Notes under the pieces: model-generated
What the model saw: only the letters and a program-made list of their open reading frames with translations
Told to the model about the DNA's origin: nothing
Database searches by the model: none
DNA from: a virus
Taxonomy: Duplodnaviria; Caudoviricetes
Direction: 5' to 3' (one strand)
Length of the DNA: 64,000 nt
Virus record (IMG/VR): IMGVR_UViG_2687453780_000005
Span: 32,001 to 96,000 of that record
Made by a program: the position numbers and the translations under genes
Part shown: piece after piece, positions 1-64,000 of the stretch
Numbering within the stretch: position 1 is the first letter of the stretch
Layout of the letters: every line of letters begins with the position of its first letter

Positions 1-425
1 CGTTTTATCATATGAATTTTTCTAAGTGCATCTACAAACACCAAATATGTATATTCGTCAAATAAAATATCATCTGTTGAATTGTACATTACGATATCAT
101 CGTTGTCTCTCTTTTGAAATAACTGGAATTTTGAAAAATCCAAGTTACCAAATAATATCGATGTTCTTTCCACAGGGAATCCCTTACATAATAAGTTTGA
201 GAATAAAGTGTAGTCATCAATCTTGGTATAGTCAACTCCGAGGTCGTAAAGTTGAAACTTCATGTCTGCACCAACGGAAGTCAAAGTATGAATCATAAAC
301 CAATATTCCTTTTCTCCGTAATCACAGATTTCACCTAGAGTCGGCTGCCTAATTGATATTTTGTCTGTTATATGAATATTTTTTCCGCGATAAATCTTTA
401 ATTCATCTATTATTTGATTCTCCAA
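1..425 (-). CDS. Phage virion morphogenesis-region protein, 3' truncated by window edge
   Basis: TTG start at 425 after GAGGTG RBS; frame reads MENQIIDELKIYRGKNIHITDKISIRQPTLGEICDYGEKEYW and runs to the window edge. Confidence 0.65.
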   Translation of the reverse strand, partial: MENQIIDELKIYRGKNIHITDKISIRQPTLGEICDYGEKEYWFMIHTLTSVGADMKFQLYDLGVDYTKIDDYTLFSNLLCKGFPVERTSILFGNLDFSKFQLFQKRDNDDIVMYNSTDDILFDEYTYLVFVDALRKIHMIK

Positions 426-429
426 TTTA

Positions 430-966
430 TCACCTCGAATCGTAGCAGAGGGAATTGTTTATATCTTTTGTTTCAAACAACATTCTTCTATAAACAAAAT
501 CGGCATTGAAGACACCTTCTCTATTAGACGTAAGTTTTAGTTCCCCAATTAGGTTGAGCTTCGTCATGTCATCGTCAGTACCCAAACTTGTTCTTCCATT
601 AAATTTTCCATCTAATAATTTTGATAGATAGTCATTCCGATTCTCAGCAACCCCAGGAAATTCTTTGGGATTTAATATCATATGTCTATTATGACTATAA
701 ATCCATAACTCAAGAGTTGGTTTAATCCATTTGTCCCTATAAGCTTCTGTGTGTACCTGTAATGTTACAAATGTTATTTCTTCTTTAATGGTTTCAGGAT
801 TTTGGTTCCAATTAAATATGTATTTATCTCCAACATTTTCCCCAGACCAATCGGGATCAGAATTATCGTAATTAGGACTACCAAAAGCCTTAACAATCTC
901 TGGATCATTAACAATTTCACTCTTTACTTTTCTTTTAATGAGAGAGATTATTGAACTGTTAGCCAT
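430..966 (-). CDS. Putative tail terminator/neck protein
   Basis: 178 aa ORF in head-tail joining position, coupled to upstream gene. Confidence 0.5.
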   Translation of the reverse strand: MANSSIISLIKRKVKSEIVNDPEIVKAFGSPNYDNSDPDWSGENVGDKYIFNWNQNPETIKEEITFVTLQVHTEAYRDKWIKPTLELWIYSHNRHMILNPKEFPGVAENRNDYLSKLLDGKFNGRTSLGTDDDMTKLNLIGELKLTSNREGVFNADFVYRRMLFETKDINNSLCYDSR

Positions 967-2048
967 TATAAGTTACCTCCAATCTCTATAAGTTCTGAAG
1001 TAACCTCTTTACCGTTGATGACAACCGAAATCTTTACATAGTTGCCCAAAATTAAATCATCATATCCAAGCTTAACCTTACAACGCTTATCCGATAGTGT
1101 TTCTATATTTAAGAGCGAAGAGAATTCATCTGTAATTGAAACCTTCCATTCAAAATCTGGGTCCGTAACCGAATTGCCATCTGAATCTGTAAATGTTGCT
1201 GTAAATGTCTTTGCGGTTCCACCGGCGTTAATGACCTTGTCACCTTTCCACTTAATAACAATTTGCAAGAAAATTGGACTTTGATTGCCATTATCATTAC
1301 CTGGATCAGTGGGAGATGATGGAGTAGTAGGTTCTTTGTAGTCACATATCCATACTTTATCGCCAGCGCCATTATCAACAAGTTTATCGTTAGTTGGGCT
1401 GGCTTGAACTTGAGTGAAAATTAGATTAATCAGCCCCTTATCTGTGAAATCATAGGATATGTCATCAATCCTTGTAATCTCATATGGCTTACACTTCCGA
1501 ATATTTTTTGACATATGTATTCTCTTATTATCGTCCAACAACATGGTTTCATTGTCATATGGTAGATAAACCATAAACTGATTAGATTGAAGGGTAAGAG
1601 TTTTATTTTCCTTTTCTCCATTATTATAGGCCGATGCATTTAAGATGTGGGCATATCGAGATACTATTTCACCTGATTCGTTTTGCCAATGAAGTTTGTA
1701 GTTACATATACTGGCGGCTGATTTATCGTAGATACCATTATTATCAACCTTACCTTTTAACAGCCAGATTGCACCTGATTTATCCTTGACATAATGAAAC
1801 AAGTTTAATGTTCCTATATTAGCCAAAACTTGTCGCTTAATTGAATTAGTGTCGGAATCTGCCATTTTGTTTTGAATGATGGCTCTTGACGCAAATTCAG
1901 TTGATATATCATTATTGTAAAATACAACATCTTCTCCAACTTCTGAAGATATCATTTCTGCAAATGAATCTGATTTGTAATCATTGAATACATTGTTTTC
2001 CAACCCGCTGGAGAGAGAGGGAGAACCTATTAAGTACCATTCTTTCAT
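966..2048 (-). CDS. Putative head-closure/adaptor protein with C-terminal Ig-like domain
   Basis: 360 aa; Pro/Thr linker (EPTTPSSPTDP) then beta-rich Ig-like tail; synteny downstream of capsid. Confidence 0.55.
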   Translation of the reverse strand: MKEWYLIGSPSLSSGLENNVFNDYKSDSFAEMISSEVGEDVVFYNNDISTEFASRAIIQNKMADSDTNSIKRQVLANIGTLNLFHYVKDKSGAIWLLKGKVDNNGIYDKSAASICNYKLHWQNESGEIVSRYAHILNASAYNNGEKENKTLTLQSNQFMVYLPYDNETMLLDDNKRIHMSKNIRKCKPYEITRIDDISYDFTDKGLINLIFTQVQASPTNDKLVDNGAGDKVWICDYKEPTTPSSPTDPGNDNGNQSPIFLQIVIKWKGDKVINAGGTAKTFTATFTDSDGNSVTDPDFEWKVSITDEFSSLLNIETLSDKRCKVKLGYDDLILGNYVKISVVINGKEVTSELIEIGGNL

Positions 2049-2059
2049 AGTACGCCGCC

Positions 2060-2452
2060 TTAAACAAAAGCGGTTGACTTTTGATTTTCAACCATTTCAG
2101 ATGATTTGCTTCCAATATATTCAAGATGTGCCTTTTCAGCCGTTTTTGCTCCATTAGACCCGTCCCAACTTAAATCCTTTGTGACAATGCTAACCCTCTT
2201 ATTTACGAGGGAAACTTGCCGTTCTTGATATAATTGATACATAAATTGTGCAAGTGTATCTATTATGTATTGATCTAGTTTTTCATCAAATTCCATCATT
2301 TTTTCATCGAAATGAAGTTCATCTAATTCAACAGAGTATCTTCCTATTGCCTTCTTTAACCATATTAACTCAAGAGAATCTGGCAACACGGTTTTTTCAG
2401 CAAAGGAAGATTCAAAAGAGTCTATTACATCTTTTGCTAATGTATTGGCCAT
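2060..2452 (-). CDS. Putative head-tail connector
   Basis: 130 aa helical ORF downstream of capsid gene. Confidence 0.5.
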   Translation of the reverse strand: MANTLAKDVIDSFESSFAEKTVLPDSLELIWLKKAIGRYSVELDELHFDEKMMEFDEKLDQYIIDTLAQFMYQLYQERQVSLVNKRVSIVTKDLSWDGSNGAKTAEKAHLEYIGSKSSEMVENQKSTAFV

Positions 2453-2465
2453 AACTCCTCCAATC

Positions 2466-2930
2466 CTACAGTTTGTTTCCAGTATAACTAAGGCAAAACT
2501 GTATCTTTTGATAATCGTTAATGTTTAGCGTTTTAATCATTTCAATAAGAAATACTTTTTCAGCACGTGTGACAATTGTCTTTTTGATATTATCTTCAAA
2601 GGCTTTCATTGTTTTCAACTCAAAAATCTTCTTAATAATATCATTATCTACTATCTGCTGTTTTCTTCCTTCTGCATCAAAGTCTAACTGATTTCTTACA
2701 TATTCATCTTCAATGATCCATGTTGCATGAGAACCGTATCCGTCAGTTCCGGTCAATAATTTATTACCACTCTGTCCCTGAGCAATAACTTCTTCTCTGG
2801 TTAGATAGACAATACCATTAGCGGGGACATTGATATCTCCGGTACTTGTTTTTCTAGCAGCACCGGTGAGCCACGGAGCTATGCTTCTAACTTTTATTTT
2901 TTCATCAAGTCTAATTTCTTTGGGTTCCAT
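2466..2930 (-). CDS. Phage hypothetical protein (head module)
   Basis: ATG at 2930 with AAGGAG RBS; ORF-track start 3023 probably too long. Confidence 0.65.
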   Translation of the reverse strand: MEPKEIRLDEKIKVRSIAPWLTGAARKTSTGDINVPANGIVYLTREEVIAQGQSGNKLLTGTDGYGSHATWIIEDEYVRNQLDFDAEGRKQQIVDNDIIKKIFELKTMKAFEDNIKKTIVTRAEKVFLIEMIKTLNINDYQKIQFCLSYTGNKL

Positions 2931-2961
2931 TATAATCTCCTTAACAATTAGTTTAAAATTT

Positions 2962-3138
2962 TCAATTATTTTTGATTGAACTCCACAGTTGAATGAGAGT
3001 ATTGAGCCTATCTGATTTTGCAAATGTCCAATATCTCATACCGCTGTTTATATTAACTTTTGTAGAAATATATCTCTGGTCAAAACTTCTTAAAAAATAT
3101 GCCATTTTCTTAGAATAACAATAGAATATATCACTCAT
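2962..3138 (-). CDS. Small phage protein (DUF5659-like)
   Basis: FYCYSKKMAYFL...YWTFAKS pattern. Confidence 0.5.
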   Translation of the reverse strand: MSDIFYCYSKKMAYFLRSFDQRYISTKVNINSGMRYWTFAKSDRLNTLIQLWSSIKNN

Positions 3139-3183
3139 ATAATCACCAAGAGAGAGCATTACGCCCTCTCAAAATCCCTTTTG

Positions 3184-4281
3184 TTAATCTGCTAGATCAT
3201 CAAGATTTGTATCATGGATCGTACCAACTTTGTACTCCTGTCCTGGAGCCACAATTGCACCAACTTCAAGATCAAATCGTGAGATTAGCTGTCCAGTTGT
3301 TACCTCGTTGCCACTGAAAGAAGTTAAGCCACCTCTTGTTACAGTATAAATAGGTGAAGCAGAACCAGCAGGTAATACAAAACCAAGTCCCGCAGGAAGC
3401 ATAGTATTAAAGTTGTCACCTGTAGAGTTGATGCTTGTTAAATCATACGGATTTGGAATTTCTGACAAGATAGTACCGTTATACATTCCCATCAATCCGC
3501 TATCATGGATTTCTTTCATAATAGCTTCGGAAATTCCGTTTACTGTAGGAGTTGTACCAACATAACCAGCCCAAGGATTAAACTGTGTAAGTAATGCATA
3601 GTCACCTGAAACAGTAGTCTTTCCGAAACGTCTAATCTTAGTGATTACATCGTCAACTCCTGTTTTTGTAAGACCCGCCCCCTCAAAGAAGTACTTGATT
3701 CCAGTAGCAGCCTTGATAGCGTCGTAAACAGTCTGAATAACGTATTTTGTGGCTTTATTTCTGATCTGTACTCTTACCTGATTCTGTAACTCGTTTTCAT
3801 CAGACATGTCACCGAGAGTAGCCTTACGATAATCTACAGCATAACCGCCAGAAATAACAGTAGTTGCAATTGGAACTCTTTTCTTACGAATAACAGGGAA
3901 ACCAACGTCCTGTCCAGCAGCTTGTTCTTTTGCTGGCAAATTAGCGTACTCTGTAATTTCTACTTCACAAGACTCATTGTATCCAAGCGGCTTATAGTTA
4001 CCGTAAATACCAAGCAATTTAATTTCCTGAAGCAAAACAGGTTCGATAGCAAGTCTACGAATTGTATTCAGCTCAGAAATTGCAGTCGAATCACCATTAG
4101 TTGCCTTTGAATTTAATTCTTTAATATATTTCGCCGCAGCATCGGCCTTTTTACCATAAGAAGATAACTCTTTACCATTTACCATTGCGGAGAAAATTTC
4201 TACAACAGCAGACTTGCCATTTACCTTTCCGCTTGCGTACTCAGAATCTCTTCTTTCATTGTTTAATTCGATTGTATACAT
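3184..4281 (-). CDS. Major capsid protein
   Basis: 365 aa, strong AAGGAGG RBS, position after protease and decoration genes. Confidence 0.85.
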   Translation of the reverse strand: MYTIELNNERRDSEYASGKVNGKSAVVEIFSAMVNGKELSSYGKKADAAAKYIKELNSKATNGDSTAISELNTIRRLAIEPVLLQEIKLLGIYGNYKPLGYNESCEVEITEYANLPAKEQAAGQDVGFPVIRKKRVPIATTVISGGYAVDYRKATLGDMSDENELQNQVRVQIRNKATKYVIQTVYDAIKAATGIKYFFEGAGLTKTGVDDVITKIRRFGKTTVSGDYALLTQFNPWAGYVGTTPTVNGISEAIMKEIHDSGLMGMYNGTILSEIPNPYDLTSINSTGDNFNTMLPAGLGFVLPAGSASPIYTVTRGGLTSFSGNEVTTGQLISRFDLEVGAIVAPGQEYKVGTIHDTNLDDLAD

Positions 4282-4307
4282 TATCTTTATTCCTCCTTAA
4301 AAGTCGA

Positions 4308-4742
4308 TTACTCACCATCTGCCGGTACAACTACAGATGCGATAATTCCAAGTTTATTCCCAATGATTTCATCAACAACAAGATATAATCCAGTCGGAGA
4401 TGCGGTAACAACAAGTTTTCCAGTTACATCAGAAGCCAATTTATTGCCCTTTGCATATGTAGAAGGAAGAGGAGAGCCATAAACCTCAATTTTCTTTCCT
4501 GTTGCCGCAACTTTCTTTAAATCAATTACTCTAACATGAGTGTTTTTTGCAATAGGATAAACATCCAAGTCGGCATTGTCACCCACCTCTACTTGCATAA
4601 CTGCTTTGGTTGCATTTGCGGCAACAGCGAAAGATTCGTTAGCAACAGAACCAAAGTCGCCATTTGCAATTGCTGCGGATGTCACTGCATCTTCAAAAAA
4701 GTATTCCTTCTCAATCTGAGAGATTTTATTAAATTTAATCAT
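4308..4742 (-). CDS. Capsid decoration/cement protein
   Basis: 144 aa Ala/Val/Gly-rich ORF between protease and capsid genes. Confidence 0.65.
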   Translation of the reverse strand: MIKFNKISQIEKEYFFEDAVTSAAIANGDFGSVANESFAVAANATKAVMQVEVGDNADLDVYPIAKNTHVRVIDLKKVAATGKKIEVYGSPLPSTYAKGNKLASDVTGKLVVTASPTGLYLVVDEIIGNKLGIIASVVVPADGE

Positions 4743-4763
4743 GATTTTCCTCCTTGTTTTTCA

Positions 4764-5927
4764 TTAAAAAATGTTAACATCTTCGTCTTCGTCGCCATCG
4801 GAATATGTACACACTTCTGAGAAAATATCTTCCGTAGTAGTTTCCTTCTTTGAGTTGATTTCAGATGTTTTAGACTGTTCCTTCTGGGCTGCTACAATGC
4901 CTACGCAAATCTTTGCTTTAATTACATCAATGTTGCCCTTATTCGGATCTTCATTAAAAGAATTAATTTCTGATTCTGCAAATTTCTTTTCCTCGTCGGT
5001 GTAAACAGAAATAGCCTCATTTAATTCAGCAATTCTTTTTTCTGCTTTTAACGTAGCCAGTTCTTTTTCAAGAATATCTCTCTCTGCCCAATATGTTTCG
5101 TGCTCTTTATTTAACGTGTCAAGTGCCGCCTGAACCTGCTCTACTGTGGCATTCAGTTCAACAATAGTATTTTCTTTTGAAATAACCAGTTCATTAAGTT
5201 CACTAATCTTTATTTCATATTCAGCAGTTTTGTTGTTTGTCTCAGAAATAGTATCTCTGATAACATTTTTAACTTCGTTCATATCAAATTCCATTAATTC
5301 TTGTTCCTCCTTATTTTTCTTTTCAGCCACTTCCAAAACAATTGCATCATCATCAGCTGGTGATACAGATAAAATTGCAGTACCAGATAATAAAAACTCC
5401 TTTGGTGTTCTGAATTTGTCAGTTGGTTTATCTTCTTCGTAGACGATCTTATTTTGATTAGTTTCTAACCCCATAACCTCAACCGACGAATCTACTTTGT
5501 CAATGGCGTAATTCTGTCTAACCCATTTCACGAAATTAGGATATCTTGAATGGAAAAGAAATCCTTCTCCTGCCAAGACTTTAATTGTTCCTTCCCCGTC
5601 TGAAATTTCTTCAATAGAATACTTTTCAATTGATCCGACAACTTCGCTATTCTCAAAAACTGGTTCTTTTGACCCATCTTCATTAACCAAGTCATTGGTA
5701 TAACCATGCCCAAGAGGAGCAGTTTTTGTATCATCGCAAAACTCACTACAAATTGGTATAGAACCAGAGTTATTGGCCGCATTTAGTACATATTCTTCAT
5801 TCCAATGAATTCCATTTTTGTTTGTATCAGTGGCGTTCTCGTGAATTTTTAGAAGTGCAATTTTGATAGGTACTTTTCCGCCCCTAACGGCACGTTTTGA
5901 AAGTTCGAGGATATTATTTTGATACAT
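4764..5927 (-). CDS. Prohead protease with C-terminal scaffold coiled coil
   Basis: N-terminal protease-like region (LGHG, SSVEV, SPAD) and acidic coiled-coil C-terminus. Confidence 0.75.
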   Translation of the reverse strand: MYQNNILELSKRAVRGGKVPIKIALLKIHENATDTNKNGIHWNEEYVLNAANNSGSIPICSEFCDDTKTAPLGHGYTNDLVNEDGSKEPVFENSEVVGSIEKYSIEEISDGEGTIKVLAGEGFLFHSRYPNFVKWVRQNYAIDKVDSSVEVMGLETNQNKIVYEEDKPTDKFRTPKEFLLSGTAILSVSPADDDAIVLEVAEKKNKEEQELMEFDMNEVKNVIRDTISETNNKTAEYEIKISELNELVISKENTIVELNATVEQVQAALDTLNKEHETYWAERDILEKELATLKAEKRIAELNEAISVYTDEEKKFAESEINSFNEDPNKGNIDVIKAKICVGIVAAQKEQSKTSEINSKKETTTEDIFSEVCTYSDGDEDEDVNIF

Positions 5928-5984
5928 AGTCAATCCTCCTTAAATTTTTGTATAATAAAAAGACGGTCAATGACCGCCTTAAAA

Positions 5985-7616
5985 TTATTTGTTGTCGCTA
6001 GGACTTGGCATCGCATTACCATTATTCGATTTACTTATTAGTGTACTTTGATTGGTAGGGTTTTCAGATTCTGGTCTACCTGCCGTATTCGTCTTTTCGT
6101 TAGCCGTAAAAGATGTCATGTGTACCGGATATTTATGCTCAATATCTTCATCAAGTTCAGTATCCATAAGCTCAAAATATGCCTCTGAATTAATACCAGT
6201 ACTTGCAATCCATGCGGTTAAAGACCCTTTCCCTTGCAAATACAAGTCTTTCATTTGTTGAGTGAATTCTTTTCTCGTGATGATACTACATGGTAGGTAA
6301 TACAAACTGACAATATTACTTGAATCTTTTATAATATTCTGATTTATCACCTTCACAAATTCTTCTGTAATTGGCTCCATCCACATAAAGATTTCAGATA
6401 GTAGTAGCTGAAGATTATTCTGTTGAGAAGCAAAGTTTCCAGATCCGGTTCCAGATACCAAATTTGCCATGAATCCCAAATCCACGCCAATCTGGTCATT
6501 AATATACGAACTGTTCTTTTCGTCAAGCAACGATACATCTGCTTTGATTTGATCTATCTTAGTACCTGCAGATACCGTGAAGAAACTTGTTGAATTGCGA
6601 TTGTTTTTTGTTAATACTGCTTGTTTTACCTTGTCGTGCTGATCTGTTTGCTGAGCCTTTGTTAACGCGCAAGAGCCTGGATCTTTACCTTGTGGTAATG
6701 TCTGATAAATAATTCTGTTATTAATTTCATCAAGCGTTCCACGGGCGGTATCCTGAAAATAAGATGAGTAAAGAATATTTTTTATTGCAGCGAGGCATAG
6801 TGGTCTACCCCATGCTTCTTCTAATTTACTTCGTATTTTAGATACAATGGTTTTTGAATTATCAAGAATAATCCAGTTGTTCATGGTGGATTCAGGTTTA
6901 TTAAAGTTTGTCCAACCCTCGCGTATTTCCTGTGGATAAAGCCGCAATTTTCTTTCCAGTTCATTTCCATCAAGACCTTCAAAGTACCTCAAATTAAAAG
7001 CAAGTACATAAGATGAATTTTTTCTACCCACAATCTTTGTGTAATTAGTTGGTAATGGGATAACAGACATATTTATACCTAACTCATTTATTTCAAGTAT
7101 ATTTTCTACATCATAGTCGCTCATAGTCTTCTTATTATCATTTGTACTATTAGTAAAAGCACAATAATAAAAAGACACCCCATCAATCATTGATTTATAC
7201 AGGGCATCTCTCATAATTTCCTTATGATGAAAACTTCTTAATGCTGACTCCATCAGTCTTTTATTGGTTTGTCTTTTTGATTTGCTTTTACCCCTTGGTA
7301 TAACTACACTATCTAGTGTTGGGAGAGCTGTGCAATAGTCGATACACTGAGTAAGCAGTCCGTTAGATGAATAGAGTTGATTAGACAGTTTCCTTAACTG
7401 CTCGTTATGTATCATTGGACTTTTTATCATTGCGGATATTTCTTTTGGCTCATATATTTCAAAAATATCAAGACCAAATATATATTCGGATACTCCACGT
7501 GATGAAAAACTATTAAATTCGTGATTATTGTTGGTGACAGGAGAGGAGATTTCCCCATTGTCTATAGGCTGTGTTTTTCGTGGACGACCCCTACCACGCT
7601 TGATTTCTTCTGCCAT
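5985..7616 (-). CDS. Portal protein
   Basis: 543 aa between terminase and protease; WGRP motif and GRP-containing low-complexity tail. Confidence 0.8.
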   Translation of the reverse strand: MAEEIKRGRGRPRKTQPIDNGEISSPVTNNNHEFNSFSSRGVSEYIFGLDIFEIYEPKEISAMIKSPMIHNEQLRKLSNQLYSSNGLLTQCIDYCTALPTLDSVVIPRGKSKSKRQTNKRLMESALRSFHHKEIMRDALYKSMIDGVSFYYCAFTNSTNDNKKTMSDYDVENILEINELGINMSVIPLPTNYTKIVGRKNSSYVLAFNLRYFEGLDGNELERKLRLYPQEIREGWTNFNKPESTMNNWIILDNSKTIVSKIRSKLEEAWGRPLCLAAIKNILYSSYFQDTARGTLDEINNRIIYQTLPQGKDPGSCALTKAQQTDQHDKVKQAVLTKNNRNSTSFFTVSAGTKIDQIKADVSLLDEKNSSYINDQIGVDLGFMANLVSGTGSGNFASQQNNLQLLLSEIFMWMEPITEEFVKVINQNIIKDSSNIVSLYYLPCSIITRKEFTQQMKDLYLQGKGSLTAWIASTGINSEAYFELMDTELDEDIEHKYPVHMTSFTANEKTNTAGRPESENPTNQSTLISKSNNGNAMPSPSDNK

Positions 7617-7632
7617 TTTTCACCTCCATTCT

Positions 7633-9462
7633 CTAATTGATTAGTGTGGCGTATTCATAATCTGAATTATCAGATAATAAATCTTGCTCCAACAGCCCAA
7701 TAAAGTAACTATTATAAGCTAAACTTACATATCTATCCTTTGTATTACTACCAGTTTCGTATAGTGAAATTACACCAGTCTGTTCATTTCTTGTGTATTC
7801 CAAGGATATCATTTCATTCAATAACGCCTGTGTTTCCAAAAATGGCCTTTCATAAAATAGCATGATATCTGGATCGGTTGCGAGAGAATATTCTTGGATA
7901 TTATTTTGCAAAATATCCTGCGCAGAATCTAAATTAACTAATAAATCTATCATCTTAGAATCTAAAACCCCGCGTAATGCAATAGCAATATCATTATTCA
8001 GCTTTTGACTTGCGTTTATAGCAAATACATTTTCATCAGCTCCAGCAACATTTACTCTATTGGCAATAACTTCATCATTCATACATCTCCAAGCAGGATA
8101 TTCACAATCTCTATCTTCGTCGTAAAGTACCTTTGCCAATCTATCATATGTTAATATTCCACCATTTCTAGTATCAAGAACAATATAGTCAGCTTCAAAA
8201 TCGTAGAATAATTGCTTTATTCTTATAGCCTGTTTATCAACATCACTACCAGGATTTGCTTCAATATATGAGAGAATGCGTCTATACCCATTTTTTACTT
8301 CAATCTTCTTCCCATCTACATTACTAGATTCATACGTCACACTTTCAGGTAGAGCACGTATGCAAGTAAAACATGAATTATCATTTTTATTTGAACGTTC
8401 TATAAAAGCCATATCGCAAGCAAGCACTCTGACTTCGCCGATCTGTTTAGGAATAGCATAGGGATTTTTATGTTTATTTCTTACATCATCTAACTTTCTT
8501 GGATAGAATGCCTTTTTATTAACCTGATTTTGAGTCAGCAACCCGTATGTAAAATAAGCATTAGCATTTTCTCTTAACATTTCATTCTCGTATTCTTCTC
8601 TCCAAGTTATCGGATCTGTGGTTCTCTTTGCGTCTACGAGGTTAGACATGGTTTTTATCTCGTGTTTTAAGGCAATGGAATAATCGGTGGCTAAAATACA
8701 CGATGTTCCATCTCCGTATTTACTTTTAACCGTATCTTTAAGCAATTTTCCCATCCAATGGCTAGTTGGTGCGGCTGAGCTTATGTATATATTTACTGCC
8801 TCTTCTGAAAACTCTTTATTTTCGCGATATTTTACACCATACTGTTCACATTCTTCGTTGGTACGATATTGCGCTGGACGGGTCATCTGGAATGGTTTAA
8901 GAACTTTATCTACAATATATTTTTTGATTCTTTTAAATTCTTCAAAGATTAGAATAGTGGATCTATATCCAAGAGCATCTTCACTTGCGACCACTACTAC
9001 AATAGAACTACCATTATGAAAAGTAACTTCAATATCGTTTGCGTTTGTAGTAATTTTCTTAATCTCGCGTCGTAAATTCTCTGATTTGGGCATTAGTTCT
9101 TTTTGTATTTTTTCCTTTACGATCAAAGCAGCCTGTTTCTTTGTTCCACTGGCTACGACAACCTTGGTGTTTGGATAAAGAATACATTTGGCGCATGAAA
9201 AAATAGCAATCACAAATGATTTTGCGGAGGCTCGTCCAGCAATAATGACCACGCTAATATAGGCATTTAATATGTAGAGCCATATAATTTGATACCAATG
9301 AAGGGTAATGCCTAAATAGTGTTCAACAAATACGGGGATATTTCTGCGGTAAAAAGTGATCCAATCCAATATCCTTACATAATTTTCTTTATTGGATAGC
9401 CAAGAAGATTGAGAGAATTTTTTGTAGACAATTTTCTGATAGGCATCAAGCACATCATTCAC
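7633..9462 (-). CDS. terL: Terminase large subunit
   Basis: Walker A-like AGRASAKS, LGYR, Walker B IFEE, ISSA coupling motif, nuclease motifs LACD and KDRY. Confidence 0.9.
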   Translation of the reverse strand: MNDVLDAYQKIVYKKFSQSSWLSNKENYVRILDWITFYRRNIPVFVEHYLGITLHWYQIIWLYILNAYISVVIIAGRASAKSFVIAIFSCAKCILYPNTKVVVASGTKKQAALIVKEKIQKELMPKSENLRREIKKITTNANDIEVTFHNGSSIVVVVASEDALGYRSTILIFEEFKRIKKYIVDKVLKPFQMTRPAQYRTNEECEQYGVKYRENKEFSEEAVNIYISSAAPTSHWMGKLLKDTVKSKYGDGTSCILATDYSIALKHEIKTMSNLVDAKRTTDPITWREEYENEMLRENANAYFTYGLLTQNQVNKKAFYPRKLDDVRNKHKNPYAIPKQIGEVRVLACDMAFIERSNKNDNSCFTCIRALPESVTYESSNVDGKKIEVKNGYRRILSYIEANPGSDVDKQAIRIKQLFYDFEADYIVLDTRNGGILTYDRLAKVLYDEDRDCEYPAWRCMNDEVIANRVNVAGADENVFAINASQKLNNDIAIALRGVLDSKMIDLLVNLDSAQDILQNNIQEYSLATDPDIMLFYERPFLETQALLNEMISLEYTRNEQTGVISLYETGSNTKDRYVSLAYNSYFIGLLEQDLLSDNSDYEYATLIN

Positions 9463-10462
9463 CGTCCTTTATTTCTGTATCTTCATCATTTATCCAATAA
9501 TCCGCATCTTTTTCCTTTGTACCAAATATCAAATTCTTTAAAGGTCTAAACATAAATCGCTCTATGTATTCTATAATTCCAAAGAAATCATGGTACTTCT
9601 TCTTATCTTGGTAATATTCAGCAGGAGAATACTTTTCGATATCCATTATCCATTTTCCAAAACTATCATTAGTTACATCCGCATCATCCGCTTTTAGACC
9701 AGCTGCTTCAAATAATGATTTGTATGAATTTGATAATGTTCCTATATCTTTTCCATTTTGAATATTTATTTGCATCTGATATTCCAACAGGCAAAGGTTT
9801 TTCATCATTTTTTGCTTTTTGACATCTGGTTTTCCCTCACATAACTTAAGCAATTCATCATAATATCCCTGTAGAGCTTGTAATGCCTGTGCTTCATAGC
9901 CAGCTCCCCAGAATTTGATCATTTTTGGAGTGATTTTGTAATCCGCAATGTCATCAATGTCTTCAGATGTATTTACAGTCCTATTTTGACGATTATCAAA
10001 ATTGAATTTCAAAGAGTCTATAAAAGTTTTTCTTCCAGCGACATTAAGATTTTTCTTTGCTGCATAGTGTGAAATTCTACTTCGATCAGATGAAATTTCA
10101 CGCGCCTGCTTTAAAACCTCTATGTCGTATACCCAGTCAACTTGACATGTAAAATGTTCAATAGCATGTTCTTCATTCCCACTATACAAAGCGGTTAATA
10201 GTGTTACATACTTATCTGTACATTCTTTACACCATGGCAAATATCCATCGTTCGCCTGGAATAGTGGGCTGTTTGATTTTTGAAAATTATTTTTCTGTGC
10301 AATATACCCCCGCCCACAGCATGAACATTTGTATTTATGTTTTTCTGAATCATATTGTTGTGGAGATCTTGGAATCTTAAATTCAACACTTGTATCAATT
10401 ACTTTTGGTGAGTTCATTGACTCACGGACAATATCTTCTTTGGTTCTTCCTACAGTAGCCAA
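9455..10462 (-). CDS. Zn-finger protein, putative terminase small subunit
   Basis: CxCC...CxxC motif; overlaps terL start. Confidence 0.55.
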   Translation of the reverse strand: MATVGRTKEDIVRESMNSPKVIDTSVEFKIPRSPQQYDSEKHKYKCSCCGRGYIAQKNNFQKSNSPLFQANDGYLPWCKECTDKYVTLLTALYSGNEEHAIEHFTCQVDWVYDIEVLKQAREISSDRSRISHYAAKKNLNVAGRKTFIDSLKFNFDNRQNRTVNTSEDIDDIADYKITPKMIKFWGAGYEAQALQALQGYYDELLKLCEGKPDVKKQKMMKNLCLLEYQMQINIQNGKDIGTLSNSYKSLFEAAGLKADDADVTNDSFGKWIMDIEKYSPAEYYQDKKKYHDFFGIIEYIERFMFRPLKNLIFGTKEKDADYWINDEDTEIKDGE

Positions 10463-10484
10463 AGTCTCACCTCCATTCTTTGCA

Positions 10485-10508
10485 AATAAAAAGAGCCATC
10501 ATTGGCTC
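10485..10508 (-). terminator. Intrinsic terminator-like hairpin
   Basis: Minus strand GAGCCA-atga-TGGCTC followed by TTTTTATTT. Confidence 0.5.
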
Positions 10509-10576
10509 AAAATTCAAATAAAATCGCTATTCAATAGCAAATAGAAGAGTAGATTGTAACATCTACACTTCCTAAA

Positions 10577-10780
10577 TTACTGCTGTGCTTTTCTCTTAGC
10601 ACACTCTTCTTTGAAAGATGTTCCAGGGAAGGTATTCCAACCACGAGCTGCACAATATGGGCAATCATCGGGATGAGACTTGCCAGTTGCCGGGCCATAT
10701 TCAGCCATATGAGCCTTATATTCGGCCTCCTCTGCTGGACTTACAAATTCAATTACTTCTTTTTCATAATTTGGAATCAT
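10577..10780 (-). CDS. Small hypothetical protein
   Basis: 67 aa, GAAAGGA RBS, HPxxCPxC motif. Confidence 0.6.
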   Translation of the reverse strand: MIPNYEKEVIEFVSPAEEAEYKAHMAEYGPATGKSHPDDCPYCAARGWNTFPGTSFKEECAKRKAQQ

Positions 10781-10991
10781 GTGTTTAATTTCCTTTCGTG
10801 TTTTTATTTATACATAAAATTATGTATATTTCTAATTAATCCAACTTCTCCAAAAGTCCTTCTATAGTTACCGTTTCACCAATAGATACACATGTATCTT
10901 GACGAGTTTCAAGAACTTCTTTCAGAATGGAGATTTCGTCATCAGTAAGGTTGATTGTCTTCGTTATAATATCAAACATTCATATCACCCC

Positions 10992-11264
10992 TTACTTTAC
11001 GGCATCTTTTAATGCTTTGCCGGCTTTAAATTTAGGCACTTTTGATGCTTCGATGTGAAGTTTTTCGCCAGTCTTTGGATTTCGTCCTTCTCTGGCAGCT
11101 CTTTCGGTTACTTCAAATGTGCCAAATCCAACCAACTGAACCTTTTCACCCTTTACTAATTTCTCAGTTACAACCTCTGTAAGTGCTTTTAAAAATGCTT
11201 CTGTATCTTTTACCTGTAAACCTGTTTTGTTTACGATAGAAGTAATTAATTCTGGTTTATTCAT
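10992..11264 (-). CDS. hup: HU family DNA-binding protein
   Basis: MNKPELI...VQLVGFGTFEVTERAAREGRNPKTGE...PKFKAGKALKDAVK. Confidence 0.97.
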   Translation of the reverse strand: MNKPELITSIVNKTGLQVKDTEAFLKALTEVVTEKLVKGEKVQLVGFGTFEVTERAAREGRNPKTGEKLHIEASKVPKFKAGKALKDAVK

Positions 11265-11364
11265 ATATAAAAATCTCCTTATATTTAAAATAATAAAAGA
11301 GGGCAGTAAACACCCTCGGTTTGACCGCACAGCAGTCATTCGCCATTTATTATGTTGGCAACAC

Positions 11365-11562
11365 TTAATATGACTTTTCTGCTACTGCTAGAATGGCATT
11401 TGCAATTCTAATTGCTTCACAATCTCCTAAATCATGAAGAATAGACTCTGAAACTTTCAATGGAAAATATTTTATATATTCGCGATCATCTTCCGACACA
11501 ATATTTCCGCTGGCAATCTCCTGAAATTTTGTTAAAGTATCGATTGTTTTAAAGTCGTTCAT
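11365..11562 (-). CDS. Hypothetical protein
   Basis: 65 aa with GAGGTG RBS. Confidence 0.6.
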   Translation of the reverse strand: MNDFKTIDTLTKFQEIASGNIVSEDDREYIKYFPLKVSESILHDLGDCEAIRIANAILAVAEKSY

Positions 11563-11631
11563 AAATACACCTCTTCTCAGTTAAAGCAATAAAAAAGAAC
11601 CGCCACAAGCGATTCACCATCAAATGTATGT

Positions 11632-12849
11632 TTAGTTTAAAATGATATTGTAGGTTGCTTCACGACCATCTTCCTGATTAAACAACATTAATGTCTGACC
11701 AGCAGAAGAGTAGAGTCTTTTTTCATTTGCATAAGATTCAGAACCACACAGAGAACGTACTATCACACTTTCAATGCCTAATCGTTCAAATTCCTCTAGA
11801 TGATGCTTGTCCCCCATGACGGTTAAATCAATCGTTTCTCCAAATTTCTTTGTGAATATAGTATTCATAGTGACACCAAAATCCTTGAAGTTCTCTAAGT
11901 CTCCATGAGTACAAACAATATTTACGCCACATACGTTTAACTTTATAAATTCATACCAATCAGCGGGAACTATGGTAACGTCATTACGCTCTCTCAGCCT
12001 TTCTTTTAACCACCAGGGTACAAGACGTTCCATATTGTCAGAATGCTTACTATCTTTTTTATTCTGGATAGTTCTCATGTGATTGCCATATGTGGAGTAT
12101 ACAGAAGTTTCAGTAACGCAATCAGCTAATGCAGATATAATTTCTGCCATTCGTTCAGTTACGTGCATTAGCTGCATACATGTCTCTTCTTCCGAATCTA
12201 CTCTACACCCAGTGTGAATGCTCCCATGGCAAAGGTCCCCTAGGATTACCAAATGTAACTTATAGACACCATTCTCTATTAAATGTTGTTTTGTTTTATC
12301 AATAAGTTTCTCTAATCTGTTTTCGCAAATATCAATGTTGTATGTATTCCAGATATTATCCGTTACTAGTCCGTAATGTAAATCAGAAATATAAATAACG
12401 GCTTCTCTGCCAGAAGAGAAACAGATTTCTTTATTAACTTTTAGCGGTTTCAATTTGTTTAGATCTTTAGCAACCTCTAGCATTTCGGTACACAAGTGAT
12501 CAAATCTGCTTTCAAGTGTTAAATCCCGATTTTTTAATCGTCTCTGATCAGACACCTGCTTCTTAATCTTATACAATTCATCAAGCTGAACTTGCACTTC
12601 TTTACTGTATTGCTCATCTATCATTTTTGAAAATACTTCATCATAAAAAGCTTTTGCCATCTGGAATTTCTTACGATATGCTGATTCTGTCCACGTTTCA
12701 GTTTCATCTCTTAACTCTTTATTGAACAATTCTGTCAAATTGGGCCATGTGATGTCAAGCGTACCGGAATCTTTGGCAGAGCCTAAACGCCATATGTATT
12801 GTAATTCAGTCTCATCAACAGCTTTCTTTAAATCAACGATATTATTCAC
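11632..12849 (-). CDS. Calcineurin-like metallophosphoesterase
   Basis: SDLH, LGD, YGNH, THGD, GDKHH motifs; start uncertain (GTG 12849 or ATC just downstream). Confidence 0.85.
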   Translation of the reverse strand: MNNIVDLKKAVDETELQYIWRLGSAKDSGTLDITWPNLTELFNKELRDETETWTESAYRKKFQMAKAFYDEVFSKMIDEQYSKEVQVQLDELYKIKKQVSDQRRLKNRDLTLESRFDHLCTEMLEVAKDLNKLKPLKVNKEICFSSGREAVIYISDLHYGLVTDNIWNTYNIDICENRLEKLIDKTKQHLIENGVYKLHLVILGDLCHGSIHTGCRVDSEEETCMQLMHVTERMAEIISALADCVTETSVYSTYGNHMRTIQNKKDSKHSDNMERLVPWWLKERLRERNDVTIVPADWYEFIKLNVCGVNIVCTHGDLENFKDFGVTMNTIFTKKFGETIDLTVMGDKHHLEEFERLGIESVIVRSLCGSESYANEKRLYSSAGQTLMLFNQEDGREATYNIILN

Positions 12850-12860
12850 CGCCTTACCAA

Positions 12861-13070
12861 TTATTCTGCATCGAACATTGTAGAAGAGAGTGGCAATGCT
12901 CCTCCGAGTTTGCAATCAACTAACTGATCCTTATATTCCATAAACATATCTTTTACGCTAATAGGCTCCCCAAATTCCTCGTGGCTCAAATACAGTTCAC
13001 CATCAATTTCTTCAACCTTTGCGCCTACAATATTGTAGATACTTTGTTTTGTATTATCTAATTTTGCCAT
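12861..13070 (-). CDS. Small phage protein (YonK-like position)
   Basis: 69 aa with GGAGG RBS directly upstream of the phosphoesterase. Confidence 0.55.
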   Translation of the reverse strand: MAKLDNTKQSIYNIVGAKVEEIDGELYLSHEEFGEPISVKDMFMEYKDQLVDCKLGGALPLSSTMFDAE

Positions 13071-13088
13071 ATTATATTTCCCTCCAAA

Positions 13089-13382
13089 TTAATAAGACTT
13101 CTTGTGCGGATTGAAATATCTCTGGTGAGATTTTCTTTTCCTGACTTCAAGAAGTTGTTCTACTTTTACTTTATATTTTTCATTTACGGTTAATTTTGCA
13201 ATGCATGACAAGTAGTAATTACCCACTCTACGAGGTATTTTTTCATCTACCACATTGTCAATTAATCTTTTGGCAGCGTAATAGTTTTTGAAATGTATGT
13301 GAGATTCATTATCATCGCTTCTACACACTCTAAAGCCTGTTTCTGTGCGTTGTATTATGAAACCACGGTATTCTTCACCCAT
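13089..13382 (-). CDS. Hypothetical phage protein
   Basis: 97 aa ORF; HIHFKNY motif. Confidence 0.65.
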   Translation of the reverse strand: MGEEYRGFIIQRTETGFRVCRSDDNESHIHFKNYYAAKRLIDNVVDEKIPRRVGNYYLSCIAKLTVNEKYKVKVEQLLEVRKRKSHQRYFNPHKKSY

Positions 13383-13387
13383 ACCAT

Positions 13388-13567
13388 TTAGTCGCCACGA
13401 ATGGCTTTTAACGCTTCCAAGATAGCTACTTTAGGAGCAGCATAATAGCTTCTGTGACGCTTGTTTGCAGAATGACATAAGTCTGCTTCGTAATAGTTTT
13501 TGTGGTCAGAATATCTGAAACCTTGAGATTCTAACAACTTAGCTTCCTTCTTACTTATTGGTAAAAT
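13388..13567 (-). CDS. Small hypothetical protein with probable ATT start
   Basis: 59-codon frame ILPISKKEAKLLESQGFRY... after GAGTGA RBS-like site; absent from ORF track. Confidence 0.5.
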   Translation of the reverse strand: MLPISKKEAKLLESQGFRYSDHKNYYEADLCHSANKRHRSYYAAPKVAILEALKAIRGD

Positions 13568-13614
13568 TATATTTCACTCGCTTTCGTTTTAAATTTCTCC
13601 GGAGAGGAGAGTAG

Positions 13615-13698
13615 CACTAGAATGAGGTGTCGATCCCCATGCTGATAAACACACACTGCTTTCAAGGCTGGTTTCGGAGCCGTCCGAATTATTCTAGC
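13615..13698 (-). tRNA. tRNA-Ser(UGA), non-canonical 8/4 tRNA-Sec-like fold
   Basis: GCTAGAAT/ATTCTAGT acceptor, TTCGGA-CGGC-TCCGAA D arm, CT-TGA-AA loop, long variable arm, GGGG-ATCGACA-CCTC T arm, G discriminator; anticodon stem has 2 mismatches. Confidence 0.7.
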
Positions 13699-13704
13699 AA
13701 AGTT

Positions 13705-14048
13705 TCCTTATAAACGCCAAGCGTCGATAGTTGGTGGTACCCACCGCTATTTTAGCACGCTCATAATCTTCCAGGATTATAATTCAAGTACTTGGTTTCG
13801 CTGTGCAAACTCACAAGGTTTCGTACCACTTGAATCAAAAGATTTTGTATGGAATCATGCACACTAAATTATATCCATACCATATTGACGATTGAAATAT
13901 CCATTGGTCGGATGAATATTTGGTTTGATGTTCCTCACTTTGTATGTCCGCGGAGACACACTGTGTTTGTCACATGTTTGAGTTTTGCACTGTTTCTATA
14001 GTGAAGTATACTAAACTCCACTACTCCTGTCTTCATGTATAGAAGACA
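13705..14048 (-). ncRNA. Unidentified structured RNA between the two tRNAs
   Basis: No ORF; helices 13803-13813/13979-13990 and 13783-13789/13828-13834 plus several local hairpins. Confidence 0.45.
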
Positions 14049-14049
14049 A

Positions 14050-14124
14050 TCGGAATTGTAAGATTCGAACCCACGACTAACCGGATATAAGCCGGGTACT
14101 CTAACCTGACTGAGTTAAATTCCG
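14050..14124 (-). tRNA. tRNA-Ile(UAU)
   Basis: CGGAATT/AATTCCG acceptor, ACTC/GAGT D stem, CT-TAT-AT anticodon loop, GTGGG-TTCGAAT-CTTAC T arm, A discriminator, CCA not encoded. Confidence 0.9.
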
Positions 14125-14159
14125 TAATTTTTAATCAATGCCTCCATGAAATGTTCTAT

Positions 14160-14480
14160 TCTGGTAGACTACAGCTCGTAAAACTGCAATTTTTAATGAC
14201 ACTTATTGCGGTCAATCGTTACAACTTTTGTTATTCATACTAAATTCCACGCCAAGCACTACTTTAAAGTATGAAAAGTGGGTTTTGTTGAACCACTATA
14301 ATAAATAACCCAAGCAAACGGGTATTTTCTAAGTATTGGTTTAGGATTTTCCTTTCCGCTGGCACAGGTTTAAAGTCTCTGTACCGACTTATTTCGAGGA
14401 GGTGTCGTTAACCAACTTGCCGAATGTAAGTCAATCAACGACTTTATGAGAATAAGTTGAATTATGAGCTATTCTTATTT
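14160..14480 (-). ncRNA. Unidentified multi-hairpin RNA upstream of tRNA-Ile
   Basis: 15-bp stem 14404-14418/14428-14442 with four G-U pairs on the minus strand; further G-U-containing hairpins. Confidence 0.5.
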
Positions 14481-14630
14481 ATTTTTTGATTTTCTTTTCT
14501 CTCTTACCTAGGGTTCCCTTATAATTTTTCTTTGAAATTAATGGAAGTTTCCCATACCTCTTACGGAAGAGTTCCGCGAAAAAATGATAGGTTAAAATTG
14601 AAAAAAGTAACTTTTCATCTCAACAATGCC

Positions 14631-14933
14631 TTATCTACAAGCCTTTTGATACTTGCATCCATTTTTAATTCTATTTTTAATTCCGGTTGCAATTTTAAAA
14701 GTAGGATAAATACATTTTTCTAAATTTAATTCTGGATTTCCAAATAAGTTTTTGCCCTGCATAGGTTTTCGTTCAACCAAAGTAAATCTTCCAAGCTTGG
14801 GAATTTCAACTTCTTCTCCGCAGATGAGTTTCTCTGCTGTCAAACTAGAAGAAGTATTAAAAACTTCTTCTACAGCATAATCAGATAACATGCACCTCTT
14901 TGCAACTTCTTTCACAAATTCGCTTTTATTCAA
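14631..14933 (-). CDS. Second, divergent HU/IHF family protein
   Basis: MNKSEFVKEVA...VEIPKLGRF...PTFK. Confidence 0.85.
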   Translation of the reverse strand: MNKSEFVKEVAKRCMLSDYAVEEVFNTSSSLTAEKLICGEEVEIPKLGRFTLVERKPMQGKNLFGNPELNLEKCIYPTFKIATGIKNRIKNGCKYQKACR

Positions 14934-17754
14934 ATAATTTACCTCCGTATCTTTTAAATTTTATATTAAAGATATCAATATCTCCCTCGTTTGATTCTTC
15001 TATGTATGTATTTGATGGTGTTAGTTCATACATTATTTCTGTCAAGACATCGTTCTCATAGTTAAATAGTGCATAAAATAATAACTTCGAAATATGTGAA
15101 TACTTTTTCATGTCTACATATTCTATCAAGGATAGCATCGTATGTTTGTTAATTTTCAATTTACTGATATCGTATACTAATGATTCCCTATATCGATCAG
15201 TTAATAGAAACTTTTCAGATGGAGCATAGTATTCTTTCGACCATATAGCATTAATTGAAGAATTAGTAGACTCGCACATTTTCACAATTTTATTGAGCTG
15301 TTTTTTGTTTACTGAATTTTGACTGAAATCACCAAACCTAAAACACGATGATAATGGAGTAAAATCGCTTCCTTTTGTTTTATCTGAACGATATCTATTA
15401 ACTTCTTTCAATAAATAATCCATTGCTGTTTGGTGATAGTTATATTTCTTTTTATCAGGATTCCGATATCCCTTGGTCTGAGCTATAAACCCTATAAAAG
15501 CTGGTTTTATTGCTTTGTTATTAAATGTACGTCTATCCCACTTGTCTTTTATCGTCTTAAGTTCTCTTACAGAAGAAATATCAAATTCCTTTTTCGCTTT
15601 ATCAATTTCAATACATGACAATACATTTAGAATACAGATATCGTGATATATCTCTTCAATGTCTTTATAGCATTCGGCTAAAGATTTTCTGGATCTATTT
15701 ATGTAATCCCACATCAAAGTATTTAATTCCTGGGATAAATTGACTATCTCACCGATTTTGTTTTCGCTTGTTTTGTAATCCAAGTCCGCCTTATCTGCAT
15801 TTGTGTAGTGTCTTTGAGATTTCTTGGCGGTGACACGATTGGCTGGAACCTTGAAAAAATCGTAATTCTTTAAGGCAGCATCAATTAATATCTCATTGTC
15901 GGTTATTATCATCTGATCGGAATCGAAGTCAGCTCCGCTTAATCGTTCTAAGATATTTTCTCCGATAGAGTTAATACAAACAATTTCATCTGTTAAATTA
16001 AAGTATTTATCAATTAGATCATGCTGCATGTTGGTTGATACCAAAATATTCGATGTTGATATATGTGGGCTACGGCAACCTAAGACTTTTTTACCATACT
16101 TATATCGAGTGGTATGGATATGTCCAGATGGGAGAGATGTAGTTCCGTCAAATTTCCCGATACTATGGAGCAACATTTCAAATGGATTTCCAAATAATAC
16201 AGAATAATTACCATCAATTAAAATATGGCCTTTTTTAATATTTTTTAAGTAAGCTTTGCATGTTTCCTTTTTAAAATCATAATAATATTTAGTGTCATAA
16301 AATGTATCTGAAAGATTCATCATAGTGTAAATAATATCATTCTTATCTTTAAATACATTGCTCAATTCTTCTCCATCGTCTACCGCACACTTAACATGAT
16401 ATTTTAAAACATCACTATCTGTATTTAACAGATTTACATATTCCAGAGACGGCTTTAGCAGCGTATGCACCTCATCTGATGATAGCTGTAGTGTATTTAA
16501 TAACTGGTAATGAGTTTGAACCATCCTGCCATCAAAGAAGTGTGTCTTTTTTTCATGCTTTACTATGCTAAATGTAGAGTCTATATTATTAAGCCATTGC
16601 TCGATAGGAGCAAATTTTATGTATTTTATGCTATTTGGAGTTGTAATAAGTTTTATGTCGCGAATATCTCTTGCAAGTGTAATACTATCTTTATGTAGTT
16701 GCGAAATATTGGTAATGTTATTATCTTCAAACCATTTTTGTATATTTGTATTAAAACAGCATGATTTAAAAAATCTATTTCTCAAAAGAACCATTCCATA
16801 TTTTGAATAGTCACCAAGAAGACTGATATCTATCAAAGACTGTCCATCGAATATTGAGTTGGATATCTCAACACTACCTTCTTGCACCGATATCTTCTTT
16901 TCATCGTCCATTTCTACGATAATAGAATCTTCAGAAAATACGCTATCGTAATCTGGGATTATTAATATATTTTTATGATCTATCGTGAGTAAGTCTATAG
17001 CACTGCTTGTTGGCAATGATATATAAGACTCGAAGGCGGCTAAATCAATCAAATCTCCTTCATTAATATCAAGTCCACATAGATCCCATTCGTGAATGTC
17101 TGCGTATAGTCTTTCGTCTACAAATAGACACTTTCCGACTCTCGATGATCCAGATGTCCTTTTTAAACGAATATAATGTGTGCCATTACAATTAAATCCA
17201 TTTTCATATAGGTAATCTCTTAGTTCTTTTTTTGTATATGAGACTTGCACTGTTTTGACGGTATATACTTGATTTCCATACCTATCTTCTTCAAAATTAA
17301 AACCATCTGGTAGCTCGAAACGGGTGATTTCTCTGGTGGGAGTGAGAGCTACAACTCCTACTATAACGCCATCATCTAAGGCTATATTGTCTGTAAAATG
17401 AAGATCGTCTAGTAAATATCCATCCATAACATATGTATTGGCTTTGACCTTATTAAAATCTTTGCTACTATACTTAAAAGTTACATTTATAATTTTATCA
17501 GTAAATTCTTTCCCATTGTGTGTAAAAGTGAATGTATCGCTTTTATCGTAAATGCGACTTACAATCTCTCTTATTTTTTCACTATCAAGGCTAAAATCCA
17601 GTGAGTTAATAAACCGATTGAAATTCACATCACCCTTCTTTGTCAATAATCTATAGCCTATTTTATTTTTCTTTTCGTCTAAAAAATTGTTTGCAAGGAA
17701 CAAATCCTTCGCATCAACGCTTGGTATATAAATACAATTTCTTTTTGACTGCAA
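14926..17754 (-). CDS. YonO-like single-subunit two-barrel (RdRP-fold) DNA-dependent RNA polymerase
   Basis: 942 aa; RTSGSSRVGKCLF, DGQSLID, LLRNRFFK, CRSPH, catalytic RLSGADFDSD, EIDKAK. Confidence 0.85.
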   Translation of the reverse strand: MQSKRNCIYIPSVDAKDLFLANNFLDEKKNKIGYRLLTKKGDVNFNRFINSLDFSLDSEKIREIVSRIYDKSDTFTFTHNGKEFTDKIINVTFKYSSKDFNKVKANTYVMDGYLLDDLHFTDNIALDDGVIVGVVALTPTREITRFELPDGFNFEEDRYGNQVYTVKTVQVSYTKKELRDYLYENGFNCNGTHYIRLKRTSGSSRVGKCLFVDERLYADIHEWDLCGLDINEGDLIDLAAFESYISLPTSSAIDLLTIDHKNILIIPDYDSVFSEDSIIVEMDDEKKISVQEGSVEISNSIFDGQSLIDISLLGDYSKYGMVLLRNRFFKSCCFNTNIQKWFEDNNITNISQLHKDSITLARDIRDIKLITTPNSIKYIKFAPIEQWLNNIDSTFSIVKHEKKTHFFDGRMVQTHYQLLNTLQLSSDEVHTLLKPSLEYVNLLNTDSDVLKYHVKCAVDDGEELSNVFKDKNDIIYTMMNLSDTFYDTKYYYDFKKETCKAYLKNIKKGHILIDGNYSVLFGNPFEMLLHSIGKFDGTTSLPSGHIHTTRYKYGKKVLGCRSPHISTSNILVSTNMQHDLIDKYFNLTDEIVCINSIGENILERLSGADFDSDQMIITDNEILIDAALKNYDFFKVPANRVTAKKSQRHYTNADKADLDYKTSENKIGEIVNLSQELNTLMWDYINRSRKSLAECYKDIEEIYHDICILNVLSCIEIDKAKKEFDISSVRELKTIKDKWDRRTFNNKAIKPAFIGFIAQTKGYRNPDKKKYNYHQTAMDYLLKEVNRYRSDKTKGSDFTPLSSCFRFGDFSQNSVNKKQLNKIVKMCESTNSSINAIWSKEYYAPSEKFLLTDRYRESLVYDISKLKINKHTMLSLIEYVDMKKYSHISKLLFYALFNYENDVLTEIMYELTPSNTYIEESNEGDIDIFNIKFKRYGGKLFE

Positions 17755-17756
17755 TA

Positions 17757-19571
17757 TTATTCCTCCATTAATCTAATGTCTCCATTTATGCCATATGCTA
17801 ATTCGTTCATCGACTTAAGTAAAATGTCTTTAAAATATTTTTCATCAGCGTCAACTGGCACTCCATTTGGAGCAAAGTTTATTAAATATGTATTGTCTAA
17901 TAAAAACAAACGCTTACAAAATAATGTATCACCTTCAATTTTCCAGCATTTATTTTTACATGAGTTAACCATATCGCATAAATAGCTAACGATTTTTTCA
18001 ATACGATATATATATTTTATTTTGTTACAAAATCTTTCAGAGATTATTTCATCCAGTTTGTTGAAATCATGATTAGCATCGTAATCATATGTTTCCATTT
18101 CTAAATAATCATATAATAGCCAAATTTTTCTAAAATCAGACGATACTCTTATTTTTATACTGTCGTTATTCGTGCACATTGCTTCCAACTTGCTTATAGC
18201 TTTTCGATATCCAGAATTGTTCATCAGTGCTGTTTTTATCTGCTCATTTTTAAAATTCAGAAATGCGGCACTTTTGTATTCTTCATAATATCTTTCTATC
18301 ACGGCTGAATTTATATGACATAACTGCAACTCAACTCGTCCAATTTCTTCTTTTATGTAAGGGCTGTGTATGTAGTCATGAAAAGTAATATTAAAGATCA
18401 ATTCACTAAAAGGATAATTACTTACAGACCAATGGCTTCGTGGTGCTATTAACTTAATATATTCAAAGTTACTAATAGTTTCCAATGCTCTTATCTTTTT
18501 TGATGAAGCTTCGGTCTTGCATTTTAGTAAATCAATAGCATTTTGAAAGTCCTTTTTAATAAGTAACCCCTGTTCCACTTTAATTCTATAAAAAACTCTT
18601 TCAAAACAAGTATAGTCTAGATATTTTATAGCACTTTTGAAATTCACCTCATATATTAAAGGCGATACATGGGAGCAAGACACTTCGATACCGGGAATGT
18701 CGTCGTTATCATTTTGTAAGAGCGTTAAAATGTCAAAAAATTGCTTATTTATAATTTCCTTAAACTGATCTTTAAAAGATGTGCATGTCTTGTTTTTTAG
18801 ATTTTTATAGCACCATACCTGGTCAGCATAGTCCATTGAATTAAAAGCAGACACTACATCGTTTTCAGAGACATTATCGCTTTTATATTGACACAATACA
18901 TTCCAGAACCAATCCAATTTTTCCCATTGCATCTTATAATTTAGTTTATCTTGTCGCTTCCATTCTAGCTTTCGCCTTGCAATGGTACTGTCATAATCAT
19001 TTTTCGTGTATGACTTTATAAAACACTCCCCATCTGAATAAATCACTTTAAATTCAGGGATATCATTGTTGTGCTTTTGATTTATAAATTCTCTTGCGTT
19101 GATTTCAATCACATCGTTACCCAGTTCATCCCAAACAGGAATGTAGTGAGCTGACTTTTTGTTGGAATATGCTATTTCAACAAAAAATGTTTTCCCATCT
19201 TTAGTTTCCACAATGATGTCTGGTCGGTAATCTCCAAATGAAGTATGTAATGTTTTTTCAGTTTCAATACCTGATACTGTAAAGGTGTCACCATCAACTA
19301 TAAAAACGCTACTATTTTCAAATAGCCATGTTTTACAAATATAGTGAACAAAGCTTTCTTCTGAACACCCTCCAGATTCATGATAGAAATGCGGCTGAAC
19401 AAGATATTCGTTTTCTTTTTTGTACGCCCTTGGTTTTACAACGCCTTTGCAACAGGGGCAGTAGTAAATTCTGTCGTCTCTAACATCATTAATATGTACA
19501 TAGTTTGCAGTATCATCTTTGTTATCTAAAGCAACGATAAGCTGTGGCAGATCGTTATAGTTGTTTTTCAA
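17757..19571 (-). CDS. CoiA-like Zn-ribbon plus PD-(D/E)XK nuclease protein
   Basis: YYCPCC...PHFYH...ESFVH, RPDI...FFVEI. Confidence 0.7.
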   Translation of the reverse strand: MKNNYNDLPQLIVALDNKDDTANYVHINDVRDDRIYYCPCCKGVVKPRAYKKENEYLVQPHFYHESGGCSEESFVHYICKTWLFENSSVFIVDGDTFTVSGIETEKTLHTSFGDYRPDIIVETKDGKTFFVEIAYSNKKSAHYIPVWDELGNDVIEINAREFINQKHNNDIPEFKVIYSDGECFIKSYTKNDYDSTIARRKLEWKRQDKLNYKMQWEKLDWFWNVLCQYKSDNVSENDVVSAFNSMDYADQVWCYKNLKNKTCTSFKDQFKEIINKQFFDILTLLQNDNDDIPGIEVSCSHVSPLIYEVNFKSAIKYLDYTCFERVFYRIKVEQGLLIKKDFQNAIDLLKCKTEASSKKIRALETISNFEYIKLIAPRSHWSVSNYPFSELIFNITFHDYIHSPYIKEEIGRVELQLCHINSAVIERYYEEYKSAAFLNFKNEQIKTALMNNSGYRKAISKLEAMCTNNDSIKIRVSSDFRKIWLLYDYLEMETYDYDANHDFNKLDEIISERFCNKIKYIYRIEKIVSYLCDMVNSCKNKCWKIEGDTLFCKRLFLLDNTYLINFAPNGVPVDADEKYFKDILLKSMNELAYGINGDIRLMEE

Positions 19572-19592
19572 ATAATCCCTCCCTTTGTAACT

Positions 19593-19937
19593 CTACGCAA
19601 TTTCTTTCATCCACTCTATAGTCAGAGCAATACCATTATCTAGTTCCTTTATGTATCTATCTAAAAATCTTGTTTCAATCATTCTATTGACAAGCCTATC
19701 TACATCGTAGCTAATTGTGACATCACGGCTTGCAATTTCCTGAGTAGAAACCGGCCATCTAAATTCCTGATGCGCTTGGTATGGAGTGTCAGCATATTCC
19801 CGAAGTTCTACTTCAATTCTATATTTGCTTTTATCAGTATCAGATGATCTATAGATTACAATAATGTCACACAATATATTCCCATTAGAATCCCGATACT
19901 TGTATGTATTTAAGTATGATTTTATTACGTCACTCAT
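19593..19937 (-). CDS. Hypothetical protein
   Basis: ATG 19937 with GAGGAG RBS. Confidence 0.6.
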   Translation of the reverse strand: MSDVIKSYLNTYKYRDSNGNILCDIIVIYRSSDTDKSKYRIEVELREYADTPYQAHQEFRWPVSTQEIASRDVTISYDVDRLVNRMIETRFLDRYIKELDNGIALTIEWMKEIA

Positions 19938-19969
19938 TTTATGATTCTCCTCGCAATTATCATTATTTG

Positions 19970-20323
19970 TTATTTTGCTGACAAGTACCAAATGCCGTCT
20001 TGTCTATCTAAAACAATATTAAATCCGTAAATCCTTATTAGTTCATGAAGCTGTTCCTCCGTAAACAAATATCCTATTGACCCATTATGTAAATTCCATA
20101 AGCATTCATTAACAACATCATTAGCGTAGAGATTCAATTTTGTACACTTTGATCCATTTGAATTTAAGACAATAAACGTCTTTAAATATTCAAGATAGTC
20201 TACACATGGTTTTCTTGCCTCCTTCATAGAAATTACATATCTATTTATTCCCTTACCGGTAGTACGATGACTCACCGGATTTCTAAAAAACTCATCTAAT
20301 CCTTTTCTGCTGTTAATCTCCAA
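19970..20323 (-). CDS. Hypothetical protein
   Basis: 117 aa, AAGGAG RBS, TTG start. Confidence 0.6.
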   Translation of the reverse strand: MEINSRKGLDEFFRNPVSHRTTGKGINRYVISMKEARKPCVDYLEYLKTFIVLNSNGSKCTKLNLYANDVVNECLWNLHNGSIGYLFTEEQLHELIRIYGFNIVLDRQDGIWYLSAK

Positions 20324-20372
20324 TACCTAATTCTCCTTTTACTTTCTATTATTTTTACGATAGTATTCATAG

Positions 20373-21308
20373 TCATTCCTTCCTTTCCAAAAAGTCATAA
20401 TTATCAAATACTGATAAGTCCTTGATCTTGTTTAAATAATCTTCATAACCTTCTTTATCGTATAGTGCTTCATATTTTTTATTATTCTGTTTAACATAAT
20501 TGTAAATCTTGACGATTTCTTCGTCAGGGTATTTAGTTCCTTTACAGAGCCAATAGTACTTTTGGGCTAGTTTACGGTTATCATTAGCTTCTAATTTCTT
20601 TTCTTTAACCTGCCTATGACCGTTTTTATAAAGCATATAATCTTTGGAATATTTTTTAATGTAGTCTTTATCCATATACCTGCCGTAAACATTTGGCAAC
20701 TGCGATATTTCTCCTTTATCATTTATCACGAAATCATCAGCGCGACTTACGTAAATTACGCATAAGTCTTCCAAAATAGTGTTATATCTCATAATTGTTC
20801 TGGTTGATAATCCGCTAATAGTAGATAGATAATCCTGAGTCTGATGACCAACCACGTTACACTTAGATTCCCCACTTTCTAGGAATATGGTTATTTTGCT
20901 ATTTATTGAATCCATTAAATATATGTAATATCTGAATACCTGCAATTTATTTTTGTACTGTGATTCCATGATCTTACGCATTTCACTAATTTTCAAAACT
21001 GTATATTTTTCATTGGTTGTATTTACGTTTAGAGAGTCGCAGTTAAGAATATATGAATCTTTAGATATTTTTTCTCCAATCACATACTTATTTTCTAACA
21101 GCGAATTTGCAGCCATATATATCTTTTTTCGAATTTTCAGTCCTACTTGGTTATCATGATATATTGCAAATAGGAGAGAATCGATGCTGATATAGTAATG
21201 CTCCATTTCAGCTATTGGCATTAATATCTTCAGATAACAATAAACAAGTATTTCATAATCAGTTACAGTTGGAGAACGAGATAATTTCTCCGGTAAAAAT
21301 ATCTTAAT
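20373..21308 (-). CDS. Winged-HTH DNA-binding protein (possible replication initiator), probable ATT start
   Basis: QDYLSTISGLSTRTIMRYNTIL HTH; frame open 29 codons upstream of ATG 21221 to an ATT 6 nt after AGAAAGGAG. Confidence 0.6.
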   Translation of the reverse strand: MKIFLPEKLSRSPTVTDYEILVYCYLKILMPIAEMEHYYISIDSLLFAIYHDNQVGLKIRKKIYMAANSLLENKYVIGEKISKDSYILNCDSLNVNTTNEKYTVLKISEMRKIMESQYKNKLQVFRYYIYLMDSINSKITIFLESGESKCNVVGHQTQDYLSTISGLSTRTIMRYNTILEDLCVIYVSRADDFVINDKGEISQLPNVYGRYMDKDYIKKYSKDYMLYKNGHRQVKEKKLEANDNRKLAQKYYWLCKGTKYPDEEIVKIYNYVKQNNKKYEALYDKEGYEDYLNKIKDLSVFDNYDFLERKE

Positions 21309-21554
21309 AAGCAGCTCCTTTCTTTCACCATAGTGACAGCTAGGTACCTCACGACTATACCATCGTGTAGAGTGTAGGGTATGGTTTCAGGTACCCAGTT
21401 GTCAGTCAATAACAATATATAATAATAACAATATATAACTATTTAACATTCACTCTATTGCATAGAGTTGAATCGAGGATTCTTTTTCTCTGGTACTACA
21501 TTTCTGGTAAGTACCATCTCTACTGTAATAATTCTGCATATGTAAATTTATCCC

Positions 21555-21842
21555 TTATATAAATTTCACTTCTACAGTTTTGTATCCCATCATCTTGGCA
21601 ATCAGATATGTAATGTAGCCATCTGTTAGAGTATTCTTCTTGTCAACAACGATAGGAGATAAGAAGTCACCGGTACGAATGTAATATGTATACTTTGCTG
21701 CTAGGTTATCTACTCTAGGTGGGTGAGATAACATTTCTGGTGGAATAGTGATCTTGGATAGAGGTATTGCTTTTTTCTGTAAGGTCTGTAATTTCAAATT
21801 ACTTCTGATATGTAACAGGTTAGTGAATCTAATAATCTTCAT
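21555..21842 (-). CDS. ParB/Srx-like domain protein
   Basis: PIVVDKKNTLTDGYITYLIAK motif. Confidence 0.65.
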   Translation of the reverse strand: MKIIRFTNLLHIRSNLKLQTLQKKAIPLSKITIPPEMLSHPPRVDNLAAKYTYYIRTGDFLSPIVVDKKNTLTDGYITYLIAKMMGYKTVEVKFI

Positions 21843-21869
21843 TTAAATCCTCCTTGTAGTGTGATTATG

Positions 21870-21936
21870 GTTTTCTTTATTTGCTTGTATGAATCATAAC
21901 ACTTACGGATTATGATGTCAATAGTTTTCTTTATTT
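21870..21936 (-). promoter_or_regulatory. Leftward sigmaA promoter bracketed by two AAATAAAGAAAAC boxes
   Basis: TTGACA(21921-16)-17 bp-TATGAT(21898-93); boxes at 21924-36 and 21870-82. Confidence 0.85.
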
Positions 21937-23458
21937 ATTTGTAATTATATTTTCAAACAATTGGTTAGGTAAAATTATAAGATGTGAAAATGGTGAGTTC
22001 GGCAGATAGGATTATTTTTTGCATTATATAGGAAACAAATGCTTATCCTGTAATGGTTTGTTGGGTGTGGGAGTAGTAAGAGAGTAGTGATCGGAGATAT
22101 GGGTTTTGTGAAAATAGGGGTGAGTTCGTAAAGATGCTTATTTTATAAGGGTTTGCTTGACTTCAGAGAGGGGAAAGTGCTGATTTTGAATTGTCTGTAA
22201 ATTCAATTTGGCCTTATTTTATATGTATTCCTTCGAACTCACTAACGAACTCATTTTGTGTGATTTTGGAAATTGTATAGACAATTAGATAGTGTACAGG
22301 GTGGTAATGTAGTTGAGACATGAAATTATGATGATTTTATTGTATCTGATAATTTGATTAATTGTAGTTGTAATATGTGGGGATTTTATGATAAAAGAGG
22401 TTGAAATTTCAACTTGATGTGTGAGTAGAACTGATATGCGGTATTCCGACACGTAAAAACAGTCTCAAAATGTAAATATACCCCGGTCATGGGTAATGAA
22501 ATAATATACAACAAATAGGCATGTTAACCTATGCGTAATAGGGCATAATTACATGTTCAATGTATACCACTATATATGTCTGCGTTAAACTCTTGTTTAG
22601 TGCAATGATAGTAAAAATAGTGCATAGTTTGCAATGGTTAAATATATGCATATTGTACAAGCGAATGATATGATTATAGAATTGTAGCTAATTGTATGAA
22701 TGAAATTGATATTGACAGATAATTATGATGGCGCAATGATGGATAAATGAATTACTGTAGCAGGTAAAGGGGCGGTGGTTACGATGCCTTTATGCGACCA
22801 GGTATCGTCAAGTCTGATATAGCTAGTAAGTTTGGCAAGGTTCGTTGTAATTAAATACTACAAGTGTAATATTAACAATAATATAAAAAGATACTAACTA
22901 TAATTTATATACTAACTTACTATAATATACTTAGTATCATATCAACCCTAACATCTTTGTTTCATGGTATATAAACAATACTAACTGCATAAAAGATAGT
23001 AAGTGTAAAAAAGATAATAACTATATAAAATATACTTAGTATAAAAAAGATACCATTGTGTCATATCAAGGTTTCTTAGAATTTACATGATTATACCTTA
23101 TTCATTTTACCACTCGGCCATCATATTATCATACACTCCACAACACATTTAAACGCTTAATTTCTCATCGTAATCGCATACCCTTACACTTTATCATTCA
23201 TGCCATTACAAGCTGTATATGAGCCAAATAACAACACGTACAATCAATGCAACACCATCATATCCCATCAATAATTAATCTATATCAATCAGTCATATTC
23301 CGACACATTCCATCATACCATATCAATATCAGCGACATGATATCCAATAGTAACCAAAAAATATACAGTTTATTCCATATTTCTTACTTGACAAAGTCGA
23401 ACATACATACTATTATTGAACTCACAGACAAAGAACATACGTACTAGTGTTATGGCTT

Positions 23459-23782
23459 TTACATAATTACGTCATCGTCATCAAGATTAAGAAAGTCTTT
23501 TACTATGCCATCAATATCTTTGTTGCTGTTATCATGTGGTACATCAATCATATGATCCGTGTCTTTGTTTCGCTCTCTAATAACAAGGTCACATTTATAG
23601 TTGATTGCAGCACAAAGCAATTGTACATCGGTTACAGTAAGTTCTTTCTTCTTAAATACATTTTGTAGTTGTTGGGGGCTTATTCCCATCATTCTAGCTA
23701 CATGAGCGTTACTAATGCCATTTGTTAATAGGTACATGCGATAATCAATTATGAATTGTCCACTACTTATAAATTGCAACAT
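23459..23782 (-). CDS. XRE-family HTH regulator
   Basis: ISNAHVARMMGISPQQLQNVFKK; GGAGG RBS before ATG 23782. Confidence 0.75.
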   Translation of the reverse strand: MLQFISSGQFIIDYRMYLLTNGISNAHVARMMGISPQQLQNVFKKKELTVTDVQLLCAAINYKCDLVIRERNKDTDHMIDVPHDNSNKDIDGIVKDFLNLDDDDVIM

Positions 23783-23921
23783 ACTTTTACCTCCGTTATA
23801 GCGGTATATTATTATATCAAATTTATTTATATTTATCATTATATATGTTTACCTAAAATAATGCAAACTTTTGTACAATGCCACGACATAAAATTATTTA
23901 ATAAAAATGTAAATAAAACTA

Positions 23922-23951
23922 TTTACAAACATAAAGCAATGTGATATACTT
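23922..23951 (+). promoter_or_regulatory. Rightward sigmaA-like promoter divergent from the XRE gene
   Basis: TTTACA...TG-A-TATACT. Confidence 0.6.
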
Positions 23952-24001
23952 GTATCAAGTTAAGAGAAATAAGAGAAATAATGAAAGCGAGATAATCACC
24001 T

Positions 24002-24166
24002 ATGAAACATATTATCACATACTACAAAAACGAAAAGGCAGTTAAAACTTTAAATTATGAATGCAATCCAAACGCCACAAAATCTGAGATTAGCAGCAAA
24101 TGTCTTCAGTTTGCAAAACAGAATAAGCCAGCAAATTATGATTATTACGAGATAGCACAAGTCTAA
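24002..24166 (+). CDS. Small hypothetical protein
   Basis: 54 aa MKHIITYYKNEK...; first ORF after the promoter. Confidence 0.5.
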   Translation: MKHIITYYKNEKAVKTLNYECNPNATKSEISSKCLQFAKQNKPANYDYYEIAQV

Positions 24167-24314
24167 ACGACAAGCGTTCCGTCGGGTGCAATTCCTGACT
24201 AGGCTCTCAACAAGTGATGATACTTGTTTCCATCAGTGGCACATTGATAATTTAATAGACTTTACACTATCGCATATGATATAATAGGACTATATCAGAA
24301 AAGGATGTGATAGC

Positions 24315-24533
24315 ATGAGTAACAAAGAACGCATTATGCAGTTAATAGATGGTGTACCAGACAGCAAACTTGTATTTGTGGTTGACATGCTGGAATCACT
24401 AAAAGCATATGCAGGGGAATCCATAGAACCTGATAGCTGGGATTTACAAATGATTAAACAGGCAGAATTATTAAACGATGGCGAAACAGTAACGTTTGAT
24501 GATTTATGCAACGAATTAGGCATTAATCTATGA
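24315..24533 (+). CDS. Putative antitoxin
   Basis: 72 aa acidic protein ending ETVTFDDLCNELGI; overlaps toxin start (ATGA). Confidence 0.75.
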   Translation: MSNKERIMQLIDGVPDSKLVFVVDMLESLKAYAGESIEPDSWDLQMIKQAELLNDGETVTFDDLCNELGINL

Positions 24534-24784
24534 GTGGTTACAAGACTATTTTTGAGAAAGCAGCTATAAAGTTTCTAAAAAAACAAACCCCTAAAATGCA
24601 AAGTATGATTCTGATGGCAATTTCAAAATTACCTGAAGGTACAGATATTAAGAAGTTGCAAGGTTATGAATTATATCGTATGCGTGTTGGAAATGTAAGA
24701 GTGATTTATTCAATTGATAATGACGTAAAAATCATTAACATAGAAAACATTGACAACCGAGGACAAATATACAAAAGATATTAA
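24530..24784 (+). CDS. relE: RelE/ParE family toxin
   Basis: DIKKLQG..YRMRVGNVRVIY...DNRGQIYK. Confidence 0.9.
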   Translation: MSGYKTIFEKAAIKFLKKQTPKMQSMILMAISKLPEGTDIKKLQGYELYRMRVGNVRVIYSIDNDVKIINIENIDNRGQIYKRY

Positions 24785-24789
24785 AATCC

Positions 24790-24837
24790 AAAGGGTGTAA
24801 AGTCTGTTAGATTATCAACGGCTTTGCACTCTTTTTC
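24790..24837 (+). terminator. Terminator hairpin after toxin-antitoxin pair
   Basis: AAAGGGTGTAAAGTC...GGCTTTGCACTCTTT followed by T-run. Confidence 0.6.
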
Positions 24838-25173
24838 TTATGAAGTCTATCAGGGCGAGCCTGTAGCGTCAAAGCAAATAGACGGTTTAACAAGTGGATG
24901 ATCACTTGCACCAAAATGGACGGAATAACCAAAAAGAGCCTGACTACTCGCAATAGTCAGACCCTTGGGGAACACACTTGAAAATGTGATCACGTTACTA
25001 GTTTCATATCATATCACATTTCTATGATTTATTCAAGTGTTAATTCCAAACGTGCAAACTGTACCTTGAAAAGTGAATAGAAATGTATTAGATCAATTAT
25101 TTTCATTTAATATATTCTGTTGGATTTACCATGAATGTGGTACAATGTTACTGAAATGACAGGAGGTGTTAAA

Positions 25174-25434
25174 ATGATAACATACTATAAATTACTTGAT
25201 ATGCTCAACCGACAAGGAATGACAAGGGAACAGCTTAAAAATGCCGCTGGTTTATCTTCGGCGACTATGACAAAAATATCTAAGCAAGAGTCGGTTACAC
25301 TAAAAACTATCGATTCTATTTGTAGAGTAATGAAATGTCAGCCAGGAGATATATTGCAGTACAATGATATGACCTATGATGATTATGCTATATTGCAAAA
25401 AGAAAAACAACTAAAAAATAGAGAAAATCTTTAG
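25174..25434 (+). CDS. Cro/C1-type HTH regulator
   Basis: ITYYKLLDML...GLSSATMTKI...LKTIDSICRVMKCQPGDIL. Confidence 0.85.
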   Translation: MITYYKLLDMLNRQGMTREQLKNAAGLSSATMTKISKQESVTLKTIDSICRVMKCQPGDILQYNDMTYDDYAILQKEKQLKNRENL

Positions 25435-25441
25435 AAAACAG

Positions 25442-25470
25442 TTGACATTGATTTGAAATCATGATATACT
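25442..25470 (+). promoter_or_regulatory. Strong sigmaA promoter
   Basis: TTGACA-17 bp-TATACT with extended TG. Confidence 0.8.
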
Positions 25471-25600
25471 TGTATTATCAAAAGGAAATAGAAAAGGCGG
25501 TCACAGACACCGACCAAAGTATCAGACCACCTTTTCACACAACTTGATATACAAGCGTATAATCATTCTAATACATTTTTATTCGCTTTTCAAGTGCAAT

Positions 25601-26521
25601 CGCACACAAATTTCCTTTAAGTAATATCTTTTCCAGTCGTGGAACTGGCCACAAAATGAACGGATCACGCAACAGAGACTGAAACGTCCACGGAGCTTGT
25701 GATGGACAGGCCGTAAGGCTATAGCGAACCCTGACAACGCACATATGTAATAACGGTTTTATCTGGAGCAATTGGAGTAGTGTAACCATGTTATAGGTGA
25801 ATCAATTAAGGAGAAAATACTTTTATCCGAAATTGTTACCTTGACAATAGTTGCATGAGGGCAAAGGGATATGAGGACAGATAAATAATTCCTGAAAAAT
25901 ATGAAACTGCGCAATAGGTGTACCCTAACTATACGGTTTCTACCCTAGCTAACTAGTGAATGATGTCACATGGGAGAAACAAGCAGACCTGTGAGAAGGT
26001 GGTCATTGACGGGAGCGAATAAAGCGAATAACCCCACAGAGGAATCATAAGGGAGCATACACCACTTAATTATATTACTTCCAGATAAAGAGACTGGACA
26101 AGCAGAGGACGGAACAACGAGCCTATGAAGCAGTAGGCAACCAAAGAGAACGGAAAGCAAAATCCTATTTGTTATAGGTAATTCAAATTAGTACGGAATA
26201 ACGCAATTAAGATTTATTTGTAGCCATTAAAACATCATTCAGGCATCACAATGACAAGCCCTGAAATATCGTTGATATGGCTATTTTGTTATAGGTTTTA
26301 TCAGTTACACCACGCACGTAAACTAGGCACTATATATCGGTTCTTGGATTGTATACTCCTCAATCCTTATTACTGATTGCGTGTAGTCAAATATATTCAG
26401 AACGTATGAAATCAAGTTGAATATTGGAAGCTCTTGACAACTACCCATCACGGGAGGCTCTGCTAGACAATCTTTCATTGATTGACTTTTCTTATTTTGA
26501 AATCATTGGCTTTTGTGTGCG
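25601..26521 (+). ncRNA. Large (about 900 nt) ornate structured RNA, ROOL/GOLLD-class candidate
   Basis: No credible ORF; closing helix 25601-10/26512-21; long-range helix 25758-68/26079-89; many hairpins including a GNRA loop; strong promoter upstream. Confidence 0.6.
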
Positions 26522-26554
26522 TTAGTATCTGATAAAAAACAGGAGGAAAAGGAA

Positions 26555-26782
26555 ATGGAATATTACAATAGCTTGGTTGATCGTATGGTAAGGGAAGCTA
26601 GAAGGTTATTGAGTAATAAGGGGTTAAGTTCAGAAAATGAGGTTATGACGATCTTAAAAGCGGCGCAGATTATTATTGTAACAAATGAAGTATTTGAAAC
26701 ATCTTTCTTTGATGAAAAAGACGATATCATAGACGATATTTCCATTCTATATAAAGAACGATTAAATGAAGCCTTTGTATAA
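26555..26782 (+). CDS. Hypothetical protein
   Basis: ATG 26555 after AAAGGA RBS. Confidence 0.6.
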   Translation: MEYYNSLVDRMVREARRLLSNKGLSSENEVMTILKAAQIIIVTNEVFETSFFDEKDDIIDDISILYKERLNEAFV

Positions 26783-26891
26783 AACAAAATTTAGTATCTA
26801 TTATGCAGATGATTATATGTATATTCTTACATTGTATCGCCTGTATAAGTACTTACTAAAGTGAGTAATATTGCAGAAAGGAAATAAACAT

Positions 26892-27788
26892 ATGAAGGAA
26901 AATGAATTATTAGAAAGCAAGGAATTACGGGAAAAATTAGTTGCTAAAGTGGAAATTTTGGATAAGGTCAAAAAGTTGCTCCTTATTCCTGGCACTGAAT
27001 TAGCAAATGCGCAGCAAGTAGCGGATTTTTACGAGGTAGAGAAGAATACCATTGAAGTCCTTTATTCACGTAACAAAGATGAACTGGACGAAGACGGAAC
27101 AGGACTTGTAAGTTATAAAGATTTTCTAAACTTACAAAATGTCAGTTTAGAGAAAAGCAGAGGTAAGACAACATTCACATTCCAAAGTGGTGAAATTCTT
27201 AATGTTCCAAACAGGGGATTAAAAGTTTTCCCTCGTCGTGCAATTCTCCGCATAGGAATGCTACTTAGAGATTCAGCCATAGCGAAGGAGATCCGCACTC
27301 AATTACTTAATATAGAAGAAAAGACTTCTAATGAAACAAAAACAATGGACATCACAGAGGAACAGACTCTTGCCTTATCCGTCGGCATGGCATACGCAAG
27401 TGGAAACCCTGATGCAATCATGATAGCTACCACTAAAATGATGGACTTTAAAAACCGTCACATAGCAAAACTGAACGAGTCAAACAATGCTCTGGCAAAC
27501 GGTATCCTAGCGTGGGACGATAGGGGACGAATTAATTTTGCAGTCCGTAAGATGGCAGCATACGCACATATCACAGTAGGTAAAGCCTGGAGCGAGTTGT
27601 ACAAGCAATTAAAGAACGGCTTTCATATTGATTTACAGAGCAGAGGAAAACAGCCATGGATACAACACGTAGATGAAAAAGAATGGCAATGCGTGATTAA
27701 AGCATTTTCTGCCTTATGCAAGTATTATGAATTGGAACCTAGCGACATGTTTCATGACTTAAAAATTGAAGAAGAGGTTAAAGCATAA
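26892..27788 (+). CDS. Phage antirepressor-like DNA-binding protein
   Basis: VADFYEV...FPRRAILRIGMLLRDSAIAKEIRTQLL. Confidence 0.75.
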   Translation: MKENELLESKELREKLVAKVEILDKVKKLLLIPGTELANAQQVADFYEVEKNTIEVLYSRNKDELDEDGTGLVSYKDFLNLQNVSLEKSRGKTTFTFQSGEILNVPNRGLKVFPRRAILRIGMLLRDSAIAKEIRTQLLNIEEKTSNETKTMDITEEQTLALSVGMAYASGNPDAIMIATTKMMDFKNRHIAKLNESNNALANGILAWDDRGRINFAVRKMAAYAHITVGKAWSELYKQLKNGFHIDLQSRGKQPWIQHVDEKEWQCVIKAFSALCKYYELEPSDMFHDLKIEEEVKA

Positions 27789-27865
27789 GCCGAGGATTTG
27801 TAACCGTAAAAAGTTGCAGATCCATTTTTAGTTAGGAAAGAATATCTAGGAAAGAAGGTGTAATT

Positions 27866-28114
27866 TTGAAAGTAAACATATACACAATAGGCAAGAAAAC
27901 GTTAATCGGAACTTACAATGTAAAATACGTTTATGATTCAAGTTTTTATTTTAGAGGTATGCCTACATTGTCAGCAAAAAGGTGTAGAGAAATACTAAAC
28001 ATCGTATCGCCAAATTTCAAAATCGAATCGGAAACTTTGGTTATTGAAAACGTAGAAACAGGACATACCGGAATACAAAAGATACACAGAGGCGGTACTA
28101 TTTTAAACTTTTAA
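27866..28114 (+). CDS. Hypothetical protein
   Basis: GAAGGTG RBS, TTG start. Confidence 0.55.
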   Translation: MKVNIYTIGKKTLIGTYNVKYVYDSSFYFRGMPTLSAKRCREILNIVSPNFKIESETLVIENVETGHTGIQKIHRGGTILNF

Positions 28115-28148
28115 CAAGCAAATATCCATTTCATAGGGAGGTAGAAAT

Positions 28149-28301
28149 ATGATAAACAAAATTAATAAAATATTAGAGGAAAAGGGAAGTAAATTCAGAA
28201 CTAAGGACGGTTTTACAATTTGCATGTACATCGGTCATTTAACATTTTTAAAAAGAAGTTTTGAAACACAAGAAGAGTGTTTACAATTTGTAAGCAGATA
28301 A
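28149..28301 (+). CDS. Small hypothetical protein
   Basis: 50 aa with GGAGG RBS, flanked by junction sites. Confidence 0.55.
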   Translation: MINKINKILEEKGSKFRTKDGFTICMYIGHLTFLKRSFETQEECLQFVSR

Positions 28302-28328
28302 AACGATTATTTTCTAGGAGGTTTGCAT

Positions 28329-28544
28329 ATGAGCAGAGAGCGTAAAGAAAAATGGGCAGTATGCGGCGAATACGGCGGTAATTTTACGAACCTTAAAGAC
28401 GCTAAACAGTGCGCAAAAGAAGCCAGTAAAACTCCAGAACATGACTATGAAGCAAGTGTTACATTGATTGAAGAAGGTGCCCATTACATTGATTATAAAA
28501 ATGGAAAATGTACTCGTGATGGCTGGACTATAAAACACAAATAA
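28329..28544 (+). CDS. Hypothetical protein
   Basis: GGAGG RBS; stop codon begins a junction site. Confidence 0.6.
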   Translation: MSRERKEKWAVCGEYGGNFTNLKDAKQCAKEASKTPEHDYEASVTLIEEGAHYIDYKNGKCTRDGWTIKHK

Positions 28545-28572
28545 AAACCGAATTTTAAAGGAGGACTCCATC

Positions 28573-28926
28573 ATGAGAAAGCAGGAAAATTTGAAGTGTG
28601 AAAAATTACTGAAAAGAGCTATAAGAGTAGCCAAACAGGCAGAAGAAGATTTTTCTCTATCCGAGAAATATAATGTAATTAAAACTATTCATTCATTTGG
28701 AAATGGAGGATCGCAAAACATGGAAAAAGAAATACAAAAATTATTAGAGGAAAACAGTTATTCGGTATCCGATGCAGAGGAAGCTATAAATTTTGTAGCT
28801 GCCTTACTAACAATCAGATTGGAAGATATTAAAAAGAATGAATCATATGCAACTAACAGCATTGATAGGTTAGATAAAGCTGTAACAGAAGTAAATGATC
28901 TACTTTGGTTAGAGGATTTACAATAA
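28573..28926 (+). CDS. Hypothetical protein (possible second start at 28720)
   Basis: GGAGG RBS at the start and again internally before MEKEIQ. Confidence 0.55.
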   Translation: MRKQENLKCEKLLKRAIRVAKQAEEDFSLSEKYNVIKTIHSFGNGGSQNMEKEIQKLLEENSYSVSDAEEAINFVAALLTIRLEDIKKNESYATNSIDRLDKAVTEVNDLLWLEDLQ

Positions 28927-28928
28927 CA

Positions 28929-28993
28929 TATTTTATTCCCAGTTTGAAGCCATTAGATCATGTGTCTAGTGGCTTTTATAGTGGGAATAAAAT
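28929..28993 (+). repeat. Long imperfect inverted repeat
   Basis: TATTTTATTCCCA...TGGGAATAAAATA enclosing GAAGCCATTAGA/TCTAGTGGCTTT. Confidence 0.75.
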
Positions 28994-29021
28994 ATTCAAT
29001 AATTAAACGGAGGTAATTACA

Positions 29022-30692
29022 ATGTCAAATTATTATAATTATAGGGAAGTTAAAGTGATGATCGCCCATAGGTTGATGGCACTTGATGGTTGGAAAGTAT
29101 ATGACTATTCACCGGATCAGTCAGACAGTATGACAGACTATTATTGTCCTGCCACTTGGGGCGGTGTTGCAGAAAAGAACGGATATGTCCTTTGTGTTGA
29201 CGTTTACGGAGCAAGGGAACCACAGGAAATTAGAAAATACAATCATACAGATTTTTCATATGATAGAAACATAGCAGACAAAATCAAGAAGCTGGAGGCA
29301 ATGACAGTTGAGCGAGGCGCATCTGAAGCAGAAGCGGAAAGTGCAATAGTAATGATTGAACGATTGCAGAAGAAATCAGAAGCAGCAACAGAGAATAAAG
29401 AGAAATATGTAGTTGTTGGTATGATACCAGGACACCAGGCACACCCGAATAAATGTAACTGGCACATAGAAAAAGATGGTATTATTATTGCAAAGGGTAA
29501 CGGGATTCTGAAATATAGTGAAGTTGATTCATATTTCAGTCATGAAAATTACACCAAAGATATGCAGAACTTTAAAAAACAGTCCAAAGATGAGTATATA
29601 AAAAAGAATGTTGATGATTTAATTTATCATAGATATTATTCAGACATTGAAAAGGCTACTAAATCAGCAGAAAGCCACTATGACGACATGATAAATAAAA
29701 GCAAATTAGTGGATCAGTTTAATACATTTATTAATAAGCTAGATACCACTTGCGGAGGTCTTCTTGGAGAAGGTGACGGTACTATATATGAAAAAGTTAT
29801 CGTTACAGAATACAAGAACGAAACAAAGGCCGTAGAAGTGGAGACTGGAGAAATTAAAGAGGGTCAATGTTTTATTCTAAAAACCAGTTTTATGTATGGA
29901 AAATATAAGGGTCTTGTTTACCGCATTCATGAAAGAAAAACGGAAAACGGATCTTATTTTTATGCTTATAAACTCAATGGAAAACTTACAAAAGAGTGTA
30001 CCGGAAGCGCCTCAAGTAATAACAAATGGGGAAGTTTTGGAGAAAGGTTTTTAAAGTGGATTGAAACAGGAGCTATTTCATGGTGTGAACTTAAGGAAGT
30101 AAAAACACCATATGAAGTGGAAAAGGTGGTTAAAAAGTCCATTGGCAATAGCAAGGTGGAGACAAAGAAAAAAGAAACCGCAACTACTACCTCAGAAGGA
30201 GAAGAACAGAGGGTAACTATTTCAACTACGTATACCTATGATATCTCAGAAGACATTGACACAAGAGACAATTCTAATATTTGGGTTGTAAAGGTAAAAG
30301 AGTCATTAAGCAGAGAAGAGTATAAACAGCTTAACCAATCAATGAACGATATAGGCGGATATTATTCACGCTTTAAGCATGGATTTATATTTAAAGAAAA
30401 TCCAGAAGTTTTGTTAAACGTTGAGACGGTTGCAAAGGCCGATGATCCAACAGAAAGTAACCAAGAAGAGAAGAAGGGACCAGAAAAACAGAAACCCGCC
30501 ATTGAATACGATATTACGGAAGATAAAAGTCCATCAGGTAAAATCAACTATTTACTAAAAATCAAAAATGAATTATCTAAAGATGATTTTTCAGAAGTCA
30601 AGCGTAAATTTGCGAAGATACAAGGGTATCATAGCAGCCAAAAGGACGGTTTTATATTCAAGTACAATCCAGCAGAAAAATTGATTATATAG
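29022..30692 (+). CDS. Polyvalent-type phage protein (DSMTDY motif, duplicated C-terminal module)
   Basis: DQSDSMTDYY; KIKKLEAMTVERGASEAEAESA; two GY(Y/H)S...GFIF repeats. Confidence 0.6.
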   Translation: MSNYYNYREVKVMIAHRLMALDGWKVYDYSPDQSDSMTDYYCPATWGGVAEKNGYVLCVDVYGAREPQEIRKYNHTDFSYDRNIADKIKKLEAMTVERGASEAEAESAIVMIERLQKKSEAATENKEKYVVVGMIPGHQAHPNKCNWHIEKDGIIIAKGNGILKYSEVDSYFSHENYTKDMQNFKKQSKDEYIKKNVDDLIYHRYYSDIEKATKSAESHYDDMINKSKLVDQFNTFINKLDTTCGGLLGEGDGTIYEKVIVTEYKNETKAVEVETGEIKEGQCFILKTSFMYGKYKGLVYRIHERKTENGSYFYAYKLNGKLTKECTGSASSNNKWGSFGERFLKWIETGAISWCELKEVKTPYEVEKVVKKSIGNSKVETKKKETATTTSEGEEQRVTISTTYTYDISEDIDTRDNSNIWVVKVKESLSREEYKQLNQSMNDIGGYYSRFKHGFIFKENPEVLLNVETVAKADDPTESNQEEKKGPEKQKPAIEYDITEDKSPSGKINYLLKIKNELSKDDFSEVKRKFAKIQGYHSSQKDGFIFKYNPAEKLII

Positions 30693-30698
30693 GAGTGA

Positions 30699-32351
30699 AT
30701 GACAATGTTTATATCAAATGCAGATTTTTACCCAACGCCAGGGCATCTTATTGAAAAGATGCTCTTTTCTTTGGACTTTAACAGGATCAAAAGTATCTTG
30801 GAGCCAGAGGCCGGGAAAGGGGACATAGTAGAAAGATTAAAGGAAAAAGAAAAGTCTATGTCTGACCGTTGGCAGAAGGTTTCCTTTGACATCGATTGCG
30901 TAGAGCAAGACGAAAATTTACGTCATATTCTCAAAGGTAAAGGATATCGGCTTGTACACAATGATTTTTTAACCTATGAGACTATGAAAGAATATGACCT
31001 TATAATCATGAATCCTCCTTTCTCTAATGGCTGTAAGCACCTTTTAAAAGCCTTAGAAATGCAGAAACGGAACGGCGGTGCTATTGTTTGTTTACTTAAT
31101 GCTGAAACGCTTAAAAATCAGTGTAATAATGATCGGATAATGCTTACTAGGCTGTTAGAGGAATACAATTCAGATATTGAGTATATAAAAAATGCATTTA
31201 CCGATGCAGAGCGAAAGACAGGCGTTGAAGTTGCCTTAATAAAGGTGCAGCTTCCAGTGGTCAAAAGACAATCATTCATCTTTGACGGACTTAAAAGGGC
31301 ACAGGAACAAAGAGAGTGTGAACAAGCAGAAAGCGCCTATTTGGCTGAAAATGATTTGTTTAAATCTATAGTGGGGCAATACAAATTAGAGGTAGAAGCA
31401 GGCATAAAACTGATAAAAGAATACTACGCTATGTATCCTTATATTATGACTTCTTTCGGTAAAGATGAAAAAACTGGCGAGACAGTTCAGAAGGGCGGAT
31501 GTATCCTGGATCTTGATTTGTCAATAAATACTGACAAATACAAAAGTGGTTTGTCTGTAAATGGCTATATCCGGGAAGTACGTGGCAAATACTGGACAGC
31601 GTTATTCCAAAATGAAAAATTTATTGGGCAGCTCACCGGAAACTTGCGGCAAGATTTTTATAATAGACTTGAAGATTTAAAAGACTATGACTTCTCTTTG
31701 TATAATATTTATGAATTAAAAATTGAGATGCAGAAGAAAGTAGTGACCGGGATAGAAGATACTATTATAGCTTTATTTGATGAACTAAGCCATAAACACT
31801 ATTGGGATAAAGATACTTCTAGCAACATTCACTATTATAACGGCTGGAAGACAAATAAAAGCTGGTTTATTAATGAAAAGGTTATTATTCCATTATCCGG
31901 TTGGGATTCAATATGGAACCAATTCAGGATTAACGATTATCAGATTGTAGAGAAGTTGCAAGATATTGAAAAATGTTTCAACTATCTTGACGGTGGATTA
32001 ACTGAGGCCATAGATCTAAAGGAAACGTTGGAGTTTTCTCAAGAATATGGAGAAACAAGAAATATCACGTTGAAGTATTTCAACATAACATTTTACAAAA
32101 AGGGAACTTGTCACATTATATTTACCAATCCTGAACTTTTAAAAAAGTTCAATATTTTTGGATCACAGAAGAAAGGCTGGCTCCCTCCTTCTTATGGCAA
32201 GAAGAAATATAAAGACATGACAGCGGAAGAAAAAACCGTTGTGAACGAATTTGAGGGAGAAAAAGAGTATGCCAAGGTAATGAATAACACAAAGTATTAT
32301 TTGTTTGATGGAGACAGAAGCATGAACTTGCTAGAAGATAAAACAGCATAA
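30699..32351 (+). CDS. N6-adenine DNA methyltransferase, DUF4942-type
   Basis: DFYPTP, LEPEAGKG, IIMNPPF, YFNITFYKKGTCHI. Confidence 0.88.
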   Translation: MTMFISNADFYPTPGHLIEKMLFSLDFNRIKSILEPEAGKGDIVERLKEKEKSMSDRWQKVSFDIDCVEQDENLRHILKGKGYRLVHNDFLTYETMKEYDLIIMNPPFSNGCKHLLKALEMQKRNGGAIVCLLNAETLKNQCNNDRIMLTRLLEEYNSDIEYIKNAFTDAERKTGVEVALIKVQLPVVKRQSFIFDGLKRAQEQRECEQAESAYLAENDLFKSIVGQYKLEVEAGIKLIKEYYAMYPYIMTSFGKDEKTGETVQKGGCILDLDLSINTDKYKSGLSVNGYIREVRGKYWTALFQNEKFIGQLTGNLRQDFYNRLEDLKDYDFSLYNIYELKIEMQKKVVTGIEDTIIALFDELSHKHYWDKDTSSNIHYYNGWKTNKSWFINEKVIIPLSGWDSIWNQFRINDYQIVEKLQDIEKCFNYLDGGLTEAIDLKETLEFSQEYGETRNITLKYFNITFYKKGTCHIIFTNPELLKKFNIFGSQKKGWLPPSYGKKKYKDMTAEEKTVVNEFEGEKEYAKVMNNTKYYLFDGDRSMNLLEDKTA

Positions 32352-32396
32352 AGAAATGAAAAGTAAGTTTCATTTGAGGATTGGAGGCCCAATAAT

Positions 32397-32702
32397 ATGG
32401 AAGTAAACAACTTATCACAGTTAAAGAAAACAATCGCAGAGGGTAAAGAATTTATCATTAAAGACCATAGAATAAAGGAATTTATAGGACAGAGGCGTAA
32501 AGGCAACGTAATACAGACCAATGCAGTATATTTGGTTGTTCCTGGCGAACCTGACAACAAAGTGTCTCAGGCAAATGGAAAGCGTGGTAGCTTCCTAGAA
32601 TATGGTAAAGCTTCAGCGTGGGAATTCAATAATAGTTTGTGTACACTTTATAACGGAGAACATAAACCGGAAAATCTGGTGATGTCCTTCGTTTTTGAAT
32701 GA
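32397..32702 (+). CDS. Hypothetical protein
   Basis: GGAGG RBS, 101 aa. Confidence 0.65.
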   Translation: MEVNNLSQLKKTIAEGKEFIIKDHRIKEFIGQRRKGNVIQTNAVYLVVPGEPDNKVSQANGKRGSFLEYGKASAWEFNNSLCTLYNGEHKPENLVMSFVFE

Positions 32703-32716
32703 TTGGAGGAATTAGA

Positions 32717-33193
32717 ATGATAAAATATAAAATGACAATTAATACAGACAAATATGTTTGTAGAAGATGCAGTAAGAAGAATTGGGAACCAGGTACAAGG
32801 AACGATTATATGCTTGCCATTAATGGTATTACAAGAACATTAAACAGTATGAAAGAGGTAATGTGGCAATTAGAATTATTTCGCGGAAATTCGTTTCTTT
32901 CTTCTGAATATGACGAAGAAAAGAACAAAGAAGAGAACTTTCACTTGTCGGATAAATATGTTGCATTTTTGAAAAAGAATACAATAACATATCATGATAG
33001 ATTGTGCGGATTTGATAGAACACAATATTTGTCAGGATACGGGTGGATGCAAGGCTATTTTTGCATAGGCAATGTTTTGAGGGAATTAAAAGAAAATGGA
33101 TCAGTTAAAGTACCTTTTGAATGGCTTTATGATATGAGGCAGTACTATAAAGGTATGAATGGTTGTTATATGGAAATTAAAAGAGTCAGTTAA
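32717..33193 (+). CDS. Hypothetical protein
   Basis: GGAGG RBS before ATG 32717. Confidence 0.65.
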   Translation: MIKYKMTINTDKYVCRRCSKKNWEPGTRNDYMLAINGITRTLNSMKEVMWQLELFRGNSFLSSEYDEEKNKEENFHLSDKYVAFLKKNTITYHDRLCGFDRTQYLSGYGWMQGYFCIGNVLRELKENGSVKVPFEWLYDMRQYYKGMNGCYMEIKRVS

Positions 33194-33242
33194 AAGACGA
33201 ATCAGGTTAAAAACGCAATTTCAAGTGAAGATGGAGGAAAAT

Positions 33243-33527
33243 ATGGTTAATATGAATATGAAAATTTTAGATGTAACTCATGCTGTGTTAGATTACCGGG
33301 CATATATTATTTCTGATAACATAGTGACGAATAAAATTGATATGTCTAAATTCGATAAAGATAAATTGACATTTGAATATTATTGTTCTTTACCGCTTCC
33401 TGATGGGATGAATAAGAACCACTCTGATTTTCAGAGAATTTTAAACTATAAGAATTGGGAACGGCTTACAGAATTAGACAATACAGAAGAAAAGGACTTG
33501 TGTCGTTATGTTTGGAAAATTGAATGA
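33243..33527 (+). CDS. Hypothetical protein
   Basis: GGAGG RBS before ATG 33243. Confidence 0.6.
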   Translation: MVNMNMKILDVTHAVLDYRAYIISDNIVTNKIDMSKFDKDKLTFEYYCSLPLPDGMNKNHSDFQRILNYKNWERLTELDNTEEKDLCRYVWKIE

Positions 33528-33559
33528 TGTCTTTCATTAGAAATCTGGAGGTTGATTTT

Positions 33560-33796
33560 ATGAAAAGAAAAACATATAACAATGTCCTTAAAGCTGGAAA
33601 TCTTATTCAGAAAAAAGGATATGACGAAAAAGAAGCATTGGAACTTGCAGTAAGATTATTTGATAATTTACCAAAAGGGAAGGACGTTGAATTTATAATT
33701 GATAAGGTAGCGACTAAAGAAAAGTGGTTAGATGATCAACGGAAATATGGATATTTATTTCAGGGTGGTATGAAAAGTTATCCATCTGGATATTAG
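33560..33796 (+). CDS. Hypothetical protein
   Basis: GGAGG RBS before MKRKTYNN. Confidence 0.6.
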   Translation: MKRKTYNNVLKAGNLIQKKGYDEKEALELAVRLFDNLPKGKDVEFIIDKVATKEKWLDDQRKYGYLFQGGMKSYPSGY

Positions 33797-33881
33797 GATG
33801 AAATGCACGTTTGATGGTGAGCGATCGAAGAATATTTAACCGGTTGCTTTTATTATGCTCAAAATCAAGAAGGAGATTGTA

Positions 33882-34268
33882 ATGGAGAAGTTTACAAATA
33901 AAGATCTGGAAATTATCAGCAATGGTTTATTATGCCTTATTGGGAATGCAGCGAAGGCAAAGGAGCTTGTGCTTGATAGCGCTTCACTGAATAGCATTGA
34001 TGAATATATGAGAACTTTACAGGTGCTTAATTCAAAGGTTTGCAGATTTGACAGAAGTGAAGGTTATGATAAAACTGAGAAAAATATGCTGAAACATGAG
34101 CATGAACCATTATGTTGCCTAAATTGTAGATTTTATGATAAGAACGATCAGATCAATGCTTTTGGTACATGTGAGCCACAAGATGAGGATTTTCATTGTA
34201 CGTATGAGTGCAACTTATCTCAAGAGGAAATTAAAGAATTGGAAGGCCTCACGGGACACAGTAGATAA
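33882..34268 (+). CDS. Hypothetical protein with Cys-rich C-terminus
   Basis: AAGGAG RBS; CCxxC...C...C...C. Confidence 0.6.
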   Translation: MEKFTNKDLEIISNGLLCLIGNAAKAKELVLDSASLNSIDEYMRTLQVLNSKVCRFDRSEGYDKTEKNMLKHEHEPLCCLNCRFYDKNDQINAFGTCEPQDEDFHCTYECNLSQEEIKELEGLTGHSR

Positions 34269-34317
34269 CATGAAATACATGATTTAACGGTTTATAGACC
34301 AGAAGGGAATTGATAAT

Positions 34318-34518
34318 ATGAAAAAATTATGGGCTAGGCTAGGTGTGATTTTTGAAGTAAACGACGAGGACTACAAATTGATTGATAAGGCAATGAAAAA
34401 TAAAGATAATATAAAAGTAAGGGAAATTTTATCAAACAGTAAAAACTATGTTGGTGGAGATAGTTATTTTCCGTCTGACTGTGAAGACAATCCAAACGAG
34501 GAAGAGTATGATTTCTAA
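34318..34518 (+). CDS. Hypothetical protein
   Basis: ORF track, RBS present. Confidence 0.6.
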   Translation: MKKLWARLGVIFEVNDEDYKLIDKAMKNKDNIKVREILSNSKNYVGGDSYFPSDCEDNPNEEEYDF

Positions 34519-34569
34519 AATCAAATTGTAAATCGATAGTCTTTTTAAAAAGCCAGAAAGAGGGTAATT

Positions 34570-34773
34570 ATGAAAATAAATATTAGAGGTAAAGAAACAA
34601 GCAACGGTACATTGGAAAAGGTTAAATTTGACACAGAAAAGAAAGTATATATGACTGGTAAATATAATGTTATCGGTGGAGATATTCTCATACAGGCAAC
34701 GTCAAATAAGGAAGTAAAGGACATTATAAAAGATTTAAAAATACAAGGTTTTCAATTAGTAGATGAATTGTAA
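34570..34773 (+). CDS. Hypothetical protein
   Basis: ORF track, RBS present. Confidence 0.6.
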   Translation: MKINIRGKETSNGTLEKVKFDTEKKVYMTGKYNVIGGDILIQATSNKEVKDIIKDLKIQGFQLVDEL

Positions 34774-34809
34774 TAGCAAATCAAAAATAGAATTGAAGGG
34801 AGCACGGAT

Positions 34810-35067
34810 TATAAGAAACAATATATCACTTATATCTGTGAAAAGTGTAATAAGGAATCTAGGAACGCAAACGATATAGAAGAGTGTGAAGCAGGACATT
34901 TAGGACTTACGATTGACGAAAAATTAAAGTATGATGCTCTACAAGAAATTGTTAGAAGACGAAGCTATACTGTTAGCGTAACCAAAAATGAAAAGACTGA
35001 TAAAGAATTTGAAGATGCAATTATTGAAATCCTTGCGTTTGAAAGAAAGCATGGAATAATCAAGTAG
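34810..35067 (+). pseudogene. Zn-ribbon ORF lacking an in-frame start codon
   Basis: GGGAG RBS then ATTATAAGAAA (looks like ATG AAG with the G lost); frame KKQYITYICEKC...CEAGH...KHGIIK*. Confidence 0.45.
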
Positions 35068-35133
35068 CTACATGAAAGACAGGTTTCAATCCTATAGTTA
35101 TCGGTAAGCTTAAACCGTTAGAGAGGTGAGAAT

Positions 35134-35364
35134 ATGGATAGTCATTTAGCAGTACATTTTTATTCATTGAAAACAGGGGCTTATTGCGGAGAGGGATTTT
35201 TAATGCCAAATATGGATTTTTTTGAAACAGTATATGTACCAAAACATTTTCCAGAAGCCATTAAAATAGATACCAATAAATACAAAATTGATGATGGACA
35301 ATATATTTGTTGTGAACCATCATTTATGGCACACATTTTAAAGGCGAAAGAGAGGGAAATGTAA
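35134..35364 (+). CDS. Hypothetical protein
   Basis: GAGGTG RBS. Confidence 0.6.
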   Translation: MDSHLAVHFYSLKTGAYCGEGFLMPNMDFFETVYVPKHFPEAIKIDTNKYKIDDGQYICCEPSFMAHILKAKEREM

Positions 35365-35714
35365 TGATCAAATGCAGCTATAAATTAAATGATGTATATG
35401 TTGATGGTTATGGATATGAACACTATATATCAAATAAGGAATTACTTATAGAAAAGTGTTGTAATCTTGAAGTAGGGGAAGGCTTTGACTGGAATGAATT
35501 TGACGATGGCGAAGTATTAACTAGTTATAGGGTTGATAAAATCGAATGGCACGACTCAGTGGTTATATTAATTGGAGGATACGGAGGATTCACATTAAGT
35601 TGTTATTGTGAAAGTGAAAAATGTTGTGATAAATATGATATCACTGAAACGATTAAAGAATTTTTCGATAACAGAGTTATAGATAGTGATGAAATTATTT
35701 TAATTAGTAAATAA
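35364..35714 (+). CDS. Hypothetical protein
   Basis: TAATG translational coupling. Confidence 0.6.
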   Translation: MIKCSYKLNDVYVDGYGYEHYISNKELLIEKCCNLEVGEGFDWNEFDDGEVLTSYRVDKIEWHDSVVILIGGYGGFTLSCYCESEKCCDKYDITETIKEFFDNRVIDSDEIILISK

Positions 35715-35724
35715 GGAGGATTCT

Positions 35725-35961
35725 ATGGTAAATACAATCAATGACTATGATAATTCATACAGTTATCAGCGCCTGAAACGGCGTAAGCAACGTAGAAATA
35801 CAATCATATGGCAGCGAGTCATGGGAAGCATTTTAATTGTGCTTTCTATTTTTATACCTTATTTACTATCAGACCAGGATGGAAACGGTGCTATTGCACT
35901 TATAGCGTTAATTATAAGCGTAGTATTATTTACACAAACGGGAGGATATGAGCACAAATGA
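35725..35961 (+). CDS. Small two-TM membrane protein
   Basis: Basic patch followed by two hydrophobic helices. Confidence 0.65.
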   Translation: MVNTINDYDNSYSYQRLKRRKQRRNTIIWQRVMGSILIVLSIFIPYLLSDQDGNGAIALIALIISVVLFTQTGGYEHK

Positions 35962-36084
35962 AATTTTATTATGAACTAGATAAAGATGGGCAAATCAAAA
36001 TGTCTATAAATGGAAAGTACATAGGTACATTCAGTAATTTCACAGAAATATATGCTTTACATACTCTTATTTGAAAAATACATA

Positions 36085-36224
36085 GCCTTGTCGGTGATCT
36101 GGAAGGATAGATCGTGCTGCAAAAGTAAACAAGGCATTCCCGGCAGTCTGAAAGTGATTGCTGCTTACCACAGATAATTAGTGGTTGACCTGGCGTAAGC
36201 CACTAACCGCACATAATTAGCGGT
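36085..36224 (+). ncRNA. Compact multi-hairpin RNA element
   Basis: GCCTTGT/ACAAGGC, GATCT/AGATC, GGCAGTC/GATTGCT, TTAGTGGTT/AGCCACTAA stems in a GC-richer intergenic island. Confidence 0.45.
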
Positions 36225-36249
36225 ATATTATTTATAGGAGGTGTTTCGT

Positions 36250-36441
36250 ATGGAATATAGAGAATTAGAGCAATGTGAGGATTTTGACAAGCTGGAAGCA
36301 GTGTTTGACGATAATATGCTTAACTATTATGAAAAGCAGCTAGAAGGCTATTTGAGCGGATCAGAGGAGCGGCCGGTGGTTGCTTGTTGGTGGGAAGGTG
36401 CCATGAGTACAGAGGACTTTATAGAAATGTATGTATCTTAA
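36250..36441 (+). CDS. Hypothetical protein
   Basis: GGAGGTG RBS. Confidence 0.6.
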   Translation: MEYRELEQCEDFDKLEAVFDDNMLNYYEKQLEGYLSGSEERPVVACWWEGAMSTEDFIEMYVS

Positions 36442-36514
36442 TGGAAAAAATTGGTAGTTAATTGTTAAGGAATAGATTGTATAATTAAGAAAAAACTACC
36501 AAGGAGAAGGTGCT

Positions 36515-36958
36515 ATGAGAGTAGTAAGAACACTTGAGTATATTTACAATAAAGATTTAAACAATTATCTAGCATTAAAATTTGCTTATGCTTCCAATAA
36601 GGGGATGGAAGTGGAAATTGAGCTTACAGAACCAATTATTGATCTACTTATTGAATTTAAGGATTATAAAAAAATCTTAGACAAGGCATTCAAGTATGCA
36701 TTTAGAACAGTTAAAAAGTGTGATGAAAAGAAACTAGTTTTTTGCATGTTTTATAATTATGGTCATTTATATTTGGCTATAATTTATCCTGCTTTTACTA
36801 AAACGGATAGAATGGTATTTGCGAAAGATATTGAAAAAAAGATGTATCGAGTTATAAAAAAATATGAAAACGTTCATCAACATATTGTAAATGAGAAATC
36901 TAAAATTGCACATCAAATAGCAATAGCATGTAACGATCAGGATATAGTTTTTTATTAA
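36515..36958 (+). CDS. Degenerate GHKL/HATPase-like domain protein
   Basis: LALKFAYASNKGMEVEIELTEPI...YKKILDKAFKYA resembles AgrC-type kinase C-terminus without the N-box Asn. Confidence 0.45.
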   Translation: MRVVRTLEYIYNKDLNNYLALKFAYASNKGMEVEIELTEPIIDLLIEFKDYKKILDKAFKYAFRTVKKCDEKKLVFCMFYNYGHLYLAIIYPAFTKTDRMVFAKDIEKKMYRVIKKYENVHQHIVNEKSKIAHQIAIACNDQDIVFY

Positions 36959-37026
36959 AGAGGAACCTTTGGGCTCCTTTTTTAGTGGGTAAAATTAATA
37001 TTTTGGTAAGAAGAGGAGAAAATGAT

Positions 37027-37218
37027 ATGAGCATTAAATCTAATAGTAAAAGAAAAGAAGTTATTCGTTTAATATTGCAGGAAGGTTTTCTTCCACTGAA
37101 TATGCAAATTATAAGAGAAGATTCAGATTTCAGAGCAGCCATGTACGAGATGATAGCGGAAGGCACGTTAAGATTTAGGAATTGTGAGGGTGCTGCCGTT
37201 GAATTAAATGAGGCGTAG
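37027..37218 (+). CDS. Hypothetical protein
   Basis: GAGGAG RBS. Confidence 0.55.
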   Translation: MSIKSNSKRKEVIRLILQEGFLPLNMQIIREDSDFRAAMYEMIAEGTLRFRNCEGAAVELNEA

Positions 37219-37234
37219 TTGAAAGGAGAAAATA

Positions 37235-37426
37235 ATGAACAAATATAACGTGCAAGTAATATTAAGACCTGTAAGGACAGATTTGGGTAGAGGAAGTAGG
37301 CGATTAAATATTATATTTGATGCTAAATCAAAAGAAGAAGCAGAAGATTTTGGAAAACAATATTTTGAAGGATTTTTACGTGATGGCGTTGAAATTATAA
37401 CTAACGCCACTATCACAACTGGGTAA
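37235..37426 (+). CDS. Hypothetical protein
   Basis: AAGGAG RBS. Confidence 0.6.
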   Translation: MNKYNVQVILRPVRTDLGRGSRRLNIIFDAKSKEEAEDFGKQYFEGFLRDGVEIITNATITTG

Positions 37427-37490
37427 GTGAGATGCTACTGAATCAAAAGATATTCAGTTAAAAGAGATATTTTATAGAAAGGATTAAAAT

Positions 37491-37676
37491 ATGTGCAAAG
37501 ATTGTTATTTTGTGGATAAAGGGGAAGATGGAAGATTTCTCTGTACGTGTGAATCTAGCGAGAAACTTTATAAATACGTATCAGATATTTTTGTTTGTGA
37601 TGAGTATGTAACAAAAATCGCACATGATTATAGGACAATGAATCCATTTGAATTTGCATCAAAGTATTATGGATAA
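37491..37676 (+). CDS. Small Cys-rich protein
   Basis: CxxC...CxC...C. Confidence 0.6.
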   Translation: MCKDCYFVDKGEDGRFLCTCESSEKLYKYVSDIFVCDEYVTKIAHDYRTMNPFEFASKYYG

Positions 37677-37701
37677 AAACAAGATTTGATCTTGAAGAGA
37701 G

Positions 37702-37938
37702 GTGACTACAATGTCGTTTTATTTTCCGATGATATCAAGCGATATCGAGAGAAAAGAATATAAGCAGAGGGTAGATGAAAAACTAGAAGATCTTTATGAG
37801 GATCTAAAATGGTTGATACATTGGGAAGATACTTTTAATTCAGAGGTTAGTTTTTATAGAGATGAAAACATGGTATCTGATTATACATATTTAAAAAATG
37901 TAATTGATAAAATATTAAAAAGGAGAATAAAAAAATGA
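37702..37938 (+). CDS. Hypothetical protein
   Basis: ORF track; GAGGTG RBS near ATG 37711. Confidence 0.55.
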   Translation: MTTMSFYFPMISSDIERKEYKQRVDEKLEDLYEDLKWLIHWEDTFNSEVSFYRDENMVSDYTYLKNVIDKILKRRIKK

Positions 37939-38267
37939 GCAAATTAAGAGTGTGGTGGATTCCACAGATAGGTATTAAAGAGACATTTTATATCCCAGTA
38001 AACACACCGGAGGAAGGGAAGAAATTTTTAGATGCCTTGGCTGCATATGACGCTTTTCAGTTGCAGAATAATGTAAAACCAGATTATTGCAACGTCGGAG
38101 GGCTACAGATGTTTGATGAAAGCGAACAGGAATGGAATGATTGGTGCCTAGAGTACTACGATGATGTAGATGATTATTGTGAATCAAAAGATTGTCAACT
38201 AAGAGAAGAGCTGACACGGTTTAATCAGGAATTATTTGAACAAATTGATTGGAACAGATGCAAATAA
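37935..38267 (+). CDS. P22 gp17-like (annotated superinfection exclusion) protein
   Basis: KLRVWWIPQ...EEG...DALAAYDAFQ...KPDYCNVGGLQMF pattern. Confidence 0.65.
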   Translation: MSKLRVWWIPQIGIKETFYIPVNTPEEGKKFLDALAAYDAFQLQNNVKPDYCNVGGLQMFDESEQEWNDWCLEYYDDVDDYCESKDCQLREELTRFNQELFEQIDWNRCK

Positions 38268-38298
38268 ATCCACAATTTAAAGCAGGAAAGGATAACAC

Positions 38299-38538
38299 AT
38301 GAATAAGAAATTTTACGAATATTCAAATGCGTCTAGATATCCGACTGTAAATGAAGTTGTATCTCCTCATTGTCCTACTGGTGAAGACGATCCTGTTACA
38401 TTTCTAGCATATGCAGAAGGTAGGAAAGCAGCTTTTTATCTGGCTATGGCTCATATTTACGATGGGAAGCCTCTACAAAGGTTCTATGGAGAATATAATG
38501 GTGAGAATTACCACGGAGAGGTATCGTGTGTAATGTAA
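38299..38538 (+). CDS. Hypothetical protein
   Basis: ORF flanked by junction sites 38265 and 38540. Confidence 0.6.
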   Translation: MNKKFYEYSNASRYPTVNEVVSPHCPTGEDDPVTFLAYAEGRKAAFYLAMAHIYDGKPLQRFYGEYNGENYHGEVSCVM

Positions 38539-38747
38539 ATGAAATCAGGATTTTAAAGGAGGTTTAAATGAAAATTGGAAAAGTAGACTTATCACCGCTA
38601 TATGACTACTTGAATGGAAGCCAAATCGAGGGAGAAAGAGTAGTAGTTTATGACAACAGCAACGCTAAACATGTGTGGAACTATAGGGGTGGTAAATATA
38701 TAACCGAATAAACCGAGATTAGTCGGAATAAATACGGAGGTAAAACA

Positions 38748-39776
38748 ATGACATATCACGAACAGAATGATATCCAGAATATAAAAAAACTTAGAAGTAT
38801 TATATCCGCTTTGCCAGCTTATTGTGAAGACTTCTTTCGAGGAATCGAGCCGAGAACTTCTTCCAAGACAAGGATTGCTTATGCCGGTTATTTAAGGCTC
38901 TTCTTTGATTATTTAATTAGAAGCAGTAAAGCTACAAATATGGAGTCAATTACTCTTGATGTGTTGGAAAACCTGAAAGTCATTGATTTTGAAAAATATA
39001 TGGAATGGCTAAAATGTTGGAGTGATGATTCAGGGAATGAAAATACAAACGGGGAATATAGCCTAAAGAGCAAAATATCGGCATTAAGAGCATTCTACAA
39101 ATATCTTTATCAGAATGAGAGGATAAAGAATAACGTAGCGTCGCTTGTGCAGCTTCCCAAATTGCATGACAAAGAAATAGTACGTCTTGACAGTGACGAA
39201 ATGAAAGCATTTATCCAGGTTGTAGAAACTGGTGAAGGTTTAGAAGGAAGAGAACGTGCCTTCTTTGAATTGACCCGGAAGCGAGACTTAGCAATAATTA
39301 TGTTGCTGCTCACTACGGGAATCCGTGTTTCAGAATGTGTTGGTTTAGACATCAAAGATGCGGATTTCAAAAAAAGCGGGATTAGAATATACCGGAAGGG
39401 AGGAAAAGAAGAAACCGTATATTTTAGCGATGATGCCAGAGAAGTCTTAGAATCTTATATAGAAGAAAGAAAACAAGCAGAGGCAATCAAAGGGCATGAA
39501 AATGCTCTATTTTTATCTTTGCAGAACAAACGGATATCAACCAGAAGCGTAGAAGATTTAATTCCTAAGTATGCAAGGTTGGCAGGAATCCAGAAGAAGG
39601 TTACTCCTCATACACTACGTAGAAGCTATGGAACGGCCTTATATAACGCCACAGGGGACATTTACCTAGTCGCTGGTACATTGGGCCACGCAGATGTGAA
39701 CACCGCCAAACGGCACTATGTGGCATTAGAAGACGAGAAAAAAAGAGAAAATAGGAACGCTGTTAAACTGAGATAG
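38748..39776 (+). CDS. Tyrosine recombinase (XerC/XerS-like), catalytically intact
   Basis: TGIRVSE (R), RKGGK (K), HTLRR (H-x-x-R), LGHAD (H), HY (Y). Confidence 0.93.
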   Translation: MTYHEQNDIQNIKKLRSIISALPAYCEDFFRGIEPRTSSKTRIAYAGYLRLFFDYLIRSSKATNMESITLDVLENLKVIDFEKYMEWLKCWSDDSGNENTNGEYSLKSKISALRAFYKYLYQNERIKNNVASLVQLPKLHDKEIVRLDSDEMKAFIQVVETGEGLEGRERAFFELTRKRDLAIIMLLLTTGIRVSECVGLDIKDADFKKSGIRIYRKGGKEETVYFSDDAREVLESYIEERKQAEAIKGHENALFLSLQNKRISTRSVEDLIPKYARLAGIQKKVTPHTLRRSYGTALYNATGDIYLVAGTLGHADVNTAKRHYVALEDEKKRENRNAVKLR

Positions 39777-39946
39777 AAGACATGTTAAATGAGAATGGAG
39801 AAAAATAATATGAACAAGAATAATCAGCTGGTATTAGATCCGGGAGATAAGATAATTTGTAATGAAAACGATCCACATGTATGGTATGATAATATGAAAG
39901 AAGCACTTGAAAACGCAGGATTTACACTATCGAAGGAGGTGGCATA

Positions 39947-40192
39947 ATGGCAGGACTTATTGTTATTATTTTAATGGTTGCATATTACAAATATGCAACT
40001 CGTAGGCCGAGATATGGCACTCAAGAGTATCTTGATTGGAAATATAAGAATTATCCAGGCGGTGGCGAGTATATGAAATCATTAGAAAAGAAGAATATGA
40101 CATGCTCATATGGGGATATCCTGATGACACCATCTGAAAAAGCGGCCTATAATAAGCACGAAAAAGAAAATGGAAGACCTGGAATTGAATAA
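39947..40192 (+). CDS. Small protein with N-terminal TM anchor
   Basis: MAGLIVIILMVAYY; GGAGG RBS. Confidence 0.6.
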   Translation: MAGLIVIILMVAYYKYATRRPRYGTQEYLDWKYKNYPGGGEYMKSLEKKNMTCSYGDILMTPSEKAAYNKHEKENGRPGIE

Positions 40193-40271
40193 TCTAAAAT
40201 TGCAAGTAATCCTAGATTTTACTGTGTTGCATGGTTAAAAGGATTGTTTTATTGTAAAAGGAGTAAATATT

Positions 40272-40964
40272 ATGAGCGAATATAAAAAAGAGCAAACAAA
40301 ATTTGGTGAAAAGACAACTCATCCTGCGTACGGTATGTTATCATTTAGCAGAAGAACCGGTAGTAAAACTCCCTTGTTTGGTAGCAGCATAGAACACAGA
40401 GATACGATTGCTATGACGCTTACACATGGAGATATTACCAGAGGTTTAAACTCAGATTGGTATCATGGTAACGAAATTATTGCTGAAGTTGAAATGAGTT
40501 ATTCTCAATTTGCAGAAGCAATCACATCTATGAATATGGGAAGTGGAGTTCCAGTTACTGTACGACGAACTGAAAAAGACGGTAGGATACCAGAATGTGA
40601 TTTTGTAAATAAGAAGGAACAGTTTCAAGATGAATTAAAAGAAAGATTATCAAATGCAACAAAAATGTCTCGCTGTTTGATTAAAGAAGTCCAAACGCTT
40701 TTTGATGAAGAGAAAACGTTGACTAAGTCAGACAAAGCAGAAATTATTAATAAACTCACGAAAGTATCTTCTGAAATTAATGGCAATGTTAATTTTACTT
40801 ACGAGATGTTTAATGAGCAGATGGATAAGACGGTTATGGAAGCTAAAGGTGAGATCGAAGCATTTTATCAGAATAAGATAAATTCGATTGCACAAGCTAC
40901 TTTGGTAGAGCATAAAGATTACTTAGTTGGATTAGAAAATCCGGTTGAAGTTGACTTGAAATGA
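40272..40964 (+). CDS. Conserved phage hypothetical protein
   Basis: HPAYG...LFGSSI...VEMSYSQFAEAITSMNMGSGVPVT. Confidence 0.7.
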   Translation: MSEYKKEQTKFGEKTTHPAYGMLSFSRRTGSKTPLFGSSIEHRDTIAMTLTHGDITRGLNSDWYHGNEIIAEVEMSYSQFAEAITSMNMGSGVPVTVRRTEKDGRIPECDFVNKKEQFQDELKERLSNATKMSRCLIKEVQTLFDEEKTLTKSDKAEIINKLTKVSSEINGNVNFTYEMFNEQMDKTVMEAKGEIEAFYQNKINSIAQATLVEHKDYLVGLENPVEVDLK

Positions 40965-41254
40965 TTATTTGATTGGGGGATAAAGAGTGAAAGATCAGTT
41001 AAGCAGGATCAATAATAAAGTACAAGTAACTGGGAGTCTTGATAGGTTAAGACTAGCTCTTCTGCTTAATGATGTTAAAGAAAACCCAGATAAATATCCG
41101 CGTGATACAAATGATTGGGTAGAGTGGTTAAATAGAAGACAGTTGGGATAGAGTTAATCGAACATATCATTGAATCGGATAAGTTATTAGATGGATTATA
41201 TAAAGATGAAGATCAGTTAAAATAATAGTTTTAAATCTAACGTGGAGGATTTAT

Positions 41255-41695
41255 ATGAGTAACAATATATTTACGAAGCCAGAGCGTCCATTTCTGCTAA
41301 TATATGAAGATGAGGAGCATAATGTAAGTTATTCTTGGCTTGAAACAGTAGAAGAATTACTAGAAGTTGCAAAAGAAATTAGAGGTAGTGATGGAAGAAT
41401 CATAAATTCTATAGAAATTGGAAGTAGTCGAGAGGTTAATAGTGAAGATGTTATCCGAGATGCAGGAAATTTTGTCGAAAATGTTATTTCTACTTATCAA
41501 AGAGCATGTGAGCTGGGATTTGATAGCATTGTGATTGCAATAGATACAGATATCGAAAAAGCATATTATATTAATGATACCGAAAATGGATTCCAGTGCG
41601 ATAATTTTGACTATTACTTTGATGATATAGATTCAATTGCAGAAGAACTGTTTAATGAAATACATGGAAATGTCACAGAGATAAGAATAGAGTAG
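41255..41695 (+). CDS. Acidic hypothetical protein
   Basis: GGAGG RBS; strongly acidic. Confidence 0.65.
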   Translation: MSNNIFTKPERPFLLIYEDEEHNVSYSWLETVEELLEVAKEIRGSDGRIINSIEIGSSREVNSEDVIRDAGNFVENVISTYQRACELGFDSIVIAIDTDIEKAYYINDTENGFQCDNFDYYFDDIDSIAEELFNEIHGNVTEIRIE

Positions 41696-41705
41696 GAGAA
41701 ATGAA

Positions 41706-41924
41706 ATGGCAAGATATAGGGTAGGGGCTTTAGTAAGTTCTATGATTTATGACGAATTTGATGCAGATAATGAAGAACAGGCAAAGGAAATGATGTGTGA
41801 TAAATATGGAGATATGTCTATTACCTTGTGTGCACATTGCTCAACTAAAATTGATGGTTTGTCAGTAAGTGAAAATACTGAAGATTATGAAGTTGAAGAA
41901 ATAAATAAGCAGGATGAAATTTGA
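41706..41924 (+). CDS. Small acidic hypothetical protein
   Basis: AGGAG RBS; CxxC. Confidence 0.6.
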   Translation: MARYRVGALVSSMIYDEFDADNEEQAKEMMCDKYGDMSITLCAHCSTKIDGLSVSENTEDYEVEEINKQDEI

Positions 41925-41942
41925 GTTTGAATTAGAAAGGTT

Positions 41943-42158
41943 GTGATTTATTTGCAAGAACAATATAGACTTGTTAAAGACTTAAATACAGAAGATACAT
42001 GGGAATTTGATAAAGGAAATGCCACTCTTAAAAAAGGACTCATGTGTTATTTAGACACTTGGGAAAGATGTCCGACTATTATGTATGATGGAAAGGCTAT
42101 TTGTGATTTTGATAGTAAGATGGCTAACGAATGTTTTGAAAAGGTTAATGAAATCTAA
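41943..42158 (+). CDS. Hypothetical protein
   Basis: GAAAGG RBS; flanked by junction sites. Confidence 0.6.
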   Translation: MIYLQEQYRLVKDLNTEDTWEFDKGNATLKKGLMCYLDTWERCPTIMYDGKAICDFDSKMANECFEKVNEI

Positions 42159-42183
42159 GATTCATATGGAGAAGGGGCATAAT

Positions 42184-42534
42184 ATGTACATAATTAAAGA
42201 TAGCAACGACAGGTATTTTGTACAGTGGATTGGTAGCATACCGGTTTTTAATGGGGATATATCTTCTGCAAAAGTACTTAATGAGAAAGATGCAAATAAG
42301 GCAATAAGATCGTTGAAAATGATAATTAAAGGTAATTACGAAAAAATATTGTGCGATGAGGAATTTATAAAAAGGATGAATAGGGATAATCCTGAGTGGT
42401 ATCGTCAACAGATAGAAGAATTACTGAAGCAATATGAACAGAAATCAAAAGACACCTATAATTCCAATGGAGGAGCGTATTTGATATACAAACAAATTAT
42501 TGACGATTTGGAAACGGTTTTATATAGTAATTAG
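42184..42534 (+). CDS. Hypothetical protein
   Basis: AAGGGG RBS before MYIIK. Confidence 0.6.
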   Translation: MYIIKDSNDRYFVQWIGSIPVFNGDISSAKVLNEKDANKAIRSLKMIIKGNYEKILCDEEFIKRMNRDNPEWYRQQIEELLKQYEQKSKDTYNSNGGAYLIYKQIIDDLETVLYSN

Positions 42535-42590
42535 GACTTTGGAGGTGAATGGTATCTCGTAGTAAGGGTCATAGTAAAGTTTTTACAAAT

Positions 42591-42659
42591 AAATAAAGAA
42601 AACTGTTGACATGGTGTGAAATTAGTGATATAGTTACGTCAGATGGAAATAAAGAAAAC
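42591..42659 (+). promoter_or_regulatory. sigmaA promoter bracketed by two AAATAAAGAAAAC boxes
   Basis: Box 42591-603, TTGACA 42606-17 bp-TATAGT 42629, box 42647-59. Confidence 0.85.
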
Positions 42660-42698
42660 CAAAAAAACAGATTGGTATGAAAAGGAGGATATGTATAA

Positions 42699-43250
42699 GT
42701 GTCAACAGTAAAAGTGATTGGAAATAATGTGTGTTTATTAAATAATGATAGGGTGGTTCACAGCAGGAGCATAGCGGAAACTATATATTGCGGAGAGGTG
42801 AGATATGCATATCTTCCCAAAATGCCTACTGTTGAGGGATTAAAGTTCCACATTCAAGAGAAAGCAAGACCTGTTTTGATCGTATCAAACAACGCTAACA
42901 ATAGAGCCACCAACGGTAACGTCCAAGTTATTCCGTTTACATCAAAAGACAAGACCAGTTTGCCAACTCATTTATCATTCAAGGCAGGAGAATTTGGGCT
43001 TGCAGAAGATTCAATTTTGATGGCCGAGTGTGAGACGCAGATTCCAGCAATGTTTGTTTTTGAAAAAATCGGCGAAGTAAATGATAATAAAATTATTGAA
43101 GATATCGTCCAAACGATAATTATTCAGCATGGCTTGTTTGCAAAACTTATGAAAAAGAGATATAATAAGTCGAATGTGAACCGATCAGTGTCTGATTATA
43201 AGGTTATCGAAGGGAGAAAACATAATGACTTCGAAAGAAATATTGGATAA
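42699..43250 (+). CDS. MazF/PemK family endoribonuclease
   Basis: QEKARPVLIVSNNANN...VQVIPFTSK...LPTH...DSILMAE. Confidence 0.85.
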   Translation: MSTVKVIGNNVCLLNNDRVVHSRSIAETIYCGEVRYAYLPKMPTVEGLKFHIQEKARPVLIVSNNANNRATNGNVQVIPFTSKDKTSLPTHLSFKAGEFGLAEDSILMAECETQIPAMFVFEKIGEVNDNKIIEDIVQTIIIQHGLFAKLMKKRYNKSNVNRSVSDYKVIEGRKHNDFERNIG

Positions 43251-44184
43251 TTTTTCGAAAATAGACTCAAAATCTACAGCAGCAGCAAAATACATCAATG
43301 GACAGAATCCTTTTCAATATGAGGAAGAGTTTGGAGCAGACTTTATTCACTTTACTGATAAGATGATATCAGATATGTTGCTTGAAAAGAAGAGGTATTA
43401 TAGATTATTCTATTTATCGAAAGCAATAACATATTACCGTCAATTCTACGACTACTGTAGGAGTTGTGGATATATTAATAATAATCCTGTAAGCGATAAT
43501 TCCATATATTTTACTTATTCATATATGTTGCAAAAAATTGTTAAACTCGGAAACGTAGAATTATATTCAAGAAATTATATTACAAGTAAATGCAACGGGT
43601 TTGACGAAAATACTCCATATTACAAATCAATTGCACTGTCCATCTATGAAGGTGTTAAAGACTTTAACTCTCTATCTAAAATCAAGTACAGCGATATTGA
43701 TTTTGAAAAAGGTATTATTAAAGTAGCCGATGATCATATAAAAATATCAGAAGAATTGCTTCAGACATATAAAGATATGTATGATATGAATTCCTTTAAG
43801 AATATGTCAAGACAAGAATACTTTTTATTTGATGATTCTATTGATTCTTTAATAAGGCAGTTTCAGAAAAGAGGAGAAGGAAAATCAAGTAATGACTTGG
43901 TTAGATTTGCAAGATTTATGAGTTTAAAAATTGTCGAAACAGGCTTAGACTGTAATTTCATTTATGATTCTGGATTGATATTTAGGTTATCAGAAATTCT
44001 TGGAAAAGAAAGATTATTAGAAATTCTTGAATATGATAGTGGCTTAAGTAAAAAAGAAAAAATAGAAAATAATAAGGCTATGCAAGCTGCCCTTATAAAA
44101 GCAGGAAGCAATCTTCTGTGCAAAAACTTCTTGTTTGACTATAGAGTATATGGCGTTTGTTTGAAAAATAATTTAATAAAGTAA
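43225..44184 (+). CDS. Degenerate tyrosine-recombinase-fold protein, MrpR/YopR-like repressor
   Basis: ALSIYEGVK..SLSKIKYSDIDF box-I remnant lacking catalytic Arg; IYDSG in place of HxxR; 319 aa. Confidence 0.65.
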   Translation: MTSKEILDNFSKIDSKSTAAAKYINGQNPFQYEEEFGADFIHFTDKMISDMLLEKKRYYRLFYLSKAITYYRQFYDYCRSCGYINNNPVSDNSIYFTYSYMLQKIVKLGNVELYSRNYITSKCNGFDENTPYYKSIALSIYEGVKDFNSLSKIKYSDIDFEKGIIKVADDHIKISEELLQTYKDMYDMNSFKNMSRQEYFLFDDSIDSLIRQFQKRGEGKSSNDLVRFARFMSLKIVETGLDCNFIYDSGLIFRLSEILGKERLLEILEYDSGLSKKEKIENNKAMQAALIKAGSNLLCKNFLFDYRVYGVCLKNNLIK

Positions 44185-44265
44185 TCCTTGAGTCTAAACG
44201 TCTATTAATGGCGTTTAAATTCAAGGGATTGAAATAAATAAAGAAAACCATAATGGAGGAATATA

Positions 44266-44592
44266 ATGGCTGAAATCGTTGAAGAGATTTTAAACAATCA
44301 ATCAAGAGGTTGTATAATTAGTATATTTACACCAACCGATAGCGATAAATACTATATGAGAAAATATTGTGCATCAATTGACTGTAATGGTATGCATTTA
44401 ATATTAAAAGATGATAAAAATAATGATTTAAGTATTAGCATTTCTATCGGCAATATTAAACTTCTGAATAAAGAGGAACTTTTTGAAAATTCAATATTAC
44501 TGGATTTTTTGACGGAAGATAATATTAGATATGAAATGTACATAGCCGATTCATTTTACTCATCGGACATGCGGATCAAGCGCCATAATTAA
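44266..44592 (+). CDS. Hypothetical protein (paralog pair member 1)
   Basis: Preceded by AAATAAAGAAAAC box at 44236. Confidence 0.6.
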   Translation: MAEIVEEILNNQSRGCIISIFTPTDSDKYYMRKYCASIDCNGMHLILKDDKNNDLSISISIGNIKLLNKEELFENSILLDFLTEDNIRYEMYIADSFYSSDMRIKRHN

Positions 44593-44648
44593 TGGTGTAT
44601 TTTTTAATAGCATACACGAAAATAAAGAAAACCAAAAGCGAGGGTTAA

Positions 44649-44972
44649 ATGATTTCTTTCAAAGAACTAATAATGTCAAATCAATTAAAGGACATAGTTA
44701 TTCATGTGGATTATATGTCAGGTGAATGTGTGGAAGTTGATATAAAAAAATATAAGCTTTTTAAATGCGAAGAACCAGGACAAGCACTGGTGGTGGGCGA
44801 TACACCGATTCCATCAATTAGAATATTTACAGATAATGTGGAGCTGTTGAGTAAGGAAGAAATGCTGGGAAAAGTAATTGCAATAGAAGCCAGGCACAAA
44901 GATACATATTATAACTTTTACATACATAGTGGGCTTGACTTTACGAAAACAACAATTGAAGATGTTGCTTGA
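44649..44972 (+). CDS. Hypothetical protein (paralog pair member 2)
   Basis: Preceded by AAATAAAGAAAAC box at 44620. Confidence 0.6.
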   Translation: MISFKELIMSNQLKDIVIHVDYMSGECVEVDIKKYKLFKCEEPGQALVVGDTPIPSIRIFTDNVELLSKEEMLGKVIAIEARHKDTYYNFYIHSGLDFTKTTIEDVA

Positions 44973-45053
44973 AAATGCGTATTTGCTAGTGAGATATAGC
45001 AATTAAAAACAGAATCTTATTTGAAATAAAAATCTAAATAGAGAAAGGATATT

Positions 45054-45293
45054 ATGGAGAAAAAGTTAATGTGCATTGATGCACTTGGAAGCAATACACC
45101 GGATGATTTGATTCCGATAGTAGAGAAATATCACAAAAAATTAAATGAGTTTACAGATGAGTTTGTAGACGATTGTATTAAGGAGAATATTGAATATTGT
45201 TCTGCCTTTGGCTTTCTGTTTTCTCACTTAGATCATCTGTTAGCTATGAAGTATGCCAAAAGAAATTATGAAATAAAAAAGGGGAATGTATGA
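45054..45293 (+). CDS. Hypothetical protein
   Basis: ORF track, RBS present. Confidence 0.6.
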   Translation: MEKKLMCIDALGSNTPDDLIPIVEKYHKKLNEFTDEFVDDCIKENIEYCSAFGFLFSHLDHLLAMKYAKRNYEIKKGNV

Positions 45294-45607
45294 ACGCAGA
45301 AGAATACATGAAGCAATATGAACCCAATGCATATATTAGATATCTGAATTATCGCAGAAAAGATAATATTCCTAAACCTGGCACCATTATAAAAACACTG
45401 AAGGGCGGATTCGGCTCTTTATATGAAGGAAGAATATTTGTAATATATGAAATAAATGAACGGTACATAGTTCTTGTCTCTCCTAATTGGGAAGACGAAC
45501 TTGATGATTGGGACATTGAAGCTGGGATTAATGAACCACAAGATTGCTACTTGTCTGACATAAATGAGTGGTGGGAAGAACTTGAAATTTTATCTGAGAA
45601 GAACTGA
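45290..45607 (+). CDS. Hypothetical protein
   Basis: ATGA coupling to upstream gene. Confidence 0.6.
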   Translation: MNAEEYMKQYEPNAYIRYLNYRRKDNIPKPGTIIKTLKGGFGSLYEGRIFVIYEINERYIVLVSPNWEDELDDWDIEAGINEPQDCYLSDINEWWEELEILSEKN

Positions 45608-45643
45608 TGAGTTGAACCTTTTAATGAGAGATGGGAGAAAATA

Positions 45644-45940
45644 ATGGGATATTACGGTAATAATGTAGAGCCAGAAAAGAAAATAGTAAAGATCAAGGTT
45701 GAATTTGAAGCCATACCAATTAGACATATGGCTGTGCAATGCTCAGACTGCAAAAATTGGTTTCATGGGAATGATATTTACAAAGATGGCTGTAGCTATA
45801 AGCATGATATTTTTTGGAACGAATGTGAATGTCCAAAATGCGGAAACCGTTTTATAGTATCAGAGAACAGCGATTTAGGTAGCGCTAATTTTCCTGAGTT
45901 TTATAAAGAATGTCTTCAGAAGAAGGAGGTTTGGGAATGA
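45644..45940 (+). CDS. Zn-ribbon protein
   Basis: CxxC...CPxC. Confidence 0.65.
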   Translation: MGYYGNNVEPEKKIVKIKVEFEAIPIRHMAVQCSDCKNWFHGNDIYKDGCSYKHDIFWNECECPKCGNRFIVSENSDLGSANFPEFYKECLQKKEVWE

Positions 45941-46179
45941 CTTTAGAAAAAGTGAACGAACTGATGGTGCTTTGTGAATTAGAACAGTCAATCTTATGTT
46001 TGGGAAAAATTGAAGAGGCGAAAGAAGGCTACTTTGCTGATGAAATTGAAAATCCTCGGCTAGAAAGGTTCTATCAGCTACAAAACAAATACCATTATGG
46101 TTGGTACATAGCTCGTGACGATATAGATGAACAGATAGTTCAAATCAATAAGTTTAAGGAGTATATTCTTAAACAATAA
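45937..46179 (+). CDS. Hypothetical protein
   Basis: GGAGG RBS, ATGA coupling. Confidence 0.6.
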   Translation: MTLEKVNELMVLCELEQSILCLGKIEEAKEGYFADEIENPRLERFYQLQNKYHYGWYIARDDIDEQIVQINKFKEYILKQ

Positions 46180-46225
46180 TTGCGAACAAACTCGTGTTTG
46201 ATAGTAAATGAAAGGAAGGCTTAAA

Positions 46226-46516
46226 ATGAAAAAGGAATATGAAACCGAGCAATTTATAAAAGGGGCAATTGCCATAAGAGTAGTGTCCGATGAACAATCG
46301 AGATTTTTAATAAAACTCTCAGTAGAGAATGGTTTTGAAAACGGCGATAGTAATGATTACATTACTGAGGACACCTATAAAAGATATCCATATTATTACA
46401 TAGAAGATGACTATCAATTACAGGCATCGCAGTATAAAGAAACCGCCATAGAGGAGTGTGGTGAAGTAATGGAATTTGAAACTTGGTTTGGGCAGATTTT
46501 GGACAAGGATAAGTAG
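46226..46516 (+). CDS. Acidic hypothetical protein
   Basis: GGAAGG RBS. Confidence 0.6.
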   Translation: MKKEYETEQFIKGAIAIRVVSDEQSRFLIKLSVENGFENGDSNDYITEDTYKRYPYYYIEDDYQLQASQYKETAIEECGEVMEFETWFGQILDKDK

Positions 46517-46545
46517 ATAAAATCTTTGTTTGGTGAGGAGGTATA

Positions 46546-46781
46546 ATGCTTATAGAAAAGCGAATTTGTGATATATGTAAGAAAAATGATCAAGTAGAAG
46601 TTTTAAAATAAAACAGAGCCTTAAGGGTCACTATGAAAGGACTGGATATGGAGGGCGATGGAATCCATTATCTTGGACATCATATGAAACTATTGATATC
46701 TGCGGAGACTGCGCCGAGAAAATACTTGGATTGTCGTACAGGGATAGTAATGGCTATGGCAAAAGCCCTGGGTTAAAATAG
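46546..46781 (+). pseudogene. Frameshifted Zn-ribbon gene
   Basis: MLIEKRICDICKKND stops early; another frame continues SRSFKIK...IDICGDCAEKILG, giving CxxC...CxxC if one base is restored near 46590. Confidence 0.55.
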
Positions 46782-47014
46782 GAGGTAAGCATGAATATAT
46801 ATTTAAAGTTGATTAAGCCAATTTTGGGATTGGATTGTAATAATTTTGAGTTTAGAGATGTTGATTCAATTTCAAATGACACGCATTTGGAAATTATAGA
46901 TAAAGCAAGTATGCAGCTTGAATTTAAATGTAGGTTGGATAATATTGATAGTCTTGTAAAGGAAGAATAATTTACTATAGAAGGATAATTTTATAAAAAG
47001 ATGGAGGAATATGA

Positions 47015-47494
47015 ATGGGGAGTTTTAGTTGGTTAAAAGCAGACAATTTAACTAAAGTGGCGAATGTATTAGAAGGAAAGCCTTTCAAGTTTTTGATTCC
47101 AAAAGAGTTTGGTGGAGGTTTTATTAAAGATTATTACCAGGATTATGGTTATCTGGGTTCTAAGAAAGACGGTAAACCAAAATATGATATGTATGAGGTA
47201 TTGGCATTTTGGAATAGTGTGAGAAATGTTCCATTTGGGAAATTATCAATTAAAAAAGAATTAAAATATGACGAAGAATTTCCGTTAATGAAAGAAATAG
47301 ACCAATATACGGGCGATAATAGGCACTTAGGAATTGACATTGGTTGCCATAAGGAAGAAATTGATAAATTAAAATATCCTCTTAAATTAGTTTCGGCCTC
47401 ATATAGTGGCACATATGAAGAATGTGAAGGTAGGAGTTACGGAGATCCTAATCAGGGGTGGGCACCAGTGTACAGAAAAGAAGAGGTTGTTTAA
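47015..47494 (+). CDS. Conserved phage hypothetical protein
   Basis: MGSFSWL...YQDYG...YPLKLV...DPNQG. Confidence 0.7.
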   Translation: MGSFSWLKADNLTKVANVLEGKPFKFLIPKEFGGGFIKDYYQDYGYLGSKKDGKPKYDMYEVLAFWNSVRNVPFGKLSIKKELKYDEEFPLMKEIDQYTGDNRHLGIDIGCHKEEIDKLKYPLKLVSASYSGTYEECEGRSYGDPNQGWAPVYRKEEVV

Positions 47495-47764
47495 GTGAAG
47501 AGATTGACAAGAAGAAGTAACGTTGGAGAAGGGCTTCCTGCAAGTCACTTGAATTTAATGGTTATGGACACTACAAGTCAAGATACACTCACAGAAATTC
47601 TGGAATTATTAGCGGCCTATGAAGATACTGGATTATCACCAGAAGAGATAGAAACTGCTAAGAGTGCGGCGAAGCTGTTTTATAAGGATTTTCCTAAAAA
47701 TGTTGGGAAAGCAACTGATATGTTACCGACAGCACTTTTCAATGCTGATCTAAAAACTGATTAA
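47495..47764 (+). CDS. Phage hypothetical protein
   Basis: MKRLT...LAAYEDTGLSPEEI motif. Confidence 0.65.
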   Translation: MKRLTRRSNVGEGLPASHLNLMVMDTTSQDTLTEILELLAAYEDTGLSPEEIETAKSAAKLFYKDFPKNVGKATDMLPTALFNADLKTD

Positions 47765-47796
47765 AGGTGCATTTGATGAGGAATGGAGGCAGGTAA

Positions 47797-48006
47797 GTGA
47801 AAAGAGAAAACTATGACATAAAACAGGGGGCTAAAATAAATACTATAAAATTTGAAGGTCTGATTGCTCTTATAAAGGAAATAAATGATTCGGAGAACGT
47901 AGATGTCGTACATGTGATAAATTCTTTGCCTACAGAATTGGGAAGGAATCTTGCGAGATATATACTTGTGAAAATGAGAAATATGGATAGAATCGGAATT
48001 CTCTAA
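47797..48006 (+). CDS. Hypothetical protein
   Basis: ORF track, RBS present. Confidence 0.55.
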   Translation: MKRENYDIKQGAKINTIKFEGLIALIKEINDSENVDVVHVINSLPTELGRNLARYILVKMRNMDRIGIL

Positions 48007-48017
48007 AGAAAGGAGAG

Positions 48018-48452
48018 TTGTTAATGGACGTTGTAGTTCAGTCAGATTATCAGGACATATATAGAATTACTGGCGGTGTCTTACTTGTGGTAAATAAGTT
48101 TAAACAGATGGAGATAGATGGAGTAAAATATCCAAGGGTGGACTACTGTAGAAGGAATAACTCAAGATTATATAAACAAGGCTGCCAGAATCATTTAAAG
48201 ATGTTGACAAAAGAATACGTAAAAGAGAAATCCTGTTTCGGGCCAGCATGGAGTGTACCATCAGGAACAGTATGTTATTGCGACATACCAGTTGAAATTG
48301 CTTCAAAAGATGAATGGGAGTATCAGATCAAGACAAGTGGAGAGTCGTTTTCTGGAAGAGATGAAAATATGATTGAATTTTTGAGGGAGATTGAATTGAT
48401 AATTAAAAAGACAGGTGAAGGAAGTTTGGTCGCCAACTCCACCTGTCAGTAA
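48018..48452 (+). CDS. Hypothetical protein
   Basis: AAGGAG RBS. Confidence 0.6.
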   Translation: MLMDVVVQSDYQDIYRITGGVLLVVNKFKQMEIDGVKYPRVDYCRRNNSRLYKQGCQNHLKMLTKEYVKEKSCFGPAWSVPSGTVCYCDIPVEIASKDEWEYQIKTSGESFSGRDENMIEFLREIELIIKKTGEGSLVANSTCQ

Positions 48453-48668
48453 GCAACACCTAGCGGATAGCATAAGTGTTATTTCTAATATAACATTTCT
48501 AATGGCTTATTTCAAGCCGGTTATCCATCTATGAAAATTACAATGAAACTCCGCTTTTATTCGGTGGTTGCAAACACTGAGTTTAAGCGTAACAAATAAA
48601 AAATAAGAAAGGTAAAACAGTAAATTCTAGGATAAAGAGAATGCGCATTCCCTGTATATAGGGAAAAT

Positions 48669-50297
48669 TTGAATACAGAAAATAAATGCGGAGCTTTAAA
48701 TAAAGTAAGGTTAACTGGAAATATTTTATTTTCAGGAATTGGTGCTCAGGAACGAGGATTTGAAGACTCAGGATTGTTTGAAATAGAAGTATTAACTACA
48801 TCTGACATTTGTAAGGAAGCAGTTCTATCTTACGCTGCTATCCATTGTGGATTGACATGTAAAATGGTTGAAAACTACCCTGATTATCCAACTAGGGAAG
48901 AAATGGCACAGCATTTAACAAATATCAACTTGGGATATGAACCAGACAAAAATAAGTATTACGATTGGTTCAAACTAATAAAGAAGAAAAATAAAGAACT
49001 TGAAAAGTATTGGTTGGCATGTAAATTAAGTAACAATCTTGGTGATATTAGTAAAATTGAGGAATTACCATATGCTGACTTTTGGACAGTAAGTTTCTGT
49101 TGCCAAGATATTTCGGTGGCTGGAAAAATGAAGGGGTTAAAGCCCGACAGTGGAACGAGGAGTAGTTTGCTTTGGGATAATATTAAGTTATTAGAGAGAG
49201 CAAAAAATAATAGTACTCTTCCAAAATACATTATGTTTGAAAATGTAAAGAATTTGGTAAGCAAGAAGTTTATTAATGATTTTAATGATTTAATTGATGT
49301 GCTTGGAGAACTTGGATTCAATACATATTGGAAAGTGATTAATGGAAAAGACTGTGGGATTCCTCAAAATCGTGAAAGAGTTTTTGTTATCGCAATTCGT
49401 AAAGATATTGATACTGAGAAATTTGAGTTTCCGACTCCATTTGATAATGGATTAAGGCTCAGAGATATTCTTGATACTGTTGTCGATGAGAGGTTTTATC
49501 TATCAGATGAAAAGGTAAAAGATATGATCTCTAATATGAGTCCTTGTTGCAAAAATAAAAACTCTGTTATTCGAATTGGTAAAATCAATTCATCTCAGGA
49601 CGGACTGGTTGTTGACATCAATGGATTGTCTCCAACCCATACATCTGGGCATGGAAATTCACCTAAGATTATAACAGTTGGTAATGTTAATCCGTCTGGT
49701 AACGGAATGAATGGTAATGTATTTTCTGACAATGGTTTGGCACCCACATTAACTACTAATAAAGGTGAAGGGAATAAGATTCTAATCAATAAGGAGTCGA
49801 ATGAACTTCAGCAGGTTGGCTCCATAAACAATTATAACGATGATGCTAATCGTGTTTATAGTGATAATCTTGCAAGAACGCTAAAAAGTGAAGCTGGTGG
49901 AGGGGGTGCTAAAACTGGCTGGTGTCAAACCAGCGTAGAATGTAACCACACAGAATTTCCTTGTATTTATGATGATAGGGATAAGGGGTTTGGAGTAAAA
50001 ACGTCTGATTATTGTCCCACTCAAAGAGCTGAAAGATTTGGAATTAAGTGTATTGAAGTAACCAAGAGGGTGAGAAAACTTATTCCTAAAGAATGCTGGA
50101 GACTCATGGGGTTCAGAGACTCAGATTGCGAAGCAGCTTCGAATATTGGAGTAGCAGATTCACATTTATATAAGGAAGCTGGCAATTCTATTATAACAAA
50201 CTGCGTCAGACTTCTGGCGGAGCATTTGTATAAGGCTCAATATGATAATACATATAAGTGTACCGATGAAAATTTTACACAACCACAGGTGGATTAA
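48669..50297 (+). CDS. C5-cytosine DNA methyltransferase with long multi-repeat variable region
   Basis: LFSGIG, SFCCQDIS (motif IV), ENV, PQNRERVF, RKLIPKECWRLMGF, YKEAGNSI. Confidence 0.93.
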   Translation: MNTENKCGALNKVRLTGNILFSGIGAQERGFEDSGLFEIEVLTTSDICKEAVLSYAAIHCGLTCKMVENYPDYPTREEMAQHLTNINLGYEPDKNKYYDWFKLIKKKNKELEKYWLACKLSNNLGDISKIEELPYADFWTVSFCCQDISVAGKMKGLKPDSGTRSSLLWDNIKLLERAKNNSTLPKYIMFENVKNLVSKKFINDFNDLIDVLGELGFNTYWKVINGKDCGIPQNRERVFVIAIRKDIDTEKFEFPTPFDNGLRLRDILDTVVDERFYLSDEKVKDMISNMSPCCKNKNSVIRIGKINSSQDGLVVDINGLSPTHTSGHGNSPKIITVGNVNPSGNGMNGNVFSDNGLAPTLTTNKGEGNKILINKESNELQQVGSINNYNDDANRVYSDNLARTLKSEAGGGGAKTGWCQTSVECNHTEFPCIYDDRDKGFGVKTSDYCPTQRAERFGIKCIEVTKRVRKLIPKECWRLMGFRDSDCEAASNIGVADSHLYKEAGNSIITNCVRLLAEHLYKAQYDNTYKCTDENFTQPQVD

Positions 50298-50310
50298 ATT
50301 CTGCTTGTGG
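50270..50310 (+). promoter_or_regulatory. Putative -1 programmed ribosomal frameshift signal
   Basis: A_AAT_TTT heptamer in frame, 6-nt spacer, 11-bp stem 50283-93/50300-10. Confidence 0.7.
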
Positions 50311-50605
50311 AGATCAACCAGTGTTATTAGGCGGAGTTGGAGAAATAAACTTTGGGAAGCAATACAGACAAGGGAATCGAATTTATGATTCAAATCATAT
50401 TGCAATGTGTGTTCTGTCTCAACCAGTGGGAAATGCGGGGGGATATAGTTACTTATATGCAGTATATGAACCAATTTGTGCTGCTATGAGAGGCAGATAC
50501 GATGAAGATGGCAAGATTCAACAGCAATTAGAACCGAGATATGATGGTTTAACCAACACAATTACAACGGTTACTAAGGACAATTTAATTGTAGAGAACA
50601 GATGA
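50277..50605 (+). CDS. -1 frame extension of the methyltransferase (TRD-like module)
   Basis: Open -1 frame YTTTGGLNSACGDQPVLLGGVG...QGNRIYDS...TNTITTVTKDNL; no RBS for GTG 50321. Confidence 0.65.
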
Positions 50606-50624
50606 AATTAAAGTTTGCTTCAGA

Positions 50625-50864
50625 ATGGAGGTAATTAAAATAAAGAAAGGTATCGTCGGTTTTATCAAAAGAATTATTGGATATTGTGACGGTTGCAGAG
50701 ACTGTAAGAATAGATTTTTTAAATATCCTAAGAGGTTTCGTATGAGAACTATGTACGAAGATGAAGAATCAAATTACATAACGTGTTGTAAGGGATATTT
50801 CGAAAATGTTATTAAACCATATTGGGACGAAAGATGGGAAGAGTTTTATTCTTCCAGATTGTAG
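50625..50864 (+). CDS. Small Cys-containing protein
   Basis: ORF track; true start may be ATT 50635 after GGAGG. Confidence 0.55.
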   Translation: MEVIKIKKGIVGFIKRIIGYCDGCRDCKNRFFKYPKRFRMRTMYEDEESNYITCCKGYFENVIKPYWDERWEEFYSSRL

Positions 50865-50875
50865 GGAGGAATTGA

Positions 50876-51451
50876 TTGAAAACTGTAGCTAACTTTAGAT
50901 GTAAAGAATGTGATGATATTTTTTGGGCGGAATCCGGCAAATGGACGAAGTGTAAATGTGGAAAGTGCGAAGTTGAACCGCTTGAAATGGGTAGCACGGC
51001 GTATAGGGGTAAACAGTGCTTCGAGAGGCTTAAAGATGGTGAAGACCACACATATTACGATGAAAGCGATTTTTATATTATGGAAGGGGAGGTGCTAGAT
51101 TTATTTAATAAGATGAAGCAGATGTGCGAAGAACTAGACTTTCACATATACGAATCATTCAAGAAAAGCGAAGATGGAGATGAATATTTATCTTATATAA
51201 ATTACACAAACTCAGACCTGATTAATCATAATGAGATGAACGAAGTACAATTTTGCGTAAGATTTGATAAGTATTTTAATGCAGGGGACTATATTGGCAG
51301 ACTAAATTCCTTTTACGAATTTCTTTTATATTTAAAAAATAATCCGGAGCTTCTAAAAAAGCGAAAAGAATTATTGGACTATTCTTATAAAAATGATGTT
51401 GAGTGGGATAGGAAACAAGTAAAAGATTATGATTATACGTTTTATTTTTAG
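50876..51451 (+). CDS. Zn-ribbon protein
   Basis: CKEC...CKCGKC. Confidence 0.65.
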   Translation: MKTVANFRCKECDDIFWAESGKWTKCKCGKCEVEPLEMGSTAYRGKQCFERLKDGEDHTYYDESDFYIMEGEVLDLFNKMKQMCEELDFHIYESFKKSEDGDEYLSYINYTNSDLINHNEMNEVQFCVRFDKYFNAGDYIGRLNSFYEFLLYLKNNPELLKKRKELLDYSYKNDVEWDRKQVKDYDYTFYF

Positions 51452-51562
51452 AATAGAAACAGAGTTTAATTGGAGGGAAGACGTAAACATTAGAAGACTT
51501 GGTTTTGAGAGAATTATGAAATGACGATTTCAATTGGTAAACCCATATTTAGCCGAGAAAAG

Positions 51563-51587
51563 TGCGAGGGAATAAAACTCCCTCGCA
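51563..51587 (-). terminator. Terminator of the inverted gene
   Basis: TGCGAGGGA/TCCCTCGCA 9-bp stem followed by CTTTTCT on the minus strand. Confidence 0.7.
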
Positions 51588-51595
51588 GGTGAAAA

Positions 51596-51802
51596 CTATC
51601 GAACAATGCTATATTTTCTATTACAATTTGGACAACAAAGACCTACACTAGGCCAGTCCTGTTCGAGTTTGTCCTTCCAATATGTGATTGGAACACGACC
51701 GCTGCAATTTGAATAATGGCATTCAAAAGTATCATCTTCATTTTGAACAGTACTTAATGGCCCAGCAATTGAGCGTTCTTCTTCTACTAATATCTCATGC
51801 AT
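51596..51802 (-). CDS. Inverted moron-like Zn-binding protein
   Basis: GGAGGTG RBS; C..C...CCPxC; own promoter and terminator. Confidence 0.7.
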   Translation of the reverse strand: MHEILVEEERSIAGPLSTVQNEDDTFECHYSNCSGRVPITYWKDKLEQDWPSVGLCCPNCNRKYSIVR

Positions 51803-51829
51803 AATACCACCTCCATATTTGATTCTTAA

Positions 51830-51858
51830 ATTATACAGGTTTTTAGCGGTGGTGGCAA
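51830..51858 (-). promoter_or_regulatory. sigmaA promoter of the inverted gene
   Basis: TTGCCA-17 bp-TATAAT. Confidence 0.75.
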
Positions 51859-51938
51859 TGCATTATGAGAAAGGGATGCTTTATATGACTGTACATTTAT
51901 TGTAAGAGTGTAAATTTTTGAAAACGGAGAAGTAAATT

Positions 51939-52229
51939 ATGGAAGTTACTATCGGGGATAAGATTTATATTTCAAATGAAAAGAAGCCGTATACCGTAAA
52001 AGCTAGAGACAATAGATACATCATTTGTACAAAACCATTCAATCCTCAAAGAACAGTCTTATATTTCATAATTGATTTAGAAGCAAAACGTAGAGCACCA
52101 GATGATAGAGTATTTTGTTCTGGGTATGAGACAGATGAACATTGTATGGCAAGATTAAGAGAATTACAGAGTGGCAAGATTGGATTGAGTTGGCGGAGAG
52201 GTATTCCACTGGACGTTGATGTGGAATAG
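51939..52229 (+). CDS. Conserved phage hypothetical protein
   Basis: YTVKARDNRYIICTKPFN..TVLYFIID. Confidence 0.7.
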   Translation: MEVTIGDKIYISNEKKPYTVKARDNRYIICTKPFNPQRTVLYFIIDLEAKRRAPDDRVFCSGYETDEHCMARLRELQSGKIGLSWRRGIPLDVDVE

Positions 52230-52299
52230 AAATTGAGATATTGCCAATAGAAGTAACGATTCAACGGAGAATTAAATTATTGAAAGGTGGTGAAAAGTA

Positions 52300-52659
52300 G
52301 TGCATCCGAACAAATTTTTTAAGGAAGTATCCTGCAAGACAGGGTTAGATATTTTTGAAATATTCGATGAAGATATTAAATTGAAATTGCAGAATGTTCA
52401 TCCTAAGAACTTCCTTAAAACAAAAATAACGTTACCTGTCTATAAGGTCACACTAGATTATTATACAGAAAATGATAATCACAAGATTGTCGAGCGATAT
52501 ATGGTTATGGATAGCCCTGGTGAAGAAGAATTTTCTGATTTTTGGGCAGATATTTATTGCCGCGATTATAACCAAGAGAATCCGGATAGGCAAATGAAAA
52601 ATTTGACTATAAATGATGTTGTACATATATGTGACGCTGTGCTACCAATTGGTTGTTGA
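52300..52659 (+). CDS. Hypothetical protein
   Basis: GGTGGTG RBS, GTG start. Confidence 0.6.
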   Translation: MHPNKFFKEVSCKTGLDIFEIFDEDIKLKLQNVHPKNFLKTKITLPVYKVTLDYYTENDNHKIVERYMVMDSPGEEEFSDFWADIYCRDYNQENPDRQMKNLTINDVVHICDAVLPIGC

Positions 52660-52835
52660 TAGATGTCGATTGTATTTAGAACCTTTATTTATTAAAGGTT
52701 GTCACGAGGTTGCAAAAATGGATCGTTGATTTAAAGCAATCGAAAAAGGAATGTGATAGTGACGTAAAAAGACACTCACTAAGTATGGCTTTACCTCATA
52801 AAAAGCGAAATTGATTTTTATGAGGAGAATACATA

Positions 52836-53921
52836 TTGACATTAGAACTAGGTGAGATTTTTAATACATTGCCTAAAGACGTAATAATAACCAACAATTT
52901 TATAAAGGCATGGAAAATAATAAATAACCCAGATTACGAAAAGATAGTTTGCTCTATTTCCGGTGGCTCAGATAGCGATGATATGTTAGATATTTGCTAT
53001 AAATGCGACATAAATAAAAAGATTGATTATGTGTGGTTCAATACCGGCCTGGAATATGAAGCTACCAAAGAACACTTAAAATACTTGGAAGAAAAATATG
53101 ATGTTGTTATCAAGGAAATTAAAGCAATAAAGCCAATTCCAGTATCTTGTAAAGAATACGGGCAGCCGTTCATTTCTAAGCAGGTTAGTGAATTTATCGG
53201 ACGATTGCAAAAATACGGGTTTAAGTGGGAGGATAGAACTTTTGATGAATTACTTGTTAAATATTGTGTTGAAATTCCTGAATCCGAAGCAGTTAAAAAC
53301 GGGAAGATTAAAAAAGGAATTGCAAAACATCAGGATAAGTATTGGAGAGGTTGCGTTTCAGCTCTAGAGTGGTGGTGTAATACTAAGAAGTCTAAGAAAT
53401 TAGGAATTACACAAAACAAATGGTTAAAGGAATTTTTAATTGCCTATCCTCCGTTAGATATACCAATATCAAATAAGTGTTGCATAGGAGCTAAAAAGGC
53501 TGTCATTCATAAATTACTCAAAGAAGGAGGTTATGGACTTAGCATCGTCGGAATTAGGAAAGCAGAAGGTGGAGCAAGAGCAACTGCTTATAAGAATTGC
53601 TTTGACGAAAACGATGATTCTTGTGATAATTATAGGCCATTATTCTTTTATAAGAATGATACGAAAACTGTCTATGAAAATCATTTTAATATTTGCCATA
53701 GTAAATGTTATATGGAGTATGGTCTGAAAAGAACTGGTTGTGCCGGTTGCCCCTTTGGTAGAGATTTTGAGTTTGAACTAGAAGTAATACAGAAATATGA
53801 GCCAAAACTATTTGCGGCGGTAAATTACATATTCGGCAAAAGTTATGAGTACACAAGACGCTATAGAGAATTCTGTAAGATGATGAATGAGCAAGAGAAA
53901 CAAAATAAACCAAGGAAATAA
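52836..53921 (+). CDS. Phosphoadenosine phosphosulfate (PAPS) reductase family protein
   Basis: ISGGSDSD PP-loop, NTGLE, KCC, GIRKAE, RTGCAGCPF. Confidence 0.88.
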   Translation: MTLELGEIFNTLPKDVIITNNFIKAWKIINNPDYEKIVCSISGGSDSDDMLDICYKCDINKKIDYVWFNTGLEYEATKEHLKYLEEKYDVVIKEIKAIKPIPVSCKEYGQPFISKQVSEFIGRLQKYGFKWEDRTFDELLVKYCVEIPESEAVKNGKIKKGIAKHQDKYWRGCVSALEWWCNTKKSKKLGITQNKWLKEFLIAYPPLDIPISNKCCIGAKKAVIHKLLKEGGYGLSIVGIRKAEGGARATAYKNCFDENDDSCDNYRPLFFYKNDTKTVYENHFNICHSKCYMEYGLKRTGCAGCPFGRDFEFELEVIQKYEPKLFAAVNYIFGKSYEYTRRYREFCKMMNEQEKQNKPRK

Positions 53922-53942
53922 TTCTTTGATTGGAGGATAGAT

Positions 53943-54173
53943 TTGAAAACCAAAATATACCGTCTAAACTATGCGCACGAAGAAAACATTATGGGTAAAA
54001 GGATTGAAATAAAAGCAAGTGATTATCCAAATACCTTACATATACCAACAGAACAAGAGTTGGTATCAGTTGTAAAGAAAAATGGAGAGCCGTGTGTCAT
54101 AGATAAAATCAATGAAATAATTGACTATATTAAATTACCTTGGTATAAGAAGTTATTTTATAAAAGCCAATGA
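53943..54173 (+). CDS. Hypothetical protein
   Basis: GGAGG RBS; flanked by junction sites. Confidence 0.6.
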   Translation: MKTKIYRLNYAHEENIMGKRIEIKASDYPNTLHIPTEQELVSVVKKNGEPCVIDKINEIIDYIKLPWYKKLFYKSQ

Positions 54174-54200
54174 AACAGTACTTTGCTTGGAGGTGATAAG

Positions 54201-54470
54201 GTGTCATGTGATTTTTGCAATGTAAAATGTAATACGTGTATCCATAAGGGAGAGGAGTATGATATCTCTGATTCATGGGAGGATTCTGGCCCAATAATGG
54301 TATCATACTGTAGTAATGATGAGAACTGCAACGATTACGAAAGAGACGGTAACTTTTGTAAGATGTGTGGAAAAAAATTAAATTTGAATATTCGGAGGAG
54401 ATATGAACAGAGAAGACGAATTAAAATTAGAAGCAACAATCAAAGAAAACATGGAGAAGGTAAGATTTGA
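54201..54470 (+). CDS. Cys-rich Zn-finger protein
   Basis: CDFC..CxxC...NFCKMCGKKL. Confidence 0.55.
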   Translation: MSCDFCNVKCNTCIHKGEEYDISDSWEDSGPIMVSYCSNDENCNDYERDGNFCKMCGKKLNLNIRRRYEQRRRIKIRSNNQRKHGEGKI

Positions 54471-54618
54471 AGGATTGGCTGCTGGAGCAAAAGGGATTGC
54501 CGGTGCCATCTTGGAAATTTGCAATGATAAGAATATTAAGAACGATACTGTCAGGATCAATAAGATTAGAGATTTCTGTGTGACAGGACTTGGATTGAAG
54601 AAAGGAAACAATCAGTGA
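54403..54618 (+). CDS. Hypothetical protein
   Basis: GGAGG RBS. Confidence 0.6.
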   Translation: MNREDELKLEATIKENMEKVRFEGLAAGAKGIAGAILEICNDKNIKNDTVRINKIRDFCVTGLGLKKGNNQ

Positions 54619-54845
54619 ATCTAGTTGAATGTTATATTGAAAAAGTATTATCTGTTGAGGATAATACCTCAGAATTTACTACATACATGCAAACAGAAGG
54701 GGATCACCCAGAATTTATTGCAAACGAGCCATACTTAAATGTAATTTGTGTGGTAAATTGCTATGGGAGAAGATCAACAGAATTACATTTATGGAGAAAA
54801 TCAGAGTATGAAAAGTATTTAGAGCAAGGATATTATCTTGCATAG
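54615..54845 (+). CDS. Hypothetical protein
   Basis: GTGA coupling to upstream gene. Confidence 0.6.
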   Translation: MNLVECYIEKVLSVEDNTSEFTTYMQTEGDHPEFIANEPYLNVICVVNCYGRRSTELHLWRKSEYEKYLEQGYYLA

Positions 54846-54864
54846 TTACCATAAAAACATTCTT

Positions 54865-55395
54865 CTATACAATAATAGAACCTTTACTCTCCTCTGGGCA
54901 TTTTGCAACTAAAGTTTTTTGACCTTTATTAGTCGTAAATTTTAATTTTATCCTGTTATTCTCATCAAAAATAGTAACACCTCTTTCAATAGGGAAAGAT
55001 ATAAAACCTATAAAACACTGGTTCCCAGTTAGTTGAATCGGAAGATTTTCAGAAAAGAAACGCTCAGTCCGTGGAATATCTGATTCTGGGAATTTTGGAT
55101 AATAACGTTCACCTATCCACTTATGATTTACATAACAGGGATATTCCTTATCTGAGGTGACTATTGAGATTCTTGTAATTGCAAATGGACTTGTTGAGTG
55201 GTTAATGATACATAAAAGGAAGGTATATTCATCTCTCAGAGATATATCGCTAAATTCATAATTTTGAATGTCTATAGAGAAACGAGTGAGTTTCCTTAAT
55301 GCCGTGTAAATTATCTGAGATATGGATAGAAATAAACTTAAAATAGCAATTGTAAGTGTAACTAAATCTTTATGAGAAACCAAATAATTAATCAT
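54865..55395 (-). CDS. Inverted moron-like membrane-anchored protein
   Basis: N-terminal TM (LVTLTIAILSLFLSISQIIY), AAGGAG RBS, TG-A-TATAAT upstream. Confidence 0.7.
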   Translation of the reverse strand: MINYLVSHKDLVTLTIAILSLFLSISQIIYTALRKLTRFSIDIQNYEFSDISLRDEYTFLLCIINHSTSPFAITRISIVTSDKEYPCYVNHKWIGERYYPKFPESDIPRTERFFSENLPIQLTGNQCFIGFISFPIERGVTIFDENNRIKLKFTTNKGQKTLVAKCPEESKGSIIV

Positions 55396-55580
55396 TAATA
55401 TTCTCCTTAGATTTTATACACTGATTATATCACATTATTAAAAAAACTAAAAGAATAAAATATCAATTTGCTATACGATATCAAGAACGTAGAGACAATT
55501 AGTGCCAGGAAAAAGAAAGTTAAGACAATAACAATATTTCAATAATCACAAGCAAAGTGTAGTTTTATAAACTTAGAAAT

Positions 55581-55652
55581 AAATAAAGAAAACTGTTGAC
55601 ATGCACCGAGATAGGTGTTATCATTATGAATGTACAGATAAATAAAGAAAAC
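55581..55652 (+). promoter_or_regulatory. sigmaA promoter bracketed by two AAATAAAGAAAAC boxes (upstream of replication module)
   Basis: Box 55581-93, TTGACA 55596-17 bp-TATCAT 55619, box 55640-52. Confidence 0.85.
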
Positions 55653-55919
55653 CAAGAAGGAGGTAACAAGATGAAAGGTAGTAAAACAGAGTATGCAAAA
55701 TTCAAAAGTATCATGAGCAAGGTAAAGAAGAACAGGCCAGAGGTTGCAGCCAACGGAAAGGTTAAATGGGGAGCTGGTAAGTAGAGAGGGGTATTACATA
55801 ATGATGATTAGTTTATTTGATGGATTCTTTGCTTTTAACATTGATTGGAAGGCAGTGGTGGCAATGTCGGCAGCACTGGCCGTAATTACATTATGGAGTT
55901 AGAGAGAGGAAAGAAGTCA

Positions 55920-56108
55920 ATGGTTGCTATAATATGTATTTTACTTGGAGTGGCATTAGAGATCATTAAGGCTAATAACTGGTTTATTGTTCCAGATGTT
56001 GCCACATATGTTGTGTTTGGACTTGGCGGATTCTTAGCTTTGGTCAATGTTATCACATGGATTGGAGCAAAAAGATCTGTGAACAAAGTAGCAAAGAGGT
56101 TCAGATAG
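55920..56108 (+). CDS. Small two-TM membrane protein
   Basis: Two hydrophobic helices and a basic C-terminus. Confidence 0.6.
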   Translation: MVAIICILLGVALEIIKANNWFIVPDVATYVVFGLGGFLALVNVITWIGAKRSVNKVAKRFR

Positions 56109-56152
56109 AATTGTGATTTAATCCTAAAAAGATAATAAAAAGAAGGTGAAGC

Positions 56153-56449
56153 ATGTACGAAGAAATGGAAGAGGAGTTTCAACAGTTTCTAATTGATATG
56201 GAAGAAACTGAAAACGCAATGGTATTCGCCCGATACATGGACGAATACGATTATGAAGACAGCTATGGAAACAATGAAATTTACGAATATCAAGAAAAAT
56301 TCGCTGAAAAGGTTGAGGATTGGTTAAGAGAAAATAAGCCTGGTAAGTACATAGTAACCCGTGGATATTATATTGGGATCATGATACCAGATGAAGCAAG
56401 ACAACGCAGAATGTCACAAAATACAATTGAAGAAATGATTATAAGATAG
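56153..56449 (+). CDS. Acidic hypothetical protein
   Basis: GAAGGTG RBS. Confidence 0.6.
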   Translation: MYEEMEEEFQQFLIDMEETENAMVFARYMDEYDYEDSYGNNEIYEYQEKFAEKVEDWLRENKPGKYIVTRGYYIGIMIPDEARQRRMSQNTIEEMIIR

Positions 56450-56460
56450 GAGGTATTGCA

Positions 56461-56805
56461 TTGGCAATCAATATTAACGGAAACAATTTTACAGATATGA
56501 AAAAAGCAACAGAGTATTTTGAGAAGAAGTTGGCAGAAAACAAAACTCCATTAAATATCATCAATATGGAAACGGCGAAACGTACTTCTTTTGATAATAT
56601 TAGGAACAACAAGTTAGCGCCCGTTCTCGAAGTTGTAGATGAAATGGTTCGTGAATCTATTACCAAAGGGGAATTCAATTGCTTCTTGAAAAATGATATT
56701 TTCTCTGATGAAAGCGATGATTCGAGAAACTTGATAGATATATTAGAATCATTAGGATACCATGTAATTCAAAGTTGTCAGGGATTAAAAATCAAATGGG
56801 ATTAA
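56461..56805 (+). CDS. Hypothetical protein
   Basis: GGAGG RBS, TTG start. Confidence 0.6.
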   Translation: MAININGNNFTDMKKATEYFEKKLAENKTPLNIINMETAKRTSFDNIRNNKLAPVLEVVDEMVRESITKGEFNCFLKNDIFSDESDDSRNLIDILESLGYHVIQSCQGLKIKWD

Positions 56806-57014
56806 TTAGTAACTCGTCAACAAGTCAACTTACATAATGGAGGAATTTAATAGTAACGCAAAAAGTATGGATAATACCGTTTTTGGTAGGGTATTTCGGA
56901 TACCTTATTATTTTTGCACCTTTTTTAAGGTTTAATATAGATTTTCCATAGAGTGAGGCTCATGTTATCGCCGGTGAGAGCTGGTGTTTACATAAAAAAT
57001 AATTTAAGAAAGAG

Positions 57015-57449
57015 GTGTTTACCATAGGAGGAGAATTAGGAATTAAGGTAATGAAAGTTAATCCCGATCGTGACATTGTAAGGCCATATAAAGGTATTGG
57101 AGTTAAGAGCATGATGGATTTATCTCTATTTGGAGATGACAATCACTGGTTGCATATTTGCGGAGATAATGATTGGGGATATTTGTCGTTGGAAGTAATT
57201 AAACCGATCTTACAAGAAGCAAACAGCATTTATTGTGAAATTCTTAAGAATATTGATGACTGTAAACCAGAAGTCATACTTGTTGGAAGAAACGAATTTA
57301 GAATGCTGGACATTTTACATATAGCTAGAGACGGTGAAGAGGGTATTTCTATTATCAAGGGCATACCCGTTGTTAAAGGAAATTTCGATAATGGAACCAA
57401 GTATCTGGGAACTAAGAATGAAGAAGATTCAGAATTACCATTTAAATAA
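57015..57449 (+). CDS. Hypothetical protein
   Basis: ORF track; start uncertain. Confidence 0.55.
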   Translation: MFTIGGELGIKVMKVNPDRDIVRPYKGIGVKSMMDLSLFGDDNHWLHICGDNDWGYLSLEVIKPILQEANSIYCEILKNIDDCKPEVILVGRNEFRMLDILHIARDGEEGISIIKGIPVVKGNFDNGTKYLGTKNEEDSELPFK

Positions 57450-57463
57450 TAAGGAGAAATTGA

Positions 57464-58084
57464 ATGTCAGAAAATTATTTTAAGGAACTTTACAATGTTG
57501 ATGTTAAGGAAAAGGTAAAACAGAAAAATGGATTGAATTATTTATCCTGGGCTGCTTGCTGGGCAGAGGTAAAAAAACTCCACCCTGACGCTACTTATCG
57601 AATTTATGAGGAAGTGCTTTCTTATGCTCCAGATGGAACTACTCCAATGAAAACTCGTCCCTGGTTTGATGATGGGAGAACTGGTTGGGTAAAGACAGGA
57701 GTTACAATCAACGGTATTGAGCATGTTGAGGAATTGCCTATAATGGATTTTAAAAATAATTCCATTTCTTCAGAAAATATTAAATCTTCAGAAGCAAACA
57801 AATCTATTCAGAGGTCATTAACAAAAGCCTGTGCTCGACATGGGTTGGGATTATACATATATGAAGGTGAGGATCTCCCGGAAGAGAGTAAAGAGTTAGA
57901 AAAACTCAGAACTGAATGTTACAAGCTGGTCACTGAAAGAGCCAAATTATCAGAGGCGGCAAAGAATAAAGTTGCTGATTTCTGCAAGTCTGCTGATGAA
58001 AAAGCAAACGGAGATCCAAGAATTATGGAAGATATTGACACATTAAAGACACTGAAAACGCAGCTTATGGGAATTAGAAAATAG
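57464..58084 (+). CDS. Sak3/DUF1071 single-strand annealing protein
   Basis: LNYLSWA...LPIMDFKN...NKSIQRSLTKACARHGLGLYIYEGEDLP. Confidence 0.9.
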   Translation: MSENYFKELYNVDVKEKVKQKNGLNYLSWAACWAEVKKLHPDATYRIYEEVLSYAPDGTTPMKTRPWFDDGRTGWVKTGVTINGIEHVEELPIMDFKNNSISSENIKSSEANKSIQRSLTKACARHGLGLYIYEGEDLPEESKELEKLRTECYKLVTERAKLSEAAKNKVADFCKSADEKANGDPRIMEDIDTLKTLKTQLMGIRK

Positions 58085-58098
58085 GAGGAATTTAGAAT

Positions 58099-58509
58099 AT
58101 GGGACTTAGATCAGGGAATCAGTATGGAACCTTAGCAACGGTATGGAAAGTAAATGCTCCAAGCTCAAATGGTAAAACGGTTGATGTACAGATTACAACA
58201 AGTAAGAAGAATAGGCAAACAGACCAGTATGAAACGGATTTTAATGGGTATGTAAGGTTCTGTGGTGATAGAATGGTTGAATTTGCTTCCAAGTTAAAAG
58301 AGAAAGATAAGATTGATATTGAGGCATTTGATGTAACAAATAAATACGATAAAGAGAAGAAGATTACTTATTATAACGTATCGGTATTTGCTGCAAAAAT
58401 GCACGAGTATGATAACCAGAACAATTCTTCTCCATCAAATTCGGCAACCGGAGATGGATTTATGAGTATTCCAGACGGAGTAGAAGATGAGGGACTTCCA
58501 TTTAACTAA
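58099..58509 (+). CDS. ssb: Single-stranded DNA-binding protein
   Basis: OB-fold pattern (YETDF) and acidic tail DEGLPFN. Confidence 0.85.
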   Translation: MGLRSGNQYGTLATVWKVNAPSSNGKTVDVQITTSKKNRQTDQYETDFNGYVRFCGDRMVEFASKLKEKDKIDIEAFDVTNKYDKEKKITYYNVSVFAAKMHEYDNQNNSSPSNSATGDGFMSIPDGVEDEGLPFN

Positions 58510-58519
58510 GAGGTGAATT

Positions 58520-59008
58520 ATGTCAGATAAAACATACAAATGCGCCTTTAAGCATTGTAAACATGAGTCCTGCGAAATACCGCAGGACGAAGCTATAAAA
58601 GTTGGCAATAGATATATGCACCCTGACTGTGCAAAAATCAGTGAGAATATAGCAAAGGTTAGAGATTTTTACTATGAAAACATTAGCAAAACTGTTGTCA
58701 TGAAGCAGTTGGTAAGTGTCATTAACAACCTTGTATTTACAAAAGAAATTGACTCCGAATATTTACTATTTGCATTGACTCATTCGGTATCAGCAAAGAT
58801 TCCTGTTAAAAGTCCATATGGACTTCATTATCTAGTGGACAATCAGAGAATCAAGGATTTATGGAAAAAGAAAAAGGCTACAGAGATTGCCAATGAGATA
58901 AAAAAAACTGCTGACTCTGCTGAGATGGAGCCAGTTAAGTCCACTGGATTTAATTATAGTTCATCTGGCAAGGTTGGTTTTGGAGGTATATTGAAGGGAG
59001 GAAATTAG
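58520..59008 (+). CDS. Zn-finger replication accessory protein
   Basis: CAFKHC...RYMHPDC; coupled to helicase gene. Confidence 0.55.
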   Translation: MSDKTYKCAFKHCKHESCEIPQDEAIKVGNRYMHPDCAKISENIAKVRDFYYENISKTVVMKQLVSVINNLVFTKEIDSEYLLFALTHSVSAKIPVKSPYGLHYLVDNQRIKDLWKKKKATEIANEIKKTADSAEMEPVKSTGFNYSSSGKVGFGGILKGGN

Positions 59009-60354
59009 TGGATTTAAGCGAAATTTCTGACTATAAAGCAGAAGCCGGTGTGATATCAACTTTAGTGTATCACCCAGAATTCATTTTACATAGCAACTAT
59101 TTACATGAAAAGTATTTTTACAACGTTGACAATGCCTGTATTTATTGGGCGATTAAGGAACTTTTTGCTCAAAAGATCACAAACATAACAGCTTTGAATA
59201 TTGAACAAATGCTTGATTCTAATAAGGCTGTGAGAAAGAAAGTTCAGGAATACAATTTGCCAAGTATCCAAGAGTACATTGACCTTTGCTTTAATACGAA
59301 GAGAGATAGTGTTGAAGAGTATCTACTTCTTGTTAATCGTGTTGTGGAGTTGGCGTTTAAACGTTCTTTTTATAAAAAAGCAAGTGACTGGCAGAGAATG
59401 TGTTCTAACGAAGACATTCATTTAGACGATATGAGTAACACCGTTTATAAGGAACTCAATGAACTGACAACGAGTTTTGTAACTGATGGAGAGATAACAA
59501 CTTTTGGCTCAAAAATTAAAGATATTTGGCAGAAGATAAAAGAAAAGAAAGAACGTGGAGAATCTTATGGGCTACCTTCATTTTTTCCTAGTATAAATGA
59601 ATTTTTTACATATGAAGAAACTGAATTGGTTGTAATAGAAGCAAGAATGAAAAAAGGTAAGAGCTGGCTGGCAATGATTGAAGCTCTACATAAAGCAATG
59701 AACGGGGTCCCCACATTCGTTCAGGATAGTGAGATGAGCGACGAAAACTGGTACGTAAGAGTTTTGTCTTACTTAAGTGGTATATCAGTCTATCGGATTA
59801 AGAATTCTATTTTAACAGAGGAAGAAGAATTAAAGGCAGAAGAAACCAACAATTATATTGAGTCGTTACCTTTGTTTCATAATTTTGACCCATATATTAC
59901 AAAAGAGAAATTTTACTCTATCTGTGCACAAAAGAAAAGTGAAATGGATTTGAAGTTTGTTGTGTGGGATTATATCAAGTGCGCCGACTCTATTCTTAAT
60001 TCTGCTGAAAGAAGTGCTTATATGGCAGGTATTACTAACTGGCTAAAAAACATTATTGCCGGTGATTTAAAAATGTCTGTTCTAGCATTCTGCCAATTGA
60101 GCCGCCAAAACGAGGTTGCTGAATCAGATGGTATAGAAAAGTATTGCTCAGTAGCCTGTAAGTGGGAAGAAAAAACGAATGAAGAGTTGGTTGCAGATGG
60201 TAAAGAATGTGGGACCCATAAGTTTACAGTGAAATTAAATAGATTAGGAAAGCCACATTCGGGAAGCGGAGATTATATTGATATGATGTTTACCTCTGAA
60301 AAAGTCGGAATCAGAGAAGCCAAGCAGCATACTGAAAGCACACCATTTAGTTAG
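59008..60354 (+). CDS. dnaB: DnaB-like replicative helicase
   Basis: Walker A ARMKKGKS, DSEM, WDYIK, QLSR, KLNR. Confidence 0.85.
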   Translation: MDLSEISDYKAEAGVISTLVYHPEFILHSNYLHEKYFYNVDNACIYWAIKELFAQKITNITALNIEQMLDSNKAVRKKVQEYNLPSIQEYIDLCFNTKRDSVEEYLLLVNRVVELAFKRSFYKKASDWQRMCSNEDIHLDDMSNTVYKELNELTTSFVTDGEITTFGSKIKDIWQKIKEKKERGESYGLPSFFPSINEFFTYEETELVVIEARMKKGKSWLAMIEALHKAMNGVPTFVQDSEMSDENWYVRVLSYLSGISVYRIKNSILTEEEELKAEETNNYIESLPLFHNFDPYITKEKFYSICAQKKSEMDLKFVVWDYIKCADSILNSAERSAYMAGITNWLKNIIAGDLKMSVLAFCQLSRQNEVAESDGIEKYCSVACKWEEKTNEELVADGKECGTHKFTVKLNRLGKPHSGSGDYIDMMFTSEKVGIREAKQHTESTPFS

Positions 60355-60357
60355 GAG

Positions 60358-61383
60358 GTGAGTCCCGTGGCTCTATATGATGAAGATATGCTAGAAGAAA
60401 TTAATAGCAACGTTGATCTGCTTGATTATATTGGAAACACCATGGAGTTAAAACAACGAGGTAAAGATTATTTTGGGCATTGTACTTTACATATAGACCG
60501 CACCTCTTCATTTTCGTTAACTCCATCTAAAAACAAGTTCTTTTGCTTTAGTTGTGGAGCAGGCGGAGGAATTATCCAATATCTGATGCTTTATGAGAAG
60601 TTAGGTTTTGATGATGCAGTACAAAAAGCTTCACGGTTAGCTGATGTAGATTTAAAGGCGATGTGCCAATCGGAGACAGTTAAGCTCAACAAGGTTATAC
60701 GAAAAATTCGTAACAACAAGACAGAGGATATTTCTTCTCATGAGATTTTAGATATAGAGAAATTACTTAAATACCAAGATGTTGAGATTCATGAGTGGAT
60801 AGAAGAGGGGATAGATTCAAGCGTATTAAGACTGTTTGGAGTCAGACTTGATAATCGTGGAAATAGAATCGTATATCCTGTTTTCGATATGGACGGAAAT
60901 CTGATCAACATTAAGGGAAGAACCTTATGCAAAGAATTTAAGTTTTTTGGTATTCAAAAGTACATAAATTACTACCCTGTGGGAACGGTTGACTATTTCC
61001 AAGGAATGAATATTACATTTCAACACATTAAAGAATCTGGCGAAATAAAGATTTTTGAAAGCATAAAGAGCGTTATGAAACTTTTCACCTGGGGAATTAA
61101 AGACAGTGCTTCCGCTGAAAAGCACACTTTAACTCCAGAGCAGATAAAGATCTTGATCTCTACAAGAGAAATTAAAAATGTTGTTTTTTGTTATGACTCT
61201 GACGTGTCTTATAAGGAACGGAAAGTTAAGGAGAATATTGATCTGTTAAAGCGTTTTGTAAATGTGTACGTGATTATTGATAGAGAAAATCTACTGGGAG
61301 GAGTAGGAGCAAAAAATGCTCCGGTAGATTTGGGTCGAGATATATGGGAGTCGCTTTATGCAACAAAAGTGAAAATCAAATAA
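60358..61383 (+). CDS. dnaG: DNA primase (CHC2 Zn finger plus TOPRIM)
   Basis: CTLHIDRTSSF...CFSCG; RIVYPV; IFES; CYDSD. Confidence 0.88.
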   Translation: MSPVALYDEDMLEEINSNVDLLDYIGNTMELKQRGKDYFGHCTLHIDRTSSFSLTPSKNKFFCFSCGAGGGIIQYLMLYEKLGFDDAVQKASRLADVDLKAMCQSETVKLNKVIRKIRNNKTEDISSHEILDIEKLLKYQDVEIHEWIEEGIDSSVLRLFGVRLDNRGNRIVYPVFDMDGNLINIKGRTLCKEFKFFGIQKYINYYPVGTVDYFQGMNITFQHIKESGEIKIFESIKSVMKLFTWGIKDSASAEKHTLTPEQIKILISTREIKNVVFCYDSDVSYKERKVKENIDLLKRFVNVYVIIDRENLLGGVGAKNAPVDLGRDIWESLYATKVKIK

Positions 61384-61395
61384 AGGAGGATATGA

Positions 61396-62208
61396 TTGGG
61401 AGAATATAGAGAGAAGATACAAGATATGAGGTTTTCGTTTAGTAGATGCCACTCATTCGAAGGGTGTAAGTATGAGTGGTACTTAAACTATCTTTTGAAA
61501 GACGAAAATGGGAAAAGAATATATGAGAACGAACAGAATTTTTATGCAGCATTTGGACATTTCTGCCATAGTATTTTAGAAAAGATTTCCCTGAATGAAA
61601 TTGGATTAGCTGAAGCAGTTGAATACTATAAAGAAAAATATGATGAAGAAATTCAATGTTGGGATATCCCTGAATCTACAAGAGAAAAGTACTTTTTTCA
61701 GGGGCTAGATTATTTTGCAACATTGGAGATGGATTGGCTTGAAAAATATAAAATTCTCGGGGTAGAGAAAAAATGTGAGTTCTCAATAGGAATCAGGAGC
61801 TTCGTGGGATATATAGATTTATTACTTCAAGATAAAGAAACTGGGGGAATTGTAGTCTTGGATCACAAATCAAGCGAATATCCCATTGGTAAAAAAGGTA
61901 AGGTATTAAAGAAAAAAATAGCTGATTATGAAAGTTATAAGAAGCAGTTATACATATATAGCATTCAAGTATTCAATGAATATGGCGTATATCCAGAAAA
62001 AATTGTCTGGAACTATTTTAGAGATAAGGAATGGCTTGAACTTCCTTTTATAAAAGAGGAATATGAAGAATCTTTATCATGGGCGAACAATTTGATTGAT
62101 CTGATAGAGGAAGAGGAGAATTTTGTCCCAACAATGGATTATTTTTACTGCCGCAATCTGTGTGGTTTTAGAAACTCCTGTGATTACAAGTTGATGGGAG
62201 GCGAGTAA
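61396..62208 (+). CDS. PD-(D/E)XK Cas4/RecB-like exonuclease
   Basis: C...GHFCH, GYIDLL, LDHKS, QLYIY, C-terminal CxxxCxxxxxC. Confidence 0.85.
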   Translation: MGEYREKIQDMRFSFSRCHSFEGCKYEWYLNYLLKDENGKRIYENEQNFYAAFGHFCHSILEKISLNEIGLAEAVEYYKEKYDEEIQCWDIPESTREKYFFQGLDYFATLEMDWLEKYKILGVEKKCEFSIGIRSFVGYIDLLLQDKETGGIVVLDHKSSEYPIGKKGKVLKKKIADYESYKKQLYIYSIQVFNEYGVYPEKIVWNYFRDKEWLELPFIKEEYEESLSWANNLIDLIEEEENFVPTMDYFYCRNLCGFRNSCDYKLMGGE

Positions 62209-64000
62209 TTGTCTTTACTGGAAGATGCAAAAAAAGCAGTAGGAAGACTCAACTTTAAATTCCCATATGCTTTAGAAACATGGATTAACGATATGAATAT
62301 GCTTATGGAAAATTATCATAAGCACACTACTTGGTCTGATTTGATACAGATTGATTCTGCGACTGACATTCATGAGTTTATGGAACATTCTAATTCGTAT
62401 GGTTGTCAATGCTACTTTTCAGGAGAACATGGTTATCCAGGAGAATGGCTATATGTATATGACGTATGTAAAAATTCACAAGACGTAGAATATCGCAAAA
62501 AACATAAGTTATCGAAAGAAATTAAGTTCAGGTATTCTGCTGAAGTGTATTGGGTCAAAGACATAAATGAGATTAACCGAGAAGAATATGTTGATAAAAA
62601 GGGTAAGACACAAGTAAGTGAAAAACGAGATAAGACAAATTGCCATATGGTAATTGTTGCTCGAACATATCATGCTATGAGAAAACTGAATTACATAATC
62701 TCATGCGCTCATGGTGAAGGATTTTACGCAAAACCAAGGATAGACTTAAACATGTTATTCCAGCTTGATAAAGATGATGTTTATATCACCTCTGCATGTG
62801 TTGCAGGTTGGAAATATGAAAACGCAGAAGATATATGGCTAAAAATATGGGAGCATTTTGGAGACAATTTCTTTCTTGAATATCAGACCCATAATACCAT
62901 GCCACAGAAATTATTGAATGACAGAATATATAAAATGTCTAAAAAATATGGCATTCAAACGATTGTAGGACTGGACACTCATTACATAAATGAGGAGGAT
63001 CGGATTAAAAGAGAAAATCTTCTTCAACGAAAAGGGCAACATTACGATGATGAAGAAGGCTGGTATATGGATTTTCCTATCGGCAAGGAGACATATAGGA
63101 GGTTAATTGAACAAGCAGTTTTGCCTTCAGAAGAAATTGTTTATGCGATGATGAATACCCATGTTTTCATTGACGGTTGCGAAGAACTAACATACAAGAC
63201 AAATTTTAAAATACCAATTGCCCCAATGTACGAACAATATAATTATGATGAAAGAGTAAAAATTCTCAAGGATATTTTATATGAGAAATATGGCGAGGAA
63301 GATATAGATCATAGGACTAAAGATAGAGAAGAGGGCATGTTATATGAGCATGGAGAAATTGAGTCTAGTGGAACTACCGATTACTTTTTAACCAACTACG
63401 AGCTTGTAAAACTGGCCGTTAACAAATATGGTGGGCAGCTGACAACTACATCAAGAGGGAGTGCGAGTTCATATTATTCAAGCAAGTTGCTAGGGTTTAC
63501 CACAATGGATAGATTCGAATCTGAAGTTCCGATATATCCAGAACGTTTTATTACAAAAGATAGGATATTATCTTCCCATCAAATGCCAGATATAGACTTT
63601 AATGTTTCAAATCAGGAACCTTTTGTTTTTGCTGGGAGAGAACTGGTGGGAGAACATGGTTGCTATCCCCTGTTGGCAGTCGGTAAATTGGGTGAAAAGT
63701 CGGGTTTTAAGCTATATGCAGATATAAAAGGACTTGAACCCAGTGTGGCAAATGAGATCACTTCTTCTATTGACCAGTACAACGAGGCTCTGAAACAGGT
63801 AGATGACGAAGAAGATAAAAAAGATATTCACATAGAAGACTATATTACCAATAAAGAGCATTTAAAGATATTTAATGATAGTAAGCCGTACCAAGGAATT
63901 ATTGAACAAGCAAAGGTTCATGCTTGTGGGTTCTTCTTATTCAATGGAAATCTTGAAGAACAAGATGTTATCGGATATGGAGATATTCGTTATGAGATAG
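62209..64000 (+). CDS. dnaE: DNA polymerase III alpha subunit, truncated by window end
   Basis: TTG start after GGAGG; PHP motifs NYHKHT, GEHG, DTHY; SRGSASS; MPDIDFN; not in ORF track because no stop is reached. Confidence 0.92.
   Translation, partial: MSLLEDAKKAVGRLNFKFPYALETWINDMNMLMENYHKHTTWSDLIQIDSATDIHEFMEHSNSYGCQCYFSGEHGYPGEWLYVYDVCKNSQDVEYRKKHKLSKEIKFRYSAEVYWVKDINEINREEYVDKKGKTQVSEKRDKTNCHMVIVARTYHAMRKLNYIISCAHGEGFYAKPRIDLNMLFQLDKDDVYITSACVAGWKYENAEDIWLKIWEHFGDNFFLEYQTHNTMPQKLLNDRIYKMSKKYGIQTIVGLDTHYINEEDRIKRENLLQRKGQHYDDEEGWYMDFPIGKETYRRLIEQAVLPSEEIVYAMMNTHVFIDGCEELTYKTNFKIPIAPMYEQYNYDERVKILKDILYEKYGEEDIDHRTKDREEGMLYEHGEIESSGTTDYFLTNYELVKLAVNKYGGQLTTTSRGSASSYYSSKLLGFTTMDRFESEVPIYPERFITKDRILSSHQMPDIDFNVSNQEPFVFAGRELVGEHGCYPLLAVGKLGEKSGFKLYADIKGLEPSVANEITSSIDQYNEALKQVDDEEDKKDIHIEDYITNKEHLKIFNDSKPYQGIIEQAKVHACGFFLFNGNLEEQDVIGYGDIRYEI

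Follow-up and report, generated by a model that had tools for sequence, protein, structure and literature searches.

A mosaic of conserved RNA modules, probably an untranslated leader to the early gene array of a large Lachnospiraceae prophage

The window, by which we mean the whole 64,000-nt stretch of DNA analysed, derives from a prophage of the 120–135 kb size class whose host belongs to the Lachnospiraceae. Its genes include XRE, a RelE-type module, many small co-directional ORFs, methyltransferases, an integrase, DnaB and a Pol III alpha subunit. A plus-strand early promoter (25442..25470; TTGACA, 17 nt, TG-n-TATACT; in short form TTGACA-N17-TGATATACT) follows the end of the XRE gene after 8 nt. 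It scores 11/12 with its TG extension, is kept in every full-length homologue, and would place the transcription start near 25477. The promoter lies 130 nt upstream of 25601, where the original prediction had placed the start of the RNA. At the other end, a Shine-Dalgarno sequence (AGGAGG, 26542–47, plus strand) precedes the first early ORF, which begins with an ATG at 26555 on the plus strand and encodes 75 aa without a family match. The first downstream ORF varies among phages and offers no functional clue. The tract between promoter and ORF is gene-free, with small ORFs of 41–73 aa on both strands, and its GC content is 38–43% versus 29–35% in the flanks (the stretch as a whole has ~33% GC, the host genome 43%), as expected from the earlier description of an ORF-free, GC-richer region. 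No plus-strand terminator-like site was found between 25600 and 26560, hence none before the ORF at 26555. None of the small ORFs nearby was recognised as an RNA-binding candidate with Pfam or PHROGs. Farther along the early array, an ORF at 37935–38267 matches the Pfam family GP17, a superinfection exclusion protein (E = 4e-23).

Scans of genomes, metagenomes and IMG/VR recovered 12 further loci with homologous leaders or modules, mostly on contigs of Lachnospiraceae and soil phages of 120–135 kb. L013 is virtually identical over 24960–26520 (98–100% per 60-nt bin), and the metagenome contigs L021 and L023 show ~80% identity. Homologues also occur in Lachnospiraceae bacterium 54-53 (G016) and in Clostridium sp. 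HBUAS56010, which has two leader copies. L026, L192 and L193 carry a divergent leader type, L022 carries a partial copy, and L191 and L194 share 26295–26536 at 94% identity and nothing else. An IMG/VR contig of 135 kb is 89% identical over 24907–28112. BLAST against phage and plasmid GenBank collections returned no match to the tract, and the leader element occurs as a single copy in the 5.9-Mb genome.

Across the homologous leaders the order of parts is constant: promoter, a 5′ hairpin (T0), repeated hairpin units and a 3′ domain. Phages that share just 57–75% identity in the adjacent ORF are 92–100% identical over the non-coding stretch 26340–26520, and other leader segments have been swapped out or deleted between close relatives, which gives a mosaic pattern of identity. 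In tblastx comparisons with G016, stops interrupt all frames over the aligned blocks, so the conservation of the tract is not coding conservation.

Immediately downstream of the predicted transcription start is T0 (25491..25536, plus strand), a leader hairpin followed by a U-run that resembles an attenuator or a bidirectional terminator. T0 folds in 8/8 homologues tested, from five different stem sequences, and a U-run usually follows it; on the minus strand it has a terminator score at 25516–25498. A minus-strand promoter (25593–25565; TTGAAA-17-TAGAAT) points at T0, and the predicted countertranscript of ~70 nt would end there (promoter and transcript together span 25488..25593). The stretch with this antisense promoter is 100% conserved in window-type, G016 and L026 homologues, and 25567–25594 is a 28-nt inverted copy of 25065–25092, upstream of the XRE gene. 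The 25065–25092 copy drives the XRE gene, and the 25567–25594 copy faces antisense into the leader. The spacer of the duplicate contains the 9-mer AGCGAATAA, which recurs in tandem at 26014–26031 and may be an operator.

From its sequence, the 5′ end of the leader looks like a sense/antisense attenuator. It resembles the countertranscript attenuation systems of pT181, pIP501 and pAMbeta1 in having a short predicted antisense RNA over a terminator-like leader hairpin, whereas those systems control plasmid replication and the genes downstream here are phage early genes. The Rfam model ctRNA_pT181 gave a sub-threshold match (22 bits versus a cut-off of 56).

The leader also contains a repeated unit comprising a 5–7-bp hairpin, a 9–14-nt spacer and the motif ACGGA(A/U)NNNN, often ACGGAAUAAC, which we refer to as the hairpin-ACGGAAUNAC unit. 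The design occurs at four plus-strand sites in the leader and at one site upstream. Unit 1 (25633..25668) has the hairpin CCAGU-N6-ACUGG, 9 nt and GAACGGAUCAC; its hairpin reads ATCAG/CTGAT in L192, and its type is also present in L024. Unit 2 (26080..26118) consists of UCCAG-N9-CUGGA, 10 nt and ACGGAACAAC, and its stem (26080–98) changes from TCCAG/CTGGA in the window to TTTAG/CTAAA in POVV01 and TTCAG/CTGAA in L022. In unit 3 (26121..26159; GCCUA-N8-UAGGC, 11 nt, ACGGAAAGCA) the helix is 98% paired, with compensatory changes at 4/5 pairs across three phage groups. The hairpin of unit 4 (26164..26202; CCUAU-UUGUU-AUAGG, 14 nt, ACGGAAUAAC) is invariant and therefore gives no covariation signal. 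The fifth copy (24891..24929, plus strand; CAAGUGG-AUGA-UCACUUG, 11 nt, ACGGAAUAAC) is upstream of the leader, after the RelE-type module. A strong 15-bp hairpin with a minus-strand terminator score (24934–24966) directly follows this upstream unit.

The ACGGA sequence is ~5-fold enriched over shuffles in most homologues, and the ACGGAAUNAC motifs are spaced at ~41–45 bp. In an alignment of unit pairs from three phage groups, 90% of cells pair, compared with 76% in shuffles, and pairing falls to 13–43% when the partner columns are slid. The observed pairing or covariation was reached in 0/500 shuffles, a test inflated by relatedness; the homologues comprise only ~4–5 sequence types and covariation counts are correspondingly small.

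Units are also found apart from the rest of the leader. In L024, a 109-kb IMG/VR phage contig, two back-to-back units immediately follow a tRNA-Glu gene, and the gene downstream of them has no homology to the Ant-like gene of the window. In the regions 500–2800 and 5000–5361 of L024, tRNA arrays flank a 291-aa gene on both sides, whose short leader consists of two units, and a group I intron-like match there reaches 44 bits, below the cut-off of 50. A second phage group, on contigs of 29–47 kb, has several units per ~300-nt leader, where a long hairpin and a ribosome-binding site again close the array. Leaders of ~300 nt with three to four hairpin-ACGGAAUNAC units and a terminal hairpin occur in L180 (10004–10290), L155, L158, L163, L164, L182 and L183; in L180 a cold-shock-domain gene is encoded just upstream (Pfam CSD, E = 2e-20).

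In the genome that carries the window, a covariance model of the unit pair (R1) recovered the training site only, and under strict filters it gave no match in 150 further genera of the family. The unit thus appears to be rare, as opposed to absent, and phage-borne. Genome-wide regular-expression searches for a hairpin plus ACGGA were too permissive to be informative, and one loose pattern gave random matches. A CsrA sponge was considered and rejected: GGA has no overall enrichment and is depleted in L026.

Elsewhere in the window, a further exact ACGGAATAAC follows the hairpin GGCAA-N7-TTGTC on the minus strand at 42927–42964, antisense within the MazF/repressor gene region. Upstream of the leader, a second early-type promoter (23926–23955; TTTACA-17-TGATATACT) precedes a 54-aa ORF and has the same initial transcribed sequence as the G066 leaders (TTGTATCAAGTTAAG...). 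A 68-nt element at 24159–24226 is 96% identical in G016 and is conserved too in G011 and G066. By eye it looks like the 3′ half of a tRNA, with a T-arm-like UCGGG-UGCAAUU-CCUGA and then CUAGGCU, and the tRNA-like part is followed by a hairpin (ACAAGU-GAUGAU-ACUUGU) like those of the units. The element includes GUUCCGUC, which is complementary to GACGGAAC of unit 2.

Between units 1 and 2 are two small plus-strand hairpins and a variable region. P2 (25686–25707; GUCCA/UGGAC) shows an A-U, G.U, G-C series at two pairs. P3 (25709–25720; GGCC-GUAA-GGCU, of the form GGCC-GNRA-GGCU) was read by eye as CAUC/GGUG in L026. The G.U pairs in P2, unit 2 and other small helices fit the plus strand alone. 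In Ga0213826, POVV01 and G-type homologues, other sequence takes the place of the variable middle (25730..26075, plus strand) or the segment is missing, and no conserved fold could be defined in the middle third. An insert near 25920–26040 is restricted to the window type and contains stretches complementary to the leader (25990–26004, and the two AGCGAATAA copies at 26014–26031). After the units, an extra plus-strand hairpin (26220..26284; TAGCCAT/ATGGCTA enclosing TTCAGG/CCTGAA) is found in window-type leaders only; Ga0213826 retains it as CGGCTAT/ATGGCTG via C-G and G.U changes.

The covariation analysis called for in the original prediction yielded compensatory changes in local helices, within the few sequence types available. 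Among the internal helices that it had listed, P3, GGATTG/CAATCC and TAGCCAT/ATGGCTA with its inner TTCAGG/CCTGAA are all in the sequence, and the first three of these covary. The longer-range helix 25758–67/26080–89 can likewise be read from the window sequence, but relatives do not keep it, and its 3′ arm forms part of a local hairpin that is conserved. A second such helix, 25619–27/26072–80, is also window-specific and not kept in relatives. The broader proposal of a non-coding, structured plus-strand RNA region behind a strong promoter is borne out by the conserved promoter, the stopped frames and G.U covariation on the plus strand only.

The leader ends in what we term the 3′ clamp domain (26296..26537, plus strand). 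Its base comprises an outer helix (26296–26304/26529–26537), the short pairing 26306–08/26525–27 and an inner helix (26312–26321/26513–26522), inside which is a conserved rod of stems. Together these form ~22 bp of long-range duplex, the 3′ strand of which stops 5 nt before the Shine-Dalgarno sequence. The clamp base is kept with compensatory changes in 12/12 homologues having the domain (window, L026 and G types), and the local duplex energy in these ranges from -12.7 to -24.2 kcal/mol. The length of the domain varies from 149 to 243 nt and its interior is wholly different in window-type and G-type leaders. The domain is always directly before the ribosome-binding site, and is a self-contained module.

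Sequence comparison shows that the leader modules are conserved, covary on the plus strand and are independent of one another: the 3′ domain stands alone in L191 and L194, and the units stand alone in L024 and the second phage group. Given that no terminator precedes the ORF at 26555 and that the modules recombine independently, we interpret the tract as a modular cis leader and not as a single ornate RNA. With moderate confidence, we suggest that it is a ~1.08-kb untranslated leader (~25477–26554) to the plus-strand early gene array of the prophage, built as a chain of cis-acting modules.

A related but unlikely reading is that only the 3′ domain (26296–26537) is functional, as a ~240-nt stable small RNA cut at its basal duplex and acting in trans or binding polymerase, and that the rest is regulatory spacer. 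The domain is the most conserved part of the leader, the L191/L194 homology block starts and stops exactly at its base, and a ~22-bp basal duplex would suit RNase III. The sole transcript trace in RNA libraries is a 267-nt, depth-2 contig from a soil metatranscriptome that covers 26296–26538 of the Ga0213826 variant. The coincidence of its borders with those of the domain is suggestive at most: contigs cannot fix RNA ends, this one could be DNA carry-over, and the rest of the tract is uncovered by RNA-library contigs. Against a trans-acting product, the interior of the domain differs wholly between types, and its fixed place before the ribosome-binding site suggests action in cis. The reading also leaves the conserved units, P2/P3 and T0 unexplained.

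The original prediction had proposed one RNA of ~920 nt, perhaps a new class, closed end to end by a perfect 10-bp helix. Taken further, this would be a stand-alone large RNA, similar in kind to ROOL or GOLLD, that folds globally and acts in trans. Such a reading seems to us somewhat more doubtful still. The tract is indeed large, non-coding, densely paired and GC-richer than its surroundings, and it sits in a large prophage, the usual home of ROOL and GOLLD. The arms of the proposed helix, CGCACACAAA (25601–10) and TTTGTGTGCG (26512–21), are perfectly complementary, and in four window-type sequences the far duplex (-19.0 kcal/mol) is as stable as the local one (-14.5 to -18.0 kcal/mol). However, 7% of dinucleotide shuffles contain two perfectly complementary 10-mers separated by more than 700 nt, and the folding energy of 25601–26521 is unremarkable (z = -1.06 for the plus strand, -0.20 for the minus strand). 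The far duplex reaches only -7.8 to -11.1 kcal/mol in G016, G066 and L026, and the 5′ arm is absent in L191, L193 and L194. L191 and L194 retain an identical 3′ arm, with no CGCACACAAA within 1.1 kb upstream. From a raw MAFFT alignment, RNAalifold chose the end-to-end helix, yet 3/7 of its pairs are broken in the G066 copies. As the far helix is not conserved, and L191 and L194 have the domain without the 5′ arm, end-to-end closure is not a conserved feature of the leader; the local partner (26312–21/26513–22), which competes for the 3′ arm, covaries in every homologue with the domain. The complementarity of the arms therefore stands and the closure does not. The single ~920-nt RNA is likewise not sustained, since the modules occur separately, the middle differs by replacement or deletion among close relatives and no terminator stands ahead of the ORF.

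Comparison with known RNA families led to the same view. At gathering thresholds, cmscan of the whole window against Rfam 15 found one tRNA and nothing else. For 25300–26700, at E <= 10 and with lax filters, matches were noise only, with none to ROOL, GOLLD, OLE or group I and group II introns, which are rejected accordingly; these are the models against which the original prediction had asked that the tract be checked. The homologous leaders L012, L008 and L026 also had no Rfam family match. The suggested likeness of about 25866–25905 to ROOL thus finds no Rfam support in the window or in the homologues tested. ROOL is ~580 nt long and commonly lies beside phage tRNA genes. The leaders here are 760–1080 nt, and the nearest tRNA is ~11 kb off on the other strand, with no adjoining tRNA array in the window. 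Unlike ROOL and GOLLD, the tract has no global closure, is modular and runs on into mRNA. In place of a new ornate RNA class, it reads as a mosaic cis-leader whose modules have been recombined in other phages, albeit one without an Rfam family.

It is also improbable that the features act as DNA, for example as operator arrays, origin iterons, sites for recombination or packaging, or an insertion of the MITE type, with the folds being incidental. Short inverted repeats can look like protein-binding palindromes, the 9-mer TTATTCGCT/AGCGAATAA occurs four times around promoters, the ~41–45-bp spacing of the ACGGAAUNAC motifs could be that of DNA sites, and the ends of the 3′ domain are inverted and the whole block moves together. 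However, stem sequences vary between units and between orthologues with pairing kept; read from the opposite strand, the G.U pairs and the A-U/G.U/G-C series would turn into A.C mismatches. Position and orientation are constant relative to the promoter and ribosome-binding site, and the single genomic copy does not fit the multiple dispersed copies of a MITE-like element. Decayed coding sequence or a degenerate intron, to which the small ORFs on both strands might point, is very improbable given the stopped frames in the homologue, the unmatched intron models and a flanking ORF that is less conserved than the non-coding parts.

Under the modular cis-leader reading, the leader most likely acts on its own transcript and controls the early operon in cis, at the level of transcription, processing or translation. 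T0 and the antisense RNA, whose promoter is a copy of the XRE-gene promoter, might attenuate early transcription. Like nut sites, the repeated units might load a factor onto the RNA or onto polymerase during elongation. The basal duplex of the clamp, which is the kind of substrate recognised by RNase III, could serve for processing, probably by that enzyme, or as a gate on translation of the first gene.

The resemblance of the units to nut sites is one of design only. Like lambda nut (boxA plus boxB) or HK022 put, they present small 5-bp hairpins beside a conserved single-stranded motif, repeated in an early-operon leader, and their purine-rich loops (GAAGAU, GAUGAA, GAAGCG) can be likened to those of nut and put hairpins. 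In contrast to nut, ACGGAAUNAC is not boxA-like and the unit loops are 5–9 nt instead of 5. No N-like protein or gene was recognised among the window genes with Pfam and PHROGs. A more speculative proposal, to which we assign a low likelihood, is that the ACGGAAUNAC hairpin repeats are loading sites, and the clamp an effector or processing module released as a stable small RNA, of an undescribed RNA-based system of processive antitermination or maturation that would drive the long early operons of giant and some smaller Firmicute phages.

Long regulatory leaders have precedents in the operons of mobile elements. The conjugation operon of pLS20 has a 456-nt leader with a zipper-type attenuator and conAn processive antitermination (PMC13401043, PMC8191782). 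Both that leader and this tract are long, precede very long co-directional operons in mobile elements of Gram-positive bacteria, contain long-range complementarity and have a long imperfect stem-loop directly before the first gene (here the 3′ domain, 26296–26537). A zipper-type attenuator has an intrinsic terminator immediately past its long stem, with one arm complementary to a weak stem-loop upstream. No such terminator follows the long stem here, and the sole hairpin of terminator type lies at the 5′ end, facing an antisense promoter. A conAn1-like gene was not identified here.

Lambdoid prophages provide a second precedent. In the dicBF operon of prophage Qin, DicF is released from the leader by RNase III and RNase E. 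Leaders of this type share with the tract a long non-coding stretch from the early promoter to the first early gene and swappable, separately conserved folded modules, which here are probably processed as well. The tract differs in having no sequence or Rfam relation to them, a Firmicute host and a phage of 120–135 kb, and its modules, such as the hairpin-ACGGAAUNAC unit and the clamp domain at the 3′ end, are of another kind. By its organisation, then, the tract appears to belong to a kind of element already known, the mosaic prophage early leader.

These results remove a false lead, in that they separate the tract from ROOL-like nanocage RNAs. Two of its modules, the hairpin-ACGGAAUNAC unit and the clamp domain at the 3′ end, have no Rfam entry and are phage RNA motifs that had not been described. 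Lambdoid prophages and Gram-positive conjugative plasmids are known to have long structured early leaders; for large prophages of the Clostridia we found no report of one. Both motifs recur in uncultivated phages from soil and other sources, and they provide handles on the timing and protection of early gene arrays that probably serve anti-defence and host takeover.

Follow-up and report, generated by a model that had tools for sequence, protein, structure and literature searches.

At the gene junctions of a phage early accessory region we find a series of short palindromes, and crossover by a tyrosine recombinase between core-matched sites of two phage genomes probably exchanges the slot of genes lying between them. 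The region was analysed in a window of 64,000 nucleotides (positions 32,001 to 96,000 of IMG/VR record IMGVR_UViG_2687453780_000005). Judged by its gene plan (an MrpR-like repressor, a phage RNA polymerase, a YomM-slot recombinase, a ligase and, ahead of the replication module, a long early array), the phage appears to be SPbeta-like.

In the proposed mechanism, the sites would mark off successive slots, in a set order, along the early accessory region. Where two related phage genomes meet in one cell, as in a superinfected lysogen or a co-infection, the enzyme would join a pair of sites only when these have matching cores, placing the crossover at the same address on both genomes. A single crossover would give a left/right hybrid and two crossovers would swap the one to four genes between two addresses, while unlike cores within one genome would hinder deletion and inversion. 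Less often, a cassette would be gained or lost between unlike cores with the upstream core retained, presumably because one strand exchange takes place where the core ends on the right and replication then resolves it; this route could create or remove addresses.

The consensus of the junction palindrome is ATRAAA-N6-TTTYAT, an 18-bp dyad with a 6-bp arm on each side, and outside it 310 sites hold no sequence information. An initial annotation had described the dyad with its N6 core correctly and the text at all 36 of its listed coordinates is of the arm-N6-arm form given there; only the extent of the arms is revised here. The window contains 80 copies of TRRAA-N6-TTT against 53.8 ± 8.2 in shuffled sequence, with none of 100 shuffles reaching 80. 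To assess the junctions, open reading frames were called without reference to the motif, and the shuffles left stop codon and RBS in place. A site scoring at least 9/10 was present at 15 of 49 array junctions (2.6 ± 1.5 in shuffles, maximum 9 in 500). The same test gave 5/38 against 2.9 for the left arm and 0/5 for junctions of the replication module, which had been described as free of sites. Perfect sites number 10 at a spacer of 6 and 0–3 at spacers of 2–5 and 7–12. As also observed previously, the left arm can supply the upstream stop codon (the stop is the start of the arm in 73 of 333 site instances), and the next start codon follows at a median of 21 nt. A frequent stop codon in the left arm and a GC content of 33% would be expected if the sites arose by chance from stop codons and AT-rich intergenic DNA; this is refuted by the stop-fixed junction shuffle, the spacer-length control and the collinear core sharing described below, and its probability is negligible. 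The geometry, with dyad arms and a 6-bp centre, makes the palindromes likely to be minimal tyrosine-recombinase core sites, in agreement with the original reading.

Thirty of the 36 listed sites have a core kept collinearly in relatives, whereas 52677, 53914, 55526 and 56106 are unsupported and 52806 and 54171 share their cores within a relocated block. Sites at 28680, 34271, 34781 and 37459, a degenerate one near 45607 and probably one at 54852 had been overlooked. Sites and recombinase-fold genes are given below by window position and strand, with the relatives or sequencing runs that share the site or its core.

28118–28133 (+), address site, core TATCCA, 7 relatives
28299–28314 (+), address site, core CGATTA, 6 relatives
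28542–28557 (+), address site, core ACCGAA, 7 relatives
28680–28695 (+), address site, core CTATTC, inside ORF 28573–28926, 7 relatives
32357–32372 (+), address site, core AGTAAG, 8 relatives; end of G015/G025 homology
33208–33223 (+), address site, core also in L001 and L054
33521–33536 (+), address site, core GATGTC, also in L001, L054 and L086
33799–33814 (+), address site, core TGCACG, 6 relatives; L001, L002 and run X3 homology begins
34271–34286 (+), address site, 2 relatives
34781–34796 (+), address site, core AATAGA, 7 relatives
35073–35088 (+), address site, core GACAGG, 6 relatives; G015 homology stops at site position 14
37459–37474 (+), address site, 5 relatives
37674–37689 (+), address site, 4 relatives
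38265–38280 (+), address site at the left of a slot that run X3 matches at 99% identity
38540–38555 (+), address site, right end of that slot (38265–38555)
38748–39776 (+), XerS-like tyrosine recombinase with catalytic R, HxxR, H and Y; variable cargo, candidate helper enzyme
39774–39789 (+), address site using the stop codon of recombinase 38748, 3 relatives
40206–40221 (+), address site; L002 and runs X2 and X5 homology stops at site position 14–15
40236–40251 (+), address site, core GGATTG, 6 relatives
40957–40972 (+), address site, core TGATTA, 7 relatives; slot 40236–40972 matches L003 from site to site
41218–41233 (+), address site, 4 relatives
41915–41930 (+), address site, core TTTGAG, 7 relatives; slot to 42149 has unrelated cargo in most
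42149–42164 (+), address site, core TCTAAG; G015 shares the left flank, and G011, L002, X2 and X5 the right
43225–44184 (+), MrpR-like, catalytically dead recombinase-fold repressor (Atlas 0.98, PF22822/PF22823 clusters)
44971–44986 (+), address site; L002 block (94% identical) stops at site position 14
45610–45625 (+), boundaries approximate, degenerate site, core TGAACC, an address in G015, G025, G011 and L001
46186–46201 (+), address site, 3 relatives
46518–46533 (+), address site, 3 relatives
46978–46993 (+), address site; run X5 piece stops at site position 14
47761–47776 (+), address site, 2 relatives
48544–48559 (+), address site, core CTCCGC; G009 homology begins
50603–50618 (+), address site, core TTAAAG; G009 alone shares the left flank and G016/G066 alone the right
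51454–51469 (+), address site
51517–51532 (+), address site, G011 and G009
52248–52263 (+), address site, G015, G011 and L067
52806–52821 (+), site, core also in G025/G009, relocated block
54171–54186 (+), site, core also in G025/G009, relocated block
54852–54867 (+), probable site at the end of inverted gene 54865–55395, identified from the window sequence
55456–55471 (+), address site, G016 and G066
55552–55567 (+), address site, core GTGTAG, G011, G016, G009 and G066; last validated before the replication-module promoter

The cores behave as conserved addresses. Each of nine close relatives, which are non-independent samples, has 11–21 cores in common with the phage (0.9–2.1 expected), and 10–21 of the shared cores are collinear against 4.8–6.8 with their order shuffled. 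Reverse-complement cores are shared at 0–1 per genome pair and are absent within genomes. Among 598 shared-core pairs, 488 lack homology on either side, 35 share the left flank only and 29 the right flank only, with six cores found in both of the one-sided classes. When flank homology is absent, the core positions are still 92–94% identical (leave-one-out; background 26–29%), and arm positions 2, 5, 12 and 15 lie near background (0.46/0.38, 0.86/0.84, 0.80/0.76 and 0.38/0.30, respectively), which indicates that address specificity lies in the 6 bp enclosed by the arms. Gene order is concordant in 1519 shared gene pairs and discordant in 6, and shared genes keep their address in 34 of 39 and 55 of 60 cases. 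About 80 different cores occur in phage sites. The laboratory phages SPbeta and phi3T carry the same sites, several cores being kept while one or both flanks differ. No cores were shared with phiCD211-like regions, which overlap only partly, and two faecal phage contigs with XerS-like genes showed no site excess.

Regulatory palindromes, bound by a transcriptional or nucleoid protein or acting as hairpins in RNA processing, with genes replaced around them by ordinary means, would account for the position of the sites between the stop codons and RBSs of a long co-oriented operon. Moreover, a dead recombinase, MrpR, serves SPbeta-like phages as a DNA-binding regulator (PMC10516654). However, neither a binding-site spacer nor a hairpin loop needs a locus-unique core conserved to this degree without flank homology. 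The arms display little covariation, with non-pairing combinations frequent at positions 2/15, and the RNA hairpin reading is rejected because of this scant covariation. The repressor-type operator is a separate motif, found at promoters in 8 copies. A regulatory origin of the sites therefore appears highly improbable.

Alignment of related genomes and sequencing runs placed breakpoints at the sites, as the initial annotation had anticipated. Of 274 homology ends, 77 (28%) have a site in both genomes compared with 1.2% at random positions, a null to be read with the caveat that breaks may favour gene borders regardless of sites. Such ends pile up at site positions 0–3 and 14–17. Sharp breaks at sites were seen among gut phages 92–99% identical and also in independent sequencing runs, with no joints recovered from the low-depth run X1, apparently the source sample. 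Many breaks lie elsewhere, at an RBS, a start codon or within a gene (one insertion at 37218 in run X2), and many of the non-site breaks fall at RBS micro-homologies. The latter would be consistent with crossovers at the sites that arise when short homologies, some 14 bp of identity, anneal (Sak/Rad52-type or RecA), perhaps after a protein has bound or cut the palindrome. A Sak-like annealing protein is encoded by the phage (57464–58084), and matching addresses offer 12–16 bp of identity. Annealing would not, however, favour identity confined to the 6-bp core with drift at the variable positions of the arms, and the strict 6-bp spacing and dyad arms fit a dimeric recombinase instead. Furthermore, tblastn found no homologue of this Sak in five relatives having the addresses. 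Annealing is thus an unlikely route, and site-specific recombination is the reading preferred here.

The initial annotation had envisaged an integron-like array whose cassettes are excised and shuffled; in such a model circles with heterologous cores, Tn916- or integron-like, would reinsert at any site under the action of the recombinase at 38748. Gain or loss of a single cassette between unlike cores was indeed seen in about 8 cases, one block (52806–54171) has been relocated, and the 38748 enzyme has catalytic residues. In contrast, the fixed order and addresses of the cargo speak against wholesale shuffling, and cores that persist when both flanks change speak against indifference to the core. 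Among the assembled contigs examined, no excised circle was seen. Nor does 38748 appear to be the driver, as no orthologue was found in four relatives (G015, G011, G009 and G025); its best family is XerS, and against the integron integrase model TIGR02249 it scores 75 bits (27 for the YomM-slot enzyme) with a cut-off of 265. As the main route, such circles are very unlikely. The initial annotation also suggested that the array may serve as a variable accessory or anti-defence library; the only products that could be named are methylases and PAPS-reductase-like, MazF-like and superinfection-exclusion family matches.

If recombination is site-specific, the likeliest candidate enzyme, at slightly less than even odds, is the intact recombinase that occupies the YomM slot in the tail region, ∼5.7 kb to the left of the window (G000:C2:3259136-3260104). 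In each of the six prophages and in SPbeta this slot contains an intact recombinase. A site follows directly after its stop codon in 6/6 prophages, with cores all TCCSNC, and in SPbeta one lies 401 nt after yomM; this site may simply open a further variable region as its first address. More broadly, a site follows the gene at 18 of 59 homologous loci compared with 7 of 129 neighbouring late genes, and eight cultured phages with homologues had no site straight after the gene. The YomM-slot enzymes form three groups at 21–27% identity, and a tree with few outgroups, which omits eleven host recombinases, does not resolve the copy in the studied phage as a member of the YomM clade. No single recombinase is orthologous across all site-bearing relatives.

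On the same premise, a rather doubtful candidate is the XerS-like resolvase of the host, or the copy of it that the phage carries at 38748, and other enzymes take up the remaining probability. The 38748 recombinase shares 56% identity with the host gene located at the terminus. A probable host dif adjoins that XerS-like gene at the GC-skew turning point and has an AAA-N6-TTT centre, but its arms agree with the phage consensus at only 4 of 6 positions per side. The phage sites lack the long outer arms of the host dif, which, unlike them, occurs once, next to its gene at the terminus. Host dif arms are present in sixteen viral contigs, mostly 4–14 kb; in half of these the 6-bp core differs. A classical B. 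subtilis-type dif gave a lone weak match, away from the terminus. The protein encoded at 43225–44184 was rejected as the enzyme, its alignment showing no R/HxxR motifs; BLAST against SPbeta YopR was not significant, and its single-sequence fold has a pLDDT of 38.

In engineered cassette exchange, heterospecific lox or FRT spacers limit exchange to matching sites on two molecules. That laboratory tool uses two or a few spacers, and the phage array would be a natural version with tens. The pdif sites of Acinetobacter Rep_3 plasmids, served by host XerC/XerD, flank accessory modules and have a variable 6-bp spacer; they recombine between identical or near-identical spacers, the replacement of a module being explained by two crossovers via a cointegrate (PMC13141974). 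The phage array likewise has accessory genes between sites and, from comparative data only, exchange at matching spacers. Unlike the asymmetric 11-bp XerC and XerD arms of pdif, the phage arms are symmetric 6-bp ATRAAA/TTTYAT. Orientation alternates in pdif and modules invert and reorder, whereas the phage sites have one orientation and a fixed map order population-wide; a plasmid has a handful of sites and a phage 35–50, and the phage enzyme is probably not XerCD. As in XerH/difH and XerS/difSL (PMC5241119, PMC5357621), two inverted arms for one protein surround a 6-bp centre with conserved inner bases, XerH recognising no more than the innermost 5 bp per arm (PMC5241119). Those dif sites are, however, single, long and chromosomal, with a fixed core and a role in dimer resolution, while the phage sites are short and many and lack outer arms.

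With integrons the array shares tandem small-gene cassettes, shared promoters, a nearby tyrosine recombinase and sites just past the stop codon; it lacks attC hairpins (R/L boxes), IntI and reordering, and is address-specific rather than built on one attI. An Rfam search matched nothing except a tRNA. Coupling sequences at Tn916-type ends are free to differ, in contrast to the conserved phage cores; events joining unlike cores are a minority. PeSL cassettes of the T4-type phages RB49 and phi1 consist of promoter and stem-loop repeats that recombine between nearby copies and form mini-circles (PMC2839356). Both they and the present sites are repeated intergenic elements of a hyperplastic phage region linked to module exchange, but the latter are 18-bp dyads with unique cores and without promoter or terminator. 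No description of these sites was found in the literature searched, in which coverage of subscription journals is thin.

It may be, and we put this forward with some reserve, that a dedicated, phage-encoded exchange system, made up of a YomM-slot recombinase and tens of ordered, mutually incompatible 6-bp cores, is common to the SPbeta-like phages of Bacilli and Clostridia. The cores would be kept population-wide more stably than capsid, replication or annealing genes, with accessory genes swapped in the manner of alleles without gene homology. The origin of clean non-homologous gene replacement at phage gene borders is an old question, and the usual answer is random recombination and selection. 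Here both the points of exchange and its partners are predicted by a specific sequence rule that, if true, would supply a concrete cause for phage mosaicism. The addresses offer a homology-free means to find and compare accessory slots, and as a natural set of orthogonal recombination sites they could find use in DNA assembly; yomM, in turn, would gain a candidate function.

The initial annotation proposed an integron-like array in which a tyrosine recombinase shuffles gene cassettes between short palindromes at the junctions of the small genes. All of the sites that it listed read as described, and the window contains more copies of the motif than shuffled sequence does (80 vs 53.8 ± 8.2). 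With the stop codon and RBS held fixed, 15 of 49 array junctions carry the motif vs 2.6 ± 1.5 in shuffled sequence and, as had also been claimed, it is absent from the junctions of the replication module. The motif is specific for a 6-bp spacer; 310 validated instances from ten phages give the consensus ATRAAA-N6-TTTYAT, beyond which no further pattern is seen.

The window corresponds to G000:C2:3265833-3329832 in the host genome (G000). The surrounding prophage, roughly 120-125 kb long with ~35% GC against 43% in its host, has an SPbeta-like plan, with late genes on the minus strand and a long plus-strand small-gene array, then Sak, helicase, primase and polymerase, and includes a candidate YonO-type RNA polymerase. 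The host is inferred to belong to Clostridia from its XerS-like terminus module. Features referred to here, in window coordinates unless a host contig is named, are:

14050-14124, minus strand: tRNA gene in the late region
37935-38267: PF17420 member (superinfection exclusion gene product 17), cargo of a slot between two sites
38748-39776, plus strand: XerS-like recombinase, mid-array
43225-44184: MrpR-like repressor
G000:C2:3238431-3239456: further tyrosine recombinase near the left prophage end
G000:C1:1450308-1451354: host xerS-like gene, terminus
G000:C1 about 1451610-1451650: probable host dif (L106), upstream of the xerS-like gene

The sequence AAATAAAGAAAAC has eight exact copies in the window, at 21870 and 21924 (minus strand) and at 42591, 42647, 44236, 44620, 55581 and 55640 (plus strand), where 0.96 would be expected with one mismatch. 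Several copies flank TTGACA promoters, and the sequence probably serves the MrpR-like repressor as an operator, much as SPBRE does. A MazF/PemK-like gene without an obvious antitoxin overlaps the repressor gene (42699-44184); near this position four related genomes (G015, G011, G009 and G025) carry unrelated, intact-looking tyrosine recombinases instead. Upstream of the mid-array recombinases of G015, G009 and G025, which show little identity to one another, lies a similar leader with a hairpin, 70-90 nt before each start (loci L015, L027 and L018). A small ORF and a ParE/RelE-like toxin gene at 24315-24784 probably form a toxin-antitoxin pair. At the head of the array, 25570-26520 holds ~900 nt with few plus-strand ORFs and gave no Rfam match. 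At 36077-36441 a non-coding stretch conserved as DNA across many relatives precedes a 63-aa ORF found in 5/5 prophages; neither gave an Rfam, NCBIfam or clear Atlas family. At 48669-50605 a C5 methyltransferase is followed in a different frame by a 94-aa ORF resembling the enzyme's own variable region, possibly a frameshift extension. Two ATP-dependent ligase-like genes near the left prophage end (G000:C2:3228819-3229739 and 3236818-3237747) are 50% identical to each other, one being 29% identical to SPbeta YoqV.

Related prophages were taken from six genomes of the genus together with several viral contigs, and sites were called by their arms alone. The window shares 11-21 six-base cores with each of nine close relatives (0.9-2.1 expected); their order is nearly always kept, and none is inverted. 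Among the 598 pairs with a shared core, homology is lacking on both sides in 488, confined to the left in 35 and to the right in 29. At 50603, for example, left flank and core are common to G009, and core and right flank to G016 and G066. In seven phages the slot 41915-42149 is filled by seven different protein families (50% identity cut), the window and G015 copies being 85% alike as DNA. When core positions were masked one at a time, the masked base was still 92-94% identical in pairs lacking flank homology; at variable arm positions, similarity within one address hardly exceeds that between addresses. Sak and helicase had no tblastn match in five relatives sharing the window's addresses, and capsid-region genes matched in only one of the five; the addresses therefore outlast core genes. 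Judged by these comparisons, the cores act as addresses.

A site is present in both genomes at 77 of 274 homology ends, against 1.2% of random positions. These ends cluster at site positions 0-3 and 14-17. In 45 of the 77 the cores are identical, and in 10 more they differ by one base. In independent sequencing runs homology stops at sites 33799, 35073, 40206, 42149 and 46978; in one run slot 38265-38555 is 99% identical between neighbours of 85% and 91%, pointing to recent exchange. Gut phages that are 92-99% identical show sharp breaks at two addresses. Many other breaks fall away from sites, and site exchange is therefore not the sole route.

General shuffling did not hold, as shared genes keep their order (1519 concordant vs 6 discordant pairs) and likewise their address, in 34/39 cases behind a site and in 55/60 ahead of one. 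What survives of the cassette model is gain or loss between unlike cores, a rarer class of about eight simple events, not all independent, in which the shorter form retains the upstream core. Two exceptions to fixed order are block 52806-54186 (two addresses), which lies after 48544 in the window and before it in G025/G009, and the PAPS-reductase-like gene 52836-53921, placed differently in G016.

The recombinase at 38748 retains its catalytic residues and scores best against XerS (201 bits, cut-off 267). The host xerS-like gene, located at the GC-skew maximum, shares 56% identity with it. About 270 nt upstream of this host gene, L106 is a palindrome with 14-bp arms and an AAA-N6-TTT centre, kept in most of 12 genus genomes. 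It is very probably the chromosomal dif of an XerS-type single recombinase at the terminus, and it shows this geometry in use by the XerS enzyme class. Its left arm occurs twice in G000 and is changed in G011/G001, a pattern like that left by insertions. The arms also occur on 16 viral contigs, mostly 4-14 kb and likely IMEX-type elements; the host core accompanies them in half of these, and six other cores are found in the rest. Against a role for the 38748 enzyme, it had no orthologue in G015, G011, G009 or G025, and the window's sites recur in SPbeta and phi3T, phages of B. subtilis, a species that uses CodV/RipX (PMC5357621).

Only one recombinase position, the YomM slot of the tail region, is occupied in all site-bearing phages, and its enzymes keep their catalytic residues in divergent sequences. 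Five group with SPbeta YomM (88/85 support), the placement of the window phage's copy being unresolved. In six of six prophages a site with a core of the form TCCSNC follows the gene's stop codon, and in SPbeta one lies 401 nt beyond yomM. At this position a site occurs in 18/59 homologous loci vs 7/129 neighbouring genes, some loci being near-copies. The association would tie this recombinase to the sites by linkage, not proof.

The sites are not those of integrons, Tn916 ends or PeSLs. Nor are they pdif modules, yet exchange would work alike: in pdif modules crossover requires identical or near-identical spacers, and two crossovers account for the replacement of a single module (PMC13141974). 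XerH recognizes no more than the inner 5 bp of either arm, on both sides of a 6-bp centre (PMC5241119), which makes such short phage sites plausible. What was observed is the site anatomy and the comparative pattern; catalysis, the enzyme involved and the setting of exchange are inferred. Cores that match between two phage genomes would be joined, and unlike cores within a single genome mostly would not. A literature search found no paper on this address-site system. The address sites are real, and pdif-type logic accounts for each of the patterns described here.

Follow-up and report, generated by a model that had tools for sequence, protein, structure and literature searches.

In the Bacillus phages SPbeta and phi3T, the product of the first gene of the repressor operon, YopM or phi3T_93, binds MazE and in this way frees the MazF of the host (PMC10769878, PMC10516654). 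MazF activity promotes lysogeny in phi3T, and the proteins AimX and YosL block MazF so that lysis is allowed (PMC10769878). The genes of the SPbeta operon follow the order yopM-N-O-P(integrase)-Q-R, and its repressor MrpR binds the element SPBRE at two promoters, those of yonP and yopM, the latter being the promoter of its own operon (PMC10516654). In the case of the phi3T repressor SroF, monomeric binding to long DNA sites has been reported (bioRxiv 10.1101/2025.11.27.690993).

Here we describe a locus in a phage-derived stretch of 64,000 nucleotides (the window), in which an open reading frame of the MazF type (ORF A) stands directly before one with the fold of such repressors (ORF B). The likeness to SPbeta and phi3T extends over several features. 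As in their operon sroA-F (yopMNOPQR), the locus encodes a protein of about 320 aa that is predicted to be a catalytically dead, recombinase-fold repressor. As with SPBRE, a putative asymmetric operator rich in A-tracts recurs at promoters that lie far apart, one of which drives the repressor's own operon. Upstream of the repressor there is a gene for an intact tyrosine recombinase, a leftward late block with a YonO-type RNA polymerase is accompanied by rightward early genes, and the first operon gene is linked to MazF activity. The comparison with SPbeta drawn in the initial annotation of this DNA was apt, with one central difference: the first gene of the operon encodes the MazE-binding YopM in SPbeta and phi3T, whereas here it encodes a MazF itself. 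Further differences are that the gene preceding the repressor is MazF-like here and the DndB-like yopQ in SPbeta, that B is detectable only by profile and has no Pfam MrpR match, that the host belongs to the Clostridia and not to Bacillus, and that a single SPbeta YopK sequence, used as query without a positive control, gave no AimR match in the whole genome. Owing to the equivalent place of the two genes upstream of the repressor (YopR in SPbeta), A was also considered as a diverged YopQ. As YopQ is DndB-like and unlike MazF, this origin was ruled out.

With chromosomal MazEF (EndoAI-EndoA in B. subtilis), the locus shares the PemK/MazF fold with conserved catalytic Arg and Thr, and also the arrangement of two overlapping genes in an operon whose promoter is flanked by protein-binding repeats, which are putative here. 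It differs from MazEF in that no MazE/AbrB or RHH antitoxin is found, the toxin gene comes first, toxin A is extended at its N-terminus by a structured stretch of about 30 aa, and the sole conserved partner of A is a putative DNA-binding protein of 319 aa with a recombinase fold. The phage proteins of PHROG 1936, for instance that of Lactobacillus phage 3-521, resemble A in being phage-encoded, MazF-like and of similar length. They align with about half of A at only 36% identity, however, and their annotation gives no link to a repressor. A literature search found no description of a phage MazF paired with a repressor of the SroF/MrpR type.

The A-B locus and its prophage

The window is part of a prophage of about 120 kb, a 33-35% GC island within a genome of 5.93 Mb and 43.5% GC. 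The host is a gut Clostridia-type bacterium, probably one of the Lachnospiraceae. Judging from its predicted genes (YonO-like RNA polymerase, Pol III alpha, DnaB and C5 methylase), the prophage is SPbeta-like in architecture. ORF A and ORF B lie on one strand and together span 42699-44184. The elements of the locus are:

42591-42603, + strand: operator O1, an exact 13-mer (AAATAAAGAAAAC) abutting the -35 box of the A-B promoter
42606-42634, + strand: A-B promoter, TTGACA-17-TATAGT with TG extension, sigma-70-type, 11 of 12 consensus matches
42647-42659, + strand: operator O2, an exact 13-mer after the -10 box and before the RBS of ORF A, within the 5' untranslated leader
42684-42688, + strand: RBS of ORF A, GGAGG, 10 nt upstream of ORF A
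42699-43250, + strand: ORF A, GTG start, 183 aa, MazF/PemK fold
43209-43216, + strand: RBS of ORF B, GAAGGGAG, inside the 3' end of ORF A, read from the sequence
43225-44184, + strand: ORF B, ATG start, 319 aa, eroded tyrosine-recombinase fold, presumed operator-binding repressor
44182-44231, + strand: hairpin beginning at the ORF B stop codon, -20.6 kcal/mol, z -5.2, no U-tract

The initial annotation had described A as the first gene after an operator-bracketed promoter, lacking an upstream antitoxin and overlapping the repressor gene by 26 nt, and each of these points was borne out. The 13-mers at 42591 and 42647 enclose the promoter at 42606-42634, and the coordinates of the two reading frames give the overlap, which in turn suggests that translation of B is coupled to that of A. 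The interval from the promoter to A contains no ORF, hence no MazE-type antitoxin gene is present upstream at this place, and the MazE/AbrB domain (PF04014) was not found anywhere in the prophage. Within the 3' end of A, at 43138-43166, a promoter-like TTGCAA-17-TATAAT was also seen. As this site recurs in only 4 of 8 lineages, a separate B transcript starting from it is a weak possibility.

Around the operon, the following elements could be identified:

14926-17754: YonO-like RNA polymerase gene, in the block of the leftward bracketed promoter
21870-21936, - strand: operator pair around the leftward promoter that heads the block with the YonO-like RNA polymerase gene
38748-39776, + strand: intact tyrosine recombinase, 3 kb upstream of A
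44236-44248, + strand: single operator just before the RBS of ORF 44266-44592, with an equivalent site in the related locus L005
44620-44632, + strand: single operator just before the RBS of ORF 44649-44972
44649-44972, + strand: protein of 107 aa
55581-55652, + strand: operator pair around a promoter upstream of replication genes (DnaB-like, Pol III alpha-like)

The 107 aa protein belongs to a family of 105-117 aa encoded after B in most B-family loci, regardless of A, and it is a candidate partner of B; the ESM Atlas returned nothing for it. The ORF of 108 aa at 44266-44592 was considered as an antitoxin and rejected, because its conservation is limited to L005. In several related loci an intact recombinase lies immediately upstream, giving the order Int, then A, then B (or Int-B). 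The prophage region also carries defence-type cargo in the form of a ParE-like toxin and a gp17-like exclusion protein, and PADLOC gave no match for A, B or their neighbours. An EndoA-like MazF of the host is encoded downstream of alr, and the place beside it that mazE normally takes contains no ORF. Since the host has a MazF of its own, the phage copy could serve another purpose. A search for SOS boxes gave 4 two-mismatch matches versus 9 expected, none of them near the A-B operon, and no LexA-controlled antirepressor could be identified from it.

The MazF-type and recombinase-fold proteins

ORF A is a PemK/MazF protein that retains the catalytic residues Arg57 and Thr90, in agreement with the intact Arg and Thr motifs originally assigned to it. 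It matches PF02452 (PemK_toxin) in Pfam with 43.3 bits against a cut-off of 23.1 (E 4.7e-11), and also PHROG 1936 'MazF-like growth inhibitor', a profile of 188 positions on which A occupies positions 10-138. Alignment to B. subtilis EndoA/MazF places R57 on EndoA R25 and T90 on EndoA T48. By structure comparison of the model, residues 27-148 adopt the SH3-like barrel fold of MazF/Kid/CcdB, and this core is matched by MazF-mt1 and S. aureus MazF with Z 14.2 and 14.1 and an rmsd of 2.5-2.6 A. Among 50,697 phage records searched, A has weak MazF-like matches only (36% identity over about half of A).

Extensions at both ends of A had likewise been noted, and both are visible in the AlphaFold model. 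The N-terminal one, approximately residues 1-30, is predicted to form three beta strands (pLDDT 84-90), and residues 1-26 lie outside the coverage of every MazF structure matched. The C-terminal tail, residues 155-183, is predicted to be disordered. The tail is limited to the four lineages in which A and B overlap; the N-terminal extension is shared by all. Purifying selection on A is strong, with dN/dS of 0.05-0.10 in four pairs, equal to or below that of B; for the N-terminal extension, dN/dS was 0.21 in the pair of the window and L005. R57, P58 and the LPTH motif show no variation across 8 lineages of A. The invariance of Arg57, Thr90 and the surrounding motifs points to A being catalytically active in the window's own clade. 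A divergent A-B clade has Cys or Val at the position of the catalytic Thr.

In the case of ORF B, the relationship is more remote. The AF2 model (pLDDT 90) shows a two-domain fold, with a core-binding and a catalytic-type domain, and is closest to DNA-bound phi3T SroF (9rd5), with Z 18.5 and an rmsd of 3.7 A over 285 residues, followed by SPbeta YopR/MrpR (8bj6, 8bpz, 8a0a) with Z 16.0-16.2, while true recombinases such as XerA and Cre reach Z 12.7 or less. Foldseek ranks these groups in the same order. In the structural alignment, identity between B and SroF/YopR is 13-14%. Sequence comparison of B alone gave little: in Pfam there was no match at E 0.1 or better, so that neither PF22822 (MrpR_N_CB) nor PF22823 (MrpR_C_cat) was hit, although YopR itself matches both; PHROG gave no direct match; neither the sequence nor its 9-sequence profile found a PDB sequence match; the 50,697 phage records yielded nothing at the nucleotide or protein level; and in hhalign the 9-sequence profile did not align significantly with YopR. 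An exhaustive search with the B profile matched about 336 cluster representatives, and among 112 aligned matches, 14 contain the Pfam domain MrpR_N_CB (PF22822). The resulting 112-sequence family profile aligned with YopR over 248 columns at 96.9% probability and E 1.7e-10 (hhalign).

At the active site, Lys145 of B (EGVK145) aligns with the Arg-I motif TGIR of intact integrases encoded nearby, and the box II motif HxxR is replaced by an invariant Tyr-Asp-Ser-Gly (YDSG) at 247-250, whereas the neighbouring true integrases retain R, HxxR and H. The Lys at Arg-I, the YDSG at box II and the profile match thus place B, as judged by alignment and predicted structure, within the MrpR superfamily and outside the curated Pfam MrpR families, as a remote SroF/MrpR homologue that appears to have lost the recombinase catalytic residues (Arg-I, box II). 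The label of a dead recombinase given to B in the initial annotation is supported by both the fold and these two replacements. Its description as MrpR-like stands as regards the SroF/MrpR fold and the 112-sequence profile, and has to be narrowed to a remote homology without a direct Pfam MrpR match. Because the prophage encodes other HTH regulators, including proteins of the Cro/CI type, along with a Bro/ANT antirepressor, B is best regarded as the presumptive 'master repressor' of the phage.

Operators and linkage across related phages

The 13-mer AAATAAAGAAAAC occurs in 8 exact copies in the window, whereas 0.96 are expected, and this number was not attained in any of 100 shuffles. The 5.93 Mb genome contains 13 exact copies, 10 in the prophage and 3 in the other 5.8 Mb. 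Those of the prophage form four pairs that bracket promoters and two single leader sites. The bracketed promoters, which share one layout, lie at 21.9 kb (-), 42.6 kb (+), 55.6 kb (+) and 69.1 kb (+) in window coordinates. All ten prophage copies are in sense orientation to the downstream genes and 6 of them are in 5' leaders, so that a role of the motif at the RNA level is possible. The 13-mer is asymmetric and non-palindromic, which fits the monomeric DNA binding of SroF (bioRxiv 10.1101/2025.11.27.690993). The bracket layout is kept in related loci, where the repeats differ and co-vary with the diverged B: the repeat is TGCTTCAAAATAAACT in L001, TTAAGAAAAC in L005 and AYAAACCTA in L021. B is the presumed binder of these operators.

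A survey of synteny, proposed at the outset, showed the linkage of A to B to be conserved. A-type MazFs, with identities down to about 36%, were found at about 15 loci, and a B homologue directly follows A in every one. In the near clade this order is seen in the window and in L005, L002/L003, L008, L009/L010, L011, L012 and L013, where L008 and L022 are one and the same locus, from Lachnospiraceae bacterium 54-53. It is also seen on IMG/VR contigs of 114-135 kb (L019, L020, L021), in a metagenome contig (L023) and in the divergent A-B clade of 35-43% identity (L024-L028, L031, L032), where B is detected by profile only, with E 1e-11 to 1e-14. Three MazFs of canonical length whose scores fall in the same range (L029, L030, L045) have neither the N-terminal extension nor a B. 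The junction of A and B varies: in four lineages the two genes overlap, by 26 to 50 nt, and in four others they are separated by 14 to 43 nt. B diverges much faster, with 26-60% identity as compared to 49-79% for A.

Sampling from the side of B gives a different picture, as A is present in only 2 of 13 loci, and B-family cassettes without A include L001, L004, L015-18 and L109-111. A is thus never found without B, and B is often found without A, which means that the dependence is one-sided, of A on B. Since A is absent from most B-family cassettes, the repressor switch works without it. A is therefore an optional accessory and cannot be the core of the decision circuit. The interpretation of the locus in the initial annotation is partly supported: a MazF of the phage's own is the first gene of the presumed repressor operon. 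Because the pairing recurs in about 15 related phage sequences, the toxin is probably tied to the dormancy switch of the phage.

Possible roles of the pairing

The explanation that we propose, and that we hold to have an even chance of being right, is that A would be an active accessory RNase, co-produced with a SroF-type repressor from an autoregulated operon and acting on the lysogeny side. B, as a repressor of the SroF/MrpR type, most likely binds the asymmetric 13-mer, probably as a monomer. Its operator would bracket four early promoters, with one copy at the -35 box and one in the leader, and as one of these promoters is that of its own operon, B would regulate its own synthesis. A would be the first gene of this autoregulated operon, translationally coupled to B, and would represent a MazF-type endoribonuclease module gained by one branch of the repressor family. 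Because A would be made only together with B, MazF activity would accompany repressor synthesis. This RNase activity, directed for instance at lytic or host transcripts, may then tip the phage to lysogeny or make lysogeny more stable. With A, the phage would itself encode the MazF arm that SPbeta and phi3T recruit from the host, indirectly, by way of YopM/phi3T_93. B may in addition restrain A.

This last point leads to a reading that we consider unlikely but leave room for, namely a true toxin-antitoxin (addiction) module made up of A and B, with the usual gene order reversed. B would bind and neutralise the MazF-like toxin, perhaps through contact with the N-terminal extension of A, and would autoregulate the operon. 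If the prophage were lost or B inactivated, the RNase would be set free, and the main job of the pair would be prophage stabilisation or shut-off on induction and not the choice between lysis and lysogeny. The asymmetric dependence of A on B speaks for such a pair, as do the overlapping or closely spaced genes, which imply coupled synthesis, and the operator-flanked promoter, as is found in autoregulated type II toxin-antitoxin operons. In addition, no alternative antitoxin candidate is conserved beside A, and MazFs linked to B possess the N-terminal extension, which the three unlinked canonical ones lack. However, B is large and well folded in its model, unlike typical labile antitoxins, and its divergence, much faster than that of A, is unexpected if a large A-binding surface has to be kept. 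We also know of no antitoxin with a recombinase fold.

Alternatively, A could play no part in the phage's own switch and be a defence or superinfection-exclusion moron, i.e. an abortive-infection RNase that merely rides in the one operon expressed in lysogens. MazF is a known anti-phage and abortive-infection effector, the PHROGs class for phage MazF-like proteins is moron, auxiliary metabolic gene and host takeover, A is optional in the B family, and the defence-type cargo mentioned above lies in the same prophage region. We nonetheless regard this as improbable: A has no PADLOC match, its fixed place between the promoter and B, with coupled translation, would not be expected of such cargo, even in lineages where B is down to 26% identity or to profile-only similarity, and something must still keep A harmless in the lysogen. 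Finally, A may no longer be a toxin at all and act as a MazF-fold accessory subunit, which either assists B by binding to it, as a specificity factor or co-repressor, or binds, at the RNA level, the leaders that carry the operators. Classical toxin-antitoxin systems provide a precedent, as MazF-family toxins and their antitoxins act together as co-repressors, and both the change of the catalytic Thr to Cys or Val in the divergent A-B clade and the sense orientation of all operators, six of them in 5' leaders just before RBSs, would agree with it. With Arg57, Thr90 and the surrounding motifs invariant in the window's own clade, and with B working without A in many phages, we consider such a subunit very unlikely.

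If B does neutralise A, it would represent a new class of antitoxin, with a fold not described before in this role. Inactivation of B, e.g. by an antirepressor, would then derepress lytic promoters and release an endoribonuclease at the same time, and loss of the prophage would kill the cell, so that the pair would amount to a repressor-toxin switch. Beyond this particular case, the locus extends the recombinase-fold repressors of the SroF/MrpR type, as far as the remote homology of B indicates, from Bacillus phages to large prophages of gut Clostridia. In SPbeta and phi3T, where host MazF activity shifts the phage to lysogeny, this activity is reached indirectly, by way of phage proteins that bind MazE or MazF. 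A family of phages with its own MazF in the repressor operon would offer a simpler natural system in which to study MazF cleavage in the lysis-lysogeny switch.

Elements downstream of the repressor gene

A very stable hairpin (window 44182-44231, -20.6 kcal/mol, z -5.2) begins at the stop codon of the SroF/MrpR-like gene, the presumed repressor. This hairpin has no U-tract and may serve in processing or stabilisation, or may instead be a palindromic junction site. Beyond it lies a member of a family of 105-117 aa proteins, which in most loci are encoded directly 3' of the SroF-like gene or one ORF further, and which were found beside this gene both with and without a MazF gene.

Members of the 105-117 aa family
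44649-44972, window, with its own operator copy
L005:5109-5432, locus with MazF gene
L011:2928-3281, locus with MazF gene
L012:4538-4939, locus with MazF gene
L004:6028-6405, locus without MazF gene
L109:2358-2702, locus without MazF gene
L110:3535-3882, locus without MazF gene

The gene position resembles that of the phi3T Sar antirepressor, and no similarity between the family and Sar was found. The family gave no Pfam match, and a search for SOS boxes found none near the operon.

Further toxin, regulatory and exclusion genes

The host chromosome encodes its own EndoA-like MazF (G000 C1:807837-808157; L006:1474-1839) immediately 3' of the alanine racemase gene. Any ORF in the 189 nt separating these two genes spans at most about 13 codons, and the mazE/ndoAI gene expected beside the host MazF is therefore apparently absent. 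Within the prophage, two further genes are separated by about 350 nt, close to the divergent region, and may represent a second toxin-antitoxin module or else an additional regulator.

Toxin and HTH genes in the window
24530-24784, ParE/RelE-like toxin (PF05016, 25 bits)
25135-25434, Cro/CI-type HTH protein (PF13443)

Between window positions 22000 and 57000, only 5 of the 70 small ORFs had a Pfam match at E 0.001 or better, and one of these matches was a superinfection-exclusion protein resembling gp17 (PF17420, E 3.6e-23). In addition, the tail-gene block of the prophage contains a small cassette (G000 C2:3252000-3263000, here L107).

Genes of the L107 cassette
2397-3209 (-), Bro-N/ANT antirepressor-type gene
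3482-4084 (+), HTH protein, 200 aa
7134-8114 (-), additional, intact tyrosine recombinase
8384-8668 (-), HTH protein, 94 aa

Candidate polymerase and putative core-binding domain arrays

A 942 aa protein without a Pfam match is encoded 3' of an operator-bracketed promoter (window 14926-17754, minus strand). It aligned weakly with SPbeta YonO (E 0.002), spanning the region of the acidic catalytic motif, and better with the RdRP-Pfam protein adjoining the SroF-like homologue in L004 (E 2e-10). The protein probably represents a single-subunit RNA polymerase of the YonO type. Finally, the search with the SroF-like profile returned proteins of 630-850 aa (P0051, P0070, P0081, P0101 and P0143) that match its N-terminal core-binding (CB) part in 4-6 separate stretches and are apparently built from MrpR-type CB domains in tandem.
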